A DNA stretch of 64,000 bases from Gammaproteobacteria bacterium (lineage in GTDB: Bacteria; Actinomycetota; Acidimicrobiia; Spongiisociales; UBA4744). Position numbers and translations under genes: made by a program. The notes under the pieces were generated by a model, which worked only from the letters and a program-made list of their open reading frames with translations, ran no database searches and was not told where the DNA came from. Shown piece by piece: positions 1-64,000 of the stretch (position 1 is its first letter; every line of letters begins with the position of its first letter). Where the stretch lies: positions 1,314-65,313 of the forward strand of contig JAACED010000002.1 of the NCBI GenBank assembly GCA_011682695.1, given 5' to 3'.

Positions 1-351
1 AACCATCAGCCGCCTCCACTTCGACGGCTCGGCATACTTCTCTTCTCACGAGTGGTGAGCGCGATGACACACCAACCGATCCTCGACCCCACTTCTGGAT
101 TCCGCTGCGTCAACCAGAGAGCCGCAGCCTTCTCTGCACGCAGCCACCCGTATGATTTTCCGGAAGTCGAGAGTGTCGTGCACTACGCACAAGCCGGCTT
201 CAAGATCGTCGAGGTTCCCGTCGTCATGCGCGACCGTTCACACGGAACCTCCACGATCACCGGTTTTCGCGCGGCCTATTATGCAGTGAAGGTCCTGCTG
301 GCACTCGCGGTACTCACCTTCGGCAAGAGCAAATTCCGAGACTCGCCATGA
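1..351 (+). CDS. Glycosyltransferase family 2 (DPM1-like), C-terminal part; 5' end lies outside the window
   Basis: Frame is open from base 1. DPTSGFR and IVEVPVVMRDRSHGTS motifs are typical of the C-terminal half of DPM-synthase-like GT2. Followed by a DUF2304-like gene, a common pairing. Confidence 0.8.
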   Translation, partial: NHQPPPLRRLGILLFSRVVSAMTHQPILDPTSGFRCVNQRAAAFSARSHPYDFPEVESVVHYAQAGFKIVEVPVVMRDRSHGTSTITGFRAAYYAVKVLLALAVLTFGKSKFRDSP

Positions 352-701
352 TTCGACTTCTCGCCGTCGGCGCTTCACTCTTCATCTTCGCTCTCGTGCT
401 CGTACTCGTCAGACGACGCACGCTCCACGAGGAGCATGCTCTCGCTTGGCTCATCGGCAGCGGTGTGATTGCAGCAGCATCGGCGTTCCCAGGCGTCATC
501 GAGACAGTTGCCGACTTCGTGGGAGTCAAGAATCCTCCGAACCTCCTGCTCGGCGCCACGGTCTTCATCCTGGCGTTTGTGAGTCTCCGCCAACAAGTGC
601 AGATATCACATCTCAGCGATCAAACCCGAATGTTGACCCAAGAGCTCGCCATACTCCGGCTCCAAACCGAACAGAATCAGCAAAGGGAAGACAAGGAATG
701 A
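348..701 (+). CDS. DUF2304-family small membrane protein (GT2 partner)
   Basis: 117 aa with three hydrophobic segments, a C-terminal coiled-coil-like tail (QISHLSDQTRMLTQELAIL) and an ATGA overlap with the upstream GT2. Confidence 0.75.
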   Translation: MIRLLAVGASLFIFALVLVLVRRRTLHEEHALAWLIGSGVIAAASAFPGVIETVADFVGVKNPPNLLLGATVFILAFVSLRQQVQISHLSDQTRMLTQELAILRLQTEQNQQREDKE

Positions 702-2356
702 ACAAGGTTCTCGTCGTAGGACTGGACGGAGCAACGCTCGACCTCATCGAGCCTTGGGCCGCTGAAGGCCTCCTGCCAAACTTCGCTCGGCTCCTGGCTG
801 AAAGCCACGGCGGAGTACTCCCATCCACGATTCCTCCCATGACCCCGCCGGCGTGGGTTACGTTCGCAACGGGAGTGACACCCGGGTCACACGGAATCTT
901 CGATTGGACCTATCGCCGAAGCGGCTCCTATGAGACCACGCCTTTCTCGGCAAGAGATATCGCCGTCCCGACCATCTGGGAACACCTCGCGACAAGAGGG
1001 CGATCCGCTCTCGTCATCAACGTGCCGATGACCTACCCGCCGAAACCCATCGACGGTGTGATGATCGCAGGAATGCCCGCGCCGAAATGGGATGCCTCTG
1101 CGGTGTCTCCGGCGGATCGTTTTGCAGAGATCGCACAGCGCGTCCCTTCGTACGTCCTGTATCCGGATCCCGGCGAGGCGTACAGCAGCCAAGGCACCGA
1201 GGGCTTCATCACGCGACTGCATCTTGCGGCAGAGGGTCGCATGCAGACCTGGCGGCTGTTGCGCGAGGAACGAGAGTATGACTTCGAGATGGTTGCGTTC
1301 AACGGTACCGATACCGCACAGCACGCCCTCTGGCACCTCATGGACGAGACCCACCCGGCACACGATCCGTCGGCGCCCGAGCGTCACCGCGGCGCCATCT
1401 GCGACTACTACCAACGCATAGATGGCTACCTGGGCGAGTTCATGGACACCGCAGAACGCGAGGATCGCATGTTGCTCGTCATGAGCGATCACGGTGGAGG
1501 TCCCCTCAAGGGCCTCATCCACGTCAACAACTGGCTTCTGGGAGAAGGCCTGCTCCGGCTCAAATCGAATCTCACGAGCAGGATCCGCTATCGCCTTTAT
1601 CGTCTGGGATTCACCCCGATGGCGCTGTACGGCGTCCTCATACGCCTCGGCCTCGGAAAGCTGAAGCGCGAGGTGGTTCGCGGGCACGGGCGATCACTTC
1701 TCACGACGTTCTTTCTCTCCTTCAGAGACGTCGACTGGACCAAAACTTCCGCGTATTCGATCGGCAACGTGGGGCAAGTGTTCCTCAACGTCGAGGGGCG
1801 GGAGCCGCAAGGAACCGTCAGCCCCGATGACTACGACTCCGTCCGCAGAGACATCAGACAACGCCTGGAGGCATGGATGCGCGACGGCGAGCCGGTCGTC
1901 GAGCAGGTCGTCTTCTCGGATGAGATCTGGTCGGGTGAGCACGTCGATGACGGACCGGACATCCTGTTCCTGCCGAAAGGGCTCGAATTCTTCGGCTTCG
2001 GAGAATTCGAGTTCGGCTCCAACCGAGTGTTCGAAGATCTCAAACAAGGCATCTCCGGGACACACCGGATGCCCGGCATAGGAATATGGTGGGGGCCCGG
2101 AACGACCGAGCCCACCGCCGAGGCGAGAGCAGTCGACCAGCACCTCGAAGATCTCGCCCCCACCATCATCCACGCCATGGGGGAAGATATCCCGGCATCG
2201 ACCCAGGGCCGAGTCCTGCAGGAGATCCTGATCGAGGATCGCGACGTGGTGCGGGCAGCAAGGGACTCCGCACCGGTCAACGGAGATGAGCCGACGTTCA
2301 CAGAGGAAGAGGAGGCTGCAATCGAAGAACGATTGCGCGGCCTCGGCTACGTATGA
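698..2356 (+). CDS. Alkaline-phosphatase-superfamily (type I phosphodiesterase/nucleotide pyrophosphatase-like) protein
   Basis: True start ATG 698 (MNKVLVVGLDGAT; ATGA overlap). Motifs: STIPPMTPPAW nucleophile region, VMSDHG, GTHR, C-terminal ERLRGLGY. Confidence 0.85.
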   Translation: MNKVLVVGLDGATLDLIEPWAAEGLLPNFARLLAESHGGVLPSTIPPMTPPAWVTFATGVTPGSHGIFDWTYRRSGSYETTPFSARDIAVPTIWEHLATRGRSALVINVPMTYPPKPIDGVMIAGMPAPKWDASAVSPADRFAEIAQRVPSYVLYPDPGEAYSSQGTEGFITRLHLAAEGRMQTWRLLREEREYDFEMVAFNGTDTAQHALWHLMDETHPAHDPSAPERHRGAICDYYQRIDGYLGEFMDTAEREDRMLLVMSDHGGGPLKGLIHVNNWLLGEGLLRLKSNLTSRIRYRLYRLGFTPMALYGVLIRLGLGKLKREVVRGHGRSLLTTFFLSFRDVDWTKTSAYSIGNVGQVFLNVEGREPQGTVSPDDYDSVRRDIRQRLEAWMRDGEPVVEQVVFSDEIWSGEHVDDGPDILFLPKGLEFFGFGEFEFGSNRVFEDLKQGISGTHRMPGIGIWWGPGTTEPTAEARAVDQHLEDLAPTIIHAMGEDIPASTQGRVLQEILIEDRDVVRAARDSAPVNGDEPTFTEEEEAAIEERLRGLGYV

Positions 2357-3213
2357 ACCCAAGAGTCTCGGTAGTGATCGTCGCTTTCAACGGGCTTTCA
2401 TATCTGCCAAAGCTCAAGGAGGCACTCGACGCTCAGTTGAGCGAGAAAGACGAAGTCCTGATCCTCGATAACAACTCGACCGACGGTACCGCCGACTGGA
2501 TCGAGTCCAACTGGAGTGATACCCAGCTCGTGCTCTCGGACCGCAACCTCCTCTTCGTCGGTGGGAACAACCTGCTGACTCGTAAGGCCCGCGGTGAGGT
2601 CGTTCTCTACCTCAACCAGGACACCGTTCCGGCAGCCGGTGTCGTCGAAGAGGCCGCCCGCTCTGCGGGACCCAAGACGGCCGTCACGTTCGCCCAGATC
2701 TTCCCCTGGAGCGGCGTCCCCCTGATCCCATGGCTCGACTGGTCCGGAGCGATGCTATGGAGACGGCCGTCCGATCCATTCGAGCCGACTTCGGCGCTTT
2801 CTGGGGGCGCCTTTGCGCTGCATCAGGACATGTTGCAGCAACTCGGAGGTGTCCCATTCGACGTTCGCATGCGGCACTACGCCGAAGACATCAACCTCTC
2901 TCTTCGGATACACGAGCTTGGCATGGAAATCCGCGCCGTGAGCTCGGTCTCGGTGACGCATGATTCACGGCCGTCGACGGAGAACGTCGCAGACGATTTC
3001 CGGCGGGCCGTCCAGATCTCGAGGGAGAGACTTCTCGCTTTTGCATATGCCCACGGGTGGAGCAATACCGTTCGGAGGCTACCGATGCTGTTGCTTGCAG
3101 GATTCCGGAAAGCATCCGTTGATGGTCGCTGGACGCTTCCCAGGGCCCTCGGCCTGACGGTCGCCACCGCTGTCGGCTACGTGTGGGCCCTGTTTCCGCG
3201 GACCTCCTCGTGA
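2353..3213 (+). CDS. Glycosyltransferase family 2
   Basis: VSVVIVAFN, ILDNNSTDGT, YLNQD, YAEDINL motifs (GT2, rhamnosyltransferase-like). Confidence 0.85.
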   Translation: MNPRVSVVIVAFNGLSYLPKLKEALDAQLSEKDEVLILDNNSTDGTADWIESNWSDTQLVLSDRNLLFVGGNNLLTRKARGEVVLYLNQDTVPAAGVVEEAARSAGPKTAVTFAQIFPWSGVPLIPWLDWSGAMLWRRPSDPFEPTSALSGGAFALHQDMLQQLGGVPFDVRMRHYAEDINLSLRIHELGMEIRAVSSVSVTHDSRPSTENVADDFRRAVQISRERLLAFAYAHGWSNTVRRLPMLLLAGFRKASVDGRWTLPRALGLTVATAVGYVWALFPRTSS

Positions 3214-4142
3214 AACGCAAACTCGGGCGTCTCCTCGTCCCGACCATCCTCGTGATATGGATCGCTCTGCGATTCGATCTCGGCGAGGCGCTGAAACGTA
3301 TCGCAAGCATCGACCCGATGTTCTTCGGACTTGCACTGATCGCCTTCTCGGTCATGTTGGCTGTGCGGGCATGGCGGTGGCTGATCGTCGTGAGGCTCCT
3401 CGGGATCGACACACCGACGGCAGTCGTGGTGAGATCCTTTGCCCTTGGGTTTGCAGGCAGTGCGCTTCTCGGAGAAGGCCTCGGATCTCTTGGTCGTCTC
3501 TACGACATGCGACTTGCCGGCGCAGATGCCAAGACGACTGGTTTCGCAGTCGTCTTCGACAAGGCCTACGACGTTCTCGTTCTGGTGGCCCTCGCGCCGG
3601 TCGCGGCCATCGTGCTTCCATCGGACACGACAAGGCTGACCCCTGCGACGATCACACTCCTCGTTCTTGCGGTTCTCGGCTTGGCGATTCTGGCTCTCTC
3701 GCCCGCTGGGATGAGGACTCTTGGTCGGCTGCTGGCACGTCTGTTCCCAAGACGACCGAAGCTCGCCGGCCTCGGCTCTCTCGGTGACCGCATGGGGCCG
3801 CGGCACCACACTGCCGTCGCCGCTCTGAGTCTTGGGGCCCGCTTCGCCCAGTTCACGTTCGTGTGGCTTCTCGCACTGGGACTCGATATTCCTATCTCTT
3901 TGCTGGAGATGTCTGCGATCATGACGTTCGTCGGAGCCGTGGTTTTTCTTCCGATATCCATCAGCGGGCTTGGCATTCGCGATCTGTCAATGATTGGCCT
4001 CTTCGCCCTGATCGGCTACCCGTCTGCGTCAGCCCTCTCTCTTTCCGTTGCAGTCTTTGCGGTCACAGTCACCGCACGCCTCGTTGTCGGCATTGCCTGG
4101 GCCTCTCTCAGGTCCACGAGTAGTGTCGACACACACCTCTGA
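3210..4142 (+). CDS. Lysylphosphatidylglycerol-synthase-TM / flippase-like membrane protein (UPF0104 type)
   Basis: GTG 3210 overlaps the upstream stop. Multi-pass hydrophobic protein with RAWRW, VVFDK and PISISGLGIRD motifs. Confidence 0.75.
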   Translation: MKRKLGRLLVPTILVIWIALRFDLGEALKRIASIDPMFFGLALIAFSVMLAVRAWRWLIVVRLLGIDTPTAVVVRSFALGFAGSALLGEGLGSLGRLYDMRLAGADAKTTGFAVVFDKAYDVLVLVALAPVAAIVLPSDTTRLTPATITLLVLAVLGLAILALSPAGMRTLGRLLARLFPRRPKLAGLGSLGDRMGPRHHTAVAALSLGARFAQFTFVWLLALGLDIPISLLEMSAIMTFVGAVVFLPISISGLGIRDLSMIGLFALIGYPSASALSLSVAVFAVTVTARLVVGIAWASLRSTSSVDTHL

Positions 4143-4164
4143 CAGCGAGAACGCGAACCCGCCT

Positions 4165-6138
4165 ATGCACGCAACCCGAACATCACTGCCGACCGGTGGC
4201 AGAAAGACGCTGCCGATCCTCCTTGGGATGGCTGTCGCAGCAGGGGCAGTGACATGTCTCGTCGGCGTACCGCGCTCACAGCCCTACGGTTGGATCCTGG
4301 TCTTCGCAGCCCTCATCGTCCTGCCCGCCATGTCTCTCGGCCGGTTCTTCGGATTCGAAGGAGGAATCGTCGTCTCCACGATGCTTGGCCTGCCCATGGC
4401 CTTCGGCATCCAGTTTCCGCTCTTCGCCATTGCCACCACGATGCATTGGTCCCCGGCCGTGTGGGGAACGGCAGCCATCGGGTTGGGCTTGTGCGCATAC
4501 ATTGCCCAAACGTACGTCGCCCCGGTCAAGAAACCATCGCCCCCGAAGCTCGTTCCGACAGTCATGCTCATCGTGCTCCTCGTTGCCGGTGCTGCAACCG
4601 TGTTCCTCTCGGGAAGGGATTCCGACGACTGGGCCTACGGCGCGTACATCGCAGATTCGGCAGCCAACATGCCGCTCATGGCGTCGGATCCGGTACTCGG
4701 TACCGACGTCCCGGTCTTCCCCCGCCAGTCCTTGAACCTGTGGCTGGGCTTGCTGGGCGTTGGCGCCCGCGCCTCCTCGCTGGAAGTCCCCGTCCTGCTC
4801 CAGGACCACCTCCCGGTCTTCCTTGCCATCATCGCCCTCCTCTCGACATACGTCCTCGGCAAGACACTCGGAGGACGGCCGGCCTGGGGAACGGCGGCCG
4901 TCGGCGTTCAACTCGCGTGGTTCCTCACGACCCCCCAGCACTCGGCACCCGGCAATGCACTGCTGTTCAGAATCACCGAAGACAAGTTCGCGGCCATGCT
5001 CATTCTTGCCCCGTTGATCTTTGCGGCAATCCTCAAACTCCGTCACCAGTCGCTCAAGCGTGTCGCCCTGTTCGGTATGCTCGCCGGACTCGGACTCGCT
5101 GCCGTTCACCCCATCACCTACCTCATCGTGATGGCGGGGCTGGGATCCTGGGCCGCGCTGGGCTTCATCCTCAGAGTGGAGGAACGCAAAGTTCTCATCG
5201 TTGCGGGACTGTCGTTCGCAGCAGCACTCGTCGTCCCGCTCATCGGCTACTTCCGACTTCAGACCGTTGGTCCGGCTCCCGGATCTCCTGATGCCCTCGA
5301 ATTGAGCTCGGTTCAACTCCGGTCGAACATGAGCCGGCTTTGGATTCGTCACTCCAAGCTTCTCTCGGTTCATCCCCTCCTCGTCATGAACCCCCTCACC
5401 CTCGGCATGTCCAGCCTCTCGGTGATGCTCCTCCTGTTCCGGCGGAACGCTCGCACAACGCTTGTTGCATCGCTCACGCTGGCAACGGTGCTACTGGCTT
5501 TCAACCCCCTCATCACGCCGTTCCTGGGGCATCTCCTTGGAGTGGGAATGCTCTGGAGATTCACATGGCTCCTCCCTATTCCCTACGTGGCTCCGGCCGC
5601 AGCCGACGCGCTCGGGGTTGCCGATCGAAAGCAGCTCGCAGCCGCTCCATTGGTCGCGGTCGTCCTCGCTCTGGCGGTTCAGATGCCTCTGATCCCCACC
5701 GCCTACGCGGACTGGAGCGGAACTCGATCACAGTTTCGTGCCGATGTAGAACTCACGCCGATGTTCCTCGAGATCAACCGCCACGCGCAGCCGGGAGATT
5801 TCGCGATCGCTCCGAACCACCCGATCGGCGTGCGCCTTCCCTCCTACGTCCCGGAGGTTTCCCTCCTCGCCTTCCGGGGCCCTCAGGGCACCCGATGGCA
5901 CTTCCCTCGTGAGCACGTGGACGACGGAGTGAGACGCGAAGAAGCACTCGAGCAGTTCTACACAAGCACATCGCCGATGCTCGATCAGGACGATCTGACG
6001 ATCTTGGAGGACTACAACGTACGTTTCGTTGTTCTAGAGCGTTCCGACGACCGATTCGCAGATGCATCGAGTCGCTGGAGCATCGTGGCGGAGTCGGCGA
6101 ACTGGGCCGTCTTCGATCGGGATGCGCCCCGCCCGTAG
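4165..6138 (+). CDS. Large polytopic membrane protein, GT-C-fold/DUF6077-like
   Basis: About 12 hydrophobic segments, a DSDD acidic motif in an early loop and a soluble C-terminal tail (YNVRFVVL). Start placed at ATG 4165 rather than the track's 4048. Confidence 0.6.
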   Translation: MHATRTSLPTGGRKTLPILLGMAVAAGAVTCLVGVPRSQPYGWILVFAALIVLPAMSLGRFFGFEGGIVVSTMLGLPMAFGIQFPLFAIATTMHWSPAVWGTAAIGLGLCAYIAQTYVAPVKKPSPPKLVPTVMLIVLLVAGAATVFLSGRDSDDWAYGAYIADSAANMPLMASDPVLGTDVPVFPRQSLNLWLGLLGVGARASSLEVPVLLQDHLPVFLAIIALLSTYVLGKTLGGRPAWGTAAVGVQLAWFLTTPQHSAPGNALLFRITEDKFAAMLILAPLIFAAILKLRHQSLKRVALFGMLAGLGLAAVHPITYLIVMAGLGSWAALGFILRVEERKVLIVAGLSFAAALVVPLIGYFRLQTVGPAPGSPDALELSSVQLRSNMSRLWIRHSKLLSVHPLLVMNPLTLGMSSLSVMLLLFRRNARTTLVASLTLATVLLAFNPLITPFLGHLLGVGMLWRFTWLLPIPYVAPAAADALGVADRKQLAAAPLVAVVLALAVQMPLIPTAYADWSGTRSQFRADVELTPMFLEINRHAQPGDFAIAPNHPIGVRLPSYVPEVSLLAFRGPQGTRWHFPREHVDDGVRREEALEQFYTSTSPMLDQDDLTILEDYNVRFVVLERSDDRFADASSRWSIVAESANWAVFDRDAPRP

Positions 6139-6231
6139 CGGGAATGTCCGCGGTCGCGATGTATGACGTGATCGCTCCGAGAGCCGTCAGCGGAGCCCCG
6201 AACAAGTCTCGCGAACCCTTCGGCGATCCGA

Positions 6232-7101
6232 CTACGAATCGTACCCAAACCGGCGGAGCCGATCCCCCATCTCCTCGGCCATTCGGACCAACGCCGGATC
6301 TCGTCGATATGCGAATCCTCGACGCGGATCAATAGACCGCACGGCGTCGTGAAGCGCGTCTTCGCCGACCTCCAGTCCGCAGAAGTCGGCCGCTGCCCTC
6401 ACGGTTTCGACGGGACTGGACAGGATGTCCTCATAGTCGATCTCGAGTGCTCGCTCTGGAGGCAGCTGCGCAATCTGCCCGCTTGCCTCCGCCATGTACT
6501 CCTCCCAGATCTCGAAGGCTCCCGACAGCCGGTCGGCCGGCGATGACCGTGCGTACGGTCCCGCATAGGCGCCAAGAACAAAGAGTGCTGCACCTCGAGC
6601 TTCCAGCCGATCGCTTCGCTCACGGTGAGCAAGGCTCCGTTCGAAAAGGCTCGCAGCCACGTCGACACCGTGTCGCCGCACGTGAAGGACTTTCGCCCGG
6701 GGGAACAGGTTCAGCCACAGCGGCAGCGTGAATGTGTTTCGAGGATCCTTCCAGCCCCATGGAAAGTCCAATCGTGACAGCGAACGATACCGGGCGTATC
6801 GAAGGGGACCGAGGTACGCGACGAGCAACGGCGAATCCAGCAGCGACCCAATACCGTGGGCGTAGGACGCCTTGAGGCTCTCGGTTGCCAGCAGGTGACG
6901 AACCGCAGCCGGATGGTCCCACCTGCCTCCACTCTTGCGGAGCAACATCATGTTCCACCGCAGGAACATTCGCGATTCGGAATTGGCCTCTTTCCACCAG
7001 CCCGAGAAAAGGCCAAGTCGCTCCAACAGACCGGTCGCAAGGCTCGTACCGGAACGGTGTGCCCCGATGACAATGACAGGAGGCGTCCTGCTTGGTTTCA
7101 T
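6232..7101 (-). CDS. PAPS-dependent sulfotransferase
   Basis: Start ATG 7101 (MKPSRTPPVIVIG). 5'-PSB loop GAHRSGTS, WGWKDP, 3'-PB RRHGVDVAAS. Confidence 0.85.
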   Translation of the reverse strand: MKPSRTPPVIVIGAHRSGTSLATGLLERLGLFSGWWKEANSESRMFLRWNMMLLRKSGGRWDHPAAVRHLLATESLKASYAHGIGSLLDSPLLVAYLGPLRYARYRSLSRLDFPWGWKDPRNTFTLPLWLNLFPRAKVLHVRRHGVDVAASLFERSLAHRERSDRLEARGAALFVLGAYAGPYARSSPADRLSGAFEIWEEYMAEASGQIAQLPPERALEIDYEDILSSPVETVRAAADFCGLEVGEDALHDAVRSIDPRRGFAYRRDPALVRMAEEMGDRLRRFGYDS

Positions 7102-7159
7102 ATCACGGATCTTCCCATGTCGTACATACACCGGTGTCGGGCCACAACACCCTGGATCA

Positions 7160-9421
7160 TCATTGCAGGAACGCCTGAAGCGCCTGCTCGACCTCCGCCG
7201 AGACGGCACCTTCGCCGCCTGCGACGACGATGTCGTGGGGAAGCAGCCGGACGAGTTCGGCGTCTACCGAATCCGGGATGGCGTCGGAGGCGACGAGCAA
7301 GACCGGTGCACCCATCGCTGCAGCCGCGGGTGCAGCGGCAAGCCCGTCGGGGAACAGGTCACCGCGCGCCACGTATGCCGTCGCCACCCCCGAGCCGAAC
7401 ACCTGTGCCGATACGAGCGCCGCGGTCTCATAGAGGTCTGCCCCGGCGATCCGCTCCACCGCACCGGTCGTGTAGGCGGCGAGCTCCGCTTCGATCTCCC
7501 CACTGACCGCCCCCTCGTCACCGACGATGACGATGCGGGCAGGTTCGAGACGCGCGAGCTCATCTTTCACCGCCGTCGGGATCACGGCCGGGTGCATCGG
7601 CAGGACCGGGCCTCCTTGGGCCGCCGCCGCCGGTCCGGCTGCGAGGGCTTCGGGGAAGTCGAATCCGGGTACGACGTAGACCACCGGAACCCCGGCGGCG
7701 AACACTGCTCTCGACACTTCGACCGCCGTCTCGAAACGAGTCGGGCCTTCACGGCGGACGACCTGGGGAGCAAACGCCGCCAGCTCCGTCTCCACCGAGG
7801 CGGACACGGCGGCAGGGCCGCCCAGGATCACGATCCGGCCCGGATTCAGACGCGTCAGTTCCAGCTTCGTCGCGGAAGGAAGCAGGTCGGTCAAGGTGAG
7901 CAGGATCGGTGCGCCTTCCTGGTGAGCGGCCGGCGCCGCGGTGAGCGCGTCCGCGAAGTTCTCGCCTGTGGCGATGTACACGACCGAGGCACCGTCCGGG
8001 TACGTCGCCTCCGATAGGGCCGCCGCGGTGGCATATCGGTCCTCGCCCCACAGCCGTTGCACTTCACCCGGCGGTGGCGGCGCATCGCCGCCCATCGTGA
8101 CACCGGTCACCTGAGGAGACAGCAGCCCGAACACCGAGCGCAGCCACCAGCCCGGGGCGTCGACGCTGCTCGCGATACCGCCGGTCGTCCCGCTGAACCG
8201 GACGAAAGCTTCGGGTGGTCCGTTGATGAGCGACGCCCCGGTGAGGGTGTCGAAGTCTGCGTGCCACTCCCGGGTCGTTGTGGCCAGGGCCGACACGATG
8301 GTCGATGCGGCAACCGTCTTGGACCAGACGGCCAGCGGGTTGAGCGCAGGATCGGACGCCCACGAGTCGTCGACGGAAACGAGGTATGGGTACTGGACTA
8401 ACGATCCGAACCCGCCGATGTTGGTTTCCGTCACACCGGATGACGACGAGGTGTAGAAGGCTTCGATGACCCCGTTCTGAGTGAAGCCGGAGTCGGGGTG
8501 TGTGAGGACCTTCCCGGCCGTTGCGGTCGCCGCAGCCACCCAGGACGACTGTTGCTCCTGATCCCACCCGTTGTAGACCTGGTCGACGGAGGTTCGCCGC
8601 ACGTGGCACCAGCACTTGTCTTTCCAGTAGCTGCTCAGACCCGCATCCGCGAGGGTGCCGACCCGATCGCCGGTCTCACGCTGCTGCGCTTTGGCGATCG
8701 CGTAGCTGCGGGCCGCGATCGCCTGGGCCTGCAACGCGGACGCTTCCCACGACGGCGGCATCTCGGCGATACCTGCGATGTAGTCCTCGACGTCGACCGC
8801 CAGCGACACGTGGAACTTCAGCGTCGGCAGCGTGCCGACGGGACGGATCTTCAAGGTGCCATGCGCAAAGCTGAGTCCGAGGTCCGGGAGTTCCACCCTG
8901 GTTCCTTCGGTCCACGAGATGCTCGCCGAGCAATCCCCGGGGTTGCCCTGGGGCACCCCGCCGAACTCGAACTGGCATTGGCTGCCGTTGAACGTGAACG
9001 ACCACAGCTCACCGTCGCGCGGGGTGACCGACTTCGGGCAGGCTCCCTCGCCGTCGTTTGCCTGGCACAGTTCGAGATCGCCGCCGATCGCCCTGAACTG
9101 GAAGGTGAGCCTGCTCTGGAGCAGGCCAACCCACAACGGCTGGTCGTAGGCGAGCAGGAAGTTGTCGGCCGGAAGCATATCGGCGACCTGCCCAATCGAC
9201 GTGCCGAAGAAGTAGTGGGTGGCGATCTCGCCGGCCGTCTTGCCGTCGAGGGCCATGCCCTGCGCGCCGTACTGGCTGAGACCGATGCCATGCCCATAGC
9301 CGCCACCGGCGAACTCGACCTCACCGTCGGCGGGAACGGCGCCGGCGACGGGCGCCAGCGAAGCCACCATCGCGGCGGCAAGCAGAAGCACCAGCGTCGG
9401 CCGGACGTGCATATGGACCAT
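7160..9421 (-). CDS. Secreted SpoIID/LytB-domain protein with three C-terminal cell-wall-binding repeat 2 (CWB2) domains
   Basis: Signal peptide. SpoIID motifs GYGHGIGLSQYGA, EDYIAGIAEMPPSW, ALQAQAIAARSYA, DQVYNG. Three R-x-x-G-x-(D/T)-R/L-[YF]-x-T ... GG-x-x-AVS repeats. Confidence 0.85.
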   Translation of the reverse strand: MVHMHVRPTLVLLLAAAMVASLAPVAGAVPADGEVEFAGGGYGHGIGLSQYGAQGMALDGKTAGEIATHYFFGTSIGQVADMLPADNFLLAYDQPLWVGLLQSRLTFQFRAIGGDLELCQANDGEGACPKSVTPRDGELWSFTFNGSQCQFEFGGVPQGNPGDCSASISWTEGTRVELPDLGLSFAHGTLKIRPVGTLPTLKFHVSLAVDVEDYIAGIAEMPPSWEASALQAQAIAARSYAIAKAQQRETGDRVGTLADAGLSSYWKDKCWCHVRRTSVDQVYNGWDQEQQSSWVAAATATAGKVLTHPDSGFTQNGVIEAFYTSSSSGVTETNIGGFGSLVQYPYLVSVDDSWASDPALNPLAVWSKTVAASTIVSALATTTREWHADFDTLTGASLINGPPEAFVRFSGTTGGIASSVDAPGWWLRSVFGLLSPQVTGVTMGGDAPPPPGEVQRLWGEDRYATAAALSEATYPDGASVVYIATGENFADALTAAPAAHQEGAPILLTLTDLLPSATKLELTRLNPGRIVILGGPAAVSASVETELAAFAPQVVRREGPTRFETAVEVSRAVFAAGVPVVYVVPGFDFPEALAAGPAAAAQGGPVLPMHPAVIPTAVKDELARLEPARIVIVGDEGAVSGEIEAELAAYTTGAVERIAGADLYETAALVSAQVFGSGVATAYVARGDLFPDGLAAAPAAAAMGAPVLLVASDAIPDSVDAELVRLLPHDIVVAGGEGAVSAEVEQALQAFLQ

Positions 9422-9466
9422 TCTCCTCTTCAGGTATCGACTAATGGTGTCATTCCCTTGAAGGGT

Positions 9467-10921
9467 TCAGGACGCCAGGTCTTCGGCGAGAGCGATCAAA
9501 GTCCGCACACCGAACCCGGAACCGCCCTTGAACTGGTAGTGCTCGTCCTCGGGCCAGCGACCCGGACCGGCGATGTCGAGATGCACCCACGGCACGCCTT
9601 CAGCGACGAACTCTGAGAGGAACAGCGCGGCGTTGATCGCACCGCCCCAGCGGATCCCGGTGTTCTTCATGTCGGCGATATCCGAGTCGATGTTCTTGCG
9701 GTAGTCGTCCGGCAGTGGCATGTGCCAGAACCGCTCCCCCGCCCGCGCCGCGGCGGCGAGCACCTGCTCGGCTGCGTCGTCATCGTTGGCCCACAGACCA
9801 CCGATCTTCTCGCCGAGCGCCACCTTGCACGCTCCCGTCAGAGTGGCCACGTCGACGATCAGGTCCGGTTCGGCTTCGCTGGCGAGTGAGAGGCCGTCGG
9901 CCAGAACCAGGCGGCCTTCTGCGTCGGTGTTGAGCACCTCCACGGTCTTGCCGTTGCGAGGACGGATCACGTCGCCGGGACGCATCGCTCCTCCGCCGGG
10001 CATGTTCTCGGTCAGCGGTGCGATCCCGATCACCTTCACCGCAATGCCGAGCGAGGCGATCGCCTGGACCGCCCCGAACACCGCGGCGGCTCCCGACATG
10101 TCCGTCTTCATCGTCTCCATGCCCGTGCCGGTCTTGAGCGACAGGCCGCCGGAATCGAACACGATCCCCTTGCCGACCAGAGCCAGGAACGCTTTCGGAT
10201 CGGCGGGTTCGTAGGCGAATTCGACCAGACGCGCAGGATTGTGCGCTCCCATCGAGACACCCATCAGTCCTCCGAGACGTTCGGCCTCGATCTCGTCGGG
10301 CTCGAGGACCTTGACGGTGACCCCCACGGATCGGCCGATCTCGCGTGCCTTGTCCGCCAGGACGGCGGGGGCCTTCGCCAGTGCGGGTTCGTTGATGAGA
10401 TCACGGGCGAGCACCACCGCATCGACGATCACCGCTGCGTCCCCTGCCCGCCCGGCAGCATCTTCGGCACCTTCGCCAACGAATCTCAGCGACTCGGTCT
10501 TGGCGGGTTTCGGCTCCGACTTGTACGTGTCGAACCGGTACTGGCCGAGGAGGAACCCTTCGACGACCGCACCGGCCGTACCGTCCAGATCGACCTGATG
10601 CAGAGTCGTGGCCACATCCACCGTCTTGGCGGCCTTGCGACCCAGCCAGCCGGCCGCTTTTCGGAGCGCCTCGAGGTCGACATCCGATCCGAGACCAACG
10701 AGGAACAAGGTTCGGAATCCAAGTCGCCCGCCGGTGGGCACGGCGAGGATCTCGCCGGCCTTGCCGGAGAAGTCCTGTTCGTCCAGGTACTCGTCGAGCC
10801 AGTCACCGAGTTGTTCTGCTGCCCAGTCGGCTCCGGGACCCCAGGTGCGGTCTTCGAACACGGGGACGGCGAGCGCCTCTCCCGATTCGGACTCGAGCGG
10901 GCCTCCTGCGGTGATGTTCAC
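9467..10921 (-). CDS. pepA: Leucyl aminopeptidase (M17)
   Basis: GKGIVFDSGG, MKTDMSGAA, NTDAEGRL, ATLTGA, HLDIAG. GTG start 10921 overlaps the upstream stop. Confidence 0.95.
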   Translation of the reverse strand: MNITAGGPLESESGEALAVPVFEDRTWGPGADWAAEQLGDWLDEYLDEQDFSGKAGEILAVPTGGRLGFRTLFLVGLGSDVDLEALRKAAGWLGRKAAKTVDVATTLHQVDLDGTAGAVVEGFLLGQYRFDTYKSEPKPAKTESLRFVGEGAEDAAGRAGDAAVIVDAVVLARDLINEPALAKAPAVLADKAREIGRSVGVTVKVLEPDEIEAERLGGLMGVSMGAHNPARLVEFAYEPADPKAFLALVGKGIVFDSGGLSLKTGTGMETMKTDMSGAAAVFGAVQAIASLGIAVKVIGIAPLTENMPGGGAMRPGDVIRPRNGKTVEVLNTDAEGRLVLADGLSLASEAEPDLIVDVATLTGACKVALGEKIGGLWANDDDAAEQVLAAAARAGERFWHMPLPDDYRKNIDSDIADMKNTGIRWGGAINAALFLSEFVAEGVPWVHLDIAGPGRWPEDEHYQFKGGSGFGVRTLIALAEDLAS

Positions 10922-11463
10922 TTCTCGTCTCCTTGTTTGCTGGGTTCCCATTCGGATTCGGTGGCCCGGGCGAGCACGTAGAGGTAGTCGGCGAGCCGGT
11001 TGAGGTAACGCAGCGCCTCTTCGAGGCCGCCCTGGCGCGAATAGGTGACGCAGCGGCGTTCTGCACGGCGCACGATCGTGCGGGCGTGCTCGATCAAGGC
11101 GGGTAGCGGCGCCTGGCCCGGCACGACGAACTCGCCGGGCAGGCCGACCTCGTCGACCAGTTCGTCGATCCAGGACTCGAGGCGTTCGGTCATCTCGGAG
11201 GTCGTCGCACTGGTCCCCGGCTGAAGCTTGTGACGGTTGCCGGGTGCCGTCGCAAGCTCGGCTGCGATCACGAACAGGTCACGCTGGACGGCGAGGATCC
11301 GTTCACCCACGAGACCCCCGGCCTGGGTCCTCGCGACACCGAGGGCCGCCACCGCCTCGTCGACGGTTCCGTACGCTTCCGGGGCGAGATCGTCCTTGGG
11401 GACACGGCCCCCGTAGAAGAGCCCGGTGGTGCCGTCGTCACCCTTCTTCGTGTAGATCTTCAC
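10918..11463 (-). CDS. ATP:cob(I)alamin adenosyltransferase, PduO type
   Basis: KIYTKKGDDGTT, AYGTVDE, RRAER, YLNRLADYL motifs. Confidence 0.92.
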   Translation of the reverse strand: MKIYTKKGDDGTTGLFYGGRVPKDDLAPEAYGTVDEAVAALGVARTQAGGLVGERILAVQRDLFVIAAELATAPGNRHKLQPGTSATTSEMTERLESWIDELVDEVGLPGEFVVPGQAPLPALIEHARTIVRRAERRCVTYSRQGGLEEALRYLNRLADYLYVLARATESEWEPSKQGDEK

Positions 11464-11476
11464 GCCGGTGAGTGTA
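11464..11476 (-). promoter_or_regulatory. Candidate -10 box for a leaderless transcript of the adenosyltransferase
   Basis: TACACT on the minus strand (11476-11471), 7 nt before the GTG start, with no Shine-Dalgarno sequence in between. Confidence 0.35.
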
Positions 11477-11527
11477 CTTGGGCCCGAGGTGAAGCAATGG
11501 GCCTACATCCGACGCTGCGATCCGAAA

Positions 11528-11563
11528 CGAACGGGTCGACGCCCTCGTCGGATCCCCCGTTCG
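11528..11563. terminator. Hairpin downstream of rfbD, possible terminator
   Basis: CGAACGGG...CCCGTTCG outer stem enclosing an inner CGACG/CGTCG stem; no U-tract. Confidence 0.3.
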
Positions 11564-11678
11564 GAATCCTTCCCCCTCAGAGAAGTGACTTGTGACGCCC
11601 TCCCATGGTTCCCCTGAGTGGGCACGGCGAGCGGTGAGGGCTGGGTGCCAAGGGCGTAGCCGTCGGGTGGGTGTTCGG

Positions 11679-12524
11679 CTATGGCCAGTCGATGATGGCT
11701 TGAACGATGTACGGAAGTGATTGTTCCCAGAGTGTCAGGGGTTCGATGTCGAGCTCTGCCAGGCGCTCGGAGCCGAGCACGGACCAGTGGGGTCTCGGTG
11801 CAGGGCGGGGGAACGCGTCACTGGTCGTGCGTTGCACCAGGTCGGGGTCGAGACCTGCCAGCTCGACGGCTCGGCGGGCAACTCCGTACCAGGTGGTGAC
11901 TCCTTGGTTGGTGAGGTGCAGGATTCCGGTCGCGTCGGCTTCGAGGGTTCGCAGGGTGGCGACGGCGAGGTCGTCGGCGATTGTGGGGCAGCCCCACTGG
12001 TCGTCTACTACCTGCACGGTTCCCTTTCCGGCTCGCTCCAGGACCGTCGAGATGAAGTTCGGGTGGGTGCCGGAGATCAGCCACGAAGTGCGAACGATCA
12101 GGCTTTGTGGGTTGGCGGCCAGGGCCAGGCGTTCCCCGGCGGCCTTCGTACGTCCGTAGGCGTTGATCGGGGCGGTCGGGTCCGACTCGATGTACGGGCG
12201 CTCGGCGGTGCCGTCGAAGACGTAGTCGGTCGAGTAGGTGACGAACCGTGCACTGTGCGACGCGCACCAGGCGGCCATCGCCTCCACCGCGGCGGCGTTG
12301 ACAGTGAACGCGGTCTGCTCGTCGGTCTCGGCGGCGTCGACGGCGGTGTAGGCGGCGCAGTTGATGAGTGTGGCGGGTGCCAGCTCATCGAGGGTCGGGA
12401 CGATCGACGCAACGTCGGCGAGGTTCAGGTCGGCGCGGGTCAACAGTGTGGCTTCAGGAAGTAGTTTGGCGAACGCGGTGCCGAGCTGGCCCGATGCGCC
12501 GGTGACTGCGACTCGGGGCGTCAT
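11679..12524 (-). CDS. rfbD: dTDP-4-dehydrorhamnose reductase
   Basis: Start ATG 12524. [43 protein letters not shown] motifs. Confidence 0.95.
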
Positions 12525-13387
12525 CGCCGCTCGGCGAGGATTTCTTCGAGGTACGCGCGATATGACGAGACCGGCATCGTCTCGACGACCCGACGGAGCT
12601 TGTCTTCGTCGATGAGTCCTTTGCGGAAGGCGATCTCCTCGAGACAAGCGATCTTGAGGCTCTGGCGGCGTTCGACGGTGGCGATGAAATTCGCCGCTTC
12701 CAGCAGGCTGTCGTGCGTGCCGCTGTCGAGCCACGCGACCCCGCGATCGAACAGATGCACCTGGAGTCGGCCACGCTTCAGGTACGCCAGGTTGACGTCG
12801 GTGATCTCCAGCTCGCCCCGAGCCGACGGTTGCATCGACTTGGCCACCGACACCACCTCGTTGTCGTACACGTAGAGGCCTGGTATCGCATGCCGCGACC
12901 TGGGTTGCTCCGGTTTCTCCTCCAGCGACAGCACCTGTCCGTCCGGGGCGAACTCGACGACGCCGTAGCGCTGCGGATCCCGTACCGGATAGCCGAAGAT
13001 CACCGCCCCATCAGTGAACGACTCGACAACGTCCTCGAGGCCGATCCGTCCATGAAAGATGTTGTCGCCGAGGATCAGCGTCACCGGGTCACCGCCGATG
13101 AACGGCTCACCCACGAGGAACGCCTGAGCGATTCCTTTCGGTTCAGCCTGGGTGGCGTAGGCCAGATCGATGCCCCACTGGGACCCGTCCCCGAGCAGAT
13201 GCCGGAACCGGGGTACGTCTGCGGGAGTCGTGATGATCAGGATGTCGCGGATCCCTGCGAGCATGAGTGTCGACAGCGGGTAGTAGATCATCGGTTTGTC
13301 GTAGACCGGCTGGAGCTGCTTCGAAGCGACCCGTGTGATCGGATCCAGGCGGCTCCCGGCTCCTCCCGCCAGAACGATGCCCTTCAT
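12521..13387 (-). CDS. rfbA: Glucose-1-phosphate thymidylyltransferase
   Basis: [50 protein letters not shown]. Confidence 0.96.
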
Positions 13388-14352
13388 CCTCGCTCCCCCT
13401 TCAACGGGCGCCACCAGTCCTCGCGACGCCGGTACCAGTCGATCGTCTCGGCCAAGCGCTCGTCCAGCGTCCCGGTCGGCGCCCACCCGAGCGCCCGGAT
13501 CTTGGACGAATCCACGGCGTATCGCAGGTCGTGTCCGGGCCGGTCGGTCACGTAGGTGATCGACGACTCGTCCCTGCCGAACGCCGCCAGAATCCTGCGG
13601 GTCAACTCCAGGTTCGTCACCTGCGCGTTCGCCCCGATGTTGTAGATCTCGCCTGGAGTGCCCTCTTCGATCAGCAGGCGCAGCGCGGCGACATGGTCAT
13701 CGACGTGCAGCCAGTCCCGTTCGTTGCGGCCGGTACCGTACAGGGGCACCTTGCGGCCCTCCATCAGGTTCGTCACGAACAGCGGGATGACCTTCTCGGG
13801 AAACTGGTAGGGCCCGTAGTTGTTCGTGCAGCGGGTCACGATCGCCCGATACCCGTAGGTGACCCCGTAGGAACGCACGTACAGGTCCGCGGCGGCCTTG
13901 GACGCCGAGTACGGAGACGACGGCTCCAGCACACCGCTCTCGGAGGCGAAACCATCCTCGATCGACCCGTACACCTCATCGGTCGACACCTGCACGAACA
14001 ACGGCACATCGTGCCGGCGGGCAGCGTCGATCAGCACCGCCGTGCCGACCAGATTCGTCTCGGCGAAGACCACCGGACCGTCGATGGACCGATCCACATG
14101 GCTCTCGGCAGCGAAATTCACCACCACATCGTGACCAGGCATCAACTCCTCGACCAGGTCCCGGTCACGGATGTCGCCGTGGACGAACCGGTGGCCCGAC
14201 AACTCGTCGAGCTCGCCGACGGTGGCCTTCACCCCGGCATACGTGAGCAGATCCAGATTCGTCACCGCCGCGCCCGATTCCTCGCTGAGGACGGTCCGCA
14301 CGAAGTTCGAACCGATGAAACCTGCACCACCGGTGACGAGATAGCGGGTCAT
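13384..14352 (-). CDS. rfbB: dTDP-glucose 4,6-dehydratase
   Basis: Start ATG 14352. [48 protein letters not shown]. Confidence 0.96.
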
Positions 14353-14359
14353 CGGGTCC

Positions 14360-14905
14360 TCACTCGAAGATACCTGCGTCGGTGAGCAGCGGCGCCGCCG
14401 CGTCCCTGTCCGACAGGAACGGCGTGCCATCGAACGGCCATTCAATGCCGATGGTCGGGTCATCCCAGCGGATCGACCGCTCCCCAGGACCATGGTAGAA
14501 GTCCGTCGTCTTGTACTGCACCTCGGCGGGCCCGTCGAGCACGTAGAAACCGTGCGCGAACCCCGCCGGGACCCACAGCTGGCGATGGTTGTCGGCCGAT
14601 AACTCAATGCTGGTCCACCGGGCCAACGTCGGTGAGGAACGACGTATATCGACCACAACGTCGAAGACCCTCCCAACGGTACAGCGAACCAGCTTCGCCT
14701 GTGGAGGATCCACCTGACAATGCAGACCACGCAGCACGCCGGCCTTGGAACGCGAGTGGTTGTCCTGAACGAACGTCACATCCAGACCCGTCGCCTCACG
14801 GAACGTGCGAACGTTAAACGACTCACAGAACCAACCACGGTCATCCGCGAACACCCGTGGCTCGAGGATCAGGACGTCAGGAAGATGGGTAGGCGTGACG
14901 TGCAT
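14360..14905 (-). CDS. rfbC: dTDP-4-dehydrorhamnose 3,5-epimerase
   Basis: DDRGWF, FVQDNHSRS, LRGLH, DVVVDIR, GFAHGF, YKTTDFY. Confidence 0.95.
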   Translation of the reverse strand: MHVTPTHLPDVLILEPRVFADDRGWFCESFNVRTFREATGLDVTFVQDNHSRSKAGVLRGLHCQVDPPQAKLVRCTVGRVFDVVVDIRRSSPTLARWTSIELSADNHRQLWVPAGFAHGFYVLDGPAEVQYKTTDFYHGPGERSIRWDDPTIGIEWPFDGTPFLSDRDAAAPLLTDAGIFE

Positions 14906-15323
14906 CCGCTGGGATGGTAGCTACCCCTGATCGTTCATGAGAGGTTGTGATCGGGTCGGGTTGCGGTGTCGGTGTGGGTTGAAGTCGTGTGTCCGGCGGT
15001 TCGGAGCCGGGTCGTGCCGATGGCCCAGGAGGCTGCTGAGTAATGCCGTTGGGTAGATCGGTGACCAGGCGCGCCACCCGTTCGGATCCAGGCCGCAGAA
15101 TCTCCGCCTCGTACCGGCCGGGATCGAACCGGACCGCACCGATAGTGGCGGGCCGCCTGCGTTCCGGCTTCGGTCACCGGTGCCGGCTACCCTCGCCATG
15201 CCGGTGGAACTTCGATTGGTCGCCACACACCAGGGCCGAACGAGTAGTGTCTGATACGACGCCCAACGCACGCAGGCCCGCCAAGCGTAATAGGGTGTCG
15301 GTACGCACCCAGAGGGGAAACTC

Positions 15324-16670
15324 ATGCTGCAACGGATCACGACAACAGTGGGAAAACGGTTCACGTTGGTGCTCTTGGCAGCACTGCTGGTGGGCGGTTT
15401 GCTCGCACCTGCTGCGCAAGGAGCCGGCAGTTCGACGGTCGATCGCCTGGCCGGCGCAGACCGGTTCGGAACTGCAGTCGCGGTTTCTCAAGATGCGTTC
15501 CCCTCCGGAGCGGCAACGGTGTTCGTCGCATACGGGTTCTCGTTCCCCGATGCCCTTGCCGGCGGAGTTGCCGCAGCCATGGCTCCCGGACCGATCCTGT
15601 TGGTGCGAACGGACTCGATCCCTACGGTGACCGCCACCGAGCTCACCCGGCTGGCCCCTGACGAGATCGTCATTCTCGGCGGCACCGGTGTCGTATCCGC
15701 CGCCGTGGAAACGGCACTCGGCTCGTACGCAACGACGGTTCGCCGGTTGTGGGGAGCCGACCGGTTCGCGACGGCTGCGGCAATCGCCTCCGATACGTTC
15801 CCGTCCGGATCCGACACAGTCGTGCTGACCAACGGGTTCAACTACCCCGACGCCGTGGCCGCCGTGCCTGCGGCAGCCAAGATGACCGCGCCGCTGCTCC
15901 TGACGCTCACCGAGTCGCTTCCATCGACGACCGCCACGGCGATCACCGCTCTTGGAGCATCCCGTGTCGTGATTCTCGGTGGAACCGCAGCCGTGTCGAC
16001 GGCTGTGGAAACTGCCGTATCGAATCTGCCGGGCGTGACGAGCGTCGATCGTTGGGGAGGCGCCACCCGCTTCGACACGGCCGCGATAATCAGCCAGGAG
16101 AAGTGGCCGTGTGGTTCGACCACGGTGTATGTGACCTACGGGTTCAACTACCCGGACGCACTCGCAGGCGGGCCCGCAGCGTATCTCGACAACGCGCCGA
16201 TGCTGCTGATGAACTCCGACATCGTCCCGACGGCGACCTACAACGAGATCCGGCGACTTCGCGCCACCAAGGTCGTGATCCTCGGTGGAACAGGCGTCAT
16301 TTCCGACGCGGCCGAAACGGCCCTCGAGACGCTTCTCGGCCTGTCGACCTACAACGACGCACCGACGGTGAAGATCACCGCTCCTCCGAACCTGTCGACC
16401 TATGTCACCACCTGGAACGGGACCGCCTGGGGCGCCGTCGTCGACTTCACATCGACAACGTCGGATGCGAACTGTGATACCACGACCGTCGTATGGACTT
16501 CGAGCGTCCAGGGCGCGCTGGGTACCACCGAGGCGATCAGCCCGGAGCTCCTCATCCCGTGGGGACAAGACTCCTCGCAGCCGACGATCACGGTGACCGT
16601 CACCGACTCGTACGGTGCGACAGGCAGCGACTCGATTCAGGTCAAGCTGTTCGTACCGTCCCCGGATTGA
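15324..16670 (+). CDS. Secreted cell-surface protein: three CWB2 repeats plus a short C-terminal Ig/PKD-like domain
   Basis: Signal peptide (AAQ|G). Three CWB2 repeats (RLAGADRFGT, RLWGADRFAT, RWGGATRFDT), then about 105 aa of Thr/Val-rich beta-sandwich-like sequence (ITVTVTDSYGAT). Confidence 0.85.
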   Translation: MLQRITTTVGKRFTLVLLAALLVGGLLAPAAQGAGSSTVDRLAGADRFGTAVAVSQDAFPSGAATVFVAYGFSFPDALAGGVAAAMAPGPILLVRTDSIPTVTATELTRLAPDEIVILGGTGVVSAAVETALGSYATTVRRLWGADRFATAAAIASDTFPSGSDTVVLTNGFNYPDAVAAVPAAAKMTAPLLLTLTESLPSTTATAITALGASRVVILGGTAAVSTAVETAVSNLPGVTSVDRWGGATRFDTAAIISQEKWPCGSTTVYVTYGFNYPDALAGGPAAYLDNAPMLLMNSDIVPTATYNEIRRLRATKVVILGGTGVISDAAETALETLLGLSTYNDAPTVKITAPPNLSTYVTTWNGTAWGAVVDFTSTTSDANCDTTTVVWTSSVQGALGTTEAISPELLIPWGQDSSQPTITVTVTDSYGATGSDSIQVKLFVPSPD

Positions 16671-16679
16671 CGCCAACGT

Positions 16680-16721
16680 CGGCCATAGGAGGGTCCGGTT
16701 CGCCGGACTCCCCTATGGCCG
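16680..16721. terminator. Long GC-rich hairpin between convergent genes (probable bidirectional terminator)
   Basis: GGCCATAGG-AGGGTCCGG-TTCG-CCGGACTCC-CCTATGGCC. Confidence 0.6.
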
Positions 16722-16871
16722 ATGACGTCGCCCCGGCTCGCAGGTCCCGCATCTGAGACACCCGTTGCAGACAGGTGAACCCGGCCGCTCGCTCCGGCAC
16801 ATCAGGAGGAATAGTCGGCATCGGCGCGGAGAAACAGCCTCCGGCGAACACTCACACCCGGCGGCTGCGGA

Positions 16872-18818
16872 TCATCGCCGACTTCTCGGCCCAAGCCACT
16901 CGTTGACCCGTGCCGCCACCGCTCCGGGCGTGAACCCCCACTGCTCGGCGATCACGCCCGCCGGTGCCGAGGCGCCGAAATGGTCGATCCCGATCCGAAG
17001 GCCGTCCGAGCCGGTGATGCGCTCCCATCCGAACGTCGACGCCGCCTCGATCGACACGATCGGCACACCGTTGCCGAACACCGATGTCCGGTACGCCTTC
17101 TCCTGGGCGAAGAACGCTTCCCACGACGGCAGCGACACGACTCGAGCGGACACGCCGTCGCCGGCGAGCACCTCGGCGGCACCCAACGCCACATGAACTT
17201 CCGACCCGGTCGCGACCAGCACCACGTCGTCGCCGTCGCGCAGCACGTACCCGCCGCGGGCAACGCCTCCGCCCGGACGCTCCAGCACGGGAAGCCCCTG
17301 TCGGGTCAGCACCAGCGCGGTCGGTCCGTCGGTCCGGTTCACCGCCAGCTCCAGCGCCTCGACGGTCTCGGTCGCGTCTGCGGGACGCAGCACCCACAGG
17401 TTGGGCATGGCTCGCAGCGACGCCAGGTGTTCGATCGGCTGGTGGGTCGGCCCATCCTCACCGAGGAACACCGAGTCGTGCGTCCAGATGAAGATGCTCG
17501 CCGCCTCCATGAGCGCAGCGAGGCGCACGGCCGGTCGCATGTAGTCGCTGAACACGAAGAACGTCGCCCCGTACGGTCGCAGCCCACCGTGTACGGCCAG
17601 GCCGTTCGTGATCGCGCCCATCGCGTGCTCACGGATCCCGTAGCGAATGTTGCGACCCGCCCGATCCTCCTTCGAGAAGCCGGCCGAAAACGAGATCTCG
17701 GTCTTGGTCGACGCGACCAGGTCGGCGGCGCCGCCGATGAAACCAGGGATCTTCTCGGCGATCTGGTCGAACACCTTGCCTGCGGCCGCCCGGGTTGCGA
17801 TCTTGCCGTCGAACGCCGGGGTCTCCAGTCGAACCGAAACATCACCGAAGTAGCCGGCCCAGCGTTCACTCGTCTCGGCGTCGACACCCGAAAACCGCTT
17901 CTCCCACGCCGCACGCGCTCCGCGGCCCCGATCCATGGCGTTCGAGAAGAACTCGTACACCCCGTCGGGGACGTAGAACGGCTCATCGGGCGGGAACCCC
18001 ATCAGCTCTTTGGTCGCACGAAGCTCCTCTTCGCCCAGCGGGGATCCGTGCACCCCCGGGGTGTCGTGTTTGGTGGGCGCACCATGACCGATGTGCGTTC
18101 GGGCGATGATCAGCGACGGCTTGTCGGCGACTACGAGCGCTTCACGGGTCGCTTCCTCGATCGCTGTCCTGTCGTGGCCGTCGACGGAGACCGTGTGCCA
18201 TCCCATGGCGGCGAATCGTGCGGGGATGTCCTCGGTGAAGGTGATCGACGTGTTCCCGTCGATGGTGATGTGGTTGTCGTCGTAGTAGTAGGTGAGCTTG
18301 CCGAGTCCCAGGTGCCCGGCGAGCGACGCGGTCTCCGCGGAAATGCCTTCCATGAGGTCACCGTCGGAGACGAACCCCCATGTGCGATGGTTCACGAGCT
18401 CCGGCCCGAAGACGGCCCGCAGGTGCTCTTCGGCGATCGCCAAGCCGACCGCTGTGCCGAACCCCTGGCCGAGCGGCCCGGTGGTCATCTCGATCCCTCT
18501 GGCCTGGTCGATCTCGGGATGCCCCGCCGTGTGCGACCCCCACTGGCGGAACTGTCGGAGATCCTCCATCGTGACCGGGAAGCCACTGAGATGCAGCAGC
18601 GCATAGAGCAGCATGGATGCGTGGCCGTTGGAGAGCACGAACCGGTCTCGGTCGGGCCACGTCGGATCGTCAGGATCGACGTTCAGGAACTTCGCCCAGA
18701 GCACCGTCGCGATGTCGGCCATGCCCATCGGTGCGCCGGGATGACCCGAGTTCGCTTTCTGGACGCCGTCGATGGCAAGACCTTTGATCGTGTCGACGGC
18801 GAGTTGTTCGATGCTCAT
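16872..18818 (-). CDS. tkt: Transketolase (full length)
   Basis: Start ATG 18818. NSGHPG, DRFVLSNGH, TTGPLGQG, SDGDLMEG, GIREHAM, THDSVFLGEDGPTHQP. Confidence 0.96.
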   Translation of the reverse strand: MSIEQLAVDTIKGLAIDGVQKANSGHPGAPMGMADIATVLWAKFLNVDPDDPTWPDRDRFVLSNGHASMLLYALLHLSGFPVTMEDLRQFRQWGSHTAGHPEIDQARGIEMTTGPLGQGFGTAVGLAIAEEHLRAVFGPELVNHRTWGFVSDGDLMEGISAETASLAGHLGLGKLTYYYDDNHITIDGNTSITFTEDIPARFAAMGWHTVSVDGHDRTAIEEATREALVVADKPSLIIARTHIGHGAPTKHDTPGVHGSPLGEEELRATKELMGFPPDEPFYVPDGVYEFFSNAMDRGRGARAAWEKRFSGVDAETSERWAGYFGDVSVRLETPAFDGKIATRAAAGKVFDQIAEKIPGFIGGAADLVASTKTEISFSAGFSKEDRAGRNIRYGIREHAMGAITNGLAVHGGLRPYGATFFVFSDYMRPAVRLAALMEAASIFIWTHDSVFLGEDGPTHQPIEHLASLRAMPNLWVLRPADATETVEALELAVNRTDGPTALVLTRQGLPVLERPGGGVARGGYVLRDGDDVVLVATGSEVHVALGAAEVLAGDGVSARVVSLPSWEAFFAQEKAYRTSVFGNGVPIVSIEAASTFGWERITGSDGLRIGIDHFGASAPAGVIAEQWGFTPGAVAARVNEWLGPRSRR

Positions 18819-18984
18819 CGGCTCTCCCGGTGGTTTTACGCAAGCGTAGTGAGGTCTGTCGGCCCGTCGAGCACCCTGTGACGCGCATCGGCGCACTCAC
18901 GGGCCAACCACGTAGGGACATGAGGTGTTCCAACGGATGGCGATCCCCTACACTCCTCCTCATCCCGAGATCCAGGACTGATTC

Positions 18985-20715
18985 ATGACCGATCATCTCA
19001 TCGCGCCCCACGGGGGCACCCTCGTCGACCTGCTCGTCGACGAAGCCCGAGCCACCGAATTGAAGGAAGCGTCCCGCGACTGGCCGTCGTGGGATCTGAC
19101 CGATCGACAGGTTCACGACCTCGAACTCTTGCTGAGCGGCGGCTTCTCACCGCTGCGAGGATTCATGACCCGCGCCGACTACGAACCGGTCCTGGAAACG
19201 ATGCGGCTCGCCGACGGGACCCTGTGGCCGATGCCTATCACCCTGGACGTCACCGAATCTTTCGCAAAAGACCTCGAGACCGGCCACAGGATCGCCCTTC
19301 GAGATTCCGAAGGAGTCATGCTCGCCGTCCTCACCGTCTCGGACGTGTGGACACCTGATAAACACCACAAAGCGGAGGCGGTCTTTGGCACGTCCAACCC
19401 AGAGCATCCGGCCGTCGGCTACCTGTTCAACACTGCGAACCCGGTCTACGTCGGTGGGACGATCGAGGGTGTGCAGCGACCGGTCCACTACGACTTCCGT
19501 CAGCTCCGACTGACCCCCGCCGAAGTGCGAGCCCGGTTCGCCAAGTTGGGTTGGCGCACGGTGGTGGCCTTTCAGACACGCAACCCGATGCATCGTGCCC
19601 ACGTCGAGCTGACCCGTCGCGCCGCACTGGAAGTCGGGGCGAACCTGCTGATCCATCCCGTCGTCGGGATGACCAAACCCGGTGACGTGGACCACTACAC
19701 ACGGGTGCGTGCCTACCAGGCGGTGCTCCAACGCTACCCCCGCCAGACGGCGATGCTGTCCCTGTTGCCGCTGGCGATGCGGATGGGCGGACCCCGCGAG
19801 GCGCTGTGGCACGCCATCATCCGCAAGAACCACGGGGTGACGCATTTCATCGTCGGCCGCGATCACGCCGGCCCGGGATCGGACTCGTCAGGGACTCCGT
19901 TCTACGGACCGTACGACGCCCAGGACCTCCTCAGAGAGCACGAGGCGGAGCTCGGCGTCACAATGGTCCCGTTCAAACTGATGGTGTACCTCGAAGACCA
20001 GGACACCTACATGCCGATCGACGAGGTTCCCGAGGGCGCCCGCACGCTCAGCATCTCCGGAACCGAACTGCGTGAACGCCTTGCCGAAGGTCGTGAGATC
20101 CCCGAGTGGTTCACGTATCCCGAAGTCGTGACCGAGCTGCGTCGCACCCACCCGCCGCGCTCCAAGCAGGGCTTCACCGTGTTCTTCACCGGCCTGTCGG
20201 GATCGGGCAAGTCGACGATCGCGAACGCGTTGCTGGTGAAGCTGTCGGAGATCGGTGGCCGTCCCATCACGCTGCTCGACGGCGACATCGTGCGAAAGAA
20301 CCTGTCGTCGGAACTCGGGTTCTCCAAGGAGCATCGCGACATCAACATCCGCCGGATCGGGTTCGTCGCGTCTGAGATCACCAAGCACCGTGGCATCGCG
20401 ATCTGCGCACCGATCGCCCCGTACGACAAGATCCGCCAGGAGAACCGTGCGGCCATCTCCACGTACGGCGGGTACGTGCTGGTCTACGTCAGCACACCGA
20501 TCGAGGTGTGCGAGCAGCGGGACCGCAAGGGCCTGTACGCGAAGGCCCGAGCCGGGATCATCAAGGAGTTCACCGGCATCTCGGATCCGTACGAGGCGCC
20601 CGATGACGCCGACGTCGTGATCGATGCCGCCACGATGAGCCCTGAAGAGGCAGCAAACCAGATCATCATCGAGCTGGAGAAGCTCGGCTACGTGGATGTC
20701 AACGGAGACAGGTGA
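18985..20715 (+). CDS. sat-cysC: Bifunctional sulfate adenylyltransferase / adenylylsulfate kinase
   Basis: FQTRNPMHRAH and VGRDHAG (Sat); FTGLSGSGKST, DGDIVR and RDRKGLY (CysC). Confidence 0.95.
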   Translation: MTDHLIAPHGGTLVDLLVDEARATELKEASRDWPSWDLTDRQVHDLELLLSGGFSPLRGFMTRADYEPVLETMRLADGTLWPMPITLDVTESFAKDLETGHRIALRDSEGVMLAVLTVSDVWTPDKHHKAEAVFGTSNPEHPAVGYLFNTANPVYVGGTIEGVQRPVHYDFRQLRLTPAEVRARFAKLGWRTVVAFQTRNPMHRAHVELTRRAALEVGANLLIHPVVGMTKPGDVDHYTRVRAYQAVLQRYPRQTAMLSLLPLAMRMGGPREALWHAIIRKNHGVTHFIVGRDHAGPGSDSSGTPFYGPYDAQDLLREHEAELGVTMVPFKLMVYLEDQDTYMPIDEVPEGARTLSISGTELRERLAEGREIPEWFTYPEVVTELRRTHPPRSKQGFTVFFTGLSGSGKSTIANALLVKLSEIGGRPITLLDGDIVRKNLSSELGFSKEHRDINIRRIGFVASEITKHRGIAICAPIAPYDKIRQENRAAISTYGGYVLVYVSTPIEVCEQRDRKGLYAKARAGIIKEFTGISDPYEAPDDADVVIDAATMSPEEAANQIIIELEKLGYVDVNGDR

Positions 20716-20722
20716 GTCCCCA

Positions 20723-21040
20723 CCCCCCTCCCCGTTTCCTCCCCCGGCGAGGGCTCTGGCGAGCGTTGGGGGAGGTGTCGCCCCGGCGGCGGAGGGGGTC
20801 CCGACTACGAGCAACACTCCCCCCTCCCGGCTTCGCCGTACTCCCCCCAACGGTCGCTTCGCTCCCTGGGGGGAGAAACGTTCGTTTCCTCCCCCGGCGA
20901 GGGCTCTGGCGAGCGTTGGGGAAGGTGCCCTCGGGGCTCTGGCCGAGGACGGAGGGGGTCCCGTTTCCTCCCCCGGCGAGGGCTCTGGCGAGCGTTGGGG
21001 GAGGTGCCCTCGGGGCTCTGGCCAAGGACGGAGGGGGTCC
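20723..21040. repeat. REP/BIME-like palindromic repeat cluster, locus 1
   Basis: Three copies of CGTTTCCTCCCCCGGCGAGGGCTCTGGCGAGCGTTGGGG at 20733, 20883 and 20962 (the last two form a 79-bp tandem with 2 mismatches), plus one CCCTCCCGGCTTCGCCGTACTCCCCCCAAC...CTGGGGGGAGAAAC module. Confidence 0.9.
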
Positions 21041-21065
21041 GAGTGATACCCGCGGAGCCGATTGA

Positions 21066-22829
21066 ATGATCTGGCAGGCGTGGTTCACCCTCGGGATCGT
21101 CGTCGCCGTCGTCGTCGTGCTCGTGCGCGACATGCTGCCTCCCGCCGCGGCGGTCGGCTCTGCCACGGTGGCGCTGCTCACCGCCGGGATCATCAGCCCG
21201 ACCGAGGCGCTCTCGGGATTCGCCAATCCCGCTCCGGCGACGATCGCCGCTCTCTACATCGTCGCCGCCGCGGTCGCCAAGACCGGTGTTCTGGCGCCGC
21301 TGGTTCGCACCGTCCTCGGCGACGGTGACCATCCTCACACCGCCCTCGCCCGACTCACCGTGCCCACGACCGCTGCGTCGTCGATCCTGAACAACACGCC
21401 GATCGTTGCGATGCTGGCCCCACAGATCGAACGGTGGGCGGAGGCACGCGGCCAGTCACCGTCGAGGTACCTGATGCCGCTGTCGTTCGCAGCGATCCTC
21501 GGTGGGGTGGTCACGTTGATGGGGACCGCCACGAACATCGTCGTCTCCGGCCTGCTCGAAGCCGACGGGTACGCCCCGCTCGGCTTCTTCGAGATCACCA
21601 AGATCGGCCTGCCCGTGGCCATCGTCGGGATCGCCCTGATCGTCCTCCTTGCACCGAAACTGCTGCCGACCCGGCGGTCCCCCGCCACGGCCGACGATGA
21701 GGAGTTCCGTCAGTTCAACATCACGATGCAGGTGCTCAGCGACCTCGACGGTCTCACCGTCGAGGCAGCCGGCCTGCGTCATCTGCGCGGCGTGTTTCTC
21801 GCCCAGCTCGAACGGGCAGGCGAGCTGGTCACTCCGGTCGGACGCGACACTGTGCTGCACACCGGCGATGTGCTCCGGTTCATCGGCAGGGTCGACCAGG
21901 TCGTCGATCTCGTCGCGGTCCCCGGGCTGACCTCCACCGAGCAGCACCAGATGGCTCGCCTCGACGCAACCGACGTCGCCCACTACGAGGCCGTCATCGG
22001 CATGTCGTCGCCGCTCGTCGGCGCGACGTTGCGGTCGGCCGGGTTCCGGGGCCGCTACCAGGCGGTCGTCACTGCGATCCACCGCGCAGGGCAACGCATC
22101 GACGCGAAACTCGGCGACGTTCTGCTGCGCCCCGGCGACACGCTGCTGGTCGTCGCCGACCACGACTGGGGCCGCCGCTGGCGGGAACGTCCCGACTTTG
22201 CGTTGATCGCACGGCTGGACGCCGCCCCGCCCGTCGCGGGACGACGGGCGCCGCTCACCGGCCTGGTCGTCGCCGCGATGGTTACCGCTGCGGCCACCGG
22301 TGTCGTACCGCTCGTCACCGCGGCGCTGCTCGGAGCAGCAGCTCTGGTGGCGTTGCGGATCGTCACGACGGCCGAGGCGCGCACGGCCGTCGACCTGGAT
22401 GTCATCATCACGATCGCCGCCGCGTTCGGGATCGCCGCAGGGATGCAGACGTCCGGGCTGGCCGACACGGCCGCAACCTGGATGATCGGCACGTTTGGCG
22501 GGTTCGGGCCGGTCGGTGCGCTCGCCGGCATCATCGTGGCGACCGTGATCCTCAAGGAGATCGTGACGAACAATGCGGCTGCGCTGTTGATCCTCCCGGT
22601 GGCGCTGGCCACCGCGACGGGACTCGGGTTGAACCCCCGAGCGTTCGCCCTCGGTGTCGCCGTTGCAGCCGCGACACCGTTCCTCACCCCGATCGGGTAT
22701 CAGACGAACCTGATGGTGTACGGGCCAGGCGGGTACCGGTTCAGTGACTATCTGCGGCTCGGCGTGCCGCTCACCATCGCCGTCGTGGCGATGCTGCTCG
22801 TCGGGATCCCTATCCTCTGGCCATTATGA
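21066..22829 (+). CDS. SLC13-family permease with TrkA-C domains (putative sulfate transporter)
   Basis: LNNTPIV, GTATNIVV, TPIGYQTN motifs; central soluble TrkA-C region; located between sat-cysC and cysQ. Confidence 0.85.
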   Translation: MIWQAWFTLGIVVAVVVVLVRDMLPPAAAVGSATVALLTAGIISPTEALSGFANPAPATIAALYIVAAAVAKTGVLAPLVRTVLGDGDHPHTALARLTVPTTAASSILNNTPIVAMLAPQIERWAEARGQSPSRYLMPLSFAAILGGVVTLMGTATNIVVSGLLEADGYAPLGFFEITKIGLPVAIVGIALIVLLAPKLLPTRRSPATADDEEFRQFNITMQVLSDLDGLTVEAAGLRHLRGVFLAQLERAGELVTPVGRDTVLHTGDVLRFIGRVDQVVDLVAVPGLTSTEQHQMARLDATDVAHYEAVIGMSSPLVGATLRSAGFRGRYQAVVTAIHRAGQRIDAKLGDVLLRPGDTLLVVADHDWGRRWRERPDFALIARLDAAPPVAGRRAPLTGLVVAAMVTAAATGVVPLVTAALLGAAALVALRIVTTAEARTAVDLDVIITIAAAFGIAAGMQTSGLADTAATWMIGTFGGFGPVGALAGIIVATVILKEIVTNNAAALLILPVALATATGLGLNPRAFALGVAVAAATPFLTPIGYQTNLMVYGPGGYRFSDYLRLGVPLTIAVVAMLLVGIPILWPL

Positions 22830-23593
22830 GGCACGACCTGGTCCGCATCGAGAAGGCGCTGCGCCGCGCCGGTGAGACCCTCGACGCGTTCACTGCCGGA
22901 GAGATCGAGTCGGTCCTCAAAGAGGGCGGCGATCCGGTCACCGCGGCGGACCTCGCCGTCAACGAGGTACTCGCCGACATCCTCCCCGAGCAGGGTGATG
23001 GCTGGCTGTCGGAGGAAACGGCCGACGACTCGGCACGGTTGACCTGCCGACGGGTATGGGTCGTCGACCCGCTCGACGGCACGAGAGAGTTCATCGCCGG
23101 CATCCCGGAGTGGTGCGTCTCGATCGGCCTCGTCGAAGACGGGGTGCCGGTCGCCGGAGGAATCTATGTGCCAACGAGTGACCGGCTGATCCTCGGCGCC
23201 GTCGGTGAGGGTGTGACCCTCAACGGAGAGCCGGCACGTATCTCCCCGGTCACAGACATACGCGGAGCACTCGTGCTGGCCTCACGCAGCGAGACGAAGC
23301 GGGGCGAGTGGGATCGGTTCCACACGTCGCCGATCTCGGTACGGAACCTCGGGTCGGTCGCCTACAAGCTCGGTCTCGTCGCCGTGGGATCGGCCGATGC
23401 CACCTGGACGCTCGTGCCGAAGAACGAATGGGACGTCGCTGCCGGTGCGGCGCTGGTCACTGCCGCCGGCGGGGTCGTGTTCGGCATCGACGGCGAACCG
23501 GTGCGGTTCAACCGGCCGAACCCGTTGCTGTCCGGCTTTGTAGCGACCGCACCGGGCATCGAAGGGCCTGTTCGCGAGCTGCTCGGGATTTGA
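22826..23593 (+). CDS. cysQ: 3'(2'),5'-bisphosphate nucleotidase (CysQ/IMPase family)
   Basis: LSEE, DPLDGT, WDVAAG motifs; operon context with sat-cysC. Confidence 0.85.
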   Translation: MRHDLVRIEKALRRAGETLDAFTAGEIESVLKEGGDPVTAADLAVNEVLADILPEQGDGWLSEETADDSARLTCRRVWVVDPLDGTREFIAGIPEWCVSIGLVEDGVPVAGGIYVPTSDRLILGAVGEGVTLNGEPARISPVTDIRGALVLASRSETKRGEWDRFHTSPISVRNLGSVAYKLGLVAVGSADATWTLVPKNEWDVAAGAALVTAAGGVVFGIDGEPVRFNRPNPLLSGFVATAPGIEGPVRELLGI

Positions 23594-23598
23594 AGGCT

Positions 23599-23821
23599 CC
23601 CCTCCCCGTTTCCTCCCCCAGGAGGCCGGAGGCCGACGCTGGGGGAGGTGTCCCGCAGGGACGGAGGGGGTCCTGGGGTCGGGTGTGTACTCGCCTCCCG
23701 GCTTCGCCGTACTCCCCCCAACACTCGCTTCGCTCCCTGGGGGGAGAAACACTCGTTTCCTCCCCCAGCGAGGGCTTTGACGAGCGTTGGGGGAGGTATC
23801 CCGCAGGGACGGAGGGGGTCC
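23599..23821. repeat. REP/BIME-like palindromic repeat cluster, locus 2
   Basis: Two GGGGGAGGT[G/A]TCCCGCAGGGACGGAGGGGGTC modules flanking one CCTCCCGGCTTCGCCGTACTCCCCCCAAC...CTGGGGGGAGAAAC module; lies between convergent cysQ and pepQ. Confidence 0.9.
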
Positions 23822-23846
23822 TGCCGAGTGCTCGGAAAGGAGCCGG

Positions 23847-24928
<1,082 letters not shown>

Positions 24929-24932
<4 letters not shown>

Positions 24933-26599
24933 CGCACACCGACCGGAGTGCCGGCTCTCGCAGCCTCGGTGGCCTCACGGGCGTGGTAGCTGGAACGCAC
25001 CAGCGGCCCGGACTCGACATGGGCCAGCCCGAGCTTCTCGCCGTAGTCCCTGTATTCGGCGAACTCGTCCGGATGAACGTACCGGTGGATCGCACGATGT
25101 TTCGCGCTTGGGCGCAGGTATTGACCGATCGTGACGATGTCGGTGCCGACGGCCCGCAGGTCGGCGAGCGTCCCCAGAATCTCGTCCTTCGTCTCGCCCA
25201 TCCCGACGATGAGTCCCGACTTGACCGAACCGGACGGGCGCATCCACTTGGCCCTCGCCAGCAGGGCGAGCGACCGTCCGTAGTTCGCAGCGGTTCGGAC
25301 GTCTCTTTGGAGTCGCAGCACCGTCTCGGTGTTGTGGTTCAGCACCGCCGGTCCGGCATCCATCACCGTCTGCAGGTCCTTTCTGGAACCCTTGAAGTCG
25401 GGGATCAGCACTTCGACGTCGCATTCGGGGACCCGCCGGTGCACCGCCTCGATGGTTGCGGCGAAGATGCCTGCGCCTCCGTCGTCGAGGTCGTCACGGT
25501 TCACCGAGGTGATCACCGCGTGGCGCAGCCCCATTCGTTCGATCGCCTCTGCGGCACGATCGGGTTCCTCGAGGTCGAGCTCGGTCGGCTTGCCGGTTGC
25601 GACATCGCAGAAACTGCACGCGCGGGTGCAGCGGTCACCGAGGATCATCAGTGTCGACGTCCCCGATTCCCAGCACTCGAAGATGTTCGGGCAGCCGGCG
25701 TCCTCGCAGACCGTGTGGAGCTCGAGATCACGCATCATCGACTTCAACATCGCGTATTCGGCGCCCATGTGGGCCTTCACCCGCATCCAGTCCGGGCGTT
25801 CGGGCTCACCGGGGAGGCGCCCGCCTTTGAGCGTGATCGGGGTGGTTTCGTGCCGGTCGGGTGAGAACGTCCCGGAGGCGAGGAGTTGGTCGACTTCGAA
25901 GGTTCGGGCACGGCCTTGGCCTCGTGTGAATGCGCCGAGCTGTGTTTCGGTGTTCGCATACTCGAACGCCTCGACGAAATGCGGAATGAGGCGCTCGACC
26001 ACCTCTTCGAGGGAGATGTCGGTACCGAGCACGTCCTGCATCGAGACGACGGCCCGCTCGGTGATGCCGCACGGGTTGATGTGGCCGAAGTACGACATGT
26101 CGGTGTTCACGTTCACCGCGAACCCGTGCATCGTCACCCCTTGGGCGACCCTGATGCCGATTGCAGCGACCTTGCCTTCGGTGGTCCAGACTCCGGTGAA
26201 GTCACGTTCGGTCCACGATTCGATCCCGAAATCGGCAAGCGTGGCCATCAGCACGGCTTCGAGGCCGTGCACGTAGGCGGAGACCTTTTTCGTGTCGTCG
26301 AGTGCGACGATCGGATAGCCGACGAGCTGGCCGGGACCGTGGTAGGTGATGTCGCCGCCCCGGTCGATGTCGAACACCTCCGCGTTCAGCTGGGCGAGCC
26401 GTTCGTCCGAGATCAGCATGTTGGCCCGGTCGCCGTGACGTCCGATCGTGTAGACGTGGGGATGTTCGAGCAGCAGCAGGTAGTCGTCAAAGGTGCGGCC
26501 GGTCGTGCGGCCCTCCCAGATGGCCTTCTGCAGGTCCCACGCCTCGGCGTACGGGAGCCGCCCCAGCCAGCGGAGGCGGAGACGAGTGTCAGGTGTCAT
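24929..26599 (-). CDS. lipB-lipA: Fused octanoyltransferase (LipB) - lipoyl synthase (LipA)
   Basis: N-terminal half: LLEHPHVYT, RGGDITYHGPGQ, KVAAIG, HGFAVNV, INPCG (LipB). C-terminal half: CX4CX5C (CEDAGCPNIFEC), CX3CX2C (CTRACSFC), RSSY (LipA). One continuous frame; start is ATG 26599 or GTG 26611. Confidence 0.93.
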
Positions 26600-26683
26600 G
26601 GCTGATGCCACCTACCAGGCACCAAGTACGAAGTACTTCGTATCGCGACCACATCGAACCCGAGACCGCTGGGCGGGTGACGC

Positions 26684-28045
26684 TCACGACAGCTCCTGCT
26701 GCCAATCCCAACTCTGCAGGTTCTCTTTGATCCGGTTGAGGAATTGCACGGCGATCACGCCGTCGAATGCACGGTGATCCCAGGTGAAGCCCAGGTATCC
26801 GATCGGGTGAATGGCGATCATGTCCTGGCCTTCGGCCGAGGTGATCACCGTCGGGCGTTTCACGATCGACTCGGTCGACAGGATCCCGACGTTCGGCAGC
26901 GGCAGGATGGGCGCAGACATGAACGACCCGTACGGCCCCGGGTTCGTGATGCTGAACGTGAAGCCGGCCACGTCGTCGGGATGCAGCCCTCCACCGCGAG
27001 CCTTGTCGGCGAGGTCTCGAATCGCACGGGCCAGGCCGACCAGCCGCAACCCGTCGGCGTCTTTCAGCGACGTGACGATGAGACCCTTGCCCTCGACATT
27101 GACGGCGATGCCGAGATTGATCGCGTTGTGGAACACCGCCTTCTTCTGCTCCAGATAGAACGAAGAGTTGACGACGGGAAACGCCTTGAGCGCGTCGACG
27201 GTCGCCCGGGCGATGAACGGCAGGTAGGTGAGCGAGAAACCTTCCTGCTCTTTGAACGCGGCCCGGTGACGCTGCCGCACCCGTTCGACCGCCTCGTAGT
27301 CGACCTCGACCGATGTCCACACGTGCGCGGCGGTCTGCTTGGCCCGGGTCAAGTTCTCGCCGATGCGGGCCCGCAGCCGGCTCAGGTCGCGCACTTCGTC
27401 GCCGGGAAGGGTGGGCACCTCTGCGGGCGTGGCAGCCGGGCCGGCGGGAGCTGCGACCGGTTCGTGTGCAGGTGCAGGTGGCGTCACGGGTTCGGGAGCA
27501 GTCGCTGGAGCAGGCCGGCGTTCGAGATAGGCGAGCACGTCGTTGCGGGTGATGCGTCCTCCGCGTCCGGTGCCTTGGATCTGGGAGAGATCCAGGTCGT
27601 TCTCCCTGGCGAGTTTCCTCACGACCGGTGAGAGGAAGCGCTGCTCCTCGACTGCCGTCGGCGGCACGGGCGCGCCGGTCGGCGGTGCGGAAACGGGGGC
27701 GGCCGGCGGCTCCGGTGCCGACTCGGCCGCCGGCGCAGGCTCAGGTTCGGGGGCCGCTTCGGGAACGGGTTCGGGGGCCGCTTGAGGCTCCGCAGCGACC
27801 TGTTCACCGGCCTCACCGACCACGACCATCGGCGTGCCCACCTTCACCGTCTCGCCTTCGGGGACGAGGATCGCCAGGATCGTCCCTGCGACCGGGGACG
27901 GGATCTCGGTGTCCACCTTGTCGGTGGAGACTTCGACGAGGACCTCGTCCTCGTGGATCGTGTCACCCACCTTCTTCGGCCAGGAGAGAATCGTTCCCTC
28001 CGTGACCGTCTCACCCAGCTGCGGCATGTTGACCGTCGTGGCCAT
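26684..28045 (-). CDS. dlaT: Dihydrolipoamide acyltransferase E2 (DlaT/SucB type)
   Basis: Lipoyl domain (MPQLGETVTEG, STDKVDTE), Pro/Ala linker, E3-binding domain (SPVVRKLA), catalytic DHRAFDG. Confidence 0.92.
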   Translation of the reverse strand: MATTVNMPQLGETVTEGTILSWPKKVGDTIHEDEVLVEVSTDKVDTEIPSPVAGTILAILVPEGETVKVGTPMVVVGEAGEQVAAEPQAAPEPVPEAAPEPEPAPAAESAPEPPAAPVSAPPTGAPVPPTAVEEQRFLSPVVRKLARENDLDLSQIQGTGRGGRITRNDVLAYLERRPAPATAPEPVTPPAPAHEPVAAPAGPAATPAEVPTLPGDEVRDLSRLRARIGENLTRAKQTAAHVWTSVEVDYEAVERVRQRHRAAFKEQEGFSLTYLPFIARATVDALKAFPVVNSSFYLEQKKAVFHNAINLGIAVNVEGKGLIVTSLKDADGLRLVGLARAIRDLADKARGGGLHPDDVAGFTFSITNPGPYGSFMSAPILPLPNVGILSTESIVKRPTVITSAEGQDMIAIHPIGYLGFTWDHRAFDGVIAVQFLNRIKENLQSWDWQQELS

Positions 28046-28081
28046 CCTCGCTCCTCTCACGTGGCGGCCGGCGCCGCCGGT

Positions 28082-29455
28082 TCAGTGCAGACTTCTCCCG
28101 CTTGCGCTGAGCAGCGTTTCGCCCACCGCTTCGGAAAGTGTCGGATGGGCATGAATGAACGCGGCCGCCTCGGACGGCAGCGCCTCCCAGCCCACTGCGT
28201 ACATCATCTCATGGATCATTTCACCTGCTTGCGGCCCAACGATCGACACTCCCAAGATCGGGCCGCCCTTCTCGGCGACGATCTTCACAATGCCGCGGTT
28301 CTGCCCGATGATTCTTGCGCGGCTCACCGCGGCGAACCCGTGGCTCGTCACCTCGACGTCATAGCCAAGTTGTTTCGCTTTGGCCTCCGAGTAGCCGACC
28401 TCGGCCATCTCGGGGCGCGTGTACACGACGAGCGGAACTGCCCGGTAGTCGACCGGCTGCGTCTCGCCGGTGGCGATGTAGGTGATCGCGGCGATCGCTT
28501 CGGCGAACCCGACGTGGGCGAGCTGCGGGGTTCCTGCAACGATGTCGCCGACCGCGTATATGCCCGGTTCGGCGGTCTGCATCGTCGCCTTGTCGACTTC
28601 GACGAACCCGCGGTCCACCACGGCTTTGGTGTTTTCCAGGCCGATCCCGTCGGTGAGGGGCTTGCGTCCGACGGCGACCAGCACGATGTCGACGTCGACG
28701 GAGTCGTCGCCGAACGGAACCGTCACCCCGGTATCGGTGATCTGCGCGGGTCCGACCTGCACCGACGTGCGGATCTTGACGCCGTGACGCTTGAGGTTGC
28801 GGGTCAGTTCCTTCGATGCATCCGGGTCGGCTCCGGGAACGATCTGGTCCATCATCTCGAACAGGTGCACTTCGCTGCCGACGTCGACGAGCATCGAGGC
28901 GAACTCGCACCCGATCGCCCCGGCGCCGATGATCGCTACCCGCTTGGGCTGTGCTTGCCAGTCGAGGGCGTCGTTGGAGGTGACGATCTTCGTTCCGTCG
29001 AACTCGTACCCGGGAATCGAGCGAGGACCGGATCCGGTGGCGACGATGATGTTGCGGCCTTCGAGAACCTGCTCGCCGTCGGCACCGGCCACCCGCACCT
29101 TGCCGGGAGCGTCGATGCGGCCGAACCCGGAGACGATCTCTGCGCCGCGGGATCGCAGGAGGCCGGCAAGGCCTTTGGTCAGGCCACCGACGATGTCGTT
29201 CTTGCGGGCGTGGGCGGTGCCCCAGTCGAGTGTCGGCTCACCGGCCGTCACGCCAAACGTGGCGGCGTCTTTGACGGTGGTGAAGACTTCGGCGGTGTGG
29301 AGCCAGTGTTTGGCCGGGATGCATCCGCGGTTGAGACAGGTCCCACCGACTTGCTGGTCTTTCTCGACGATGGCGACACTGAGACCGAAATTGTGAGCGT
29401 ATAGCGCGGCCGCGTACCCCCCGGGACCGGCACCGATGATGACGACGTCGTACAA
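28082..29455 (-). CDS. lpdA: Dihydrolipoyl dehydrogenase E3
   Basis: GAGPGGY, GGTCLNRGCIP redox disulfide, GAGAIG, HAHPT.SE; TTG start with a GGAGGA RBS. Confidence 0.95.
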   Translation of the reverse strand: MYDVVIIGAGPGGYAAALYAHNFGLSVAIVEKDQQVGGTCLNRGCIPAKHWLHTAEVFTTVKDAATFGVTAGEPTLDWGTAHARKNDIVGGLTKGLAGLLRSRGAEIVSGFGRIDAPGKVRVAGADGEQVLEGRNIIVATGSGPRSIPGYEFDGTKIVTSNDALDWQAQPKRVAIIGAGAIGCEFASMLVDVGSEVHLFEMMDQIVPGADPDASKELTRNLKRHGVKIRTSVQVGPAQITDTGVTVPFGDDSVDVDIVLVAVGRKPLTDGIGLENTKAVVDRGFVEVDKATMQTAEPGIYAVGDIVAGTPQLAHVGFAEAIAAITYIATGETQPVDYRAVPLVVYTRPEMAEVGYSEAKAKQLGYDVEVTSHGFAAVSRARIIGQNRGIVKIVAEKGGPILGVSIVGPQAGEMIHEMMYAVGWEALPSEAAAFIHAHPTLSEAVGETLLSASGRSLH

Positions 29456-29588
29456 GGAAATCCTCCGTGTGGGAAGCCCGAGGATAGTGCCCTCTGTCGG
29501 GTGCAGTGTCTGCAGGACGGTTTCTCGTCAATGCTGGCAGGACCAGGTACAGCCAGCATTGACGAGAACGGGACTACTGTGCTTGGCC

Positions 29589-30221
29589 GTGGTCCAACTC
29601 CCCTCCTCCAACCACACGATCGACACCCGGAACGGCATCCGTCTCGAGGCACGCTGGGACGAACCGGACGTCGCCACCGGCGTGGTGGTGTTCTGTCACC
29701 CGCACCCGCAGGCCGGCGGCACCATGCACGCACCCCTGATGCATCATGTGACGCATGGACTGGTCGAACGTGGCTTTGCAGTGCTGCGCTTCAACTTCCG
29801 GGGAGTCGGGGCATCAACCGGGACCTGGGACCGGGGAGAGGGCGAGATCGACGACGTTGCCGCCGCCGTGCAGGACGCTCGACAACGCCACGCCGATCTC
29901 CCGCTCGGTCTGGCGGGATGGTCGTTCGGCGCCCTGACTTCGCTTCGCTGGCAGGGACGGTCCGGCGACGACTCCCCCTACGCCGGCATCGCACTGCCGG
30001 TCGGCATGTTCGCCCAGCCGAAACGACTGGCCCCGGCGCCCAGAGTGCTGATCATCGGAGACCGTGACCAGTTCGCCAACGTCGAGGCGACCCGGGCATA
30101 CGCGGACACGATCGGAGCGAAGGTGGAAGTCCTCGAAGGCAGCGACCACTTTTTCACGTTCCGACACGACCGCGTGACCGAGATCGTCGCCCAGACGCTC
30201 ACTCGACAACTCGGGCAGTAG
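29589..30221 (+). CDS. Alpha/beta-fold hydrolase
   Basis: HPHPQAGGTMH, FNFRGVG.S.G, GWSFG nucleophile elbow, GDRDQ, DHFF; start probably GTG 29589. Confidence 0.85.
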   Translation: MVQLPSSNHTIDTRNGIRLEARWDEPDVATGVVVFCHPHPQAGGTMHAPLMHHVTHGLVERGFAVLRFNFRGVGASTGTWDRGEGEIDDVAAAVQDARQRHADLPLGLAGWSFGALTSLRWQGRSGDDSPYAGIALPVGMFAQPKRLAPAPRVLIIGDRDQFANVEATRAYADTIGAKVEVLEGSDHFFTFRHDRVTEIVAQTLTRQLGQ

Positions 30222-30461
30222 AACAGCCTCCCGACGACCAGCCACCATCCGAAGGTGCGACCCACAACGGGCCCATCACGTCGCGCCCTGGTCGATGCAT
30301 CGCACCGGCCCGTCGCGACAAGGGTCGGGCGCCGCTCTCCATCCACTTCACGAAGGTTCACGGCGAGATTCAGCTCTGTGAGTGCTGCCCGGTAATCTCC
30401 CGGCTGTTGGCCGATAAAGAGCCTACCGGCGATGAGCAGAGCGAGACGTGAGGAGGCCACA

Positions 30462-31547
30462 GTGCCGCAATACCGCATAGCAGCAATCCCTGGGGACGGA
30501 GTGGGCGCCGAGATCACCCAGGAGGCCACTCGCATTCTGAACGCTGCTGCCCAGATTCACGGTTTCGACGTCGAACTCGAATCGTTCGATTGGTCATGCG
30601 ATTACTACCTCCAAAACGGCGTGATGATGCCGGACGACGCCCTGCCGACGCTGGCGGATTTCGACAGCATCTTCCTTGGTTGCATAGGGGACGCGAACAA
30701 GGTTCCCGACCACATCTCGCTGCAGCTACTCCTCGCGATTCGCACCGGCTTCGATCAGTACGTCAATCTTCGCCCGATCAAGCTCTACCCGGGAGTGCGC
30801 ACTCCGATCACCACGGCCACCCCGGAGACCGTGGACATGCTCGTCATCCGTGAGAACACCGAAGGCGAGTACTCGCGAGTCGGCGGCATCTTCAAGCAGG
30901 GAACACCGGAAAGCTTCGCGTTGCAGACAGGTGTGTTCACGTGGAAAGGATGTGACCGTGTCATCCGATACGCGTTCGACGCCGCCGTCCGGCGAAAGGA
31001 GACCATCGGCTCCCCCGGTCGCGTCACCAACTGCACGAAGTCGAACGCACTGAACTATTCGATGGTCTTTTGGGACGAGGTGTACGCATCGGTGGCTCAG
31101 GACTACCCGAGCATCGAGACGGACATGGCGCTCGTGGATGCCCTCACGATGTGGTTCGTCAAGAACCCCGGCTGGTTCGATGTGGTCGTGGCTTCGAACC
31201 TATTCGGCGACATCATCACCGACCTCGGCGCCATGCTCCAAGGCGGGATGGGATTCGCCGGCGGCGGAAACATCAATCCGGAACGAACCTATCCATCGAT
31301 GTTCGAACCCATCCACGGTTCCGCTCCCAAGTACACGGGCAAGCACATCGTCAATCCGATCGCCTCGATCGAAGCGGTCAGGATGATGCTCGAACATCTC
31401 GGCGAGAAAGAAGCGGCGGACAACGTTCAGCAGGCAGTTGCAGCAACCCTGGGAAAGGGCGAAGTCCGCACCAAGGACATGGGTGGAAACAACACAACCG
31501 ATGAAGTCGGCCTGGCCGTCGAGAAGGCGATGAGGGCGACCGCGTAA
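30462..31547 (+). CDS. Beta-decarboxylating dehydrogenase, tartrate/D-malate (TtuC/DmlA-like) branch of the IDH/IPMDH family
   Basis: GTG 30462 with an [63 protein letters not shown]. Confidence 0.85.
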
Positions 31548-31573
31548 ACAGACGCCGCGAGGAGGTCCCAGCG

Positions 31574-32593
31574 ATGGCAAAGGTCAAAGTAGGTGTTGCG
31601 GGCTATGGCGTGATCGGCCAGCGTCTGGCCGATGGCGCCGCCCGGCAGGAAGACATGCAGGTCGTAGGTGTCGCCGATGTCGCCCCCACCCTGGCCGTAC
31701 GGGCACTCGCCGAACGCGGCATGCCCTTCGACCTCTACGCCGCCACTTCGGACGGACGGACCGCTCTGGAGGAGGCCGGCATCCCGGTCACAGGAGACTT
31801 CGACGACCTCCTCGGGCAAGTGGACATCATGCTGGACGCCACCGGGGCAGGTATCGGCGCCAAGAACAAGGAGCGATACGTTCAACACGGCATCAAGGCG
31901 ATCTTCCAGGGAGGAGAAGCCGGCGGTGTGGCAGACGTGTTCTTCCACGGCTACGCCAACTACGAAAAGGGTGTGGGGCGCGACTACCTGAAACTCACCT
32001 CCTGCAACACGACCGGCCTGATACGGGCGGTCGACTGTCTCGATCGTGCCACCGGCATCGAGAAGATCGCCGTCACGATCATCCGACGCGTCGCCGATCC
32101 GGGTGATACACATCGCGGTCTGGTCGATTCTCTCCGTATGGAGCCGATTCCCAGTCATCAGGCGGTCGATCTGATGAACATCATGCCCCACATCGACGCG
32201 ACAGGCCTGCTGGTGCACACTCCGGTCACCCACGGCCACATCATCAGCATCGTCGCCACCCCGAAACGCAAGATCGACACGGACACGGTCATCGAAGCCT
32301 TCCAGGCACATCCCCGCATTCGAGTCGTGAGGATTGCCGACGGGTTCACCACCAACACGTCCCTGTTCAACTACGCCCGCTTTCTCGGTCACCCTCGCGG
32401 AGACATGTATGAGATCGGACTGTTCGAAGAGACGGTCGGCATGTCGGGGGACGACGTGGTATTCGCCATCAACATCCCCCAAGAGTCCGTGGTCATCCCG
32501 GAAACAATCGATGGAATCCGAGCGGCCCTCGAACTGCAGACCGACCGTCTCGAAGCCGTCGGGCTGACCAACAAATACCTGGGTATCGGCTGA
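31574..32593 (+). CDS. Class II (archaeal-type) glyceraldehyde-3-phosphate dehydrogenase
   Basis: GYGVIGQRLAD, IFQGGE, SCNTTGL, IIRRVADPGD, AINIPQESVVIPETIDGIRA. These are class II signatures; class I has ASCTTN. Confidence 0.88.
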   Translation: MAKVKVGVAGYGVIGQRLADGAARQEDMQVVGVADVAPTLAVRALAERGMPFDLYAATSDGRTALEEAGIPVTGDFDDLLGQVDIMLDATGAGIGAKNKERYVQHGIKAIFQGGEAGGVADVFFHGYANYEKGVGRDYLKLTSCNTTGLIRAVDCLDRATGIEKIAVTIIRRVADPGDTHRGLVDSLRMEPIPSHQAVDLMNIMPHIDATGLLVHTPVTHGHIISIVATPKRKIDTDTVIEAFQAHPRIRVVRIADGFTTNTSLFNYARFLGHPRGDMYEIGLFEETVGMSGDDVVFAINIPQESVVIPETIDGIRAALELQTDRLEAVGLTNKYLGIG

Positions 32594-32612
32594 ACAAGAG
32601 ATCGGAAGCGTC

Positions 32613-33863
32613 ATGAAGATCGCATCGCTCGACGATTTCGACGTTCGCGGCTCTCGCGTCCTGCTTCGTGTCGACATCAACTCTCCGATCGATCAGGAGA
32701 CCGGCACGATCGCAGACGACAACCGACTGAACAAGAGTCTTCCAACGATCGAGGACCTGACGCGCGCCGGAGCGAAGACGGTAGTCATCGCTCACCAAGG
32801 CGACACGCTGGACTACCACAACCTCGTCTCGCTGGAGGAGCACGCTGTGAAGCTCTCCGAGAAGCTGAACCGCAACGTGTCGTTTCTCGACGACGTGGCC
32901 GGTCCGGCCGCACGGCAGGCGATCCTCGACATGGAGGACGGGGAGATACTCCTTCTCGACAATCTTCGCTTCCTCACCGAGGAGGTCTCCACGTTCGAGA
33001 ACGCGGTCAAGCTGACACCGGAGGAAATGACCAAGACCTACCTCGTGCGCAACCTTGCGCCGCTCTTCGATCTGTACGTCAACGATGCGTTCGCCGCCGC
33101 GCACCGAAACGCCCCATCGATGGTCGCGTTCCAGGAACTCCTGCCCACGGCGGGAGGACGTCTCCTCATCGAGGAGGTCACCGCCCTGTCGGGCATTGCC
33201 GAACATCCGGCTCAGCCGTGCGTCTTCCTTCTCGGCGGATTGAAGATCTCCGATGCCTTCGGAATGATGACGAAGATCCTCGCCGAGGGCACGGCCGATG
33301 CGGTGCTCACGGCGGGAATCACCGGACACATCATGCTCATGGCGGCCGGCGTCGATCTGGGGCCGCCCTCGGTGCAGTTCATCCAGAATCGGTCGCTCGA
33401 CGCCTTCGTCCCCCAGGCCGTCGACTACCTGCAGCGGTACGGTGATCGAATACGGGCGCCGATCGACGTCGCCGTGGACGACCAGGGCCGTCGGCGGGAG
33501 GTGGCCGTGTCGGACCTTCCGACCGACCGAATGATCATCGACATAGGCCCCGAGACCATCGCCGAATACCGCCGGGTGATCGGCGAGGCCGCCACTGTCT
33601 TCGTCAACGGTCCGGCCGGGGTGTACGAATCGCAGATCGGCGCCGTCGGCACGCGCTCTGTCTGGGAGGCCGTGGCCGCCACATCGGGACGCTCGGTGAT
33701 CGGAGGCGGAGACACGGTTGCGAGTGCACGCCGCTTCATCGACCTGGACGACATCGATTTCGTGAGCACCGGCGGTGGCGCACTGATCCGGTATCTGAGC
33801 GGCCAGCCTCTCCCCCTCCTGGCATCGATGGAGAAGGCCGCCGAAAGGGACCTGCCACGATGA
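32613..33863 (+). CDS. pgk: Phosphoglycerate kinase, archaeal-like
   Basis: LRVDINSP, AHQG, LLDNLRF, NDAFAAAHR, GGLKISD, NGPAG, GGGDT, STGGGA. Confidence 0.88.
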   Translation: MKIASLDDFDVRGSRVLLRVDINSPIDQETGTIADDNRLNKSLPTIEDLTRAGAKTVVIAHQGDTLDYHNLVSLEEHAVKLSEKLNRNVSFLDDVAGPAARQAILDMEDGEILLLDNLRFLTEEVSTFENAVKLTPEEMTKTYLVRNLAPLFDLYVNDAFAAAHRNAPSMVAFQELLPTAGGRLLIEEVTALSGIAEHPAQPCVFLLGGLKISDAFGMMTKILAEGTADAVLTAGITGHIMLMAAGVDLGPPSVQFIQNRSLDAFVPQAVDYLQRYGDRIRAPIDVAVDDQGRRREVAVSDLPTDRMIIDIGPETIAEYRRVIGEAATVFVNGPAGVYESQIGAVGTRSVWEAVAATSGRSVIGGGDTVASARRFIDLDDIDFVSTGGGALIRYLSGQPLPLLASMEKAAERDLPR

Positions 33864-34375
33864 GCGCCGACGGCGCGTACCTGCTCCCTGCGATGGAGTT
33901 GGCGCGCTCTCTGTTCTTGCGCGACGACAACTACTACGGGTGTGCCGAGAGCACGCTGGTCGCACTCCAGACGCTCTTTGGTCTCCCCGGCGCCGACGAT
34001 TCGTCCGCCGCCATGGCGCTGAACGGCGGAGTGGCCTACTCGGGTGGGGTGTGTGGGGCAATCTCGGGCGCGGCGATGGCAGTGGGCCGCCTCGTCGAGA
34101 GCCGAATCGACGACCATCAGGCCGCGAAACGCGTGACCCGCCGGCTCATCCAGAAGCTCATGGCAGCTTTCGTGTCCGAGTTCGCTTCGGCCGATTGTCG
34201 TGACCTCATCGACTACGAGCTCTCCATTCCCGAAGAGCACGACGCCTTCATCGAGAGCGGAGTCTGGAGAGCTACCTGCATGCATCTGATCGAGTTCTCG
34301 GTCTGGAACTTGTCCGATCTGGCAGACGAGAGTGTCTGGAGTCGGGCTATCGCGGAGTTGAACGAACCGGCGTGA
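33860..34375 (+). CDS. C-GCAxxG-C-C family putative redox protein
   Basis: YGCAES, GVCGAISG, SADCRD and C-terminal TC motif pattern; ATGA-coupled to pgk. Confidence 0.8.
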   Translation: MSADGAYLLPAMELARSLFLRDDNYYGCAESTLVALQTLFGLPGADDSSAAMALNGGVAYSGGVCGAISGAAMAVGRLVESRIDDHQAAKRVTRRLIQKLMAAFVSEFASADCRDLIDYELSIPEEHDAFIESGVWRATCMHLIEFSVWNLSDLADESVWSRAIAELNEPA

Positions 34376-34438
34376 CCTGTCCGGGCGCCGGTTCACCGGC
34401 CACGGCATGTCCGGCGCACTCCTGGCACAATGGACGTC

Positions 34439-34663
34439 AATGCCTTGGCAGGCAACATTTGTGGTGTCGATGCCGAGTCGGGGGCATCTGGTCGACATGG
34501 ATCGACCCGTCCCTTTCGTTCGCGTCGAGTTGTCGGGTCGATCCGATATCGATCGCAAGACCCGCACAACGAAGGCGCACCTGCAGGTGCGTCGAGGCGG
34601 AGAACGTAGCAAGCGGCGTTCCTGGCCGGCAGAACGCCGCAAAGGTTGCCGGTCGAGGCACTA
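34439..34663. repeat. MITE-like / structured-RNA repeat, copy 1
   Basis: Imperfect 26-bp terminal inverted repeats (34439-34464 vs 34637-34662; 20/26). The 102-bp core (34562-34663) differs from copy 2 by 4 substitutions and one small indel. Confidence 0.8.
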
Positions 34664-34671
34664 GGTTGAGG

Positions 34672-34701
34672 CGCCGACAGGCCAAACGCCGACAGGCCAA
34701 A
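34672..34701. repeat. Perfect 15-bp tandem duplication upstream of an RBS
   Basis: CGCCGACAGGCCAAA x2, immediately before AAGGAGG and the cupin start. Confidence 0.85.
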
Positions 34702-34711
34702 CAAGGAGGAT

Positions 34712-35116
34712 ATGGACATGGCCGGAACCTTTGTGCCGCATGCATCGGTCGAATTCGAAACACTGGACTGGGGGCAGCTCGGTTGGCTGTCTCGGCCGGC
34801 GTCCACCGGAGCGAAACAGCTCGTCGTCATCGATGTTCGGCTCGATCCCGGTGGTTGCCACAATTTCCACAAACACCCGGATCAAGAGGAAGTCCTCTTC
34901 GTGATCGAAGGGGCGGTCGAGCAGTGGATCGGCGACGAGAAGCACATCATGCGAGCGGGTGACGCCTGCTTCGTCCCGACGGGCACAGTCCATGCTTCGT
35001 TCAACGATTTCGATGGCAACGCAAAGTTGCTGGCCATCCTCGGTCCTTGCGTCGGCGAGGCCGGATACGAGCTTGTCGACGTGGCCGAAGAGGAGCCCTG
35101 GGCTTCACTTCGCTGA
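34712..35116 (+). CDS. Cupin-domain protein
   Basis: HNFHKHPDQEEV metal motif and GDACFVPTGTVHAS; AGGAGG RBS. Confidence 0.9.
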   Translation: MDMAGTFVPHASVEFETLDWGQLGWLSRPASTGAKQLVVIDVRLDPGGCHNFHKHPDQEEVLFVIEGAVEQWIGDEKHIMRAGDACFVPTGTVHASFNDFDGNAKLLAILGPCVGEAGYELVDVAEEEPWASLR

Positions 35117-35139
35117 CCGCCACTCGGTCGACAATTGCA

Positions 35140-35179
35140 GGGTGACAAGGCCGACTGACGGCGGTCGGCCTTGTCACCC
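35140..35179. terminator. Perfect 16-bp inverted repeat (terminator/attenuator-like hairpin)
   Basis: GGGTGACAAGGCCGAC-TGACGGCG-GTCGGCCTTGTCACCC. Confidence 0.6.
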
Positions 35180-35246
35180 GTACGATCGCAGGGCCGGCCG
35201 TGGCCGGTGCCGGCGGTAACCTGGTCTCCTATCCGTGAGGAGGAAA

Positions 35247-36149
35247 ATGCCCCTGCAGGATTGGCTGGGACCGACCGGGGTCTGGGGAACGTTTGACCAC
35301 TGGAGTGTCGGCCAAATCGTCGACTATGCGCGCCGGGCCGAAGAACTCGGGTATGACTGCTTCTGGGTCAACGAAAGTCTGGGTCGGGAACCGTTCGCTC
35401 TGCTCGGCCTGCTTGCAGCATCCACCTCCGGCATCCCACTCGGCCTGGGGGTCGCACCGATCCATGCCCGCGACGCCACCGCAGCGCATGCGGGGGCGAG
35501 AACCATCGCCGAGGCCACGGGCGGCCGGTTCATCATGGGCCTGGGAGTCTCACACGCCTCGTCGGCGGCCGCCAGGGGCCATGACTACACGTCCCCGCTC
35601 GCGACACTGGAACGGTACCTGCGCGAATACCGTGAGGCACCCTATCGGGCCGTGCTCCCCGACCATGAGCCGCCACTGGTCGTGGCCGCCCTGCGTCCCC
35701 GCGCTCTGCGGCTGGCCGCACGCACGGCCGACGGCGTCTTTCCCTACCTCGTAACCGCCGAATACGTGGCCCGGGCCCGGTCTGTCATCGACGCGGCTCA
35801 CGACGACCGACTCCACCGGCCGGCACTCATCGTCACCCAAGCGGTGGTCGCCGACGACGACCCGATTCGCGCCCGATCTGCTGCGCGCTCCTACCTGGCG
35901 GGGCATCTCCGCCAACCCAACTACAGGGCAAGCCTCATCCACATGGGATATCGAGAAGCCGACCTCGACGACGGAGGAAGCGACCGGCTTGTGGACGATC
36001 TCGTCGCTCACGGATCACGCCAGGATCTTCAGGCGGCCGTTGCGCGTATGCACGGGGCCGGAGCCGACCACGTGGCCGTCATACCCATATCTCCGCAGGG
36101 TTCTCGAGCCGACTGGGCCGGTCTCGAAGCGGCGAGGCCCGCCTCTTGA
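35247..36149 (+). CDS. LLM-class (probably F420-dependent) oxidoreductase
   Basis: ARRAEELGY..FW, GRFIMGLGVSH, VVAALRPRAL.LAA..ADG, GADHV; ATG 35247 with a GAGGAGG RBS. Confidence 0.85.
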   Translation: MPLQDWLGPTGVWGTFDHWSVGQIVDYARRAEELGYDCFWVNESLGREPFALLGLLAASTSGIPLGLGVAPIHARDATAAHAGARTIAEATGGRFIMGLGVSHASSAAARGHDYTSPLATLERYLREYREAPYRAVLPDHEPPLVVAALRPRALRLAARTADGVFPYLVTAEYVARARSVIDAAHDDRLHRPALIVTQAVVADDDPIRARSAARSYLAGHLRQPNYRASLIHMGYREADLDDGGSDRLVDDLVAHGSRQDLQAAVARMHGAGADHVAVIPISPQGSRADWAGLEAARPAS

Positions 36150-36192
36150 CCACCCTCTCCGGGAGGGACTATCGTAAATACTCGATAATCGA
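36146..36192 (+). promoter_or_regulatory. Sigma70-type promoter plus palindromic operator (site A)
   Basis: TTGACC (36146-51), N18, TATCGT (36170-75), N6, TCGATAATCGA (36182-92). Confidence 0.75.
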
Positions 36193-36237
36193 TGATCTGG
36201 CCAGGTGGGACCGACCGACCTGGCTTTGGAGGCGACG

Positions 36238-36606
36238 GTGGAACTCAAAGCCGTGACGAAAACAGAAGCGCGGGTCTTCAATCTGCCTGGCAGGGATTGG
36301 CTGCATTACATCGGTCCGGAGATCGGCGATGCCAAGAATCTGACCGTCGGCTACTCCGTGTTCCCACCGAATTCGGCCCCCGAGGGGCATGTCCACCCGA
36401 CCCAGGAAGAGGTCATCTACATCGTCTCGGGCAAGGGTGAGCTGGTGACACCCGAAGGCACGGCCTTCCTCGAACCTGGCACCTGCGTGTACATTCCTCC
36501 GGGTCTGCACCATCAGACGGTTTCCCACGGCCCCGGTCCCCTGGAAATGGTCACCTCCTTCTCTCCCCCCGTTGTCCCCGGCTCATACGAGAAAGACGAC
36601 GAATGA
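36238..36606 (+). CDS. Cupin-domain protein
   Basis: EGHVHPTQEEVIY and PGTCVYIPPGLHHQ; GTG 36238 with a GGAGG RBS. Confidence 0.88.
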   Translation: MELKAVTKTEARVFNLPGRDWLHYIGPEIGDAKNLTVGYSVFPPNSAPEGHVHPTQEEVIYIVSGKGELVTPEGTAFLEPGTCVYIPPGLHHQTVSHGPGPLEMVTSFSPPVVPGSYEKDDE

Positions 36607-36637
36607 GCGCCGGCGCACCGCCCAGACCGAGATCCGA

Positions 36638-37504
36638 ATGATGACGACCGCTCCGACCGTCGCCGAGATTGCCGATATCGCCCGCCGGGCTCGTATCCAG
36701 ATTCTCAAAGCGGTCGCCCATGCCAAGGGCGGCCATGTGGGTGGCCCATATTCGGCGGTCGACATGCTGGCCGCCCTCTACTTTCGAGTCCTCGATGTTC
36801 GCCCCGATGAACCGGACTGGCCCGACCGAGACCGGTTCGTACTCTCCAAGGGGCACAGCTCCATCGCCCTGTACACCGTCCTGGCGATGCGGGGCTACTT
36901 CGACATCGAGGAACTGGCGACCTTCGACGCGATCGACTCGAGACTCCAGGGCCATCCGGACATGACGATCACCCCGGGCATCGACATGTCGTCTGGTTCA
37001 CTCGGCCTTGGTTTCGCCGGTGCGCTCGGCATCGCCCTCGGAGCTCGTGCGTTGGGCAAGGACTTCACCACCTATGTGATGCTCGGCGACGGCGAGTGCA
37101 ACGAGGGGATCGTGTGGGAAGGGGCTCATGTGGCCAACCGCTATCACCTCGACAACGTGGTGGCGATCGTCGACCAGAACAACCTCCAGCAGTTCGGCTG
37201 GCGTGGCGACACGGCGACCGAACGCCTCACCCCGTATGTTGGAGACGAGCTGGCGGGCCGCTGGAGAGCATTCGGATGGCACGTCCTGGAGGTGGACGGT
37301 CACGACATTGGAGCGTTCCTGAACACCGTGGAGAAAGCCCAAGCCGTCTCCGAAAGCCCCGTGGTGATCGTGGCCCACACCATCAAGGGCAAAGGGGTCT
37401 CATTCATGGAGGACAATTACAGGTGGCACAGCAGGGTGCCGACCGAGGAGGAGTTCGCCACCGCGATGCAGGAACTCGGCGAGACGAAAGCCGGTGAACG
37501 ATGA
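36638..37504 (+). CDS. Split transketolase, N-terminal (TPP-binding) subunit
   Basis: GHVGGPYS, DRFVLSKGH, LQGHP, SGSLG, GDGECNEG, HTIKGKG, WH. Confidence 0.92.
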   Translation: MMTTAPTVAEIADIARRARIQILKAVAHAKGGHVGGPYSAVDMLAALYFRVLDVRPDEPDWPDRDRFVLSKGHSSIALYTVLAMRGYFDIEELATFDAIDSRLQGHPDMTITPGIDMSSGSLGLGFAGALGIALGARALGKDFTTYVMLGDGECNEGIVWEGAHVANRYHLDNVVAIVDQNNLQQFGWRGDTATERLTPYVGDELAGRWRAFGWHVLEVDGHDIGAFLNTVEKAQAVSESPVVIVAHTIKGKGVSFMEDNYRWHSRVPTEEEFATAMQELGETKAGER

Positions 37505-38454
37505 CCAGTCTCACGCCGGGGAAGGCCTTGAGAGTGGCCTTCGGCGAAACGATCGCCGAACTCGCACGAACCGATCCCCGACTCGTCGTCCTCGACGGCG
37601 ATACCGGGAGTTCCACCCGGACGGACTTGTTCGAAAACGAGCACCCGGAGCGGTTCTTCCAGATGGGGATTACCGAACAGAACATGCTCGGCATGGCAGC
37701 CGGCATGGCAACGCTCGGTTTGATCCCGATCGTCAGCACCTTTGCCTGTTTCATCGTCTCTCGGGCACATGACTCGATTCGGGTCTTGATCGCTCAACCG
37801 AAACTGAACGTCAAACTGATGGGCGGATACGCCGGCCTGCTTGCCGGGATGACCGGCAAGACACACCTCATGTTCGATGACATCTCCATCATGCGGGCAA
37901 TGGCGAACATGACGGTGGTCGCCCCCGCGGACGAAGTCGAGACTCGCCGGGCACTGCCCGCGATCATCGACCATCCCGGTCCCGTGTACTTGCGGCTGAC
38001 CCGCTCCAACTCGCCGGTTCTCTTCGACAACGACTACCGGTTCGAGATCGGCAAGGCAGTCACCCTTCGCGAGGGGTCTGATATCACCGTCTTCTCGACC
38101 GGGGTGCAAAGCGTCCGTGCGTACGAGGCCGCGCAGGTGCTGGCAACCGAAGGCATCGACGTACACCTCGTTCACGTGCCAACGATCAAGCCACTCGACA
38201 TCGATGCCATCGTGAGCGCTGCAAGGAAGACGAACCTGGTGATGACCTCTGAAGAACACACCATCGTGGGCGGCCTTGGTGGGGCGATCGCCGAGACTCT
38301 GGCAGAGTATCACCCGGTACCGATCAAACGACACGGCCTGCAGGACGTGTTCGGAGAGTCCGGACCCAACGAGGATCTCCTCGAGAAGTATGGTATTTCG
38401 GCGTCGAGAACGGCCGAGACGGTGCGTGAGACGGTCCGCTCGCTCAAGAGGTGA
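37501..38454 (+). CDS. Split transketolase, C-terminal subunit
   Basis: GITEQNM, STFACF, THLMFDDIS..RA, GPVYLR, EEH..VGGLG; ATGA overlap. Confidence 0.92.
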   Translation: MTSLTPGKALRVAFGETIAELARTDPRLVVLDGDTGSSTRTDLFENEHPERFFQMGITEQNMLGMAAGMATLGLIPIVSTFACFIVSRAHDSIRVLIAQPKLNVKLMGGYAGLLAGMTGKTHLMFDDISIMRAMANMTVVAPADEVETRRALPAIIDHPGPVYLRLTRSNSPVLFDNDYRFEIGKAVTLREGSDITVFSTGVQSVRAYEAAQVLATEGIDVHLVHVPTIKPLDIDAIVSAARKTNLVMTSEEHTIVGGLGGAIAETLAEYHPVPIKRHGLQDVFGESGPNEDLLEKYGISASRTAETVRETVRSLKR

Positions 38455-38469
38455 CCGGAAGGGCAGTCG

Positions 38470-39297
38470 GTGAAGCCCAGAATGGAACTGGAGAAGGTAG
38501 AGGGAACGCAAGTGAGCCAACTGGATATCTTCAGGCTCGACGGCAAGGTTGCCATCATTCCCGGTGGCAGCGGCGGCATAGGATCCACCCTGGCGCAGGG
38601 GCTCGCGGCAGCCGGAGCCGGCGTCGCAATCGTGGGTCGATCGGCGGAACGCGCCCAGGCCGTGGCCGACAGAGTGCTCAATGCCGGCGGGCAGGCGCTG
38701 GCGATCGCGGCCGATGTCACGCAGAAGGAAGAAGCGGACCGCGCCGTGGCCGAAACCGTAGACCGGTGGGGCCGTCTCGACATCATCGTCAACGCGGTCG
38801 GAGGCGGGGCCGGCAAGGTCCTGTTCGATGCTCAGGACTATCCGATTCGCGAGTGGGACTGGATCTTCGAGCTGAACGTTCGCAGCACCGTGCTCCCCAC
38901 ACAGGCGGCGGTCAAGGCAATGATCGAAGCTGGACACGGCGGCAAGGTCCTGAACATCTCATCGGTCCGGGGCCAACTCGGCATCAATGCCGGCTACTCG
39001 GCATACGTTGCCGCAAAAGGTGCAATCGATTCGCTGACGCGACAGTGGGCTACAGAGTGGGCCCGGCACGGAATCTGCGTGAACGCAATCGCCCCGACTT
39101 TCGTCGACACACCCCAGGTTGCGATGCTGCTGGAAGATCCAGACTTCAAAGCCGGCGTGGTTGGCCGCATCCCACTCCACCGGGTCGGCGAGACGACGGA
39201 TCTGATCGGCGCGAGCTTGTTGTTCTGCTCGGACGCCTCGTCGTTCATCACCGGGCAGATCCTCACTATCGATGGCGGATTGACCGCCACGCAGTAA
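38470..39297 (+). CDS. Short-chain dehydrogenase/reductase (gluconate-5-dehydrogenase/KduD-like)
   Basis: PGGSGGIG, NISS, YVAAK, VNAIAPT, DGG; alternative start GTG 38512. Confidence 0.9.
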   Translation: MKPRMELEKVEGTQVSQLDIFRLDGKVAIIPGGSGGIGSTLAQGLAAAGAGVAIVGRSAERAQAVADRVLNAGGQALAIAADVTQKEEADRAVAETVDRWGRLDIIVNAVGGGAGKVLFDAQDYPIREWDWIFELNVRSTVLPTQAAVKAMIEAGHGGKVLNISSVRGQLGINAGYSAYVAAKGAIDSLTRQWATEWARHGICVNAIAPTFVDTPQVAMLLEDPDFKAGVVGRIPLHRVGETTDLIGASLLFCSDASSFITGQILTIDGGLTATQ

Positions 39298-39324
39298 CCA
39301 CCAATCACAGGGAGAGCCAGAGAA

Positions 39325-40179
39325 ATGCAGAACGTCACACCCAACGTATTCACGGAGACGAAACTCCGCGGATGCAACCCGAGCTATGTGACGACATCGG
39401 ACGGCGTGGTCGTCATCGATACGCCCCAGCTCCCCACCAAGGCGGTCGCCATGCGTGAAGAGGCCGAATCTCACGGCCCGATCCGCTACCTCATCAACAC
39501 AGAACACCACGTCGACCACATCTTTGGCAACTACTACTTCAAAGGCGCAGGCACCGTCGTGCACCACCAAGGTGTCTACGACGATTTCATGGTCGTCGGC
39601 CCCGAATTGGACCCTTTCGCGTACGCCGCGGAGGCGATCCCGACCGATGACCCGGACGGCGAGGCCATCTTCCCCAATCGGGATGAGTACTACTCGGACC
39701 CGAACAAAGGTCAGATCGTCTTCTCCGGGAACCTGACGCTGCGAGTGGGAGACCATACCTTCGAGCTGATCCACACCCCGGGCCACACGCCCGGCCAGGT
39801 GGCGGTACACGTCCCCGAAGAACGAGTCGTGTTCGCCGGCGACACCGTCTTCTGCCAGTGTCAGACGTGGCTGATGGCCTCAAATGTGGACCAGTGGCTG
39901 GACGCCCTCGACACGATCCGAGCACTCGACGTCGATCACATCATTCCGGGCCATGGGCCGGTCACGACCAAGACCTATCTCGATATGCAGCGGGCCGTGC
40001 TGCTCGAGTGGAAGACGGCTGTGGCGGTCGGCATCGCCAAGGGCTGGTCGAAAGAAGAAACGATCGAACGGGTCAACTTCTCGGATCGGTACCCGGTCGA
40101 CATCGGCCAGGAGTACATGATGGACTACATCCAGAACCTCAACGCAGGATCCCTCTACGACAAACTCACCGCAGTCTGA
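39325..40179 (+). CDS. MBL-fold metallo-hydrolase (cyclase-like group)
   Basis: VVIDTP, NTEHHVDHIFGN, HTPGHT, GDT, PGHG. Confidence 0.88.
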   Translation: MQNVTPNVFTETKLRGCNPSYVTTSDGVVVIDTPQLPTKAVAMREEAESHGPIRYLINTEHHVDHIFGNYYFKGAGTVVHHQGVYDDFMVVGPELDPFAYAAEAIPTDDPDGEAIFPNRDEYYSDPNKGQIVFSGNLTLRVGDHTFELIHTPGHTPGQVAVHVPEERVVFAGDTVFCQCQTWLMASNVDQWLDALDTIRALDVDHIIPGHGPVTTKTYLDMQRAVLLEWKTAVAVGIAKGWSKEETIERVNFSDRYPVDIGQEYMMDYIQNLNAGSLYDKLTAV

Positions 40180-40212
40180 GATCGAGCGTTACGACCATTC
40201 GAGGAGTGTGAG

Positions 40213-41439
40213 GTGATCCCACCCTCTCGCGTCGGCGTTCCGTCGGTCCATGTGGCTTGGCGCGCGGTCGTCCCGGCCTTTGCGACAGTGACGGTGAGCG
40301 TCCTTCCGGGCTTCCTGACAGCCGGTCTGGCCGTCCAGATCAGCAAGGACATCGGTCTCGGCCTCACCGGGTTGGGAGTGGTGATCGGGATCTTCTTCGC
40401 CGCCTCTGCGGTGGGATCCCCACTGATGGGGGCGTTGGTCCAACGAGCGGGCTGGGCTCGTGGCTTGCGGTTGTCAAGCTTCATGGCGGCCATCGCGCTG
40501 GCGGGAATCGCCTTCGCTGCGCCAACACCCTTCGCATTCGGCGCGTGGTTCATCCTCGGTGGGTTGGCCGCCTCGCTGGCGCAACCTGCTGCGAATCTCA
40601 CCGTTGCTCGCTGCGTCGGTGCCCGGCGCCGGGGGTTCCTGTTCGGCGCGAAACACGCATCCGTTCCCGCCGCGACGCTCCTCGGTGGCTTGGCAGTGCC
40701 GGTGGTGGCGCTGACGGTCGGATGGGAATGGGCGTTCTGGGGAGGGTCGGCTCTCGCTCTTCTGACCGCGCTTGCGGTTCCGCTCAGATGCGCCGACCAC
40801 GAAGTCGATTCCCCGAGCCGCACCGCCGAGAAGGTCGGACGCCCGAGCACACCCCTCTGGTTGTTGATTGCTCTCGCCATCGCCGGGATGCTCGGCATCG
40901 GCGGGATCGACGCCCTCACCTCGTTCACCGTCACCTACGCCGTGAACACTGGCTTCGATGAGAGCGCCGCCGGACTCTTGCTGGCCGGCGGCAGCCTGGC
41001 CGGCATCGCAGCACGGCTGATCGCCGGATGGTTGATCGACCGAACCGACCGCGCCGACCTCACCGCCGTCGCATCGATGTTGACCGTGGGCGCCCTGGGC
41101 GTGGCCGGTATCGCCATCGGGACACATGCCGGGCTCATCCTCGGCGGTCTGATGGCGTTTGGCGCCGGATGGGGGTGGTCAGGGCTCTTCACCTTCGCGA
41201 TCGTCAAGGACAATCCCGAGGCCCCTGCCACGGCCACCGGAATCACGCAGTCAGGTGTCTTCTTGGGAGCGGCGATAGGCCCTCCCATCTTCGGCTTGGT
41301 GGCAGACGGAATCTCATTTGCCGCTGCCTGGTGGGCAACCGGAGCCGCACTGGTTGCAGCGGCCGCCATCATCCTTTTCGTGCGTAGCCGCCGCCACACG
41401 CACCTAGGGTTGGCGTCGACATGGCGGGCTGCCACATGA
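40213..41439 (+). CDS. MFS transporter
   Basis: About 12 TM segments; motif-A-like GALVQRAGW and GWLIDRTDR. Confidence 0.85.
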   Translation: MIPPSRVGVPSVHVAWRAVVPAFATVTVSVLPGFLTAGLAVQISKDIGLGLTGLGVVIGIFFAASAVGSPLMGALVQRAGWARGLRLSSFMAAIALAGIAFAAPTPFAFGAWFILGGLAASLAQPAANLTVARCVGARRRGFLFGAKHASVPAATLLGGLAVPVVALTVGWEWAFWGGSALALLTALAVPLRCADHEVDSPSRTAEKVGRPSTPLWLLIALAIAGMLGIGGIDALTSFTVTYAVNTGFDESAAGLLLAGGSLAGIAARLIAGWLIDRTDRADLTAVASMLTVGALGVAGIAIGTHAGLILGGLMAFGAGWGWSGLFTFAIVKDNPEAPATATGITQSGVFLGAAIGPPIFGLVADGISFAAAWWATGAALVAAAAIILFVRSRRHTHLGLASTWRAAT

Positions 41440-41601
41440 ACGCAGAGCAGGGATCTCCGACACTTCGCGAGCGACGACTCGCCAAGACATATGGAGAGCC
41501 ACAGAGACTTCCTATCCATTCGTTCCGCAGACGACCGGCTGGAGAACACATGCCGGGCGATCCGGTGACCCGCCGCAATTGTTACCCGATGGGTTCAGAT
41601 C

Positions 41602-42501
41602 ATGAGTGACTACCACCTGCACCTGCATCCTCACTTCCCAACCCCTGATGCGCCACCCATGGGCGTCTATCCACCCGGTTACATCGATCGATACGTGGAC
41701 ACGGCCCTGTCTCGAGGGGTCACCGAACTCGGCTTCACGGAGCATCTCTACCGGTGCGTCGAATCCGCGCCGGTCCTGGGCACATGGTGGAAGCACGACC
41801 CCGACCCCCGGTTGTCGGCCGAGATGGAGCAGATCGTCGCACGCGAACGCAACCTGTCGCTCGACGCGTACGTCGACGTGGTGCTCGATGCGAAACAACG
41901 GGGTCTCCCGGTCAAGCTCGGTCTCGAGGTCGACTTCCAGCCGGGAACCGTTGGTCCCGTGCTGGAGCTGCTCGGAGGCTATCCGTTCGACTTTCTGATC
42001 GGTTCCGTTCATTGGATCGATGCCTGGGCCGTCGACCGCGCATCCGCGGCCCCGGAGTTCGCCAAACGTGGAGCACGACTCGCGTACGAGCAGTACTTCG
42101 AACTCGAAACCGAGCTCGCCGCCTCGGGCATGGTCGACGTCCTGGCCCATGCCGACGTCATCAAGAAGATCGGGATCCGCCCGGAGGGGCCCCTCGACGA
42201 CCTGTACGCCCCGCTGGTGGCTGCGGCGGCCACCGCCGGTGTGGCAGTCGAAGTTTCGAGTGCCGGCCTGCGTAAACCGGTTGCCGAGATCTACCCCGCG
42301 CCGCGCCTCCTCCGGAGTTTCCACACGGCCGGCGTTCCCATCACCCTGGCCAGCGATGCCCACGCCCCCCATGAAGCCGCCTGGGGGCACATCGAGGTCG
42401 TGCAGGCCGCCAGAGCCGCCGGATACACGCATCATTTGCGATTCACCGCCCGCAACGGATACGAGCTGCCCCTACCACATCGAATCGGAGAGAGCCCATG
42501 A
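41602..42501 (+). CDS. PHP-family phosphatase (histidinol-phosphatase HisJ-like)
   Basis: DYHLH, FTEH, GLEVD, GSVH, LAHAD, SDAH. Confidence 0.88.
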   Translation: MSDYHLHLHPHFPTPDAPPMGVYPPGYIDRYVDTALSRGVTELGFTEHLYRCVESAPVLGTWWKHDPDPRLSAEMEQIVARERNLSLDAYVDVVLDAKQRGLPVKLGLEVDFQPGTVGPVLELLGGYPFDFLIGSVHWIDAWAVDRASAAPEFAKRGARLAYEQYFELETELAASGMVDVLAHADVIKKIGIRPEGPLDDLYAPLVAAAATAGVAVEVSSAGLRKPVAEIYPAPRLLRSFHTAGVPITLASDAHAPHEAAWGHIEVVQAARAAGYTHHLRFTARNGYELPLPHRIGESP

Positions 42502-43334
42502 GAGTGTCGTTCAAGACCCGGCCTCAACACACCGAATGGAAGCCGATGATCGACTTCTGGCTCGAGGCCGATCGCATCGATCTGTACTCCGCCGGTTGGA
42601 CCTTCGACCACTTCTACCCCATCTTCTCCGACCCCACCGGACCCTGCTTCGAAGCATGGACCATGCTGTCCTATCTGGCGGCGGCAACGAATCGGATACG
42701 CCTCGGTGTGCTCGTCACCGGAAACACGCACCGGCATCCGGCGCTGCTCGCGAACATGGCGGCGACGCTGGACGTCGCATCGCAAGGTCGTCTGGAAATC
42801 GGCCTCGGCGCCGGATGGAGTGAAGAGGAACACGCGGCCTACGGAATACCCCTACCTCCCTGGCCGGAACGATTCGACCGGCTCGCAGAGTCCTGCGAGA
42901 TCATCCACAGCCTCTTGACGCGCGAGCGCACGACCTTCAGGGGAACGCACTACCGGCTCACGGATGCCCTGTGCGAACCGAAGCCGATTCAGAAGCCACG
43001 CCCACCTCTGGTGATCGGGGGCAAGGGCGAGAAGCGGACCCTTCGTATCGCCGCGCGATGGGCCGACCAGTGGAACTTCCCGTTCGGAGAACCGGCAGAA
43101 CTCCGCCACAAGATCGACGTGCTGCACGCCCACTGCGCCGACATCGGGAGGGACCCGTCGCAGATCGAGGTCTCAGTGAAGGCGGAAGCTACCGAAGAAC
43201 CGGCCGCCTTCGCCGAGCTCGCCGCCGCCTATCGAGAAGCGGGAGCTCAGCACATCATCGTCCACTTCCCGGCGCCTCATGATCCGGCGACGCTGGGAGC
43301 CTACGCCGAGAGCCTTGCGCAGGCGGTCCGATAA
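42498..43334 (+). CDS. LLM-class F420-dependent oxidoreductase (TIGR03560-like)
   Basis: FDHFYP, FEAWTMLSYLAA, GRLEIGLGAGW..EEH, PKP.QKPRPP..IGG.GEK.TL. Confidence 0.87.
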   Translation: MRVSFKTRPQHTEWKPMIDFWLEADRIDLYSAGWTFDHFYPIFSDPTGPCFEAWTMLSYLAAATNRIRLGVLVTGNTHRHPALLANMAATLDVASQGRLEIGLGAGWSEEEHAAYGIPLPPWPERFDRLAESCEIIHSLLTRERTTFRGTHYRLTDALCEPKPIQKPRPPLVIGGKGEKRTLRIAARWADQWNFPFGEPAELRHKIDVLHAHCADIGRDPSQIEVSVKAEATEEPAAFAELAAAYREAGAQHIIVHFPAPHDPATLGAYAESLAQAVR

Positions 43335-43349
43335 CCCAGGCCCCGCCCG

Positions 43350-43377
43350 GACATCTGTTGCCGCGGCGGTGGATGTC
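43350..43377 (+). terminator. G-U-containing hairpin after the plus-strand operon
   Basis: GACATCTGTTGCC-GC-GGCGGTGGATGTC pairs fully only as plus-strand RNA; lies between convergent genes. Confidence 0.4.
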
Positions 43378-43400
43378 GGTTCTGACTCGTCTCGCGACAA

Positions 43401-45560
43401 TCAGGCGCGGCCGGCCGCCACCTCGTCGGCGCGGTTGCGGTCGGCAAGAAGGATCAGGTCCTCGTGAAGCTCGAACCAGACGCCGTGGTAGCTGTCCACT
43501 CTGGGTGAGGCGATGTAGAGATGCTCGCCGGCGTGAACGAGAGCCGCCGCCCGCTCCAACCGCTCAAAGTAGGAATCGAGTCGAGGGAGTCCATCGGTGA
43601 GCGATTGGAGCAGCGCGGCAGCGTCTTGGTGCAGGGAACCGAACTCGGCCAGCACCGACGCGTCGTAGGACGGGTCGGAGTGATCGTTCAGCAGCTGCCG
43701 ACCTTCGACCTTGCGCATCTGCCAGGAGGTCACGATCTCCTTCAGCCTGCAGTCGAGCAGCAGAAACGCGTCGAGTGCCTCTACGGCATTCTCCATTCCC
43801 CAGGACTCCCGATCGGCGTTGATCAGCTCTCTACCGAGAGTCTTGCCTTCCGCGGTCAGCTGGAACATGCCGCCTGAGGACTCGACGAGTCCCTCGGCAG
43901 TCATCCGATCGAGGATCTGGCTCGCTTCTTCCTCTGTCGTAAAGAATGTGGACGCGATACCGTCCGGCATCGCAAAGCCCTTGATGAGAAGAGCTCGAAC
44001 GACCATCTCGACCGTCAGCTCACCCTCCCTCGAGGTGTCGCTGGACTCCTCGGACGTGTCGCCGCCCTCTTCGGAGGTGTCGCCGCCCTCACCCGAAGCC
44101 GGAATCTCGATCCCGAGCTCCCGCGCCCAGGAAAGCAACTTCTCCACCTCGGGAACGATCGTCTCACTGCTCGAGACCGAACCGGCGAATACCTCACCGC
44201 TGCCGCCATCGATTGTCAACATGTCGCCGGCGGCGAACACGCGATCACCGATGGATACCGTTCCATCCCCGACCTTCACCTCGGATACGCCGACGACTGC
44301 CGGGATTCCCCATCCTCTGGCGACCACTGCCGCGTGGCTGGCAAGGCCGCCGGTCGAAGTCAAGATTCCGGCTGCCCTGGCCATGCCGTGAACATCATCG
44401 GGCGACGTTTCTCGACGGACGAGGATCACGCTTCGGCCGGCATCGGCCACGGCAACAGCGGCCTCGGGCGTCGTAGCGATCTCGCCCGTCGCCATACCCG
44501 GCGATGCCGCGAGGCCGGTCGCCACGAGTCGAGCGTCCGCGGGCCGCGCGCCGGCCGTCGTCGGGGGATCCTCCAGGTAGCGGGCAACCCGCCGGACGGC
44601 TTCTGAGCGAGAGAGAGGAAAGTCGTCGTCCTCTGACATCTCGACCGCGATCCGCAGGGCAGCCTGCGGGCTCCGCTTGCCGACCCGAACCTGGAGCAAC
44701 CAGAGTCGACCTTGCTCGATCGTGAACTCGATATCGCACAGATCGACGAAGTGGCGCTCGAGCGTGTGGGCGTATCGCCGGAGATCCTCGGCAATCGCAG
44801 GCATCCGCTCATCGAGCACCGCGATCGGCTCTGTCTGGCTCGTCCCGGCAACGACATCCTCGCCCTGCGCATCGAACATGATGTCGCCATAGAGGCAGGA
44901 CTCCCCGGTCGCGGGGTTCCTGGTGAACAGGACACCGGTGGCCGAATCGGCGCCCCGATTCCCGAACACCATGGCCTGCACCGTCACCCCCGTCCCGAGG
45001 TCGTCGGCGATGCACTCGCGTGCCCGGTAGCTTCTGGCCCTGTCACTGTTCCAGGAACGGAAGACTGCCTCGATCGCACCGCGGAGCTGTTGCCACGGGT
45101 CAACGGGGACGATCTCCACACCGACGATCTGTCGATACATCGTCGAGAAGCGGTCCCGACACGCCTCGACAAAGCCGCTGTCACCCGACACGGCGGCGAG
45201 CCCTTGCGCCGTCGCGTCATTGAGACCGAGGTTCAGAATCGTGTCCATCATCCCCGGCATCGAGACTGGTGCACCGGAGCGGACGCTCACGAGCAGAGGA
45301 TCCGTCGAACTGCCGAACTGCCGTCCCATCGCAGCCTCCACTCGACGCAGGTGCTCGCGGATCTCCTCATCGAGCCCCTCGGGCCATCCCCCGGCCAGGT
45401 ACGCGCGGCACGCCTCTGTCGAGATCGTGAAGCTGGGAGGTACCGGGAGGCCAAGCTCGCCGGCCATCACGGCGATGTTGGCCGCTTTCCCCCCGATGAC
45501 GGTCTTGACCTCGGCATGTGGCAGATCGTGCGGGTGGTCGAAGGCAAAGACGTAGGGCAC
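43401..45560 (-). CDS. Truncated pyruvate,phosphate-dikinase-like protein (ATP-grasp + His-swivel) fused to a C-terminal winged-helix domain
   Basis: GTG 45560 with RBS. GGKAAN, SVRSGAPVSMPGMMDT, AQGEDVVAG, DIEFTIE and LQVR (ATP-grasp); GGLASHAAVVAR (phospho-His). No pyruvate-binding TIM barrel; C-terminal about 190 aa ending DSYHGVWFELHEDL. Confidence 0.88.
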   Translation of the reverse strand: MPYVFAFDHPHDLPHAEVKTVIGGKAANIAVMAGELGLPVPPSFTISTEACRAYLAGGWPEGLDEEIREHLRRVEAAMGRQFGSSTDPLLVSVRSGAPVSMPGMMDTILNLGLNDATAQGLAAVSGDSGFVEACRDRFSTMYRQIVGVEIVPVDPWQQLRGAIEAVFRSWNSDRARSYRARECIADDLGTGVTVQAMVFGNRGADSATGVLFTRNPATGESCLYGDIMFDAQGEDVVAGTSQTEPIAVLDERMPAIAEDLRRYAHTLERHFVDLCDIEFTIEQGRLWLLQVRVGKRSPQAALRIAVEMSEDDDFPLSRSEAVRRVARYLEDPPTTAGARPADARLVATGLAASPGMATGEIATTPEAAVAVADAGRSVILVRRETSPDDVHGMARAAGILTSTGGLASHAAVVARGWGIPAVVGVSEVKVGDGTVSIGDRVFAAGDMLTIDGGSGEVFAGSVSSSETIVPEVEKLLSWARELGIEIPASGEGGDTSEEGGDTSEESSDTSREGELTVEMVVRALLIKGFAMPDGIASTFFTTEEEASQILDRMTAEGLVESSGGMFQLTAEGKTLGRELINADRESWGMENAVEALDAFLLLDCRLKEIVTSWQMRKVEGRQLLNDHSDPSYDASVLAEFGSLHQDAAALLQSLTDGLPRLDSYFERLERAAALVHAGEHLYIASPRVDSYHGVWFELHEDLILLADRNRADEVAAGRA
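44032..44094 (-). repeat. In-frame 21-bp x3 tandem repeat encoding the fusion linker
   Basis: Encodes GGDTSEE-GGDTSEE-SSDTSRE between the His domain and the C-terminal domain. Confidence 0.8.
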
Positions 45561-45574
45561 GTTCTCTCCGATCT

Positions 45575-45622
45575 TCGATAATCGATTACCCGAGACTACG
45601 CGTCTTGCCATCCCAGCGTCAA
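45575..45622 (-). promoter_or_regulatory. Sigma70-type promoter plus palindromic operator (site B)
   Basis: Minus strand: TTGACG (45622-17), N18, TAGTCT (45598-93), N7, TCGATTATCGA (45585-75), then RBS and GTG. Confidence 0.78.
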
Positions 45623-45732
45623 CCTGGAATCGAACCGAGAACGAATGAAGCCAAAACCCGAATGAGCCCTCCTTCGGACCGTGACAGCCGGGCCTGCCAC
45701 GCCCGAGGCTACCGGCGGATCGGCGTCTGATG

Positions 45733-46098
45733 GGTCCCTCCCCTCCCCCAGGAGGCCCGCCTCCCGGCTGACGCCGTACTTCCCTTTCCGGCTGACGCCG
45801 TACTTCCCTTTCCGGCTGACGCCGGCCCCCCTCCCGGCTTCGCCGTACTCCCCCCAACGCTCGCTTCGCTCGCTGGGGGGAGAAACGGGCCGCTTCGCTC
45901 GCTGGGGGGAGAAACGGGCCGCTTCGCTCTCTGGGGGGAGAAACGGGCCGACCGTCTCCTCCCCCAGGAGGCCCGAAGGGCCGACGTTGGGGGAGGTGTC
46001 CCGCAGGGACGGAGGGGGTGCCGGGAGGTGTCCTCGGCGCTCTGGCCGAGGACGGAGGGGGTCTTGGGCCAGCACCAACAACCCCCCTCCCGGCTTCG
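45733..46098. repeat. REP/BIME-like palindromic repeat cluster, locus 3, with internal tandem amplifications
   Basis: Same modules as loci 1 and 2, plus 24-bp x2.5 (CCGGCTGACGCCGTACTTCCCTTT, 45764-45824) and 29-bp x3 (CGCTTCGCTCGCTGGGGGGAGAAACGGGC, 45862-45948). Confidence 0.9.
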
Positions 46099-46121
46099 TC
46101 GGTCACGTACCGGCGTTGCTC

Positions 46122-46607
46122 CTACACGTCGTTGTCGACGAGCGCCAAGAGTTCGGGGATTCGCTGCGTGAGCGCTTCGGCGATGCGGTCGCGGACCTCC
46201 CTGTGGAACTCGAGGTCCTCGCCTCGCGGGTCGAGCACAGGTTTCCCGTCGGGATGGAGCATCTGCACCTTGCCCTCCAACACGGGGTATTTCGCCACCA
46301 GGCGCTCCACCTGACCCTGTTCCATGCAATACACACGAGTCGCTCTCTCGGCGAGCTTTCGGTTCATCCGCCTGGACCGGTGGCTTCGCAGGTCGACGCC
46401 TACTTCATCACCGGCGACGACGGCAAGGCGTCCCGCGCGCAGACGAGGAGGAGCTTTCGTACCCACCGATGTCACTTCGATGCCACGATCCCCCAATTCG
46501 GTCTCGGAGATCCCCAACGCCTCGGCCAGATGTTGACGGGCCAGACCGGCGGCGAGCGGTGATCTGCCGATGTTGCCCGTGCAGACGAACACGAACGTCT
46601 GGCTCAC
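46122..46607 (-). CDS. Low-molecular-weight phosphatase (LMW-PTP/ArsC fold)
   Basis: FVCTGNIGRS (CX5R P-loop), SAG-like region, HRSR, and the general-acid DP. Confidence 0.85.
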   Translation of the reverse strand: MSQTFVFVCTGNIGRSPLAAGLARQHLAEALGISETELGDRGIEVTSVGTKAPPRLRAGRLAVVAGDEVGVDLRSHRSRRMNRKLAERATRVYCMEQGQVERLVAKYPVLEGKVQMLHPDGKPVLDPRGEDLEFHREVRDRIAEALTQRIPELLALVDNDV

Positions 46608-46626
46608 GTCACATCCCCAGTCGGTA

Positions 46627-47676
46627 TCACGGTTCCACGATGACCTTGAGGGCGCCTTCGCGACGTTCGTTGAAGGTCTCGAGAGCCGTGGCGAAGTCGT
46701 CGAGAGCGAAGTGGTGGGTGATCAGCTCACGCACCCTGATGCGTCCGTCCACGACGAGCGGAATCACGTGGCGCATCTCACCGGCCGAGGCACGCACGCC
46801 CACCAGTTCATTTTCGTACAGCACGAGGTTCTGAAGAGCGAGCTCGACCCCTGCAACGGGTATGCCCACCACCGCGATTCGCCCACCCTTTCGCGCCATG
46901 CCGAGGCTCCACTGCAGCGTCTGGGGAACTCCGGCACACTCGAGGATGACATCCGCACCCAGATCGTCCGTCATGCTCCTGACCGCACGAACCGGGTCTT
47001 CGGATTCGACGTCGACGGTCTCGTTGCCGAGATCGGCGGCCTTGGCGAGTCGGCTGCCCCGGCCGGCAACGATGACGCGGCCCGCACCCCTCGCTCTTGC
47101 CGCATCCGCAGCCAGCAAACCTACCGGGCCAGGACCGATCACCACGACGGTGTCTCCCGGACGATTCCCACCCCGGTTGGCCGTGTGCAGAGCGATCGAT
47201 GCCGGATCCAGAGTGGCGCCCTCGCTGAAGGTCAGTGCATCGGGAAGGTGGAACACGCTCTTCACACCGTGCACCACATACTCGGCGAAAGAACCCTGCC
47301 AGTTGTGGCCGTATTGGCGGTGCAGACGGGGGTTCCCGTAGTTCTCACACAGGTTGTAGCGGCCCTCGACGCACTTCTGACAGAAACCGCAGGCGTCGTG
47401 AGACGTTCCTGCGACCCTGTCGCCGACGTTCCAACCGAGAAGCTCGGCTCCGGGACCCATCTCCACGACCTCGCCGGACCACTCGTGACCCGGTATGAAC
47501 GGATACGAGGGGGGCCAGAAACCCGGATAGTCGCCGCGCAGCAGGTGTGAGTCCGTGCCGCAGATGGTCACCGCGCGGACCCGGCACAGCAGCTCGAACG
47601 GACCCGGCTCCGGTTGATCGACCTCTTCTACGGAGAACCGGTTCGGTTCGGTAACGACCAGCGCTCTCATCCCCAC
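46627..47676 (-). CDS. Zn-dependent medium-chain dehydrogenase (sorbitol/threonine-DH-like)
   Basis: ICGTDSH, GHEWSG, structural Zn site CGFCQKC...C, GPGPVG. Confidence 0.92.
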   Translation of the reverse strand: MGMRALVVTEPNRFSVEEVDQPEPGPFELLCRVRAVTICGTDSHLLRGDYPGFWPPSYPFIPGHEWSGEVVEMGPGAELLGWNVGDRVAGTSHDACGFCQKCVEGRYNLCENYGNPRLHRQYGHNWQGSFAEYVVHGVKSVFHLPDALTFSEGATLDPASIALHTANRGGNRPGDTVVVIGPGPVGLLAADAARARGAGRVIVAGRGSRLAKAADLGNETVDVESEDPVRAVRSMTDDLGADVILECAGVPQTLQWSLGMARKGGRIAVVGIPVAGVELALQNLVLYENELVGVRASAGEMRHVIPLVVDGRIRVRELITHHFALDDFATALETFNERREGALKVIVEP

Positions 47677-47682
47677 CTCCTT

Positions 47683-48573
47683 CTAGATAACGGCAAGCGG
47701 ATCGATCATCGACCCGGTTGCACCGCGAATCTTGACCGGCAGCGCGACAAAGAGGAACTCGTGGACCCCCTCCTGGGCGAGCTCCTCCAAATACACGCTC
47801 TCCATGAGGTAGATGCCGGCCTCGATCAGCAGCCGGGTATGGACCGGCTGCGGGTTGGCGGGCGTGCCTCGGTCGGGCGCCGGTTGAACCTCATAGGTCT
47901 CCGTGTCGGTTCCCGTCGCGACCACACCCCGCTCGAGCAGCCATTCGGCGGTGGACGCATCGGGCCCGGCGGTTTTGTGTTCGGCCATCTTTTCACTGTC
48001 CGGCCAGAAGGCCAGGTAGCCGGTGCGGATCAGGACGGTGTCCCAAGGCCGGACTTCGACGCCTTCCCAGGCGGCGATCGCCTCGAGCTCGTCGGCACCT
48101 ACCGGCGAGCCGGCAGGCAGCGCCGCGACACCGCGATACCCGGCCGCATCCAGCAGTACTCCCCGTGTGAAGAAGGGCGGGAGCTTCTCGGCGTCGCCAA
48201 CCGACGGGCCCTTGTCGGTCAAATGCTCACCGGTGTTGCCGCCGCCATACCAGTGGTCGTCCTCACCGATGGTCATGTGGGCGAGAGCATCGACATGAGC
48301 CCCCGAGTGGGAGGTGGCCATCACGTATTCGGCCATATACCCGAGGCCCACCTCGTTCGGAGGTCCCCACGGTTGGGCGCCCTCGGCGCGAATCCCCGGT
48401 GGGGTCCGGTAGTTGAGAACCTGAAAGGGCGGATGACCCGGGAAGAGAGGCATGCCCGGGAACCGTGAGGTGGCCAGCGAGAACCACCGGCCTTCCTTCA
48501 CCAGTCGTGCTGCCTCGACGATCTTGCCGGCAGGCATGTTCGCGATCGGTCCGACTTCTTCGTAGACAGTCAT
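47683..48573 (-). CDS. Cyclase-family metal-dependent amidohydrolase (kynurenine-formamidase-like)
   Basis: SHSGAHVDALAH (HxGxHxDxxxH), RGVLLD, LIRTG, ME...L..L, GATGS..P.A; start ATG 48573. Confidence 0.88.
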   Translation of the reverse strand: MTVYEEVGPIANMPAGKIVEAARLVKEGRWFSLATSRFPGMPLFPGHPPFQVLNYRTPPGIRAEGAQPWGPPNEVGLGYMAEYVMATSHSGAHVDALAHMTIGEDDHWYGGGNTGEHLTDKGPSVGDAEKLPPFFTRGVLLDAAGYRGVAALPAGSPVGADELEAIAAWEGVEVRPWDTVLIRTGYLAFWPDSEKMAEHKTAGPDASTAEWLLERGVVATGTDTETYEVQPAPDRGTPANPQPVHTRLLIEAGIYLMESVYLEELAQEGVHEFLFVALPVKIRGATGSMIDPLAVI

Positions 48574-50816
48574 CTCATCTCCTCGAGTGCCCGCCACACG
48601 CGCTCGGGCGTCAGCGGCAGATCGCGAATGACCACGCCCGTGGCGTCGGTCACCGCGGAGGCCAATGCCGGCGAGACCGCCAGAAGGGCACCTTCGCTGA
48701 TCCCCTTGATGCCGTACGGTCCCGGACCATCGGCGTTCTCGATCATCGCACTCGTGAGTTCGAGCGGAAGGTCCTTGATGGTCGGGATCCGGTAGTCCAG
48801 TGCGCCGAGATTCCGGATCCGGCCGGATCCGTCGAGAAGCACATGCTCCATGAGCGTGTGTCCCAGACCCATGATCGCCGCACCGTCGTCCTGCCCCTCG
48901 ACCTGAAGCGGGTTGAGCGCCCGGCCGACGTCACTCACGGTCACGTGGCGCACGAGAAGGATCTCGCCTGTCTCCTCATCGACCTCGGCCTCGAACGCCG
49001 TGCAGTTGAACTCGAAGAACGCCGCAGTACCACCGAGGGGGTGATCGGGCTCGACGTCTTTGCGCATCTCCCCGTTCCCGACGATCTCGCCGCCGAGGCG
49101 ACCGAGGCCGGACTGGAGCACGTCCACCGCGCAGAGTTCACGAGCAGGAAGGCGAACAACACCGCGCTCGACGACGATCTCGGACTCGTCGACCTCGTAG
49201 AGACGCGAGGCCATGGCGCGCAACTTCGCCTGGATGTCCTGGCAGGCGCGCAGAACGGCCGTGCCCATGAGCACCGATGAACGGCTGGCAGACGTCTGCT
49301 GATCGTAAGGGATCACCCCGGTGTCGCCCATGATGACCGAGATGCGGTCGAGCGGTATCCCGAGCTCCTCGGAGACTATCTGGGCGAAGACCGTGCGCGC
49401 ACCCTGGCCCATGTCAGACGTACCGCTGAGGACGAGAGCGCTCCCGTCCGCCAAGAACCTCACCGTCGAGTAGGAGAGGCCCGTTGTCGGTCCGGATTTG
49501 AGGCCCACGGCGAGCCCACGGCCACGCTTGGGCGCCGCCAGAGGAGTTCCCCACCCGATCAGCTCGGCGGCCTTTCGAACGGTCTGGGACCAGTCGCCGT
49601 CGGCCGGTGTGTCACCGGGAATGAACGTCTCCCCATGACGGGCGAGGTTGCGCAGGCGAATCTCGACCCTGTCGATTCCGAGCGCACGCGCCCCTTCGTC
49701 GATATTGGATTCTCTGGCCCAGGTGATCTGCGGAATGCCGAATCCGCGGAAGGCGGTGCTCGGCGTCGTGTGAGACAGCAGTGTTCGTCCCATGATCCGA
49801 ACTGCGGGAACACGGTACGGACCGCAGGCGAGATAACTCGCCTTCCCCACGACGCGGTCTGCGATGTCGACGTACGCCCCGATCAGGAAGTTGGCCTCTA
49901 CGTCCTGGAATGCAATCGTGCCATCCGACAGGAAACCGGTCCGAAACCGGACCTCTGTCGCCGCTCGTCGAACTGCCTGGAACGTCTCGGCAAGTGTCAG
50001 GATCAGCCGTACCGGCCTGCCGGCGCGCAGAGCCATGAACGCGAGCAGAGGCTCGTACTTGGGGATCTGCTTGCCTCCGAAACCTCCACCGGGGTCCGGC
50101 GCAAAGACACGCACCTTCGCCAAAGGCAGATCCAAGAGCTCGGCAATCGTTTTCTGCAGAAGGTACGGATGCTGAATCGAGCTCCACACTGTGATCCCGT
50201 CGCCATCGGGAGCCGCCATGAAGCCGTGAGGCTCGATCGTGAAGTGGGTGACCATCGGAAACGAGTAGGTGTTCTCGACAACGAGATCTGCCGCCGCTGC
50301 ATCGACGTCGCCCCAGCCAAAACGGTGCTCGCGCAGGATGTTCGTATCGGCCAGCGGGTCGTTTGGGCGAATCGCGTGATCCTGAACGAGCGGTGATGCC
50401 GGATCGAGCGCCGCGGCAACACCGAAGACTCCGCCGTCGAGTACCTCGTACTCCACGTGGACGAGGCGCGCTGCCTCTTCGGCCGCGTCACGCGTCTCGG
50501 CGGCCACTGCCGCCACCGGTTCGCCATGGTATTTGGTCTCGCCGACGGCGAGGATCGGCCGATCCTTGAACTTGGGGCCGAAGCGTGGGACCGGCTGCGG
50601 CAGGTCGGCGGCGGTGAGAACGAGGCGGACCCCGGGAACCTGTTTCGCTGCGGTCGCATCGATCGAGAGGATCCGGGCTCGTGCACGGTCGAGACGCACC
50701 AGCTTGACGTGAAGCACGTCGGCCAGGCGGATGTCGCCCACGTACTCCTGTGCGCCGGTGACCCGCCTGAGTCCGCCAAACCTGCGCGGTGAGCTTCCGA
50801 TGCCGTTGCAGCTCAT
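48570..50816 (-). CDS. Xanthine-dehydrogenase-family molybdopterin-binding subunit
   Basis: GGGFGGK, AFRGFGIPQ, GTSDMGQG, ASRS, QVEGQ..G, KGISE; start ATG 50816. Confidence 0.9.
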   Translation of the reverse strand: MSCNGIGSSPRRFGGLRRVTGAQEYVGDIRLADVLHVKLVRLDRARARILSIDATAAKQVPGVRLVLTAADLPQPVPRFGPKFKDRPILAVGETKYHGEPVAAVAAETRDAAEEAARLVHVEYEVLDGGVFGVAAALDPASPLVQDHAIRPNDPLADTNILREHRFGWGDVDAAAADLVVENTYSFPMVTHFTIEPHGFMAAPDGDGITVWSSIQHPYLLQKTIAELLDLPLAKVRVFAPDPGGGFGGKQIPKYEPLLAFMALRAGRPVRLILTLAETFQAVRRAATEVRFRTGFLSDGTIAFQDVEANFLIGAYVDIADRVVGKASYLACGPYRVPAVRIMGRTLLSHTTPSTAFRGFGIPQITWARESNIDEGARALGIDRVEIRLRNLARHGETFIPGDTPADGDWSQTVRKAAELIGWGTPLAAPKRGRGLAVGLKSGPTTGLSYSTVRFLADGSALVLSGTSDMGQGARTVFAQIVSEELGIPLDRISVIMGDTGVIPYDQQTSASRSSVLMGTAVLRACQDIQAKLRAMASRLYEVDESEIVVERGVVRLPARELCAVDVLQSGLGRLGGEIVGNGEMRKDVEPDHPLGGTAAFFEFNCTAFEAEVDEETGEILLVRHVTVSDVGRALNPLQVEGQDDGAAIMGLGHTLMEHVLLDGSGRIRNLGALDYRIPTIKDLPLELTSAMIENADGPGPYGIKGISEGALLAVSPALASAVTDATGVVIRDLPLTPERVWRALEEMR

Positions 50817-51292
50817 CGCTCCCCCGTTTCGGCGGCGGTGAGCACCGCCTCGGTGATCTGCACGTATCCCGCGCATCGGCACAGGTTGCCCGCCAAGGCC
50901 TCGTGGACCTCATCGACGGTCGGGTGAGGGTTCTGTTTCAGCAGGGCGTGCGCCGACATCAGCTGGCCGGGGATGCAGAATCCGCACTGCGGAGCGCCCT
51001 TGTCGAGGAACGCCTCCTGCAGCGGACCGAGGCGGCCGTCGCCTGCGAGACCCTCGACCGTCATGATCTCGCATCCCTGTGCTTCCACGGCCAGCATGAG
51101 ACAGGAGTTGACCGAACGGCCGTCGACGAGCACCGTGCAGGCACCGCACTCGCCCTCCGTACAACATTCCTTCGTGCCGGTGAGCTCCAACTGGTCGCGC
51201 AGGACCTCCAAGAGCGTGTGGTGCGGTGCCACCTCGATCGAGCATCGCCTGCCGTTGACGGTCAAGACCACCGTGGTCCCTGCCTGCGTCAC
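50813..51292 (-). CDS. XDH-family 2x[2Fe-2S] subunit
   Basis: GTKECCTEGECGACT, NSC, QCGFC, GNLCRC. Confidence 0.93.
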   Translation of the reverse strand: MTQAGTTVVLTVNGRRCSIEVAPHHTLLEVLRDQLELTGTKECCTEGECGACTVLVDGRSVNSCLMLAVEAQGCEIMTVEGLAGDGRLGPLQEAFLDKGAPQCGFCIPGQLMSAHALLKQNPHPTVDEVHEALAGNLCRCAGYVQITEAVLTAAETGER

Positions 51293-52152
51293 AGCACCCT
51301 CCTCAGCCGTCCGAGAGCGGTTGCGAGTGTCCGTTTGCCGAGCACCGTCAGCATCGCCTGCCGGTATTCGCGGCTTGCCCGTACATCGGAGATCGGGCTC
51401 GCCTGCGCTGCGAGATCTTTCAGGAGGCGCTCCTTGTCTTCCTCGCCCACTGCCGGGTCCGCGAGGCGCCCGCTCCGATCGTCGACGACGAACGCCGTCG
51501 GTCCGACCGCACCGTAGGCGAAGCGGGTGACGCCATCTCCTGTGACCGAACAGGCGACATTGACCGTGGCCAGATCCATCCCTCTGCGCCGGGCGATCCG
51601 CTCGAATGCAGCCCCGATCGGCCGTTCGGGAAACGGCAGATCGATCGAGGTGACGATCTCGTCGGGTCGCAGGACCGTTTGCCCCGGCCCGACGAAGAAC
51701 TCGACCAGCGGAACCCGGCGCTCGCCCGACCCGCTCACCGTATTCACGACCGCGTTGTAGATCATCAGCGCGGGGACCGTATCCGCGGCGGGCGATGCGT
51801 TGCAGATGTTCCCGGCAAGCGTGGCTCGATTGCGGATCTGGACCGATCCGACCACCGATGCCGCCTCGACCAAGGCGGGGAAGGCATCCTTGACGCGTTC
51901 GTCATCGATCACGTCGGTGAGCACGACGGCCGCACCGATCCGCAAGGCACCATCGTGCTCGGTGATTCCGGGTCGCAGCTCCGCCACCCGCTTGAGATCG
52001 ATCACGATGCGCGCCGACAGCTTCCCGGACCGCATGCCGACGATCAGATCGGTTCCGCCGGCGAGGACGCGAGCCTGCGAACCGTGCTCGTTCAGCAGGC
52101 TCAACGCCTCCGACAGGTTGTCCGGCCGCGCGTATTCGAACGTGTGCATCAC
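51289..52152 (-). CDS. XDH-family FAD-binding subunit
   Basis: LAGGTDL, SVQIRNRATLAGN..NASPAAD, ISDVRAS.EYR. Confidence 0.93.
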   Translation of the reverse strand: MMHTFEYARPDNLSEALSLLNEHGSQARVLAGGTDLIVGMRSGKLSARIVIDLKRVAELRPGITEHDGALRIGAAVVLTDVIDDERVKDAFPALVEAASVVGSVQIRNRATLAGNICNASPAADTVPALMIYNAVVNTVSGSGERRVPLVEFFVGPGQTVLRPDEIVTSIDLPFPERPIGAAFERIARRRGMDLATVNVACSVTGDGVTRFAYGAVGPTAFVVDDRSGRLADPAVGEEDKERLLKDLAAQASPISDVRASREYRQAMLTVLGKRTLATALGRLRRVL

Positions 52153-52224
52153 GACGATCCGCCGGTTCGCGCAATCGGTCGATCCGACTCTGGGTTGTCT
52201 GCACCCGCCTTCATCGGACTCCTC

Positions 52225-53103
52225 TCAGATGACCTTGTCGACCTCATCCATCAGCACTTGGGGTGTGGCAGCGCGCACGAAGAAGTACGGCAGATCGCAG
52301 AACGACTGCACGAATGCGGCACGCTTCTTGCGGAGAGTTTCGGTGTCGACGATGGGCATCGGCCACCCCGGAGCGAGCAGCTCGTTCAGCAGGAAGTAGT
52401 TCTGCAACGAGTGCAGTGTCTGAAACTGCGCCTCGAAGGGAATCATCTCCACCAGGCTGGGTGCGAAGTTGCCGTCGATCGCCGGCACCACCACAACGTC
52501 GACCTTGCTCGGCTCCTCACAGGTCTCCCACGTGGGCATCTCACCGAAGAACTTGGTCACGCCCTGATTGGGGGCGGCCTTATCCGCTCGTTCGGTTCCC
52601 TTGGCCCGCTTCTTCAGGAACACGTCCTTGGATCCCATGACCGCGGTTCCGGACTCGTCGATCACCGTCGTCTCCGTGGACACCAGCCGGCCACCGCGCC
52701 TGCACGCCTCGATCTGGCCCATGCTCTTGCCGTGGTTCGACTCGCCTCCCAGGAAGACGACCGTCTTGTCACGATACCGCACCGCGGAGGCGTGAAACGG
52801 GTGCAGGCCGATGGCTTCCATCCTCAACGCCAGCATGGTCACGATGACCTTCTGGATCGGTCCTTCTGCCCAGTCACCATCGAAGGTCATGACGCTGCCG
52901 TCGTACGAGATCGCCTTGGCGCCGTCCTGATTCCAGATGATGCCCGGAGCACTCGACGTGACCTCGGGTTCGATGCGCACATCGGCCAACCGGTAGTTGA
53001 GGAAGCTCATGTCCTCGAGCACATGGTCCCTGGGGTGGGATCCGTAGACATCCACCCGCAGGCGTGCATCCCCAGCAGACATCTCCTCCGATAGTTGCAT
53101 CAT
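52225..53103 (-). CDS. HprK/PEPCK-like P-loop protein of unknown function
   Basis: FHASAV...VFLG followed by Walker-A GESNHGKS; LVSTETTVID where HprK has its acidic motif. Confidence 0.6.
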   Translation of the reverse strand: MMQLSEEMSAGDARLRVDVYGSHPRDHVLEDMSFLNYRLADVRIEPEVTSSAPGIIWNQDGAKAISYDGSVMTFDGDWAEGPIQKVIVTMLALRMEAIGLHPFHASAVRYRDKTVVFLGGESNHGKSMGQIEACRRGGRLVSTETTVIDESGTAVMGSKDVFLKKRAKGTERADKAAPNQGVTKFFGEMPTWETCEEPSKVDVVVVPAIDGNFAPSLVEMIPFEAQFQTLHSLQNYFLLNELLAPGWPMPIVDTETLRKKRAAFVQSFCDLPYFFVRAATPQVLMDEVDKVI

Positions 53104-53160
53104 GTTTCTGCTCCCTAATCGCGGCGCATCGGTGATGACCGCATCGTTTCTCTCTTCTTC

Positions 53161-53343
53161 TCAAACGGTTGTGAGCACTCCACCGAGACCGGTCGGCCTC
53201 TCCGGACCCAAGGCCCCCGACGGCGACGTCGGGGCGTCGCTCATCGACGGAGCGATGCGGACGGCCGAGACGACGAGACCGCTCAGCGTGCGCACGGCTT
53301 GCGCAGGCGGTGCCGGGTGTCTCCACTCGTCGGACTCAATCAT
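53161..53343 (-). CDS. Possible 60-aa small protein
   Basis: Start overlaps the gntR 3' end, mostly G/C third positions, fills most of the gap; no recognisable motif. Confidence 0.25.
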   Translation of the reverse strand: MIESDEWRHPAPPAQAVRTLSGLVVSAVRIAPSMSDAPTSPSGALGPERPTGLGGVLTTV

Positions 53344-54046
53344 CCTCCCTGGCGCCGGAGGTCTTCTTACCGAACATCGATTCGTCCATGGACAGGATCA
53401 GCTCCTGGGCTTCACGGGCATGGACCCGCATGGCCTCACCCGCTCTCTCCGGATCTCGAGCTTCGAGCGCTTCGACGATGCCGGCATGACGCTGCGTGAG
53501 CCATGTCAGGTCGGTTCCGGGGGCCATGGCGGTGACGTAGGTGCGGGCGTACGGCTCCAGCATCGACCATATCCGTTCCAGGGTCTTGTTGCCGGATGCT
53601 CGCACCACGGTCGCGTGGAATTCGGTGTTGTTCAACGCATGGGCATGGGCGTCCCCGGCGTCGGCGAAGCCCTGCATCTCGTCGATCAGCCCTCGAAGAT
53701 CTGCCAGCACACCGTCATCGATGCGCTTGCAGGCCTGCCTGGCGGCGAGCGCCTCCAACTCTGCGCGCACCTCCATCGCCTCCACGAGCTCGACTTTCGT
53801 CGGTCGCCGGACACGAGCACCGCGATAGGGCTCCATATCGACGAGACCGAGCGTCGCCAGGTCCCGGAGCGCCTCGCGCACCGGGGCCTGGCTCGTTCCG
53901 AGTTCGCGGGCGATCCGGGTCTCGACGATACGAGACCCGGGTGCCAGCTCGCCCTCGAGGATCTGCTGCAAGATCCGGTCCTTCACCTGCGCACTCAGTA
54001 CGTTGCGCTCCACGGGATCCGAACGATGCCCGGTTGGACCGCTCAT
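53336..54046 (-). CDS. GntR-family transcriptional regulator (FCD ligand-binding domain)
   Basis: wHTH (ETRIARELGTSQAPVREAL..L...GLV) plus FCD (NTEFH, H..IVEAL...D...A...M..H). Confidence 0.93.
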   Translation of the reverse strand: MSGPTGHRSDPVERNVLSAQVKDRILQQILEGELAPGSRIVETRIARELGTSQAPVREALRDLATLGLVDMEPYRGARVRRPTKVELVEAMEVRAELEALAARQACKRIDDGVLADLRGLIDEMQGFADAGDAHAHALNNTEFHATVVRASGNKTLERIWSMLEPYARTYVTAMAPGTDLTWLTQRHAGIVEALEARDPERAGEAMRVHAREAQELILSMDESMFGKKTSGAREDD

Positions 54047-55830
54047 GTCTTGAATAGGTCAGACCCGATAACGTCTCCCTCCTTGTCCCCCTCGGCGAGG
54101 ATCTCCACGACGCCAGTCGAACCGTTGACCCGAAGGCGGTCTCCCGTTCTGATCTTCTCCGTCGCCACCGAGGTCCCGATCACGGCCGGGATGCCAAACT
54201 CACGGGCGAGTACAGCCGGGTGTGACGTGAGACCTCCCGCGTCGGTCACCAGGCCGCTGATCTTTGTGAACAGGGTAACCCAGGCGGGGTTGGTCATCTG
54301 GCAAACCAGGATGTCGCCCTTGTTGACCAAGTCGAACTCGTCGACGCTGAGCACCACCTTGGCGGTCCCCTGGTACACGCCGGGCGATGCGGCCAGACCC
54401 GCGATCTGATCCTCGGCCTCCGGCTGTTCCATGTAGAGCCGATCCGGGAATCCCCAGAGGCCCAGGTAGGGGAACTCGAGCTGAGACTCGGTCGCCGTGC
54501 CGATCCAGTCCTTCGGCCGAACCGTGTAGGCAGCCTCTCGCTCCGCCTTGCGTGTGGCAACGATGCTGCGTGCATCGAAGTTCTCCGGATCGCCCAGGAA
54601 GTACCGCAGCTCGTTGTACTTCAGGTAGATCACGTCGTCTGCTTCGTCGAGGACCCCCATCTTTACCAGATGGCGGCCGATGCACACGAGAACCAACCGC
54701 AAGTGGGCGTTGCTGCCCTGGTCGATATAGAAGTGGTGATCCGGTGTCAGCGGAGCCATCTTCAGGTTGATCTCGTTGGCAGCCTTCATCTTCTCGAGCG
54801 CCTCGCCTTCGAGACCCTCGAGGATCTCGGCCGAGGCCGCGGCGATGTCCTCCGCGAGGTGCTTCACAGTGGACGGGTAGTCATAGTCCGTCTCGAGGTA
54901 TCCCTTGATGACTTCGAGCACCGGCTGGGCCCTCTCGAACCGGGTGGCGAAGATGAACTCGTGACTCCACACGGCGTGCCAGCCGAACTCGCGCTGATAC
55001 GGCTTGAGCCGCTCTGCAATGAACTTCTGGCCCCGCTCGGAAGCCTCGAGGGCCTCGAGCACCTCGGTACCGGTGTCCCTGGAGAACATCTCCGATAGCT
55101 CGGCGTCGCCCTTGATCTCCTCTTTCATCTTCCACAGGGCGCCGATCGAGTCCCAGTTGCGGTCCTCGGCAGAGTTCTGCAGCCGGCCCAAGAGCACCGG
55201 ATCGGCCTCGCCCCGCACTTCTTCCATGACGGCCTGAAGATTGAGCGTCGCCGAGAGCTGAGCAAAGTTCAGCATCCAGTGGATCTTCCAGTGACGATCG
55301 TGGATGTCCATCGCATCTTCGAGGATGGTCGCCCACTCCATGAGCGGGATCTCCTCCCAGCGATCGATGCGATCCTCCAGATAGTCGAAGTTCCTGCGCA
55401 TCTCCGGCACCAACCGGTCCCGCCACCAGTCCGCAAAGTTCTGTCCATACGTCGGCAGGACCGCGCCCAGATAGGCGCCGATCTTGGACGCGTACTCCGG
55501 ATCGTCCTTGGGGACCCGCGGGTAGTAGACGTTGGAGTACTCCATCGATTCGACCTTGAAGTCCGGATCGGCCGGTACCGCCGCGGTGTAGAGATACCCG
55601 TTGACGTTCTTGGCGATCCAGTCCGAAGCGAAGGGGGTGCCGAACCTGCGGAACATGTGGTCACAGGTCAGCCACCATCCTCCGATGTCGAAGTACATCG
55701 GCGACAGCGGCTGCGGGCAGTGCAGGTCGTCGTAGACCCAGAAGAGGCCCTTCTCCCCCTCGTTGTCCCAGTCGATCGGGAAGTCCTCATCGCCCAGGAA
55801 CTGCTTGATGATCTTGCTCTCGTCCGCCAT
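54043..55830 (-). CDS. PEP-utilising-enzyme family protein: substrate-binding domain + C-terminal His-swivel domain, no ATP-grasp (PpsA/RPH-like subunit)
   Basis: C-terminal GLAASPG, ILVCQMTNPAW, GGLTSHPAVLAREFGIPAV; N-terminal FWVYDDLHCPQPLSP...NGYLY; AAGGAGG RBS. Confidence 0.85.
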   Translation of the reverse strand: MADESKIIKQFLGDEDFPIDWDNEGEKGLFWVYDDLHCPQPLSPMYFDIGGWWLTCDHMFRRFGTPFASDWIAKNVNGYLYTAAVPADPDFKVESMEYSNVYYPRVPKDDPEYASKIGAYLGAVLPTYGQNFADWWRDRLVPEMRRNFDYLEDRIDRWEEIPLMEWATILEDAMDIHDRHWKIHWMLNFAQLSATLNLQAVMEEVRGEADPVLLGRLQNSAEDRNWDSIGALWKMKEEIKGDAELSEMFSRDTGTEVLEALEASERGQKFIAERLKPYQREFGWHAVWSHEFIFATRFERAQPVLEVIKGYLETDYDYPSTVKHLAEDIAAASAEILEGLEGEALEKMKAANEINLKMAPLTPDHHFYIDQGSNAHLRLVLVCIGRHLVKMGVLDEADDVIYLKYNELRYFLGDPENFDARSIVATRKAEREAAYTVRPKDWIGTATESQLEFPYLGLWGFPDRLYMEQPEAEDQIAGLAASPGVYQGTAKVVLSVDEFDLVNKGDILVCQMTNPAWVTLFTKISGLVTDAGGLTSHPAVLAREFGIPAVIGTSVATEKIRTGDRLRVNGSTGVVEILAEGDKEGDVIGSDLFKT

Positions 55831-55861
55831 GTTGCCTCCTTTGTTGATCGGCGCCGGTTTC

Positions 55862-56689
55862 CTAGCGACTGATACTCTTGAACCTCTTCATGTTTGCGGT
55901 CATGGCGATCTCCGTGGGCAGACGCTCCATGCTGGATGCACCAAAGAATCCTGCAACACCGGTCGTGTTGGTGAGGACATACGCGGCATCCTCCGGCTCC
56001 GCGATCGGGCCTCCGTGACACAGGACGATGATGTCGTCTCTCACCGCGACCGCTGCGTCGCGGATCCGTTGCACGCGTTCGGCCGCTCCCTCGATCGTCA
56101 GGGCGGTCTCGGCGCCTATCGAGCCCTTCGTGGTCAGCCCCATGTGGGCCACGACGACGTCCGCTCCCGCCTCTGCCATCGCCTGGGCCGAGTCCTCGTC
56201 GAACACATAAGGGGTCGTCAGCAGGCCCTTCTCGTGGGCCAGGCGGATCATCTCGACCTCGAGGTCATAGCCCATCCCGGTCTCTTCGAGGTTCTTGCGG
56301 AATGTTCCGTCGATCAGCCCGACCGTCGGGAAGTTCTGTACACCGGCGAAACCCGTCTCATCCACCAAGTCCAGGAACTTGTCCATCAGCCGGAATGGAT
56401 CGGTGCCGCACACTCCCGCCAGGACCGGCGTGTGCTTTACGATCGGCAGGACCTCGCTGGCCATGTCGATCACGATCGCGTTGGCGTCGCCGTACGGCAT
56501 GAGCCCGGCGAGCGACCCTCTCCCCGCCATGCGATACCGACCGGAGTTGTAGATGATGATGAGATCCGTCCCACCTGCCTCGGCGCACTTCGCCGAGATA
56601 CCGGTGCCGGCTCCCGCTCCGATGATCACGCCACCGTCGTCGAGCGTCTTGCGCAACTTCGCCAGCGCCTCTTGTCCCGTCATGGTCAT
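55862..56689 (-). CDS. TIM-barrel 'phosphoenolpyruvate hydrolase-like' protein (UPF0261/Tm-1 partner)
   Basis: [57 protein letters not shown]. Confidence 0.88.
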
Positions 56690-56712
56690 GGTCGTCCTCC
56701 CCTGTCTCCTTG

Positions 56713-57951
56713 TCAGGCTTGCGGGCGTGATGCCGCCCAGGCTCGATAGTGCTCGTCGAGGCGTCGCGCCATGGCAGTGGCGAACTCCGGGTCGTTCACG
56801 TCGGTGTCCATCTCGATCACCTCGACCGACGGGTCCAGGTGAGCCTTCAGTTCCCTGATCAGCGCCTCGTCGGCGTCCGGGTCATAGAACACGCCCCCCT
56901 CCGTGGCGATCGCCGATACGCCCTTGAGGGGAATGAACACCGTCAGCGGGCCTTTGGCCTCGTTCAGCTTGGCCGCGATCGTGCGTCCCAGCTGTGCACA
57001 CTCTTCCGGAGTCGTCCGCATCAATGTGACCGTAGGGTTGTGCACATAGAGGTTGCGATCCTTGTACTTGTCCGGAACCGTGCTGATCGGTCCGAAGTTG
57101 CACATGTCGAGCGCGCCGAGGGAAACGACTTGCGGTATGCCGAGCCGGCCGGCCATTTCGAGTCGGTCCGGTCCGGCCGAGAGCACGCCACCGACCAGCT
57201 CGTCGACGAGTTCGGTGGTCGTGATATCCAGGGATGCGGTGATGTAGCCGCTCTCCATGAGCGCTTCCATAGACTGCCCCCCGGTCCCTGTGGCATGGAA
57301 GACCAGAACCTCGTAGCCGTGATCCTCCAGCCACTCGCGAGCCGCTGTCACCGACGCCGTCGTCACCCCGAACATGGTTGCTCCAACGAGCGGCCTCCCC
57401 GTATCCGCGGGAACATAGGCCTCGTGGGCTTTCGCCATGCCTGCGATGCCCGCGGCTGCATTCCCCAAGATCCTCGCCGAGATCTCGTTGATGCCCGCGA
57501 TGTCGACCACCGAGTACATCATGGCGATATCGGCCGTGCCGACGTATGGGCGGGTATCGCCCGATGCCATCGTTGAGACCAGCAGCTTCGGCACACCAAT
57601 CGGAAGCAGGCGCATCGAATAGCTGATCAGCGATGAACCGCCCGATCCCCCGAGGCCGAGAATCCCGTTGAGCCGACCTTTCTGATGCAGGTCCTGGACG
57701 ATCACGGCGGCGCCTCGCGCCATGGCCTCGACTGCCGCTCCCCTGTCGCCGGCATTCACCAAATCTTCGAGATCCACTCCGGCGGCGGCTGCCACGTCGG
57801 CACGCGAGTAGTCGGTTGGGTACTCAGGGTCGCCCAGGACTCCTGCGTTGATCACGACGACGTCACAGTTCGCCTCGGCGATCCTGTCTTTCAAGAAGGC
57901 GTACTCGGTTGCCTTCGTATCCAGTGTTCCAAGCAATACGACTGTTGCCAT
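56713..57951 (-). CDS. Tm-1-like ATP-binding domain protein (UPF0261)
   Basis: [51 protein letters not shown]; start ATG 57951. Confidence 0.9.
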
Positions 57952-57953
57952 TG

Positions 57954-58691
57954 TCAATCCTCGTGTTCCTGCTTTTCTCCGTGCGGGCTGACACCCAGGT
58001 ACTGGCGCTGCGCGTCGCGATCGGCGAGCATCCGTTCGGAGGTTGTTTCGAGTGCAATCCTTCCACCAACCATCACTGCAAGACGGTCCGAGACGCTCGT
58101 CGCGACACCCAGGTTCTGTTCGATGAGGAGCAACCCGATTCCGTGCTCCTTCAACCCTTGCAGAATCTCGACGAGCTGATCGACGATGACCGGTGCCAGG
58201 CCTTCCGATGGCTCGTCCATCACCAACAACCGGGGATGGAGCAACAGCGCTCGTGCGATGGCCAGCATCTGCTGCTCACCGCCGGACAGCAGCGAAGCAC
58301 CGAACGCCCGGCGATCCGCCAGGGGTGGGAACAGCTCGTACACACGATCGATGTCCCAAGCGTTGGCACTGCCTTTCCTCTCTACGAGTCTCAAGTGCTC
58401 CGCCACGGTGAGGGAAGGGAACAGCCTCCGGCCCTGCGGCACATACCCGAGGCCCTGAGCGGCAATCCAGTGGGTCTTTCGGTTGGTCAACTCGGCGCCG
58501 TCGAACACGATACTGCCCGAGGCCGCCGGAACGAGTCCCATGATCGCGTTGCAGAGCGTTGTCTTTCCCATGCCGTTTCGCCCGATCAGCGAGATCGGCT
58601 CATCGCCTACCGTCAGGTCGACATCCTGCAGCACATGGCTGCGCCCGTAGTAGGCATTGAGCGACTTGATCTGGAGCAGTGCCTCACTCAT
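57954..58691 (-). CDS. Branched-chain-amino-acid-type ABC transporter ATPase (LivF-like)
   Basis: GRNGMGKT, LSGGEQQ, MDEPSEGL, EQN. Confidence 0.93.
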   Translation of the reverse strand: MSEALLQIKSLNAYYGRSHVLQDVDLTVGDEPISLIGRNGMGKTTLCNAIMGLVPAASGSIVFDGAELTNRKTHWIAAQGLGYVPQGRRLFPSLTVAEHLRLVERKGSANAWDIDRVYELFPPLADRRAFGASLLSGGEQQMLAIARALLLHPRLLVMDEPSEGLAPVIVDQLVEILQGLKEHGIGLLLIEQNLGVATSVSDRLAVMVGGRIALETTSERMLADRDAQRQYLGVSPHGEKQEHED

Positions 58692-59460
58692 GTCCGCGGG
58701 CTCCTAGGTAGATGTCCAGGACGACTTGGTTGTCCTGGATCTCGTCCGGATCGCCCTCGGCGAAAATGGACCCGTTGTGCATCACCGTCACCCAGTCGGC
58801 GGCTTGCAGCGCCACATCCATGTCGTGCTCGATGAGAATCACGGTGATCGTCCCCGGTAATCCTCCCAGAAGGGCCAACAGGTCGGCGCGCTCACTCGGA
58901 GACAACCCTGCCGCAGGCTCGTCGAGCAGGAGCAATCGGGGAGACGATGACAAGGCCATGGCGATCTCCAACTGGCGCTGTTGTCCATGCGACAGTGAGA
59001 CGACACCCGTATCGAGTTCGGATGTCAACCCGACCGACTCGGCCAGTTGTTCCACCGCTGCATGGTCGCGATCGTTCCTGGTCGGCCGCCGGAAGCTGAG
59101 CCGCCTCGGTTTGACGCCTCGGACACCGAGGAAAATGTTGTCGCGAACGCTCAGCCCACCGAAGAGCAGCGACGTCTGGTAGGTGCGGGCCAGACCCATT
59201 CGCGTCCGCTTGTGCGCCGGCAGGTCGGTGATCTTCTTGCCAAAGAGGTAGACGTCGCCCGACGTGGGCAGGTAGTCCCCTGCGATCACGTTGAAGAGCG
59301 TCGTCTTGCCTGCCCCGTTCGGACCGAGGATCGCGCGCCGCTCTCCTTCAGCGATCTCCATCGTTACGTCTCGTACGGCTTGCAGCGCGCCGAAGCGACG
59401 CCCCACGCCCTGCAGTTGCAGGGCGGGGACGTTCGCTTCTGGGCTCGCCTTATCGATCAC
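58684..59460 (-). CDS. ABC transporter ATPase (LivG-like)
   Basis: GPNGAGKT, LSHGQQR, LDEPAAG, IEHDM. Confidence 0.93.
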   Translation of the reverse strand: MIDKASPEANVPALQLQGVGRRFGALQAVRDVTMEIAEGERRAILGPNGAGKTTLFNVIAGDYLPTSGDVYLFGKKITDLPAHKRTRMGLARTYQTSLLFGGLSVRDNIFLGVRGVKPRRLSFRRPTRNDRDHAAVEQLAESVGLTSELDTGVVSLSHGQQRQLEIAMALSSSPRLLLLDEPAAGLSPSERADLLALLGGLPGTITVILIEHDMDVALQAADWVTVMHNGSIFAEGDPDEIQDNQVVLDIYLGARGHE

Positions 59461-60860
59461 GGACAGCTTGGGTACTCTCGAGATGGACCCTGGTAGGTCC
59501 CGTTCGGGAAGAAGAAGTCCTCGGGCTCTCCAAGCGTCTGGTTCACCTGCTCGGCGACCTTGACCAGCTTGTTGTACAGCACGCCATCGGCACGTTCGGT
59601 GACCTCGGTCACGTACTCGTTCGCGATCGCGTTCTGGTTGTGATCCACGCTGACCATACCGGTCGGAGACTCGTACTCGAGGTTGCGCAGCGCCTCACGG
59701 AAGGCCTCCTGCCCACCCGACAAGTCTCCGCCGACCTCTTCGAGTGCCAGCAGGGCCGCCTTGGCATCCACGAAGTAGCCATGTGCGAACAGCGACGGCA
59801 GCGGGAACCGAATCCCGGTCAGCGGGTAGTCCTTGCCTTCCTCCCAGAGCGTCTGATATGCCTTGACCCAGTCCACGTAGACCTGGTCCTGGATATCGTC
59901 GGCGATGGGACCTGCCGCCGGCGTACCGATCACGACCTCTCGGATCCGGGGAGCCTTCGCTCCGAGGATCGACTGGTCGACGGTGATCGAACCACCAACG
60001 AGAGGCAGATCCAGACCGAAGTCCAGCATCTGCGTCAGGAAGTTGATGGCGTCGTTGCCACCCAAGGCGACATACACGGCGTCGAGATCGGAAATGCCCT
60101 GGATCTCGGCGATGATCGAGCTGTAGTCCGTCTCACCGAGCGGGGTCCACAGCTTCTTTGCCACGGTGCCACCCTCCCGACAGAACTCGATCATGAAGCC
60201 CTCGACCTGGCTGTAGGGGAACGAGTAGTCCTCGCCGAGGGTCACCATCTTGCGATAACCCTTTTCGTTGTAGGCATAACTCCCGAGACCCGCCTGCCAC
60301 TGGACACCGTCGGTGCCCCAGCGGAAGAAGTTCCTCGAGCGGATCTCCGGATCCATCGTCGTGTCCTGCGCTGCAGAGGTACCGTTCAACATCGTCTTGT
60401 CCGGTACGCCTTGCATGTAGCGAGCCAGGTTGATCCCCTCATCGCCGGACAGTGGTCCGATGATGATGTCCACGTTGTCTTCTTCGAACAGCTTGCGAGC
60501 TTTGTCACGAGCCACCTCGGCTGTGGCGTCGGTGCTCTCAACGAACACCTCGATCGGGTGACCGGCAACGACCGCGCCTTTGCCCTCACTGTCGCCACCG
60601 AATTCGGCCAGCGCCATGTAGACACCCCGGATGCCATCCTTGCCGGGTTCGACGAAAGGCCCTTCCAGCGTGGCAAGTACACCCAGCCTGATGACCTCAC
60701 CACCCGACGCGGCAGCCGCCGTGGTACTTGTGGTCGTTGCATCCGCAGACGGTGCCGCAGCCGTTGTCTCGGTGGTGCCTCCGCCACAGGCGGTGGCAAT
60801 CAGCGCCAACGCGAGGAACAGGGCTAGCACTGCCCACGATCTTCTCCAGTTCTGACTCAT
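59457..60860 (-). CDS. ABC transporter substrate-binding lipoprotein (type I, LivK/amide/aromatic-type)
   Basis: ATG 60860; lipobox LIATAC, Thr/Ala-rich linker, IIIGPLSG..G, LGEDYSF, P.GETDYS. Confidence 0.88.
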   Translation of the reverse strand: MSQNWRRSWAVLALFLALALIATACGGGTTETTAAAPSADATTTSTTAAAASGGEVIRLGVLATLEGPFVEPGKDGIRGVYMALAEFGGDSEGKGAVVAGHPIEVFVESTDATAEVARDKARKLFEEDNVDIIIGPLSGDEGINLARYMQGVPDKTMLNGTSAAQDTTMDPEIRSRNFFRWGTDGVQWQAGLGSYAYNEKGYRKMVTLGEDYSFPYSQVEGFMIEFCREGGTVAKKLWTPLGETDYSSIIAEIQGISDLDAVYVALGGNDAINFLTQMLDFGLDLPLVGGSITVDQSILGAKAPRIREVVIGTPAAGPIADDIQDQVYVDWVKAYQTLWEEGKDYPLTGIRFPLPSLFAHGYFVDAKAALLALEEVGGDLSGGQEAFREALRNLEYESPTGMVSVDHNQNAIANEYVTEVTERADGVLYNKLVKVAEQVNQTLGEPEDFFFPNGTYQGPSREYPSCP

Positions 60861-60930
60861 CCGACTCTCCCTCCTTCGGGTCGTCCCGTCACGGTCTTCC
60901 CTTGGTGTTGTCCCGCTTATGTCTTCGCAG

Positions 60931-61959
60931 TTATGAAAGCTCTGATTCCACGGTCTCCTCTCCCTCCGAAAGCACGGCCTCCCCCTTGAGCGGGGTACGT
61001 CGCAGCGCTCGGCGAACACGGGCAGGAATCCCCAACAGCCCGTTGGGCGAGAGGATCAGCAACGCGACAAAGACCAGCCCGATGATTGTGTTGAACCGTT
61101 CACGGGTGAAGAACTCGGCCGTGAACGTATCTGCCACGTTGAAGAAGACCGCACCGAGGAATGCCCCCTCTGCGTACGCGATGCCTCCAACGACCGCAAC
61201 GATCAGAATGTCGATGTTGCGCGTCAGGTCGACCACCGATGGGGACATGTTGACCCGGTGCCAAACCATCAGGATGCCACCCAGCCCGGCGATGAAACCT
61301 GCGAAGCCGAACGCCAGCACCTTGTGCAGACCCACCCAGTACCCGAGCGAGCGCATCCGCCGAGGGTTGTCCCGTATCCCCTGCAAGGCCAGACCGAACG
61401 GCGCCCGGCCCACGTAGCGCACGAGTGCATACACGAAAGCGGCGATGACCAGTGAGAAGTAGTAGAAGGAGTTCGGGGACTGCAGGTCGAGTGGCCCGAT
61501 CTTCGGAGGCGGCACGGGACCGATGCCCCGATGACAGTTGAAGATCTCACAGTTCTGGTTCGCGAAGAAGAACACCAGCATCCCCAGGGCGAGAGTGATC
61601 ATCAGCAGATAGATCCCCTCGGTGCGCACGGAGATGAGTCCGAACAGCGCCCCGGCGAGCGTCGCAACCAGGACCCCGAGGACGACCCCGAGCAGCCAGC
61701 TACCCGTCTCGTGGAAACCGACGTACGCCACCGCGTAGCCGGCGAGCCCCGCAGTGGCCAGCTGGGCGAAGGAGATCATCCCGCCGAACTTGACGAGGAA
61801 GATCAGACTTAATGCGATGATGCCCATCCACAGCGACTTGCTGGCGATCTCCGTCACCCAGAACTCGGACACGAGCACCGGGAGCAGGACCAGGAACACC
61901 GCCAGAACCGCTCCGACGGCGACTCTCCAGTCCTTCAGCGCGGCAACGATCCGATCCAT
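60931..61959 (-). CDS. ABC permease (LivM-like)
   Basis: GMISFAQ, EGIY..MITLA, PFG.ALQGIRDN..R..SLG, GG.....GA.LG. Confidence 0.92.
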   Translation of the reverse strand: MDRIVAALKDWRVAVGAVLAVFLVLLPVLVSEFWVTEIASKSLWMGIIALSLIFLVKFGGMISFAQLATAGLAGYAVAYVGFHETGSWLLGVVLGVLVATLAGALFGLISVRTEGIYLLMITLALGMLVFFFANQNCEIFNCHRGIGPVPPPKIGPLDLQSPNSFYYFSLVIAAFVYALVRYVGRAPFGLALQGIRDNPRRMRSLGYWVGLHKVLAFGFAGFIAGLGGILMVWHRVNMSPSVVDLTRNIDILIVAVVGGIAYAEGAFLGAVFFNVADTFTAEFFTRERFNTIIGLVFVALLILSPNGLLGIPARVRRALRRTPLKGEAVLSEGEETVESELS

Positions 61960-61966
61960 GATCTGG

Positions 61967-62842
61967 CTAGAACCCCTCTCGTGCTTCCCGGCCGAACAGG
62001 CCCCGCGGCCGAAGTGCCAGGACGAGGGTCATCAGCGCAAACGTGACCAGAGGCGCGTAGGTGGAGATGTACGCCAGGCTGTACTGGCTGGCCATGCCCA
62101 CCAACAGGGCGCCCACTGCTGCGCCACCGAGGCTGCCCATGCCGCCGACGATGACCACGACCAGCGACGCCACGAGGAACCGGGCATCTTCTCCGGGAAT
62201 GATGGAGAACGCCGTCCCCCCGATCACCCCGGCGAAGCCTGCCAGGAATGCTCCGAGGGCGAATACGACGACGAACACCCGGGCGACGTTGACACCGAGG
62301 GCCGAAAGCATGTCCCGGTCGTCGATACCTGCTCGAATCGTCATGCCGAGCTTGGTTTTGGACAGGAGAAGCCACAGGAGCACGCCGAGCACGGTGGCGA
62401 TCACGACCAGGAAGAGCCGATAGGTGGGATAGCGAATTGCGAGGAGGGGGATCAGCGTGGCGCCTCTGAGGAAGTCGGGGTACGGGAACTGGTAGGCGAA
62501 TCCTCCGTAGCGAGCGAGCATCTGGTCGGCGATGACGATCGAGATTCCAATGGTGATCATCGCCTGTCGAAGATCCTCCCCCTGCATCCAACTGAAGATC
62601 CCCACCTGCAAAAGGATGCCCAGCAGCATCATTGCGAACGCCCCGACGATGAGCCCCAGCCACCAGTTGCCGGTGGCGTCGCCGACCTCCCAACCCAGGT
62701 AGGCGCCGGCGAGATAGAGCGAACCGTGGGCCAGATTGACGATGCGCATGACACCGAAGATGAGGCTGAAGCCACTCGCCACGATGAAGTAAAGGGCGGC
62801 GAGCGTGATGCCATTGAAAGAAGAGATCAGAAACTTGTCCAC
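61967..62842 (-). CDS. ABC permease (LivH-like)
   Basis: ASGFSLIFGVMRIVNLAHG, G...RA..D...M...G, VVVIVGGMGS..GA. Confidence 0.93.
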   Translation of the reverse strand: MDKFLISSFNGITLAALYFIVASGFSLIFGVMRIVNLAHGSLYLAGAYLGWEVGDATGNWWLGLIVGAFAMMLLGILLQVGIFSWMQGEDLRQAMITIGISIVIADQMLARYGGFAYQFPYPDFLRGATLIPLLAIRYPTYRLFLVVIATVLGVLLWLLLSKTKLGMTIRAGIDDRDMLSALGVNVARVFVVVFALGAFLAGFAGVIGGTAFSIIPGEDARFLVASLVVVIVGGMGSLGGAAVGALLVGMASQYSLAYISTYAPLVTFALMTLVLALRPRGLFGREAREGF

Positions 62843-62911
62843 GACCCCTCCCGAGCGTGTCGGCTCTGCATTCCGCGGCCTACGTGCATTTCGGTATCGA
62901 ATCCTCTATCT

Positions 62912-62961
62912 TCGATAATCGATTAAATGAGAGCATACGGACTCACCTGCATCCCCGTCAA
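62912..62961 (-). promoter_or_regulatory. Sigma70-type promoter plus palindromic operator (site C)
   Basis: Minus strand: TTGACG (62961-56), N18, TATGCT (62937-32), N9, TCGATTATCGA (62922-12). The 18-mer ATCTTCGATAATCGATTA is identical to site B. Confidence 0.78.
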
Positions 62962-63055
62962 CCGAAACCTCCTGGCTTCCGTTTCCTGGGAAAGCCCGGC
63001 AGCGGACCCGGGCCCGATGCGGCACGCGCCAGGCCAATGCATCGTTCGCCGCGCC

Positions 63056-63215
63056 CGTGCCTCGGCCGGTGACGTTCGTGGTGTCGATGCCGAGGCAGGA
63101 GCGTCGATGGCAAGGCCGCACAACGAAGGCGCGTTCAGGTGCGTCGAGGCGGAGAACGCAGCGAGCGGCGTCCCTGGCCGGCAGAACACCGCAAAGGTTG
63201 CCGGTCGAGGCACTA
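63056..63215. repeat. MITE-like / structured-RNA repeat, copy 2
   Basis: Right arm CCGCAAAGGTTGCCGGTCGAGGCACT (63189-63214) is identical to copy 1. Left arm 63056-63081 is 19/26 complementary. Lacks the internal hairpin insert of copy 1. Confidence 0.8.
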
Positions 63216-63272
63216 CCGTGCTCGGGCATGCACCGAGCGTTGGATACCGTCTTCATTCTCTGAGAGGAACGC

Positions 63273-64000
63273 ATGGATACACCTCCGCAAGATGACATCG
63301 CCATCGAAGCGACCACTCAACTCAGCCTCTACACGGCCATGGTGCGCGCCCGATATTTCGAAAAGCGGGCCTATGACCTGTTCCTGCAGGGCCTCGTCAA
63401 GGGAACCACGCATCTCGGCCTCGGACAGGAGGCGGTCGCCGCCGGGTTCGCCCAGGCGATGCAGGCCGGCGACATGACCTATTGCACGTACCGCGGCCAC
63501 AACCACACGCTGCTGCGCGGCGCTCCGATGAGCGCACTCATGGGCGAACTGCTCGGCCGGGCAAACGGCATCTGCGACGGCAAGGGTGGTTCCATGCACC
63601 TGACCGATGTGTCTGTCGGCGCCATGGGCTCGTACGCAATCGTCGGCGCCCACCTCCCGATCGCTGCCGGGGCGGCCTGGGCAGCCAAGGTGCGCGGTAC
63701 CTCTCAGGTCTCCGTGTGTTTCTTCGGCGACGGGACAACCAACATCGGTGCCTTTCACGAGGCGCTCAATATCGCCTCGGTCTGGAAGCTGCCCGTGGTA
63801 TTCGTCTGCGAGAACAACCTCTACATGGAATACACGCCGATCGCCGATGTCACCGCTGTGCCGAACCCGGCTGCGGATCGTGCCCCCGCGTACGGTCTCG
63901 AGGGCACGATCGTGGACGGCAACGATGTCGAAGCGGTCTACGCCACGGCGCTCGCTGCGATCACGCGGGCCCGGAGCGGCGAAGGCCCGGCGCTCATCGA
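63273..64000 (+). CDS. TPP-dependent dehydrogenase E1 alpha subunit (acetoin/pyruvate DH type); runs off the window end
   Basis: My translation from ATG 63273 (absent from the ORF track because no stop is reached): GTTHLGLGQEA, TYRGH, GKGGSMH, FFGDGTTN.GAFHE.LN, CENNLY. Confidence 0.92.
   Translation, partial: MDTPPQDDIAIEATTQLSLYTAMVRARYFEKRAYDLFLQGLVKGTTHLGLGQEAVAAGFAQAMQAGDMTYCTYRGHNHTLLRGAPMSALMGELLGRANGICDGKGGSMHLTDVSVGAMGSYAIVGAHLPIAAGAAWAAKVRGTSQVSVCFFGDGTTNIGAFHEALNIASVWKLPVVFVCENNLYMEYTPIADVTAVPNPAADRAPAYGLEGTIVDGNDVEAVYATALAAITRARSGEGPALI

Follow-up and report, generated by a model that had tools for sequence, protein, structure and literature searches.

The 64-kb stretch of DNA analysed here (the window) raises the question of whether the genes of a function-unassigned cluster are switched together and, if so, through which site and by which protein. 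A preliminary description had placed copies of the odd palindrome TCGAT-W-ATCGA at 36182, 45575 and 62912, and a scan of the whole window for exact matches recovered these three copies and no others (TCGATAATCGA; three observed against 0.02 expected; Table 1); three or more matches to TCGATWATCGA arose in none of 100 shuffles. Matches with up to two mismatches are at background in the window (14 found, 12.4 expected), so the signal is carried by the three exact copies. The motif thus stands far above its background rate, in the window as well as against 71 unrelated loci, which contain no exact copy.

Each copy lies beside a pair of promoter-like hexamers. The palindrome follows TTGAC[C/G]-N18-TAnnnT by 6, 7 and 9 nt at sites A, B and C, respectively (counted from the second hexamer), as had been described, and each hexamer pair points into an operon. 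The pattern TTGACS-N18-TANNNT was composed after inspection of the three sites; on both strands of the 64 kb it matches three times against 0.13 expected, each time adjoining a copy of the palindrome. The three promoters are consensus matches only; a generic σ70 scan called A and C, and B (−10 element TAGTCT) fell below its threshold. In a search of sequencing runs for evidence of expression or transcription start sites, the runs containing the source sequence proved to be DNA only, from marine sediment. After refinement of the start codons of the cupin gene (GTG 36238) and the PPDK-like fusion gene (GTG 45560), operator A lies 46 nt upstream of the former and operator B 15 nt upstream of the latter, whose GTG is preceded by the ribosome-binding site GGAGAG; for operator C, the distance to the LivH-like start downstream (GTG 62842) is 70 nt. 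The identical 18-mer reported for sites B and C is present (ATCTTCGATAATCGATTA, 45571–45588 and 62908–62925). Two further candidate sites were rejected: TCGCTCATCGA at 53237, which has no A/T flanks, and TCGATCATCGA at 47702, which falls within the cyclase gene, at its 3′ end. Near-identical matches to the latter occur at the same position in the cyclase orthologues of relatives, where, by our own reading, they spell Ser-Met-Ile/Val-Asp in frame.

Pfam assignments agree with the gene content previously named for the three units. Unit A encodes a cupin, a transketolase split into N- and C-terminal halves, a short-chain dehydrogenase (SDR), a metallo-beta-lactamase-fold (MBL) hydrolase, an MFS transporter, a PHP-domain protein and a luciferase-like monooxygenase (LLM). 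The unit B protein joins a PPDK nucleotide-binding domain and a phospho-His swivel domain to about 240 C-terminal residues without an assigned domain; it has no PEP/pyruvate TIM barrel, and its residues ~134–482 match PPDK in a PDB search. Unit C begins with LivH, LivM, a substrate-binding protein, two ABC ATPases, a UPF0261/Tm-1-like protein and a PEP-hydrolase-like protein, continues with a 595-aa protein bearing a C-terminal swivel domain, the GntR regulator and an unassigned 292-aa protein, and ends with the FAD, 2Fe-2S and Mo subunits of an XDH-family enzyme, a cyclase-family hydrolase, a Zn-dependent alcohol dehydrogenase and a low-molecular-weight phosphatase. From LivH through GntR, neighbouring genes overlap or are separated by no more than about 30 nt; on the minus strand, the 233-nt gap after GntR has neither a terminator-like nor a promoter-like site. 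The three units are contiguous, forming two convergent gene arrays with one internal promoter.

Table 1. Positions, in window coordinates, of the gene units, the candidate regulator and the putative control sites.
Feature	Position	Strand	Details
Unit A	36238..43334	+	Pfam; order as in source scaffold annotation
Unit B	43401..45560	−	719-aa PPDK-like fusion; Pfam, NCBIfam, PDB
Unit C	46122..62842	−	Pfam
GntR/FCD (FadR-subfamily) regulator, candidate repressor	53336..54046	−	PF00392, PF07729
Promoter-like site A	36146..36175	+	TTGACC 36146-36151, N18, TATCGT 36170-36175; 6 nt to core
Operator A (candidate)	36178..36196	+	ATACTCGATAATCGATGAT; core 36182-36192, exact core match
Promoter-like site B	45593..45622	−	TTGACG 45622-45617, N18, TAGTCT 45598-45593; 7 nt to core
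Operator B (candidate)	45571..45589	−	core 45575-45585; TCGATTATCGAAGATC in transcription direction
Promoter-like site C	62932..62961	−	TTGACG 62961-62956, N18, TATGCT 62937-62932; 9 nt to core
Operator C (candidate)	62908..62926	−	core 62912-62922, exact core match

Many related loci have retained the motif upstream of their orthologous operons. In a de-duplicated comparison set of MAG and metagenome loci from relatives, about 1 Mb in all, 46 exact W-centred copies were found, none within a mapped gene; they stand at operon heads, upstream of the orthologues of PEPut595, Tm-1, LivH, SDR and the PPDK fusion. Dozens of uncultured relatives keep the motif at these operons, in loci that span 45–88% protein identity. 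In one relative (L111) it lies 73 nt upstream of LivH, the position orthologous to operator C; PPDK-fusion orthologues that have a promoter of their own carry it as well (L087, L096 and L008), and genes for SDR-MBL(-PHP-LLM) and transketolase adjoin the core cluster in relatives, where SDR has the motif upstream. All three units have their genes in one compact cluster in relatives, which makes this a single local regulon and not a connection among scattered loci. The shared motif of the 27-kb regulon proposed in the preliminary description therefore stands, but its promoters are not dispersed, and the view that annotation alone would not connect the units has to be dropped, since synteny in relatives already links them.

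The conserved site is also wider than the 11 bp first proposed, although the core itself is exact. When 14 upstream regions (250–470 nt, 33% mean identity) were aligned, ATCGATTATCGA emerged as the invariant block, beyond which only five scattered columns are invariant, three of them at the ribosome-binding site or start codon. The motif extends to the 19-bp palindrome ATnATCGATnATCGATnAT, with symmetric flanks (−4A/−3T/−1A against +11T/+13A/+14T) and, often, an additional TCGA box 7 nt away; operator A differs from this family consensus at one position. Such symmetry would suit a dimeric helix-turn-helix (HTH) protein. All sites are intergenic, with cores 5–16 nt past, or overlapping, promoter-like hexamers. 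TTGAC occurs within 50 nt upstream of 27 of the 58 oriented sites; in 22 of these, TAnnnT follows after 16–18 nt and the core 5–16 nt further on (mostly 6–9), and in the other five, four of which are SDR promoters, TTGAC is 22–31 nt upstream of the core, which puts the core at or over the −10 region. A small ORF (95 aa, ABM-like by eye) separates operator and gene in two relatives only (L009 and L143); the others have long untranslated leaders with no conserved small ORF in that interval.

The GntR/FCD protein is, as previously stated, the only regulator in the window: no other DNA-binding regulator was found among the about 50 ORFs scanned, and no other regulator gene is conserved in the cluster. 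An N-terminal winged-helix GntR domain (PF00392, residues 18–79; 55.3 bits, cut-off 27) is followed by an all-helical C-terminal FCD domain (PF07729, residues 89–211; 97.2 bits, cut-off 24.3), and the best PDB relatives are FCD-type GntR regulators. The best-scoring named NCBIfam model, that of the phosphonate-utilisation regulator PhnR (TIGR03338), reaches 137.8 bits against an equivalog cut-off of 271.5, and its gene context is unrelated, so that the protein is not a member. Because gntR shares 4 nt with the 595-aa gene before it, it would be co-transcribed from predicted promoter C. Orthologues (45–72% identity) directly follow PEPut595 in most loci, and a site with at most one mismatch lies within 450 nt upstream of the operon head in 37 of 46 GntR-positive loci (the other nine having none within that distance) against 3 of 11 GntR-negative loci; Fisher's test gives p = 0.0014 with phylogeny ignored, and the loci negative for both GntR and motif represent only about 4–5 clades, a small effective sample for this association. 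Even at about 50% whole-protein identity, the HTH segment VETRxARxLGTSQAPVREAL hardly varies, and comparison by eye of its ETR/ETQ and GTSQA/GVSQS variants with operator variants gave no clear pattern. E. coli FadR reads guanines through two base-contacting arginines, Arg35 and Arg45, in whose places the segment of the cluster GntR has Thr and Gln. A helix of this kind fits an operator with FadR-type 11-bp geometry but GA/TC for GT/AC.

Canonical operators of the FadR subfamily (FadR, LldR, PdhR, DgoR and GlcC) follow TNGTNNNACNA (PMC11472048), with TKGT-N3-ACMA boxes spaced by 3 nt (PMC4494728). Like them, the candidate operator is an 11-bp odd palindrome of the form 4 + 3 + 4 with T1, G3, C9 and A11 in common and an A/T-rich centre and flanks; theirs are bound by a dimer, and the weaker extra half-sites found 7–12 nt from the centre in the subfamily have a counterpart in the TCGA boxes at 7-nt offset. 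It differs at positions 4/8, which are A/T for T/A and turn GT...AC into GA...TC, and at positions 2/10, which are C/G. TCGATNATCGA thus keeps the geometry and six of the eight specified positions of TNGTNNNACNA; its departure from the subfamily consensus concerns the operator class and not membership of the protein family. For an FCD-type GntR without a GT/AC core there is precedent in BioR and NanR, which are FadR-subfamily proteins with non-consensus motifs (TTATMKATAA for BioR, TGGTATAW direct repeats for NanR) that differ from the candidate operator in sequence and symmetry (PMC4494728); neither is orthologous to the cluster GntR. A literature search for the motif returned unrelated oligonucleotides only, and the 2015 survey of GntR motifs does not list it in those of its supplementary site tables that were available.

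Among the closest known systems is DipR, a repressor of the GntR/FadR family that acts on the dipicolinate (dip) cluster in Alcaligenes faecalis (PMC11472048). Both are FadR-subfamily regulators encoded within the catabolic cluster that they control or, in the present case, would control; both are associated with one short palindromic box repeated at several cluster promoters, which overlaps the promoter or transcription-start region in the dip cluster and is predicted to do so here; and in both cases the motif serves to trace the cluster across genomes. DipR controls its own gene and is freed by the substrate of its pathway, and the same is proposed for the cluster GntR. The box differs (GTATAC against TCGAT-N-ATCGA in a 19-bp palindrome), as do the pathway and the phylum, the closest relatives here being uncultured and mostly Chloroflexota MAGs; DipR was characterised by EMSA, footprinting, 5′-RACE and knockout, whereas the case for the cluster GntR is computational. 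The principle is familiar: it is common for a GntR repressor to be embedded in a cluster and to have repeated operators there, and the present case would be a real but fairly ordinary local switch.

On this evidence, the palindrome is probably the operator of a local repressor regulon bound by the cluster GntR/FCD protein. Those checks proposed with the preliminary description that could be run all favoured its interpretation. The sites, their placement by promoter-like hexamers, their conservation and their statistical association with the GntR gene are computational observations. It is unlikely that a genuine cluster operator is bound by a transcription factor encoded outside the window while GntR reads something else. 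Two independent loci (L113 and L137) that have the motif and no GntR gene in the available stretch would be accounted for in this way, as would the lack of the GT/AC hallmark of the GntR family (PMC4494728); but GntR is the sole conserved regulator gene, motif presence tracks it, and the cluster promoters show neither an alternative conserved motif nor a canonical TNGTNNNACNA site. The conserved Thr and Gln at the positions of FadR Arg35 and Arg45, moreover, fit a non-canonical site. Somewhat less probable still is that GntR binds the site as an activator or dual regulator. FadR-subfamily proteins can activate, as FadR does at fabA, and this precedent is joined by a second site that many relatives have 93–123 bp upstream, with no recognisable −35 element beside it. 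Wherever hexamers are recognisable, however, the site is downstream of the −10 element, or over it at several SDR promoters, and in no case at −40 to −60; local FadR-type regulators of catabolism, DipR for one, are repressors (PMC11472048).

If the predicted promoters are correct, sites A, B and C are transcribed, and their self-complementary sequence could act in RNA as a small 5′-UTR hairpin (TCGA/TCGA stem, 3-nt loop) or be part of a leader or riboswitch. We consider this very improbable: no Rfam family matches at gathering score anywhere in the window (sub-threshold matches near the sites are at chance level), the leaders of relatives are otherwise unconserved, overlap with the −10 element at several SDR promoters means that the site there would not be fully transcribed, the sequence with its symmetric flanks is conserved rather than pairing, and the site serves divergent gene pairs (L008 9911 and L111). 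That the three copies arose by chance, or are left over from a dispersed repeat or a mobile element, might be suspected from two repeat families near B and C (45830–46063 and 63058–63215). Both exclude the operator and promoter hexamers, however; other copies of the repeats lack the motif, the flanks of A, B and C align only at the −35 element, the −10 element and the operator, and the motif is conserved in relatives' loci from which both repeats are absent. Copy number, limited flank similarity, conservation and repeat boundaries effectively refute this origin, and a dispersed repeat, REP or MITE was rejected in particular because similarity does not extend over a whole element.

Under the preferred reading, a repressor regulon bound by the cluster GntR, we infer the binding protein, repression, the transcription-start positions and an effector as follows. 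A GntR/FCD dimer would bind the 19-bp ATnATCGATnATCGATnAT and, at all three promoters, keep RNA polymerase from binding, from forming an open complex or from escaping; since its gene lies within unit C, GntR would also be under its own repression. Binding of a substrate or intermediate of the pathway to the FCD domain would release GntR, turning on the uptake (Liv-type ABC and MFS) and catabolic genes together.

A broader joint reading is more tentative, and we hold it to be possible but on balance doubtful: cluster GntRs may form an uncatalogued FadR-subfamily specificity class that reads TCGA boxes, with the operator marking an uncharacterised catabolic pathway. GA/TC would then be recognised through a helix in which Thr and Gln replace the guanine-contacting arginines, and the pathway, marked in this way in many uncultured bacteria of soils and sediments, would be built on a pair of ATP-dependent phosphotransfer systems, a MarK-like UPF0261 kinase and a two-part dikinase resembling PPDK and rifampicin phosphotransferase. 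The XDH-family molybdoenzyme alongside would suggest phosphorylation-dependent breakdown of a phenolic or heteroaromatic compound.

The 19-bp palindrome and the GntR orthologue group together provide a precise, portable mark of a widespread, function-unassigned gene cluster. With this mark the cluster can be delimited in uncultured bacteria from soil and sediment, Chloroflexota-like ones among them, and the transporters and enzymes that would share one switch can be told. The two also add a data point on the divergence of FadR-type recognition helices from the GT/AC rule. Since the substrate of the pathway or an early intermediate is the likely effector of GntR, screening for that effector would be a cheap way to identify the pathway and might also yield a biosensor.

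Sites A, B and C, candidate operator cores TCGATWATCGA that head units A, B and C and lie where the preliminary description placed them, are the only exact copies of this palindrome in the 64-kb window: three were found where 0.02 are expected, and none of 100 shuffles of the window gave three or more. Matches with one or two mismatches sit at background level (14 found vs. 12.4 expected in the window), so that only the exact copies are set apart. In a scan of both strands of the window, TTGACS-N18-TANNNT matched three times and no more (0.13 expected, the pattern being derived from these very sites); each match adjoins one palindrome, with 6, 7 or 9 nt to the core, and points into the neighbouring genes, in agreement with the shared promoter architecture proposed earlier. 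Promoters A, B and C are predicted from consensus matches; an independent σ70 scan called A and C and did not call B, whose −10 element is TAGTCT. Sites B and C do have an identical 18-mer, ATCTTCGATAATCGATTA, in common. When oriented with transcription, A, B and C all carry TCGATWATCGAWGAT(C/A), and in an alignment of their surroundings matching is limited to the −35 element, the −10 element and the operator.

Pfam bore out the gene content assigned earlier to the three units (Table). In unit B, a C-terminus without domain assignment replaces the PEP/pyruvate barrel of the 719-aa protein. From LivH through GntR, the candidate GntR/FCD repressor gene, neighbouring genes of unit C overlap or are spaced by no more than about 30 nt; GntR shares 4 nt with the gene before it and should therefore be transcribed from promoter C, and the minus strand of the 233-nt gap 3′ of GntR holds neither a terminator-like nor a promoter-like site. 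Promoter B is internal, 560 nt downstream of unit C. It follows from this map that units A, B and C are contiguous, forming two convergent arrays with the internal promoter B; of the 27-kb regulon under dispersed promoters proposed in the preliminary description, the sharing of sites therefore holds but the dispersal does not, since the units are contiguous here and lie in one cluster in relatives. The 292-aa protein is among the most conserved of the cluster (66–79% identity in relatives), and the Tm-1-like and PEP-hydrolase-like pair is fused in plant Tm-1-like proteins. Outside the cluster lies a well-supported 696-aa ORF without Pfam match; a gene divergent from unit C, by eye 2-oxoacid dehydrogenase E1 alpha subunit-like, starts 350 nt from site C and runs past the window end.

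Table. Features of the window and of related MAG or metagenome loci (L-numbers; positions within each locus).
Feature	Position	Strand	Description
Sites A, B, C	36182, 45575, 62912		TCGATWATCGA
Unit A	36238-43334	+	cupin, split transketolase, SDR, MBL-fold hydrolase, MFS transporter (Pfam)
Unit A, 3′ continuation	within 36238-43334	+	PHP-domain protein, luciferase-like monooxygenase
Unit B	45560-43401	-	719-aa protein, PPDK nucleotide-binding and swivel-His domains
Unit C	62842-46122	-	begins with Liv-type ABC transporter
Unit C, UPF0261/Tm-1-like protein	56713-57957	-	245 bits to PDB 9MPY (MarK)
Unit C, PEP-hydrolase-like TIM-barrel gene	after UPF0261/Tm-1-like gene	-	
Unit C, 595-aa protein		-	C-terminal ~200 residues like rifampicin phosphotransferase and PEP synthase
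Unit C, GntR/FCD gene	53336-54046	-	
Unit C, 292-aa protein	52225-53103	-	no Pfam match, no NCBIfam match
Unit C, three XDH-family subunits, cyclase-family hydrolase, Zn-ADH, low-MW phosphatase		-	
Cyclase gene 3′ end copy	47702-47712		TCGAT[G/C]ATCGA
Repeat family 1	20733-21040, 23631-23832, 45830-46063		dispersed, non-coding; tandem units at 45862-45950
Repeat family 2	34441-34663, 63058-63215		dispersed, non-coding
Cupin start near repeat family 2	34712	+	
696-aa ORF	4048-6138	+	
Gene divergent from unit C	63273-64000	+	
Paired operators, relatives	L105 630/752; L112 368/487; L159 318/441; L113 5519/5639; L138 2401/2518; L142 2448/2564; L148 622/715; L108 6002/6106		
Long operator-gene distance, examples	L083 1883-2225; L115 9075-9424; L157 2934-3259		
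Cyclase 3′-end copies, relatives	L006 14547; L092 17814; L113 13391; L146 10579; L155 18020		
Varying cluster make-up, relatives	L093 3405-4340; L113 4336-5430; L120 4394-5524; L126 8818-9918		L093: separate 311-aa protein directly after 595-aa gene

The window is marine-sediment metagenome DNA and was compared with two sets of related loci (together ~1.03 Mb): nine MAG loci found via the PPDK-fusion protein (56–64% identity), labelled mostly Chloroflexota or Chloroflexia, and eighty metagenome loci found via the 595-aa protein (64–88% identity). In these relatives the genes of units A, B and C lie in one cluster of varying arrangement and make-up, with a core of 595-aa protein, GntR, 292-aa protein, XDH, cyclase, ADH and PPDK fusion, to which SDR-MBL(-PHP-LLM), transketolase genes, Tm-1/PEP-hydrolase and the Liv transporter are attached. 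The exact W-centred motif has 46 copies in the de-duplicated relatives, none of them within mapped genes, and no copy in 71 unrelated loci. It is conserved upstream of orthologous operons, where it precedes the first genes: the 595-aa gene, Tm-1, LivH (73 nt upstream in L111 vs. 70 nt in the window), SDR (L003, L005, L008, L084, L128, L130) and the PPDK fusion (L087, L096, L008).

Across sixty oriented sites the flanks are symmetric, A/T/A at −4/−3/−1 being mirrored by T/A/T at +11/+13/+14, and together with the core they therefore form a 19-bp palindrome, ATnATCGATnATCGATnAT (search form ATNATCGATNATCGATNAT); many sites have an extra TCGA box 7 nt away (e.g., TCGACAATCGATTATCGA). When 14 upstream regions were aligned (33% mean identity), the sole invariant block was ATCGATTATCGA; five further columns are invariant but scattered, and three of these fall on the RBS/start codon. 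TTGAC occurs within 50 nt upstream in 27 of 58 oriented sites: in 22 of these, TAnnnT follows 16–18 nt after TTGAC and the core starts 5–16 nt later (mostly 6–9), and in the other five, four of which are SDR promoters, TTGAC lies 22–31 nt upstream of the core, which is therefore at or over the −10 element. By this 58-site comparison, the predicted promoter/operator architecture is a conserved feature of the cluster.

The GntR protein belongs to the GntR/FCD subfamily, because both domains score above cut-offs; identification as PhnR was rejected (137.8 bits vs. a cut-off of 271.5). It had been singled out as the only regulator, and none other was found among ~50 window ORFs scanned or, by eye, among small ORFs, nor was another conserved regulator seen in the relatives' cluster. 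GntR orthologues (45–72% identity) directly follow the 595-aa gene in most loci and are sometimes divergent, upstream of it. Among de-duplicated loci in which both operon head and GntR position could be judged, 37 of 46 that are GntR-positive vs. 3 of 11 that are GntR-negative have a site, with no more than one mismatch, in the 450 nt upstream (Fisher p = 0.0014, kinship ignored, in a small sample whose GntR-negative, motif-negative loci represent only four or five clades); in L134, one of the three, the site adjoins the start codon and may be coding. This association was established computationally, as were the sites, their conservation and their placement with respect to promoter-like hexamers.

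The HTH segment VETRxARxLGTSQAPVREAL is nearly invariant in orthologues of about 50% overall identity, matching the invariance of the operator. By alignment, Thr and Gln occupy the positions that we take to be those of Arg35 and Arg45 in E. coli FadR. A 2015 survey of GntR motifs found that Arg at HTH position 28 (FadR residue 35, position 0 being Ser7) strongly prefers a G/C pair in TKGT/ACMA boxes, the main specific contact being a recognition-helix Arg bonding to G (PMC4494728). The core has the 4 + 3 + 4 base geometry of the FadR subfamily and shares T1, G3, C9 and A11 with the canonical site TNGTNNNACNA (PMC11472048), GA/TC replacing the family GT/AC; TNGTNNNACNA itself is absent from the cluster promoters (window total 5 vs. 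8.1 expected). The candidate operator thus departs from the subfamily GT/AC consensus, as do BioR and NanR (PMC4494728), and this non-canonical operator is the most distinctive feature of the system; a limited literature search returned no report of the motif as an operator. The weaker additional half-sites described in the survey, 7–12 nt from the centre (PMC4494728), match the extra TCGA boxes of the relatives.

The motif is very probably a protein operator specific to this cluster. A GntR dimer would occupy the palindrome across −10/+1 of promoters A, B and C and block initiation; because its gene belongs to unit C, GntR would limit its own synthesis; and a pathway substrate or intermediate on the FCD domain would release GntR, inducing uptake and catabolism together. 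This statement as a whole is probable; its inferred parts are the binding of GntR, repression as its mode of action, the start points of transcription and the effector. The box of DipR and of other cluster-embedded FadR-type repressors likewise recurs at several promoters within a single catabolic cluster (PMC11472048).

Binding by a different, unlinked factor would account for L113 and L137, which carry the motif with no GntR within the stretch compared, and for the non-canonical operator sequence, but GntR synteny and co-occurrence and the lack of any other candidate site at the promoters make it unlikely. Activation or dual regulation by GntR is less likely again, in view of where the sites lie. 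That the motif acts as an RNA hairpin or leader is very improbable: some sites overlap the −10 element, sequence conservation is symmetric and no conserved structure was seen. No Rfam family reaches gathering score anywhere in the window, and permissive matches near sites A, B and C are at chance level. Chance or a repeat is effectively excluded as the origin of the motif; the operators and hexamers lie outside both repeat families of the window, the repeats near sites B and C exclude the operator, and their remaining copies lack the motif.

Many relatives have two operators 93–123 bp apart upstream of the 595-aa gene, unlike the window with its single sites. The downstream copy follows a TTGAC-N16-18-TAnnnT pair, and the upstream copy is often G/C-centred, with TATCA/TGG flanks and without a recognizable −35 element; such pairs could point to looping of the DNA or to a second promoter of divergent orientation. 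In many relatives the 595-aa gene begins 215–345 nt downstream of the operator and the interval lacks a conserved ORF, which implies a long 5′ leader, whose sequence in the relatives shows no conservation beyond operator and ribosome-binding site; a 95-aa ORF, ABM-like by eye, intervenes in L009 and L143 only. TCGAT[G/C]ATCGA at the cyclase gene 3′ end was rejected as an operator because it recurs in orthologues, in frame, encoding Ser-Met-Ile/Val-Asp. Within cluster genes this sequence occurs most often in the cyclase and also in Tm-1 and GntR orthologues, and the cyclase copy is a false positive for scans that leave the central base free.

Repeat family 1 is G+C-rich and intergenic, with units such as CGTTTCCTCCCCCGGCGAGGGCTCTGGCGAGCGTTGGGGGAGGTG. 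Its copy nearest site B occupies much of the 560-nt gap from the phosphatase gene to promoter B, holds three 29-nt tandem units, and may be an insertion through which the PPDK-fusion gene was split off from unit C and acquired a promoter of its own. The copies of family 2 (92% identity across 87 nt; the 34-kb copy has an insert of 62 nt) end ~55 nt upstream of plus-strand starts, those of a cupin gene and of the gene divergent from unit C. The 63-kb copy forms a long hairpin (MFE −114.7 kcal/mol, z = −3.7), has no Rfam match and was not found in any of the relatives' loci; family 2 could represent either a small mobile element or an RNA leader.

One demonstrated activity of the UPF0261 family is ATP-dependent phosphorylation of phenolic ketones by MarK, the first member with shown activity; PDB 9MPY, entered under the name UPF0261 domain-containing protein, was identified as MarK, and the heterodimeric dikinases AcvAB and HpeHI phosphorylate MarK's substrates (PMC12624787). 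The PPDK-like fusion resembles one half of an AcvAB/HpeHI-type dikinase and the 595-aa protein the other. The separate 311-aa protein of L093 resembles, by eye, the PPDK N-terminal ATP-binding region; this hints at a PPDK-type ATP-binding partner for the 595-aa protein. For the Mo subunit, the best named model is 4-hydroxybenzoyl-CoA reductase alpha, far under cut-off. A transaldolase-like gene (by eye) occurs in the cluster of several relatives, with the split transketolase present or absent; cleavage of a ketose-like intermediate is also suggested. Together, the dikinase-like pair, MarK-like protein, Mo subunit, phosphatase and transaldolase/transketolase suggest, speculatively, that the regulon serves the phosphorylation-dependent degradation of a hydroxylated (hetero)aromatic compound. 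The principle of a cluster-embedded repressor would not surprise a specialist; the system is of value as a clean and portable mark of a widespread cluster, and as a testable case of changed FadR-type recognition.

Follow-up and report, generated by a model that had tools for sequence, protein, structure and literature searches.

Recognition of the two-component small-molecule dikinases as a subfamily dates only from 2025, and to our knowledge a single report, on 3-hydroxypyridine in Ensifer, links such a kinase pair to a molybdenum hydroxylase. Described two-component phenolic dikinases comprise HpeHI (Rhodococcus rhodochrous GD02), CreHI (Corynebacterium glutamicum), AcvAB (Sphingobium SYK-6) and PpsAB (Thauera aromatica), with about 45% pairwise identity shared by HpeH, CreH and PpsA (PMC12167813). 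The 3hpd cluster of Ensifer adhaerens HP1 encodes the molybdenum hydroxylase HpdA1-4 together with orf9 ('pyruvate-phosphate dikinase') and orf10 ('PEP-utilizing protein mobile subunit') (Wang et al. 2020, bioRxiv 10.1101/2020.01.08.898148 / AEM 86:e01313-20). HpdA-dependent conversion of 3-hydroxypyridine required both orf9 and orf10; no phosphorylated intermediate was observed, and the mechanism of the kinase pair was left open (bioRxiv 10.1101/2020.01.08.898148). Judged by gene content and description, the 3hpd cluster appears to be the closest precedent for the locus analysed here, which lies in a window of 64,000 nucleotides (the whole stretch of DNA under analysis). The original prediction for this locus had included neither that published precedent nor the minus strand, nor the ATP-grasp partner gene, which lies at the operon's far end.

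The target gene (54043..55830, minus strand, 595 aa) was read as an ORF and translated. The minus strand is coding, and the plus strand of 54043-55830 is full of stops. All strings quoted in the original prediction were present in the product: FWVYDDLHCPQPLSP at aa 30-44, NGYLY at aa 77-81, and GGLTSH with its His at aa 537. A Pfam scan of the target returned the PEP-utilizers mobile domain PF00391 at aa 503-573 as the sole match (E 4.5e-25) and no PPDK_N/ATP-grasp domain in the chain; precomputed Pfam added PF27448 'Rph_4th'. The chain was divided into an RPH-type acceptor domain (aa ~1-470) and a swivel domain (aa 503-573). CreH served as the stand-in for Thauera PpsA in sequence comparison, using an orthologue from a Rhodococcus cre-type cluster. 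Target aa 30-578 aligned full-length to this orthologue by BLASTP (26% identity, E 6e-38), and N-terminal motifs paired as FWVYDDLHCP with FWFCDSQHWP and as NGYLY with LGYLY, which bears out the proposed N-terminal likeness to the PpsA class. The AF2 model of the target (pLDDT 87.8) was compared with the PDB by Foldseek and matched RPH-Lm (5fbt; E 8.8e-20, TMq 0.63, about 618 columns). The NF041857 (RPH) score was 126.5 bits, confined to aa 381-578 and set against a cutoff of 999 bits. An RPH-type structural match has likewise been reported for HpeH (PMC12167813). Because the CreH orthologue aligned end to end and RPH was the only full-length match of the AlphaFold model, the predicted assignment as a PpsA/CreH/HpeH-like acceptor/His-swivel subunit without an ATP-grasp domain holds at the level of sequence and predicted structure. 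That RPH is the sole full-length structural relative in the PDB could also suggest an antibiotic- or xenobiotic-inactivating phosphotransferase, that is, a split RPH-like resistance enzyme. We give this very little credence, as identity to RPH is about 20%, the gene sits within a catabolic operon of importer, regulator and oxidoreductase genes, and synteny with a molybdenum enzyme is conserved across soil, marine and thermophilic lineages.

At least 589 relatives of the target were found in species-representative genomes, with 64-90% identity among the best 80. Three cultured carriers were found at 43-48% identity (Thermomicrobium roseum, Bacillus canaveralius at 44%, and Zhaonella formicivorans), and strict anaerobes, e.g. 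Zhaonella and Tepidanaerobacter, are among the carriers. Locus counts given below refer to 39 related loci with full flanks. Strong conservation among relatives indicates that the target is a real gene under selection. The clade is spread by transfer through Acidimicrobiia, Chloroflexota, Dormibacterota, Bacillota and Thermomicrobia. Some relatives lie in sugar/inositol-like gene contexts, so the substrate need not be aromatic. In the tree, the target clade was separate from CreH-type proteins with support of 99/100.

These comparisons bear on whether the target is simply PpsA, the phenylphosphate synthase alpha subunit of anaerobic phenol catabolism, with the carboxylase encoded elsewhere. 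Its domain architecture and N-terminal motifs are those common to the PpsA/CreH/HpeH class and would allow this. UbiD (PF01977), however, gave 0 matches anywhere in the 2.58-Mb genome (99.47% complete), as expected from the original prediction that the gene has no tie to phenylphosphate carboxylation; identity to CreH is 26%, compared with about 45% among HpeH, CreH and PpsA; and the clade is separate. Together these three results effectively refute a phenylphosphate synthase. Two further points count against it: the partner belongs to the PPDK type and carries a swivel domain itself, in contrast to the ATP-grasp-only PpsB type (~40 kDa), and the linkage to a molybdenum enzyme is invariant (both described below).

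The swivel motif T/SxxGGxxxH, which contains the catalytic His, reads TDAGGLTSH537 in the target, and the codon of His537 (in TDAGGLTSHP) was placed at 54220..54222 on the minus strand. In an alignment of 53 orthologues, G532, G533, H537 and P538 were invariant, as were many residues of the acceptor domain. The Thr at -2 from the His had been singled out as the residue phosphorylated for regulation in PPDK/PEPS. It is present in the target (Thr535, in GGLTSH), but the regulatory part of the claim did not stand. By motif counts, position -2 is V (commonest), T, A or L in orthologues; PDRP/DUF299 (PF03618) gave 0 matches in the target's own genome; and, in the loci compared, presence of Thr at -2 did not track presence of the neighbouring P-loop gene. 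These three results make PPDK-style regulation via Thr535 unlikely as a conserved feature.

A truncated PPDK (43401..45611, minus strand; about 736 aa from Met166 of a 901-aa ORF) is the probable ATP-binding partner. It contains an ATP-grasp domain (PPDK_N) and a PEP-utilizers swivel domain with its own His (GGLASH), has no PEP/pyruvate barrel, scores 495.8 bits against NF004531/PRK05878 (above cutoff), and is 43% identical to a 506-aa Diaphorobacter 'PPDK'. Its C-terminal part consists of an acidic repeat linker followed by a domain of ~190 aa with weak winged-helix matches, 32% identity to a separate 206-aa Diaphorobacter protein and a match to a 207-aa archaeal protein. This ~200-aa domain is fused to the PPDK-like partner here and free-standing in Diaphorobacter and the archaeon. 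Upstream of the gene, a spacer of ~510 nt inside the operon (45612..46121, no strand) holds two near-perfect tandem-repeat arrays (24 bp x 2.5 at 45764-45824 and 29 bp x 3.1 at 45862-45950, by TRF); it was rejected as the N-terminus of the 901-aa ORF on its low-complexity translation and the 705-756 aa length of PPDK-like homologues.

Swivel domains number four in the genome (target, operon PPDK-like protein, complete PPDK and PtsI) and PPDK_N genes two. Since the operon gene is the only orphan PPDK_N gene, its product was taken, by exclusion, as the probable partner of the target. A PPDK-like homologue lies within 10 kb in 31/39 full loci and none within 10 kb in about 5/39; short ATP-grasp-only genes replace it in T. 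roseum, B. canaveralius and Zhaonella. Because the PPDK-like partner has its own conserved swivel His, unlike PpsB, HpeI and CreI, phosphorylation between the two proteins might run in either direction.

With two conserved swivel His domains in the system, a phosphorelay or regulatory role was also considered, in which phosphate would pass from the PPDK-like His (or from PEP via a PEP-hydrolase-like barrel) to the target and on to a protein or cofactor, for example activating the molybdenum enzyme. It would be in keeping with the lack of a detected phosphorylated intermediate in Ensifer, with the weak winged-helix matches of the partner's C-terminal domain and with the adjoining HprK-like P-loop protein. 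We nevertheless regard it as improbable, given that the large acceptor domain is homologous to the small-molecule-binding domains of RPH and CreH with its motifs conserved, that a dedicated aryl-phosphate-type phosphatase is encoded in the operon, that the second His is missing in relatives with ATP-grasp-only partners, and that the PEP-hydrolase-like gene (55862..56689, minus strand; PF09370, E 3.8e-133; 76% identity to the T. roseum neighbour) is accessory, occurring in just 3/39 loci.

An XDH-family molybdenum enzyme is encoded by three genes: an FAD-binding subunit of CoxM/XdhB type (51289..52152, minus strand; PF00941 + PF03450), a [2Fe-2S] subunit of CoxS type (50813..51292, minus strand; PF01799 + PF00111) and a molybdopterin subunit of CoxL type (48570..50816, minus strand; Pfam MoCoBD_1/2; about 748 aa from Met23). 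Genomic coupling of the clade to this enzyme is strict in the full loci (CoxM, CoxS and CoxL genes alongside the target gene in 39/39), and all three subunits are present in T. roseum, B. canaveralius and Zhaonella too. The B. canaveralius relative (44% identity) has a CoxG subunit; a separate SRPBCC/CoxG subunit (PF06240) gave no match among the scanned cluster ORFs of the window, small ORFs lying outside the scan. An archaeal relative has tungsten AFOR genes and ferredoxin instead of the XDH-type enzyme and no ATP-grasp gene within 9 kb; its cluster keeps homologues of the target and of the P-loop protein along with the 207-aa-domain protein.

The closest solved relative of the molybdopterin subunit was 4-hydroxybenzoyl-CoA reductase (4-HBCR) alpha (1rm6_A, E 1.4e-95, 324 bits), with quinoline oxidoreductase (Qor) at E 1.8e-71 (245 bits), and the catalytic Glu was retained in the alignment. 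The FAD subunit has only 2 Cys and so lacks the [4Fe-4S] insertion of 4-hydroxybenzoyl-CoA reductase. With the molybdopterin subunit closest to a reductive enzyme, the redox step might run in either direction. One proposal would be an ATP-driven reductive dehydroxylation, in which a phenolic or heteroaromatic hydroxyl is made by the dikinase into a phosphate ester leaving group and removed by the 4-HBCR-like molybdenum enzyme (by tungsten AFOR in archaea) without a CoA thioester. The margin of 324 over 245 bits, the pairing of the archaeal kinase subunit and P-loop protein with tungsten AFOR genes and ferredoxin, and the strict-anaerobe carriers Zhaonella and Tepidanaerobacter all speak for it. 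We consider it unlikely, however: the insertion lacking from the FAD subunit is the feeder of low-potential electrons in 4-HBCR, the retained Glu is typical of hydroxylases, the sole experimental precedent (Ensifer) is an oxidative hydroxylation, and the operon in the window has no ferredoxin or low-potential donor gene.

A conserved PEPCK/HprK-like P-loop protein (52225..53103, minus strand, 292 aa) was characterised by alignment, AF2 and Foldseek. It had no Pfam match. Invariant motifs were HPFHASAV...LGGESNHGKSM...STETT...GTERADKA, and its AF2 model (pLDDT 89.7) matched ATP-dependent PEPCK (E 3e-8), then HprK/P. Orthologues occur in the Zhaonella cluster (44%) and the archaeal cluster (37%), and the gene is found in 25/39 full loci and absent from 14/39, T. 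roseum and B. canaveralius. The protein is a further conserved component of the system. Its invariant GESNHGKS, many invariant charged residues and predicted PEPCK-like fold, together with an archaeal cluster that holds target, P-loop and 207-aa homologues and no ATP-grasp gene within 9 kb, would suit a nucleotide-dependent donor for the target or its substrate, leaving the PPDK-like protein a separate role. Such a donor seems rather unlikely, since T. roseum and B. canaveralius, as well as the 14/39 loci, do without the gene, the former two keep an ATP-grasp gene, and an ATP-grasp partner is used by all characterised members of the class.

The operon is tightly packed, with co-oriented genes and overlaps of 4-8 nt between genes. 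A GntR/FCD transcriptional regulator (53336..54046, minus strand; PF00392 + PF07729; in 29/39 loci) follows the target, the start of its gene overlapping the target stop by 4 nt. Further downstream are a cyclase-family metal-dependent hydrolase (47683..48597, minus strand; PF04199; PDB 5ibz, E 3e-25; in 17/39 loci), with cyclase-family genes also in the T. roseum, B. canaveralius and archaeal clusters, and a Zn-dependent alcohol dehydrogenase (46627..47676, minus strand; PF08240 + PF00107), for which the best NCBIfam models, IolM and Tdh, were both below cutoff. A low-molecular-weight (LMW) phosphotyrosine-type phosphatase (46122..46607, minus strand; PF01451, E 4.6e-17; CX5R motif CTGNIGRS), also found in loci L008-L010, is a candidate for removing phosphate from an aryl or enol phosphate. 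With the XDH-family enzyme, these hydrolase, dehydrogenase and phosphatase genes agree with the earlier expectation that the downstream chemistry differs from that of phenylphosphate synthase. Upstream of the target and the PEP-hydrolase-like gene are a UPF0261/Tm-1-like ATP-binding protein (56713..57957, minus strand; PF06792 + PF23189), which is accessory (6/39 loci) and whose family is that of the aromatic kinase MarK (PMC12624787), and a Liv/Urt-type ABC importer (57954..62842, minus strand; Pfam, NCBIfam) of 2 ATPases, a Peripla_BP_6 binding protein and 2 permeases. An importer module of this type is likewise upstream in T. roseum.

Our preferred reading, held at a probability of roughly 0.6, is that the target serves as acceptor and phosphate-carrying subunit in a split small-molecule dikinase that is driven by ATP and belongs to the HpeH/CreH/PpsA/AcvA class, for which we infer the following mechanism. 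The ATP-grasp domain in the PPDK-like protein (43401-45611) would bind ATP, and at that site His537 would be (pyro)phosphorylated, either directly or with the swivel His of the partner as a relay. The swivel domain would then swing back and deliver phosphate to a phenolic, heteroaromatic or enolic hydroxyl of a small molecule, presumably one imported by the Liv-type importer. What the CoxLMS-type molybdenum enzyme actually acts on would be the phosphorylated compound, most likely in a ring or C-H hydroxylation comparable to the conversion of 3-hydroxypyridine to 2,5-dihydroxypyridine in Ensifer. Later dephosphorylation would fall to the LMW phosphatase, whose presence in the operon fits the order of phosphorylation, transformation and dephosphorylation followed in the Cre and Hpe pathways (PMC12167813). 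The cyclase-family hydrolase and Zn-dependent alcohol dehydrogenase would process the product, and the GntR/FCD regulator would sense the substrate or an intermediate.

A broader and distinctly speculative extension would unite the acceptor/swivel protein, the P-loop protein and the ~200-aa domain in a mobile 'phospho-tagging' module of ancient origin. Such a module would be obligatorily coupled to redox enzymes that depend on a pterin, in bacteria the molybdenum enzymes of the XDH family and in the archaeon tungsten AFOR, and the phosphate would be a handle or leaving group needed by the Mo/W centre and not a mere uptake trap. Were that so, (hetero)aromatics might possibly be hydroxylated at the expense of ATP, or reductively dehydroxylated without CoA.

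The link between kinase and molybdenum enzyme is no oddity of one genome, being present in 39/39 loci with a broad taxonomic spread and having an archaeal counterpart in which tungsten enzymes take the place of the molybdenum enzyme. The clade brings two conserved proteins new to study, the PEPCK/HprK-like P-loop protein and the ~200-aa domain. It could reveal a new route by which abundant uncultured bacteria of soil and sea activate phenolic or heteroaromatic compounds, and the presumed need of the Mo/W enzyme for a phosphorylated substrate is directly testable in the cultured carriers T. roseum, B. canaveralius and Z. formicivorans.

Compared with known systems, the target resembles PPDK and PEP synthase under PDRP (DUF299) regulation in its swivel domain and in GGxTxH with Thr at -2; it differs in having neither ATP-grasp nor PEP/pyruvate barrel, in a Thr that is not conserved, and in a genome without a PDRP gene. 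Acceptor and swivel domains match those of RPH (Listeria monocytogenes; PDB 5fbt, 5hv1), and a swivelling phosphohistidine mechanism is presumed for both, whereas RPH is a single chain with an N-terminal ATP-grasp, about 20% identical, with a resistance and not a catabolic role. With HpeHI, CreHI, AcvAB and PpsAB the system shares an RPH-type substrate domain and swivel His on the large subunit, ATP binding on a separate polypeptide, the acceptor motifs FWxxDxxHxP, GYLY, W..H..LN and HxFYI[DE], and a pathway phosphatase. CreH/HpeH-like proteins have Met at -2, whereas the target clade has T/V/A/L, with His then Pro. Unlike the known phenolic dikinases, the target system has a PPDK-type partner that carries a swivel His itself plus an additional C-terminal domain, and its downstream enzyme is of molybdenum hydroxylase type, where the known ones feed a UbiD carboxylase, a biotin carboxylase or a P450. 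No 3hpd-like record was found in PLSDB. In the Ensifer 3hpd cluster, too, a PEP-utiliser/PPDK-like pair lies next to a molybdenum enzyme of the XDH family with several subunits, and a GntR regulator and an ABC transporter are encoded as well. Among the scanned cluster ORFs of the window there was no separate SRPBCC/CoxG subunit (HpdA3), and among its annotated cluster genes no domain of the maleamate pathway (2,5-dihydroxypyridine dioxygenase and the rest); the window adds the P-loop protein, cyclase-family hydrolase, Zn-dependent alcohol dehydrogenase, LMW phosphatase and the UPF0261 and PEP-hydrolase-like pair.

The 595-aa acceptor/His-swivel protein is encoded by a minus-strand ORF bounded by 54043-55830, and the plus strand is closed by stop codons. 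The strings quoted in the original prediction were all located in the product: FWVYDDLHCPQPLSP at aa 30-44, NGYLY at aa 77-81 and GGLTSH with its His at aa 537. The sole Pfam match was the PEP-utiliser mobile (swivel) domain (aa 503-573, E 4.5e-25); no ATP-grasp domain was detected by Pfam, and precomputed annotation of the protein's database cluster added PF27448 ('Rph_4th'). NCBIfam PRK08296, PigC/RedH and RPH models matched from about aa 225-380 onwards, all far below their cutoffs. A PDB sequence search with the whole protein matched the C-terminal 200 aa alone, to RPH and PEP synthases, and so missed the acceptor domain, for which fold comparison was needed. An AlphaFold2 model (53-sequence alignment; pLDDT 87.8, pTM 0.88) gave full-length matches to RPH-Lm alone (5fbt, 5fbu, 5hv1; E 8.8e-20, TMq 0.63, 20% identity), with PPDK, EI and pyruvate kinase matched only over the swivel domain. 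By sequence and model, the protein joins an RPH-type acceptor domain to a swivel His and has no nucleotide-binding domain.

The CreH orthologue that stood in for Thauera PpsA in the comparison was taken from the cre-type cluster of Rhodococcus oxybenzonivorans pRB98 (P450, ATP-grasp protein, PEP-utilizing enzyme, SDR, ferredoxin, reductase, HD phosphohydrolase, ALDH). Residues 30-578 were aligned with it (26% identity, E 6e-38), beginning exactly at FWxxDxxHxP and taking in GYLY, W..H..LN and HxFYI[DE]. The PpsA-class resemblance that had been noted for the N-terminal motifs was borne out by this alignment and the RPH-like model, which together assign the architecture to the large subunits of two-component small-molecule dikinases. 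HpeH, CreH and PpsA share ~45% mutual identity, and RPH is the only solved structure aligned over most of HpeH (PMC12167813); it is likewise the one solved structure matching the whole length of the present protein.

When 41 full-length relatives were compared in a maximum-likelihood tree, the protein grouped with the Thermomicrobium roseum homologue in a clade supported at 99/100, and CreH- and HpeH-like proteins fell in another. Pro directly after His marks the former clade, whose members carry T, V, A or L at position -2 from His, whereas CreH- and HpeH-like proteins carry Met, the residue stated in the literature for HpeH, CreH, PpsA and RPH. The UbiD family had 0 matches in the genome (2.58 Mb, 127 contigs, 99.47% complete), extending to the genome the lack of UbiD-type carboxylases first claimed for the window. 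A phenylphosphate synthase was ruled out by the UbiD-free genome, the separate clade and the different -2 residue.

The Thr at -2 had also been proposed as a PPDK-style regulatory site. It is present in GGLTSH, but position -2 varies: of the 71 orthologues whose motif could be read, about 33 carry V there, 23 carry T and 15 carry A, and L is found in T. roseum, Bacillus canaveralius and Zhaonella. The PDRP/DUF299 gene is absent from the genome. Across 39 loci with full flanks, Thr was seen both with and without an adjacent gene for the 292-aa P-loop protein; the two were uncorrelated, and this neighbour was rejected as a regulator of the Thr. On these three grounds, PPDK-style regulation via Thr does not appear to be a conserved property of the family.

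The operon genes in the window all lie on the minus strand, mostly with 4-8 nt overlaps or short gaps. By domain searches, transcription runs from a Liv/Urt-type ABC importer (57954-62842) through a UPF0261/Tm-1-like protein (56713-57957) and a PEP-hydrolase-like TIM barrel (55862-56689) to the acceptor protein (54043-55830, PEP-utiliser swivel domain), a GntR/FCD regulator (53336-54046), the P-loop protein (52225-53103, no Pfam match), the molybdenum-enzyme subunits CoxM (51289-52152), CoxS (50813-51292) and CoxL (48570-50816), a cyclase-family hydrolase (47683-48597), a Zn-ADH (46627-47676), an LMW phosphotyrosine-type phosphatase (46122-46607, CX5R motif intact) and, beyond a spacer of about 510 nt, a PPDK-like protein (43401-45611). 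The spacer (45612-46121) interrupts the otherwise tight packing and holds two tandem arrays that are nearly perfect (24 bp x 2.5 at 45764-45824, 100% match; 29 bp x 3.1 at 45862-45950, 98%); an operator or a promoter within the operon could lie there. Over 43-64 kb of the window, Rfam gave no match. The UPF0261 and PEP-hydrolase-like genes form an optional upstream module travelling with the Liv-type importer, 68% and 76% identical to the T. roseum pair. The UPF0261 family includes MarK, a kinase that acts on acetovanillone and further aromatics, converts ATP to ADP and functionally substitutes for the AcvAB/HpeHI dikinase (PMC12624787); the operon would thus hold two different kinase systems. 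On the other side, 36-43 kb carries a split transketolase and cupin, SDR, MBL, PHP and luciferase-like genes. The MBL-fold hydrolase (39325-40179, +) is 50% identical to the one encoded next after the P-loop orthologue in Zhaonella, and SDR and MBL genes likewise flank the cluster in three related loci (L007, L008 and L030), so that the functional island may reach into this region. The Zhaonella PHP protein had no detectable homologue in the window, despite the PHP gene at 41602-42501.

We read the acceptor protein, with a probability of about 0.6, as the phosphocarrier of a split dikinase that binds ATP on the PPDK-like protein and whose phosphorylated product feeds the molybdenum enzyme; this is the reading with the best support. 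The PPDK-like gene was called as a 901-aa ORF, of which the first 165 residues are low-complexity sequence read through from the spacer; its homologues measure 705-756 aa. Its core passes the NCBIfam truncated-PPDK model PRK05878 (495.8 bits vs cutoff 456) and comprises an ATP-grasp domain and a swivel domain of its own (GGLASH kept in 37/39 homologues), without the PEP/pyruvate barrel. A separate domain makes up its last ~190 aa; this domain shares 32% identity with a 206-aa Diaphorobacter protein that stands free, encoded between PEP-utiliser and 506-aa 'PPDK' genes, and ~30% with a 207-aa protein of an archaeal cluster. The swivel is tied to this domain by an acidic (E/G/D/T/S) linker, encoded by a 21-bp x 3 tandem repeat (44028-44090). 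In the genome, PPDK_N occurs in only two genes and the swivel domain in four proteins: the acceptor protein, the PPDK-like protein, a complete PPDK of 917 aa that has its PEP-binding barrel (contig 70, L093 1521-4274) and PtsI. The other PPDK_N gene being a complete PPDK, the PPDK-like protein is, as judged from gene content, the only spare ATP-grasp domain open to the acceptor protein. PtsI (Enzyme I; contig 38, L098 4953-6665) adjoins DRL-type oxidoreductase and aldolase genes.

With a swivel His on each protein, phosphate may pass from the PPDK-like to the acceptor protein. A phosphorelay directed at a protein or cofactor would also use two His domains; given the RPH-type acceptor domain and the gene neighbourhood, we consider it improbable. 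Four metagenomic proteins of 1300-1450 aa (P0172, P0185, P0227, P0262) each combine one ATP-grasp with two acceptor-plus-swivel units, and can be read as natural cases of one nucleotide site for two phosphohistidine carriers. P0172 (1333 aa) was rejected as a Rosetta-stone fusion of the PPDK-like and acceptor proteins; it is an RPH-like chain with a second acceptor-plus-swivel unit.

The P-loop protein is strongly conserved, with HPFHASAV, LGGESNHGKSM, STETT, GTERADKA, IDGN and NELLA invariant in the alignment. Its model (pLDDT 89.7) best matched ATP-dependent PEP carboxykinases (E 3e-8, TMq ~0.46), then HprK/P. These folds would suit a nucleotide-dependent phosphate donor, a role we think doubtful for it: within 39 loci having full 10-kb flanks it neighbours the acceptor homologue in 25, and the PPDK-like gene does so in 31 (26 clearly of the long form, several others cut by locus ends). 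CoxM, CoxS and CoxL were present in all 39, GntR in 29, cyclase and ADH in 17, UPF0261 in 6, the PEP-hydrolase-like gene in 3 and the LMW phosphatase in 1. The acceptor gene is thus coupled to the molybdenum enzyme in all of these loci. Among solved structures, the closest relative of CoxL is the alpha subunit of 4-hydroxybenzoyl-CoA reductase (1.4e-95), with quinoline 2-oxidoreductase behind, and the catalytic Glu is retained. That first relative would accord with reductive dehydroxylation, phosphate serving as leaving group; the FAD subunit has two Cys only and so lacks the [4Fe-4S] loop of 4-hydroxybenzoyl-CoA reductase, and we regard such a reaction as unlikely beside a probably oxidative step.

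One genome per species was scanned for relatives of the acceptor protein, yielding at least 589; the best 80 of these (63-90% identical) belong to Acidimicrobiia, Chloroflexota (Limnocylindria, others) and Dormibacterota, besides a few in bins that bear an Acidobacteriota or proteobacterial label. An orthologue occurs in only 7/201 genomes (5/102 genera) of the window's own class; taken together with identities of 65-70% between phyla, this points to an accessory island that moves horizontally. The genome derives from a marine sediment metagenome, and public runs are DNA only, from marine sediment, vent and marine metagenomes. A sub-branch (69% identity; L030 7908-18724) lies, without the P-loop protein, in a sugar/inositol-like context (Peripla_BP_4 ABC transporter, GFO/IDH/MocA, xylose-isomerase-like TIM barrel, acceptor protein, 247-aa protein, CoxMSL, SDR, MBL, histidine phosphatase), a caution against assuming an aromatic substrate.

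Cultured carriers include T. roseum DSM 5159, whose megaplasmid orthologue is 48% identical and stands in a cluster (TRD_RS09585-09660) of Liv-ABC, Tm-1-like, PEP-hydrolase-like, GntR, cyclase, ATP-grasp-only protein (323 aa), hypothetical protein, CoxM, FAH, ABM, PEP-utiliser, CoxL and CoxS. The B. canaveralius relative (44%) lies among MocA-like, ATP-grasp (375 aa), GntR, PEP-utiliser, cyclase, CoxG/SRPBCC, CoxM, CoxS, CoxL, histidine phosphatase, ABM, FAH, XdhC and MFS genes, its molybdenum enzyme having four components, as in Ensifer HpdA. In Zhaonella formicivorans (43%), one arm (CoxS, CoxM, CoxL, GntR, PHP) diverges from a second (PEP-utiliser, 318-aa ATP-grasp, P-loop orthologue at 44%, MBL hydrolase). 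A Thermococcales-like archaeal contig (JGI 3300028675, 4065-13579) encodes a 38% identical homologue with a P-loop orthologue (37%), the 207-aa domain protein and a cyclase, alongside two tungsten AFOR-family genes with ferredoxin (polyferredoxin), a ThiS-like gene and a cupin; no XDH-type enzyme was found there, nor an ATP-grasp gene within 9 kb. A plasmid collection searched with the acceptor and PPDK-like proteins returned the T. roseum orthologue, cre-like and hpe-like clusters and a Diaphorobacter module, and no Ensifer-type 3-hydroxypyridine (3hpd) cluster; Rhodococcus LW-XY12 and Rubrobacter matches were rejected as such, having unrelated contexts or full-length PPDK. The module (Diaphorobacter sp. 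HDW4B plasmid, 7927-12727) encodes DUF7065 (304 aa), a PEP-utilizing enzyme (572 aa), the 206-aa protein and a truncated PPDK (506 aa), and adjoins Rieske dioxygenase genes with no molybdenum enzyme beside it.

As a split dikinase, the pair would take ATP at the PPDK-like protein, carry phosphate on the acceptor protein and phosphorylate a hydroxyl of an imported compound; the molybdenum enzyme would act on the phosphorylated compound, and phosphate might then be removed by the LMW phosphatase or, in other clusters, by histidine-phosphatase or PHP proteins. The precedent is Ensifer adhaerens HP1, in which the molybdenum hydroxylase HpdA1-4 turns 3-hydroxypyridine into 2,5-dihydroxypyridine only with orf9 ('pyruvate-phosphate dikinase') and orf10 ('PEP-utilizing protein mobile subunit') co-expressed, and knock-out of either abolishes growth; that study saw no intermediate carrying phosphate and left open what orf9/orf10 do (bioRxiv 10.1101/2020.01.08.898148). 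No follow-up on these genes was found in a literature search. The dikinase class (2025) and, genetically, the dikinase-molybdenum link (2020) are already known; the clade, its atypical partner, which brings an additional domain and another swivel His, the PEPCK/HprK-like protein and the alternation of Mo and W enzymes are previously undescribed.
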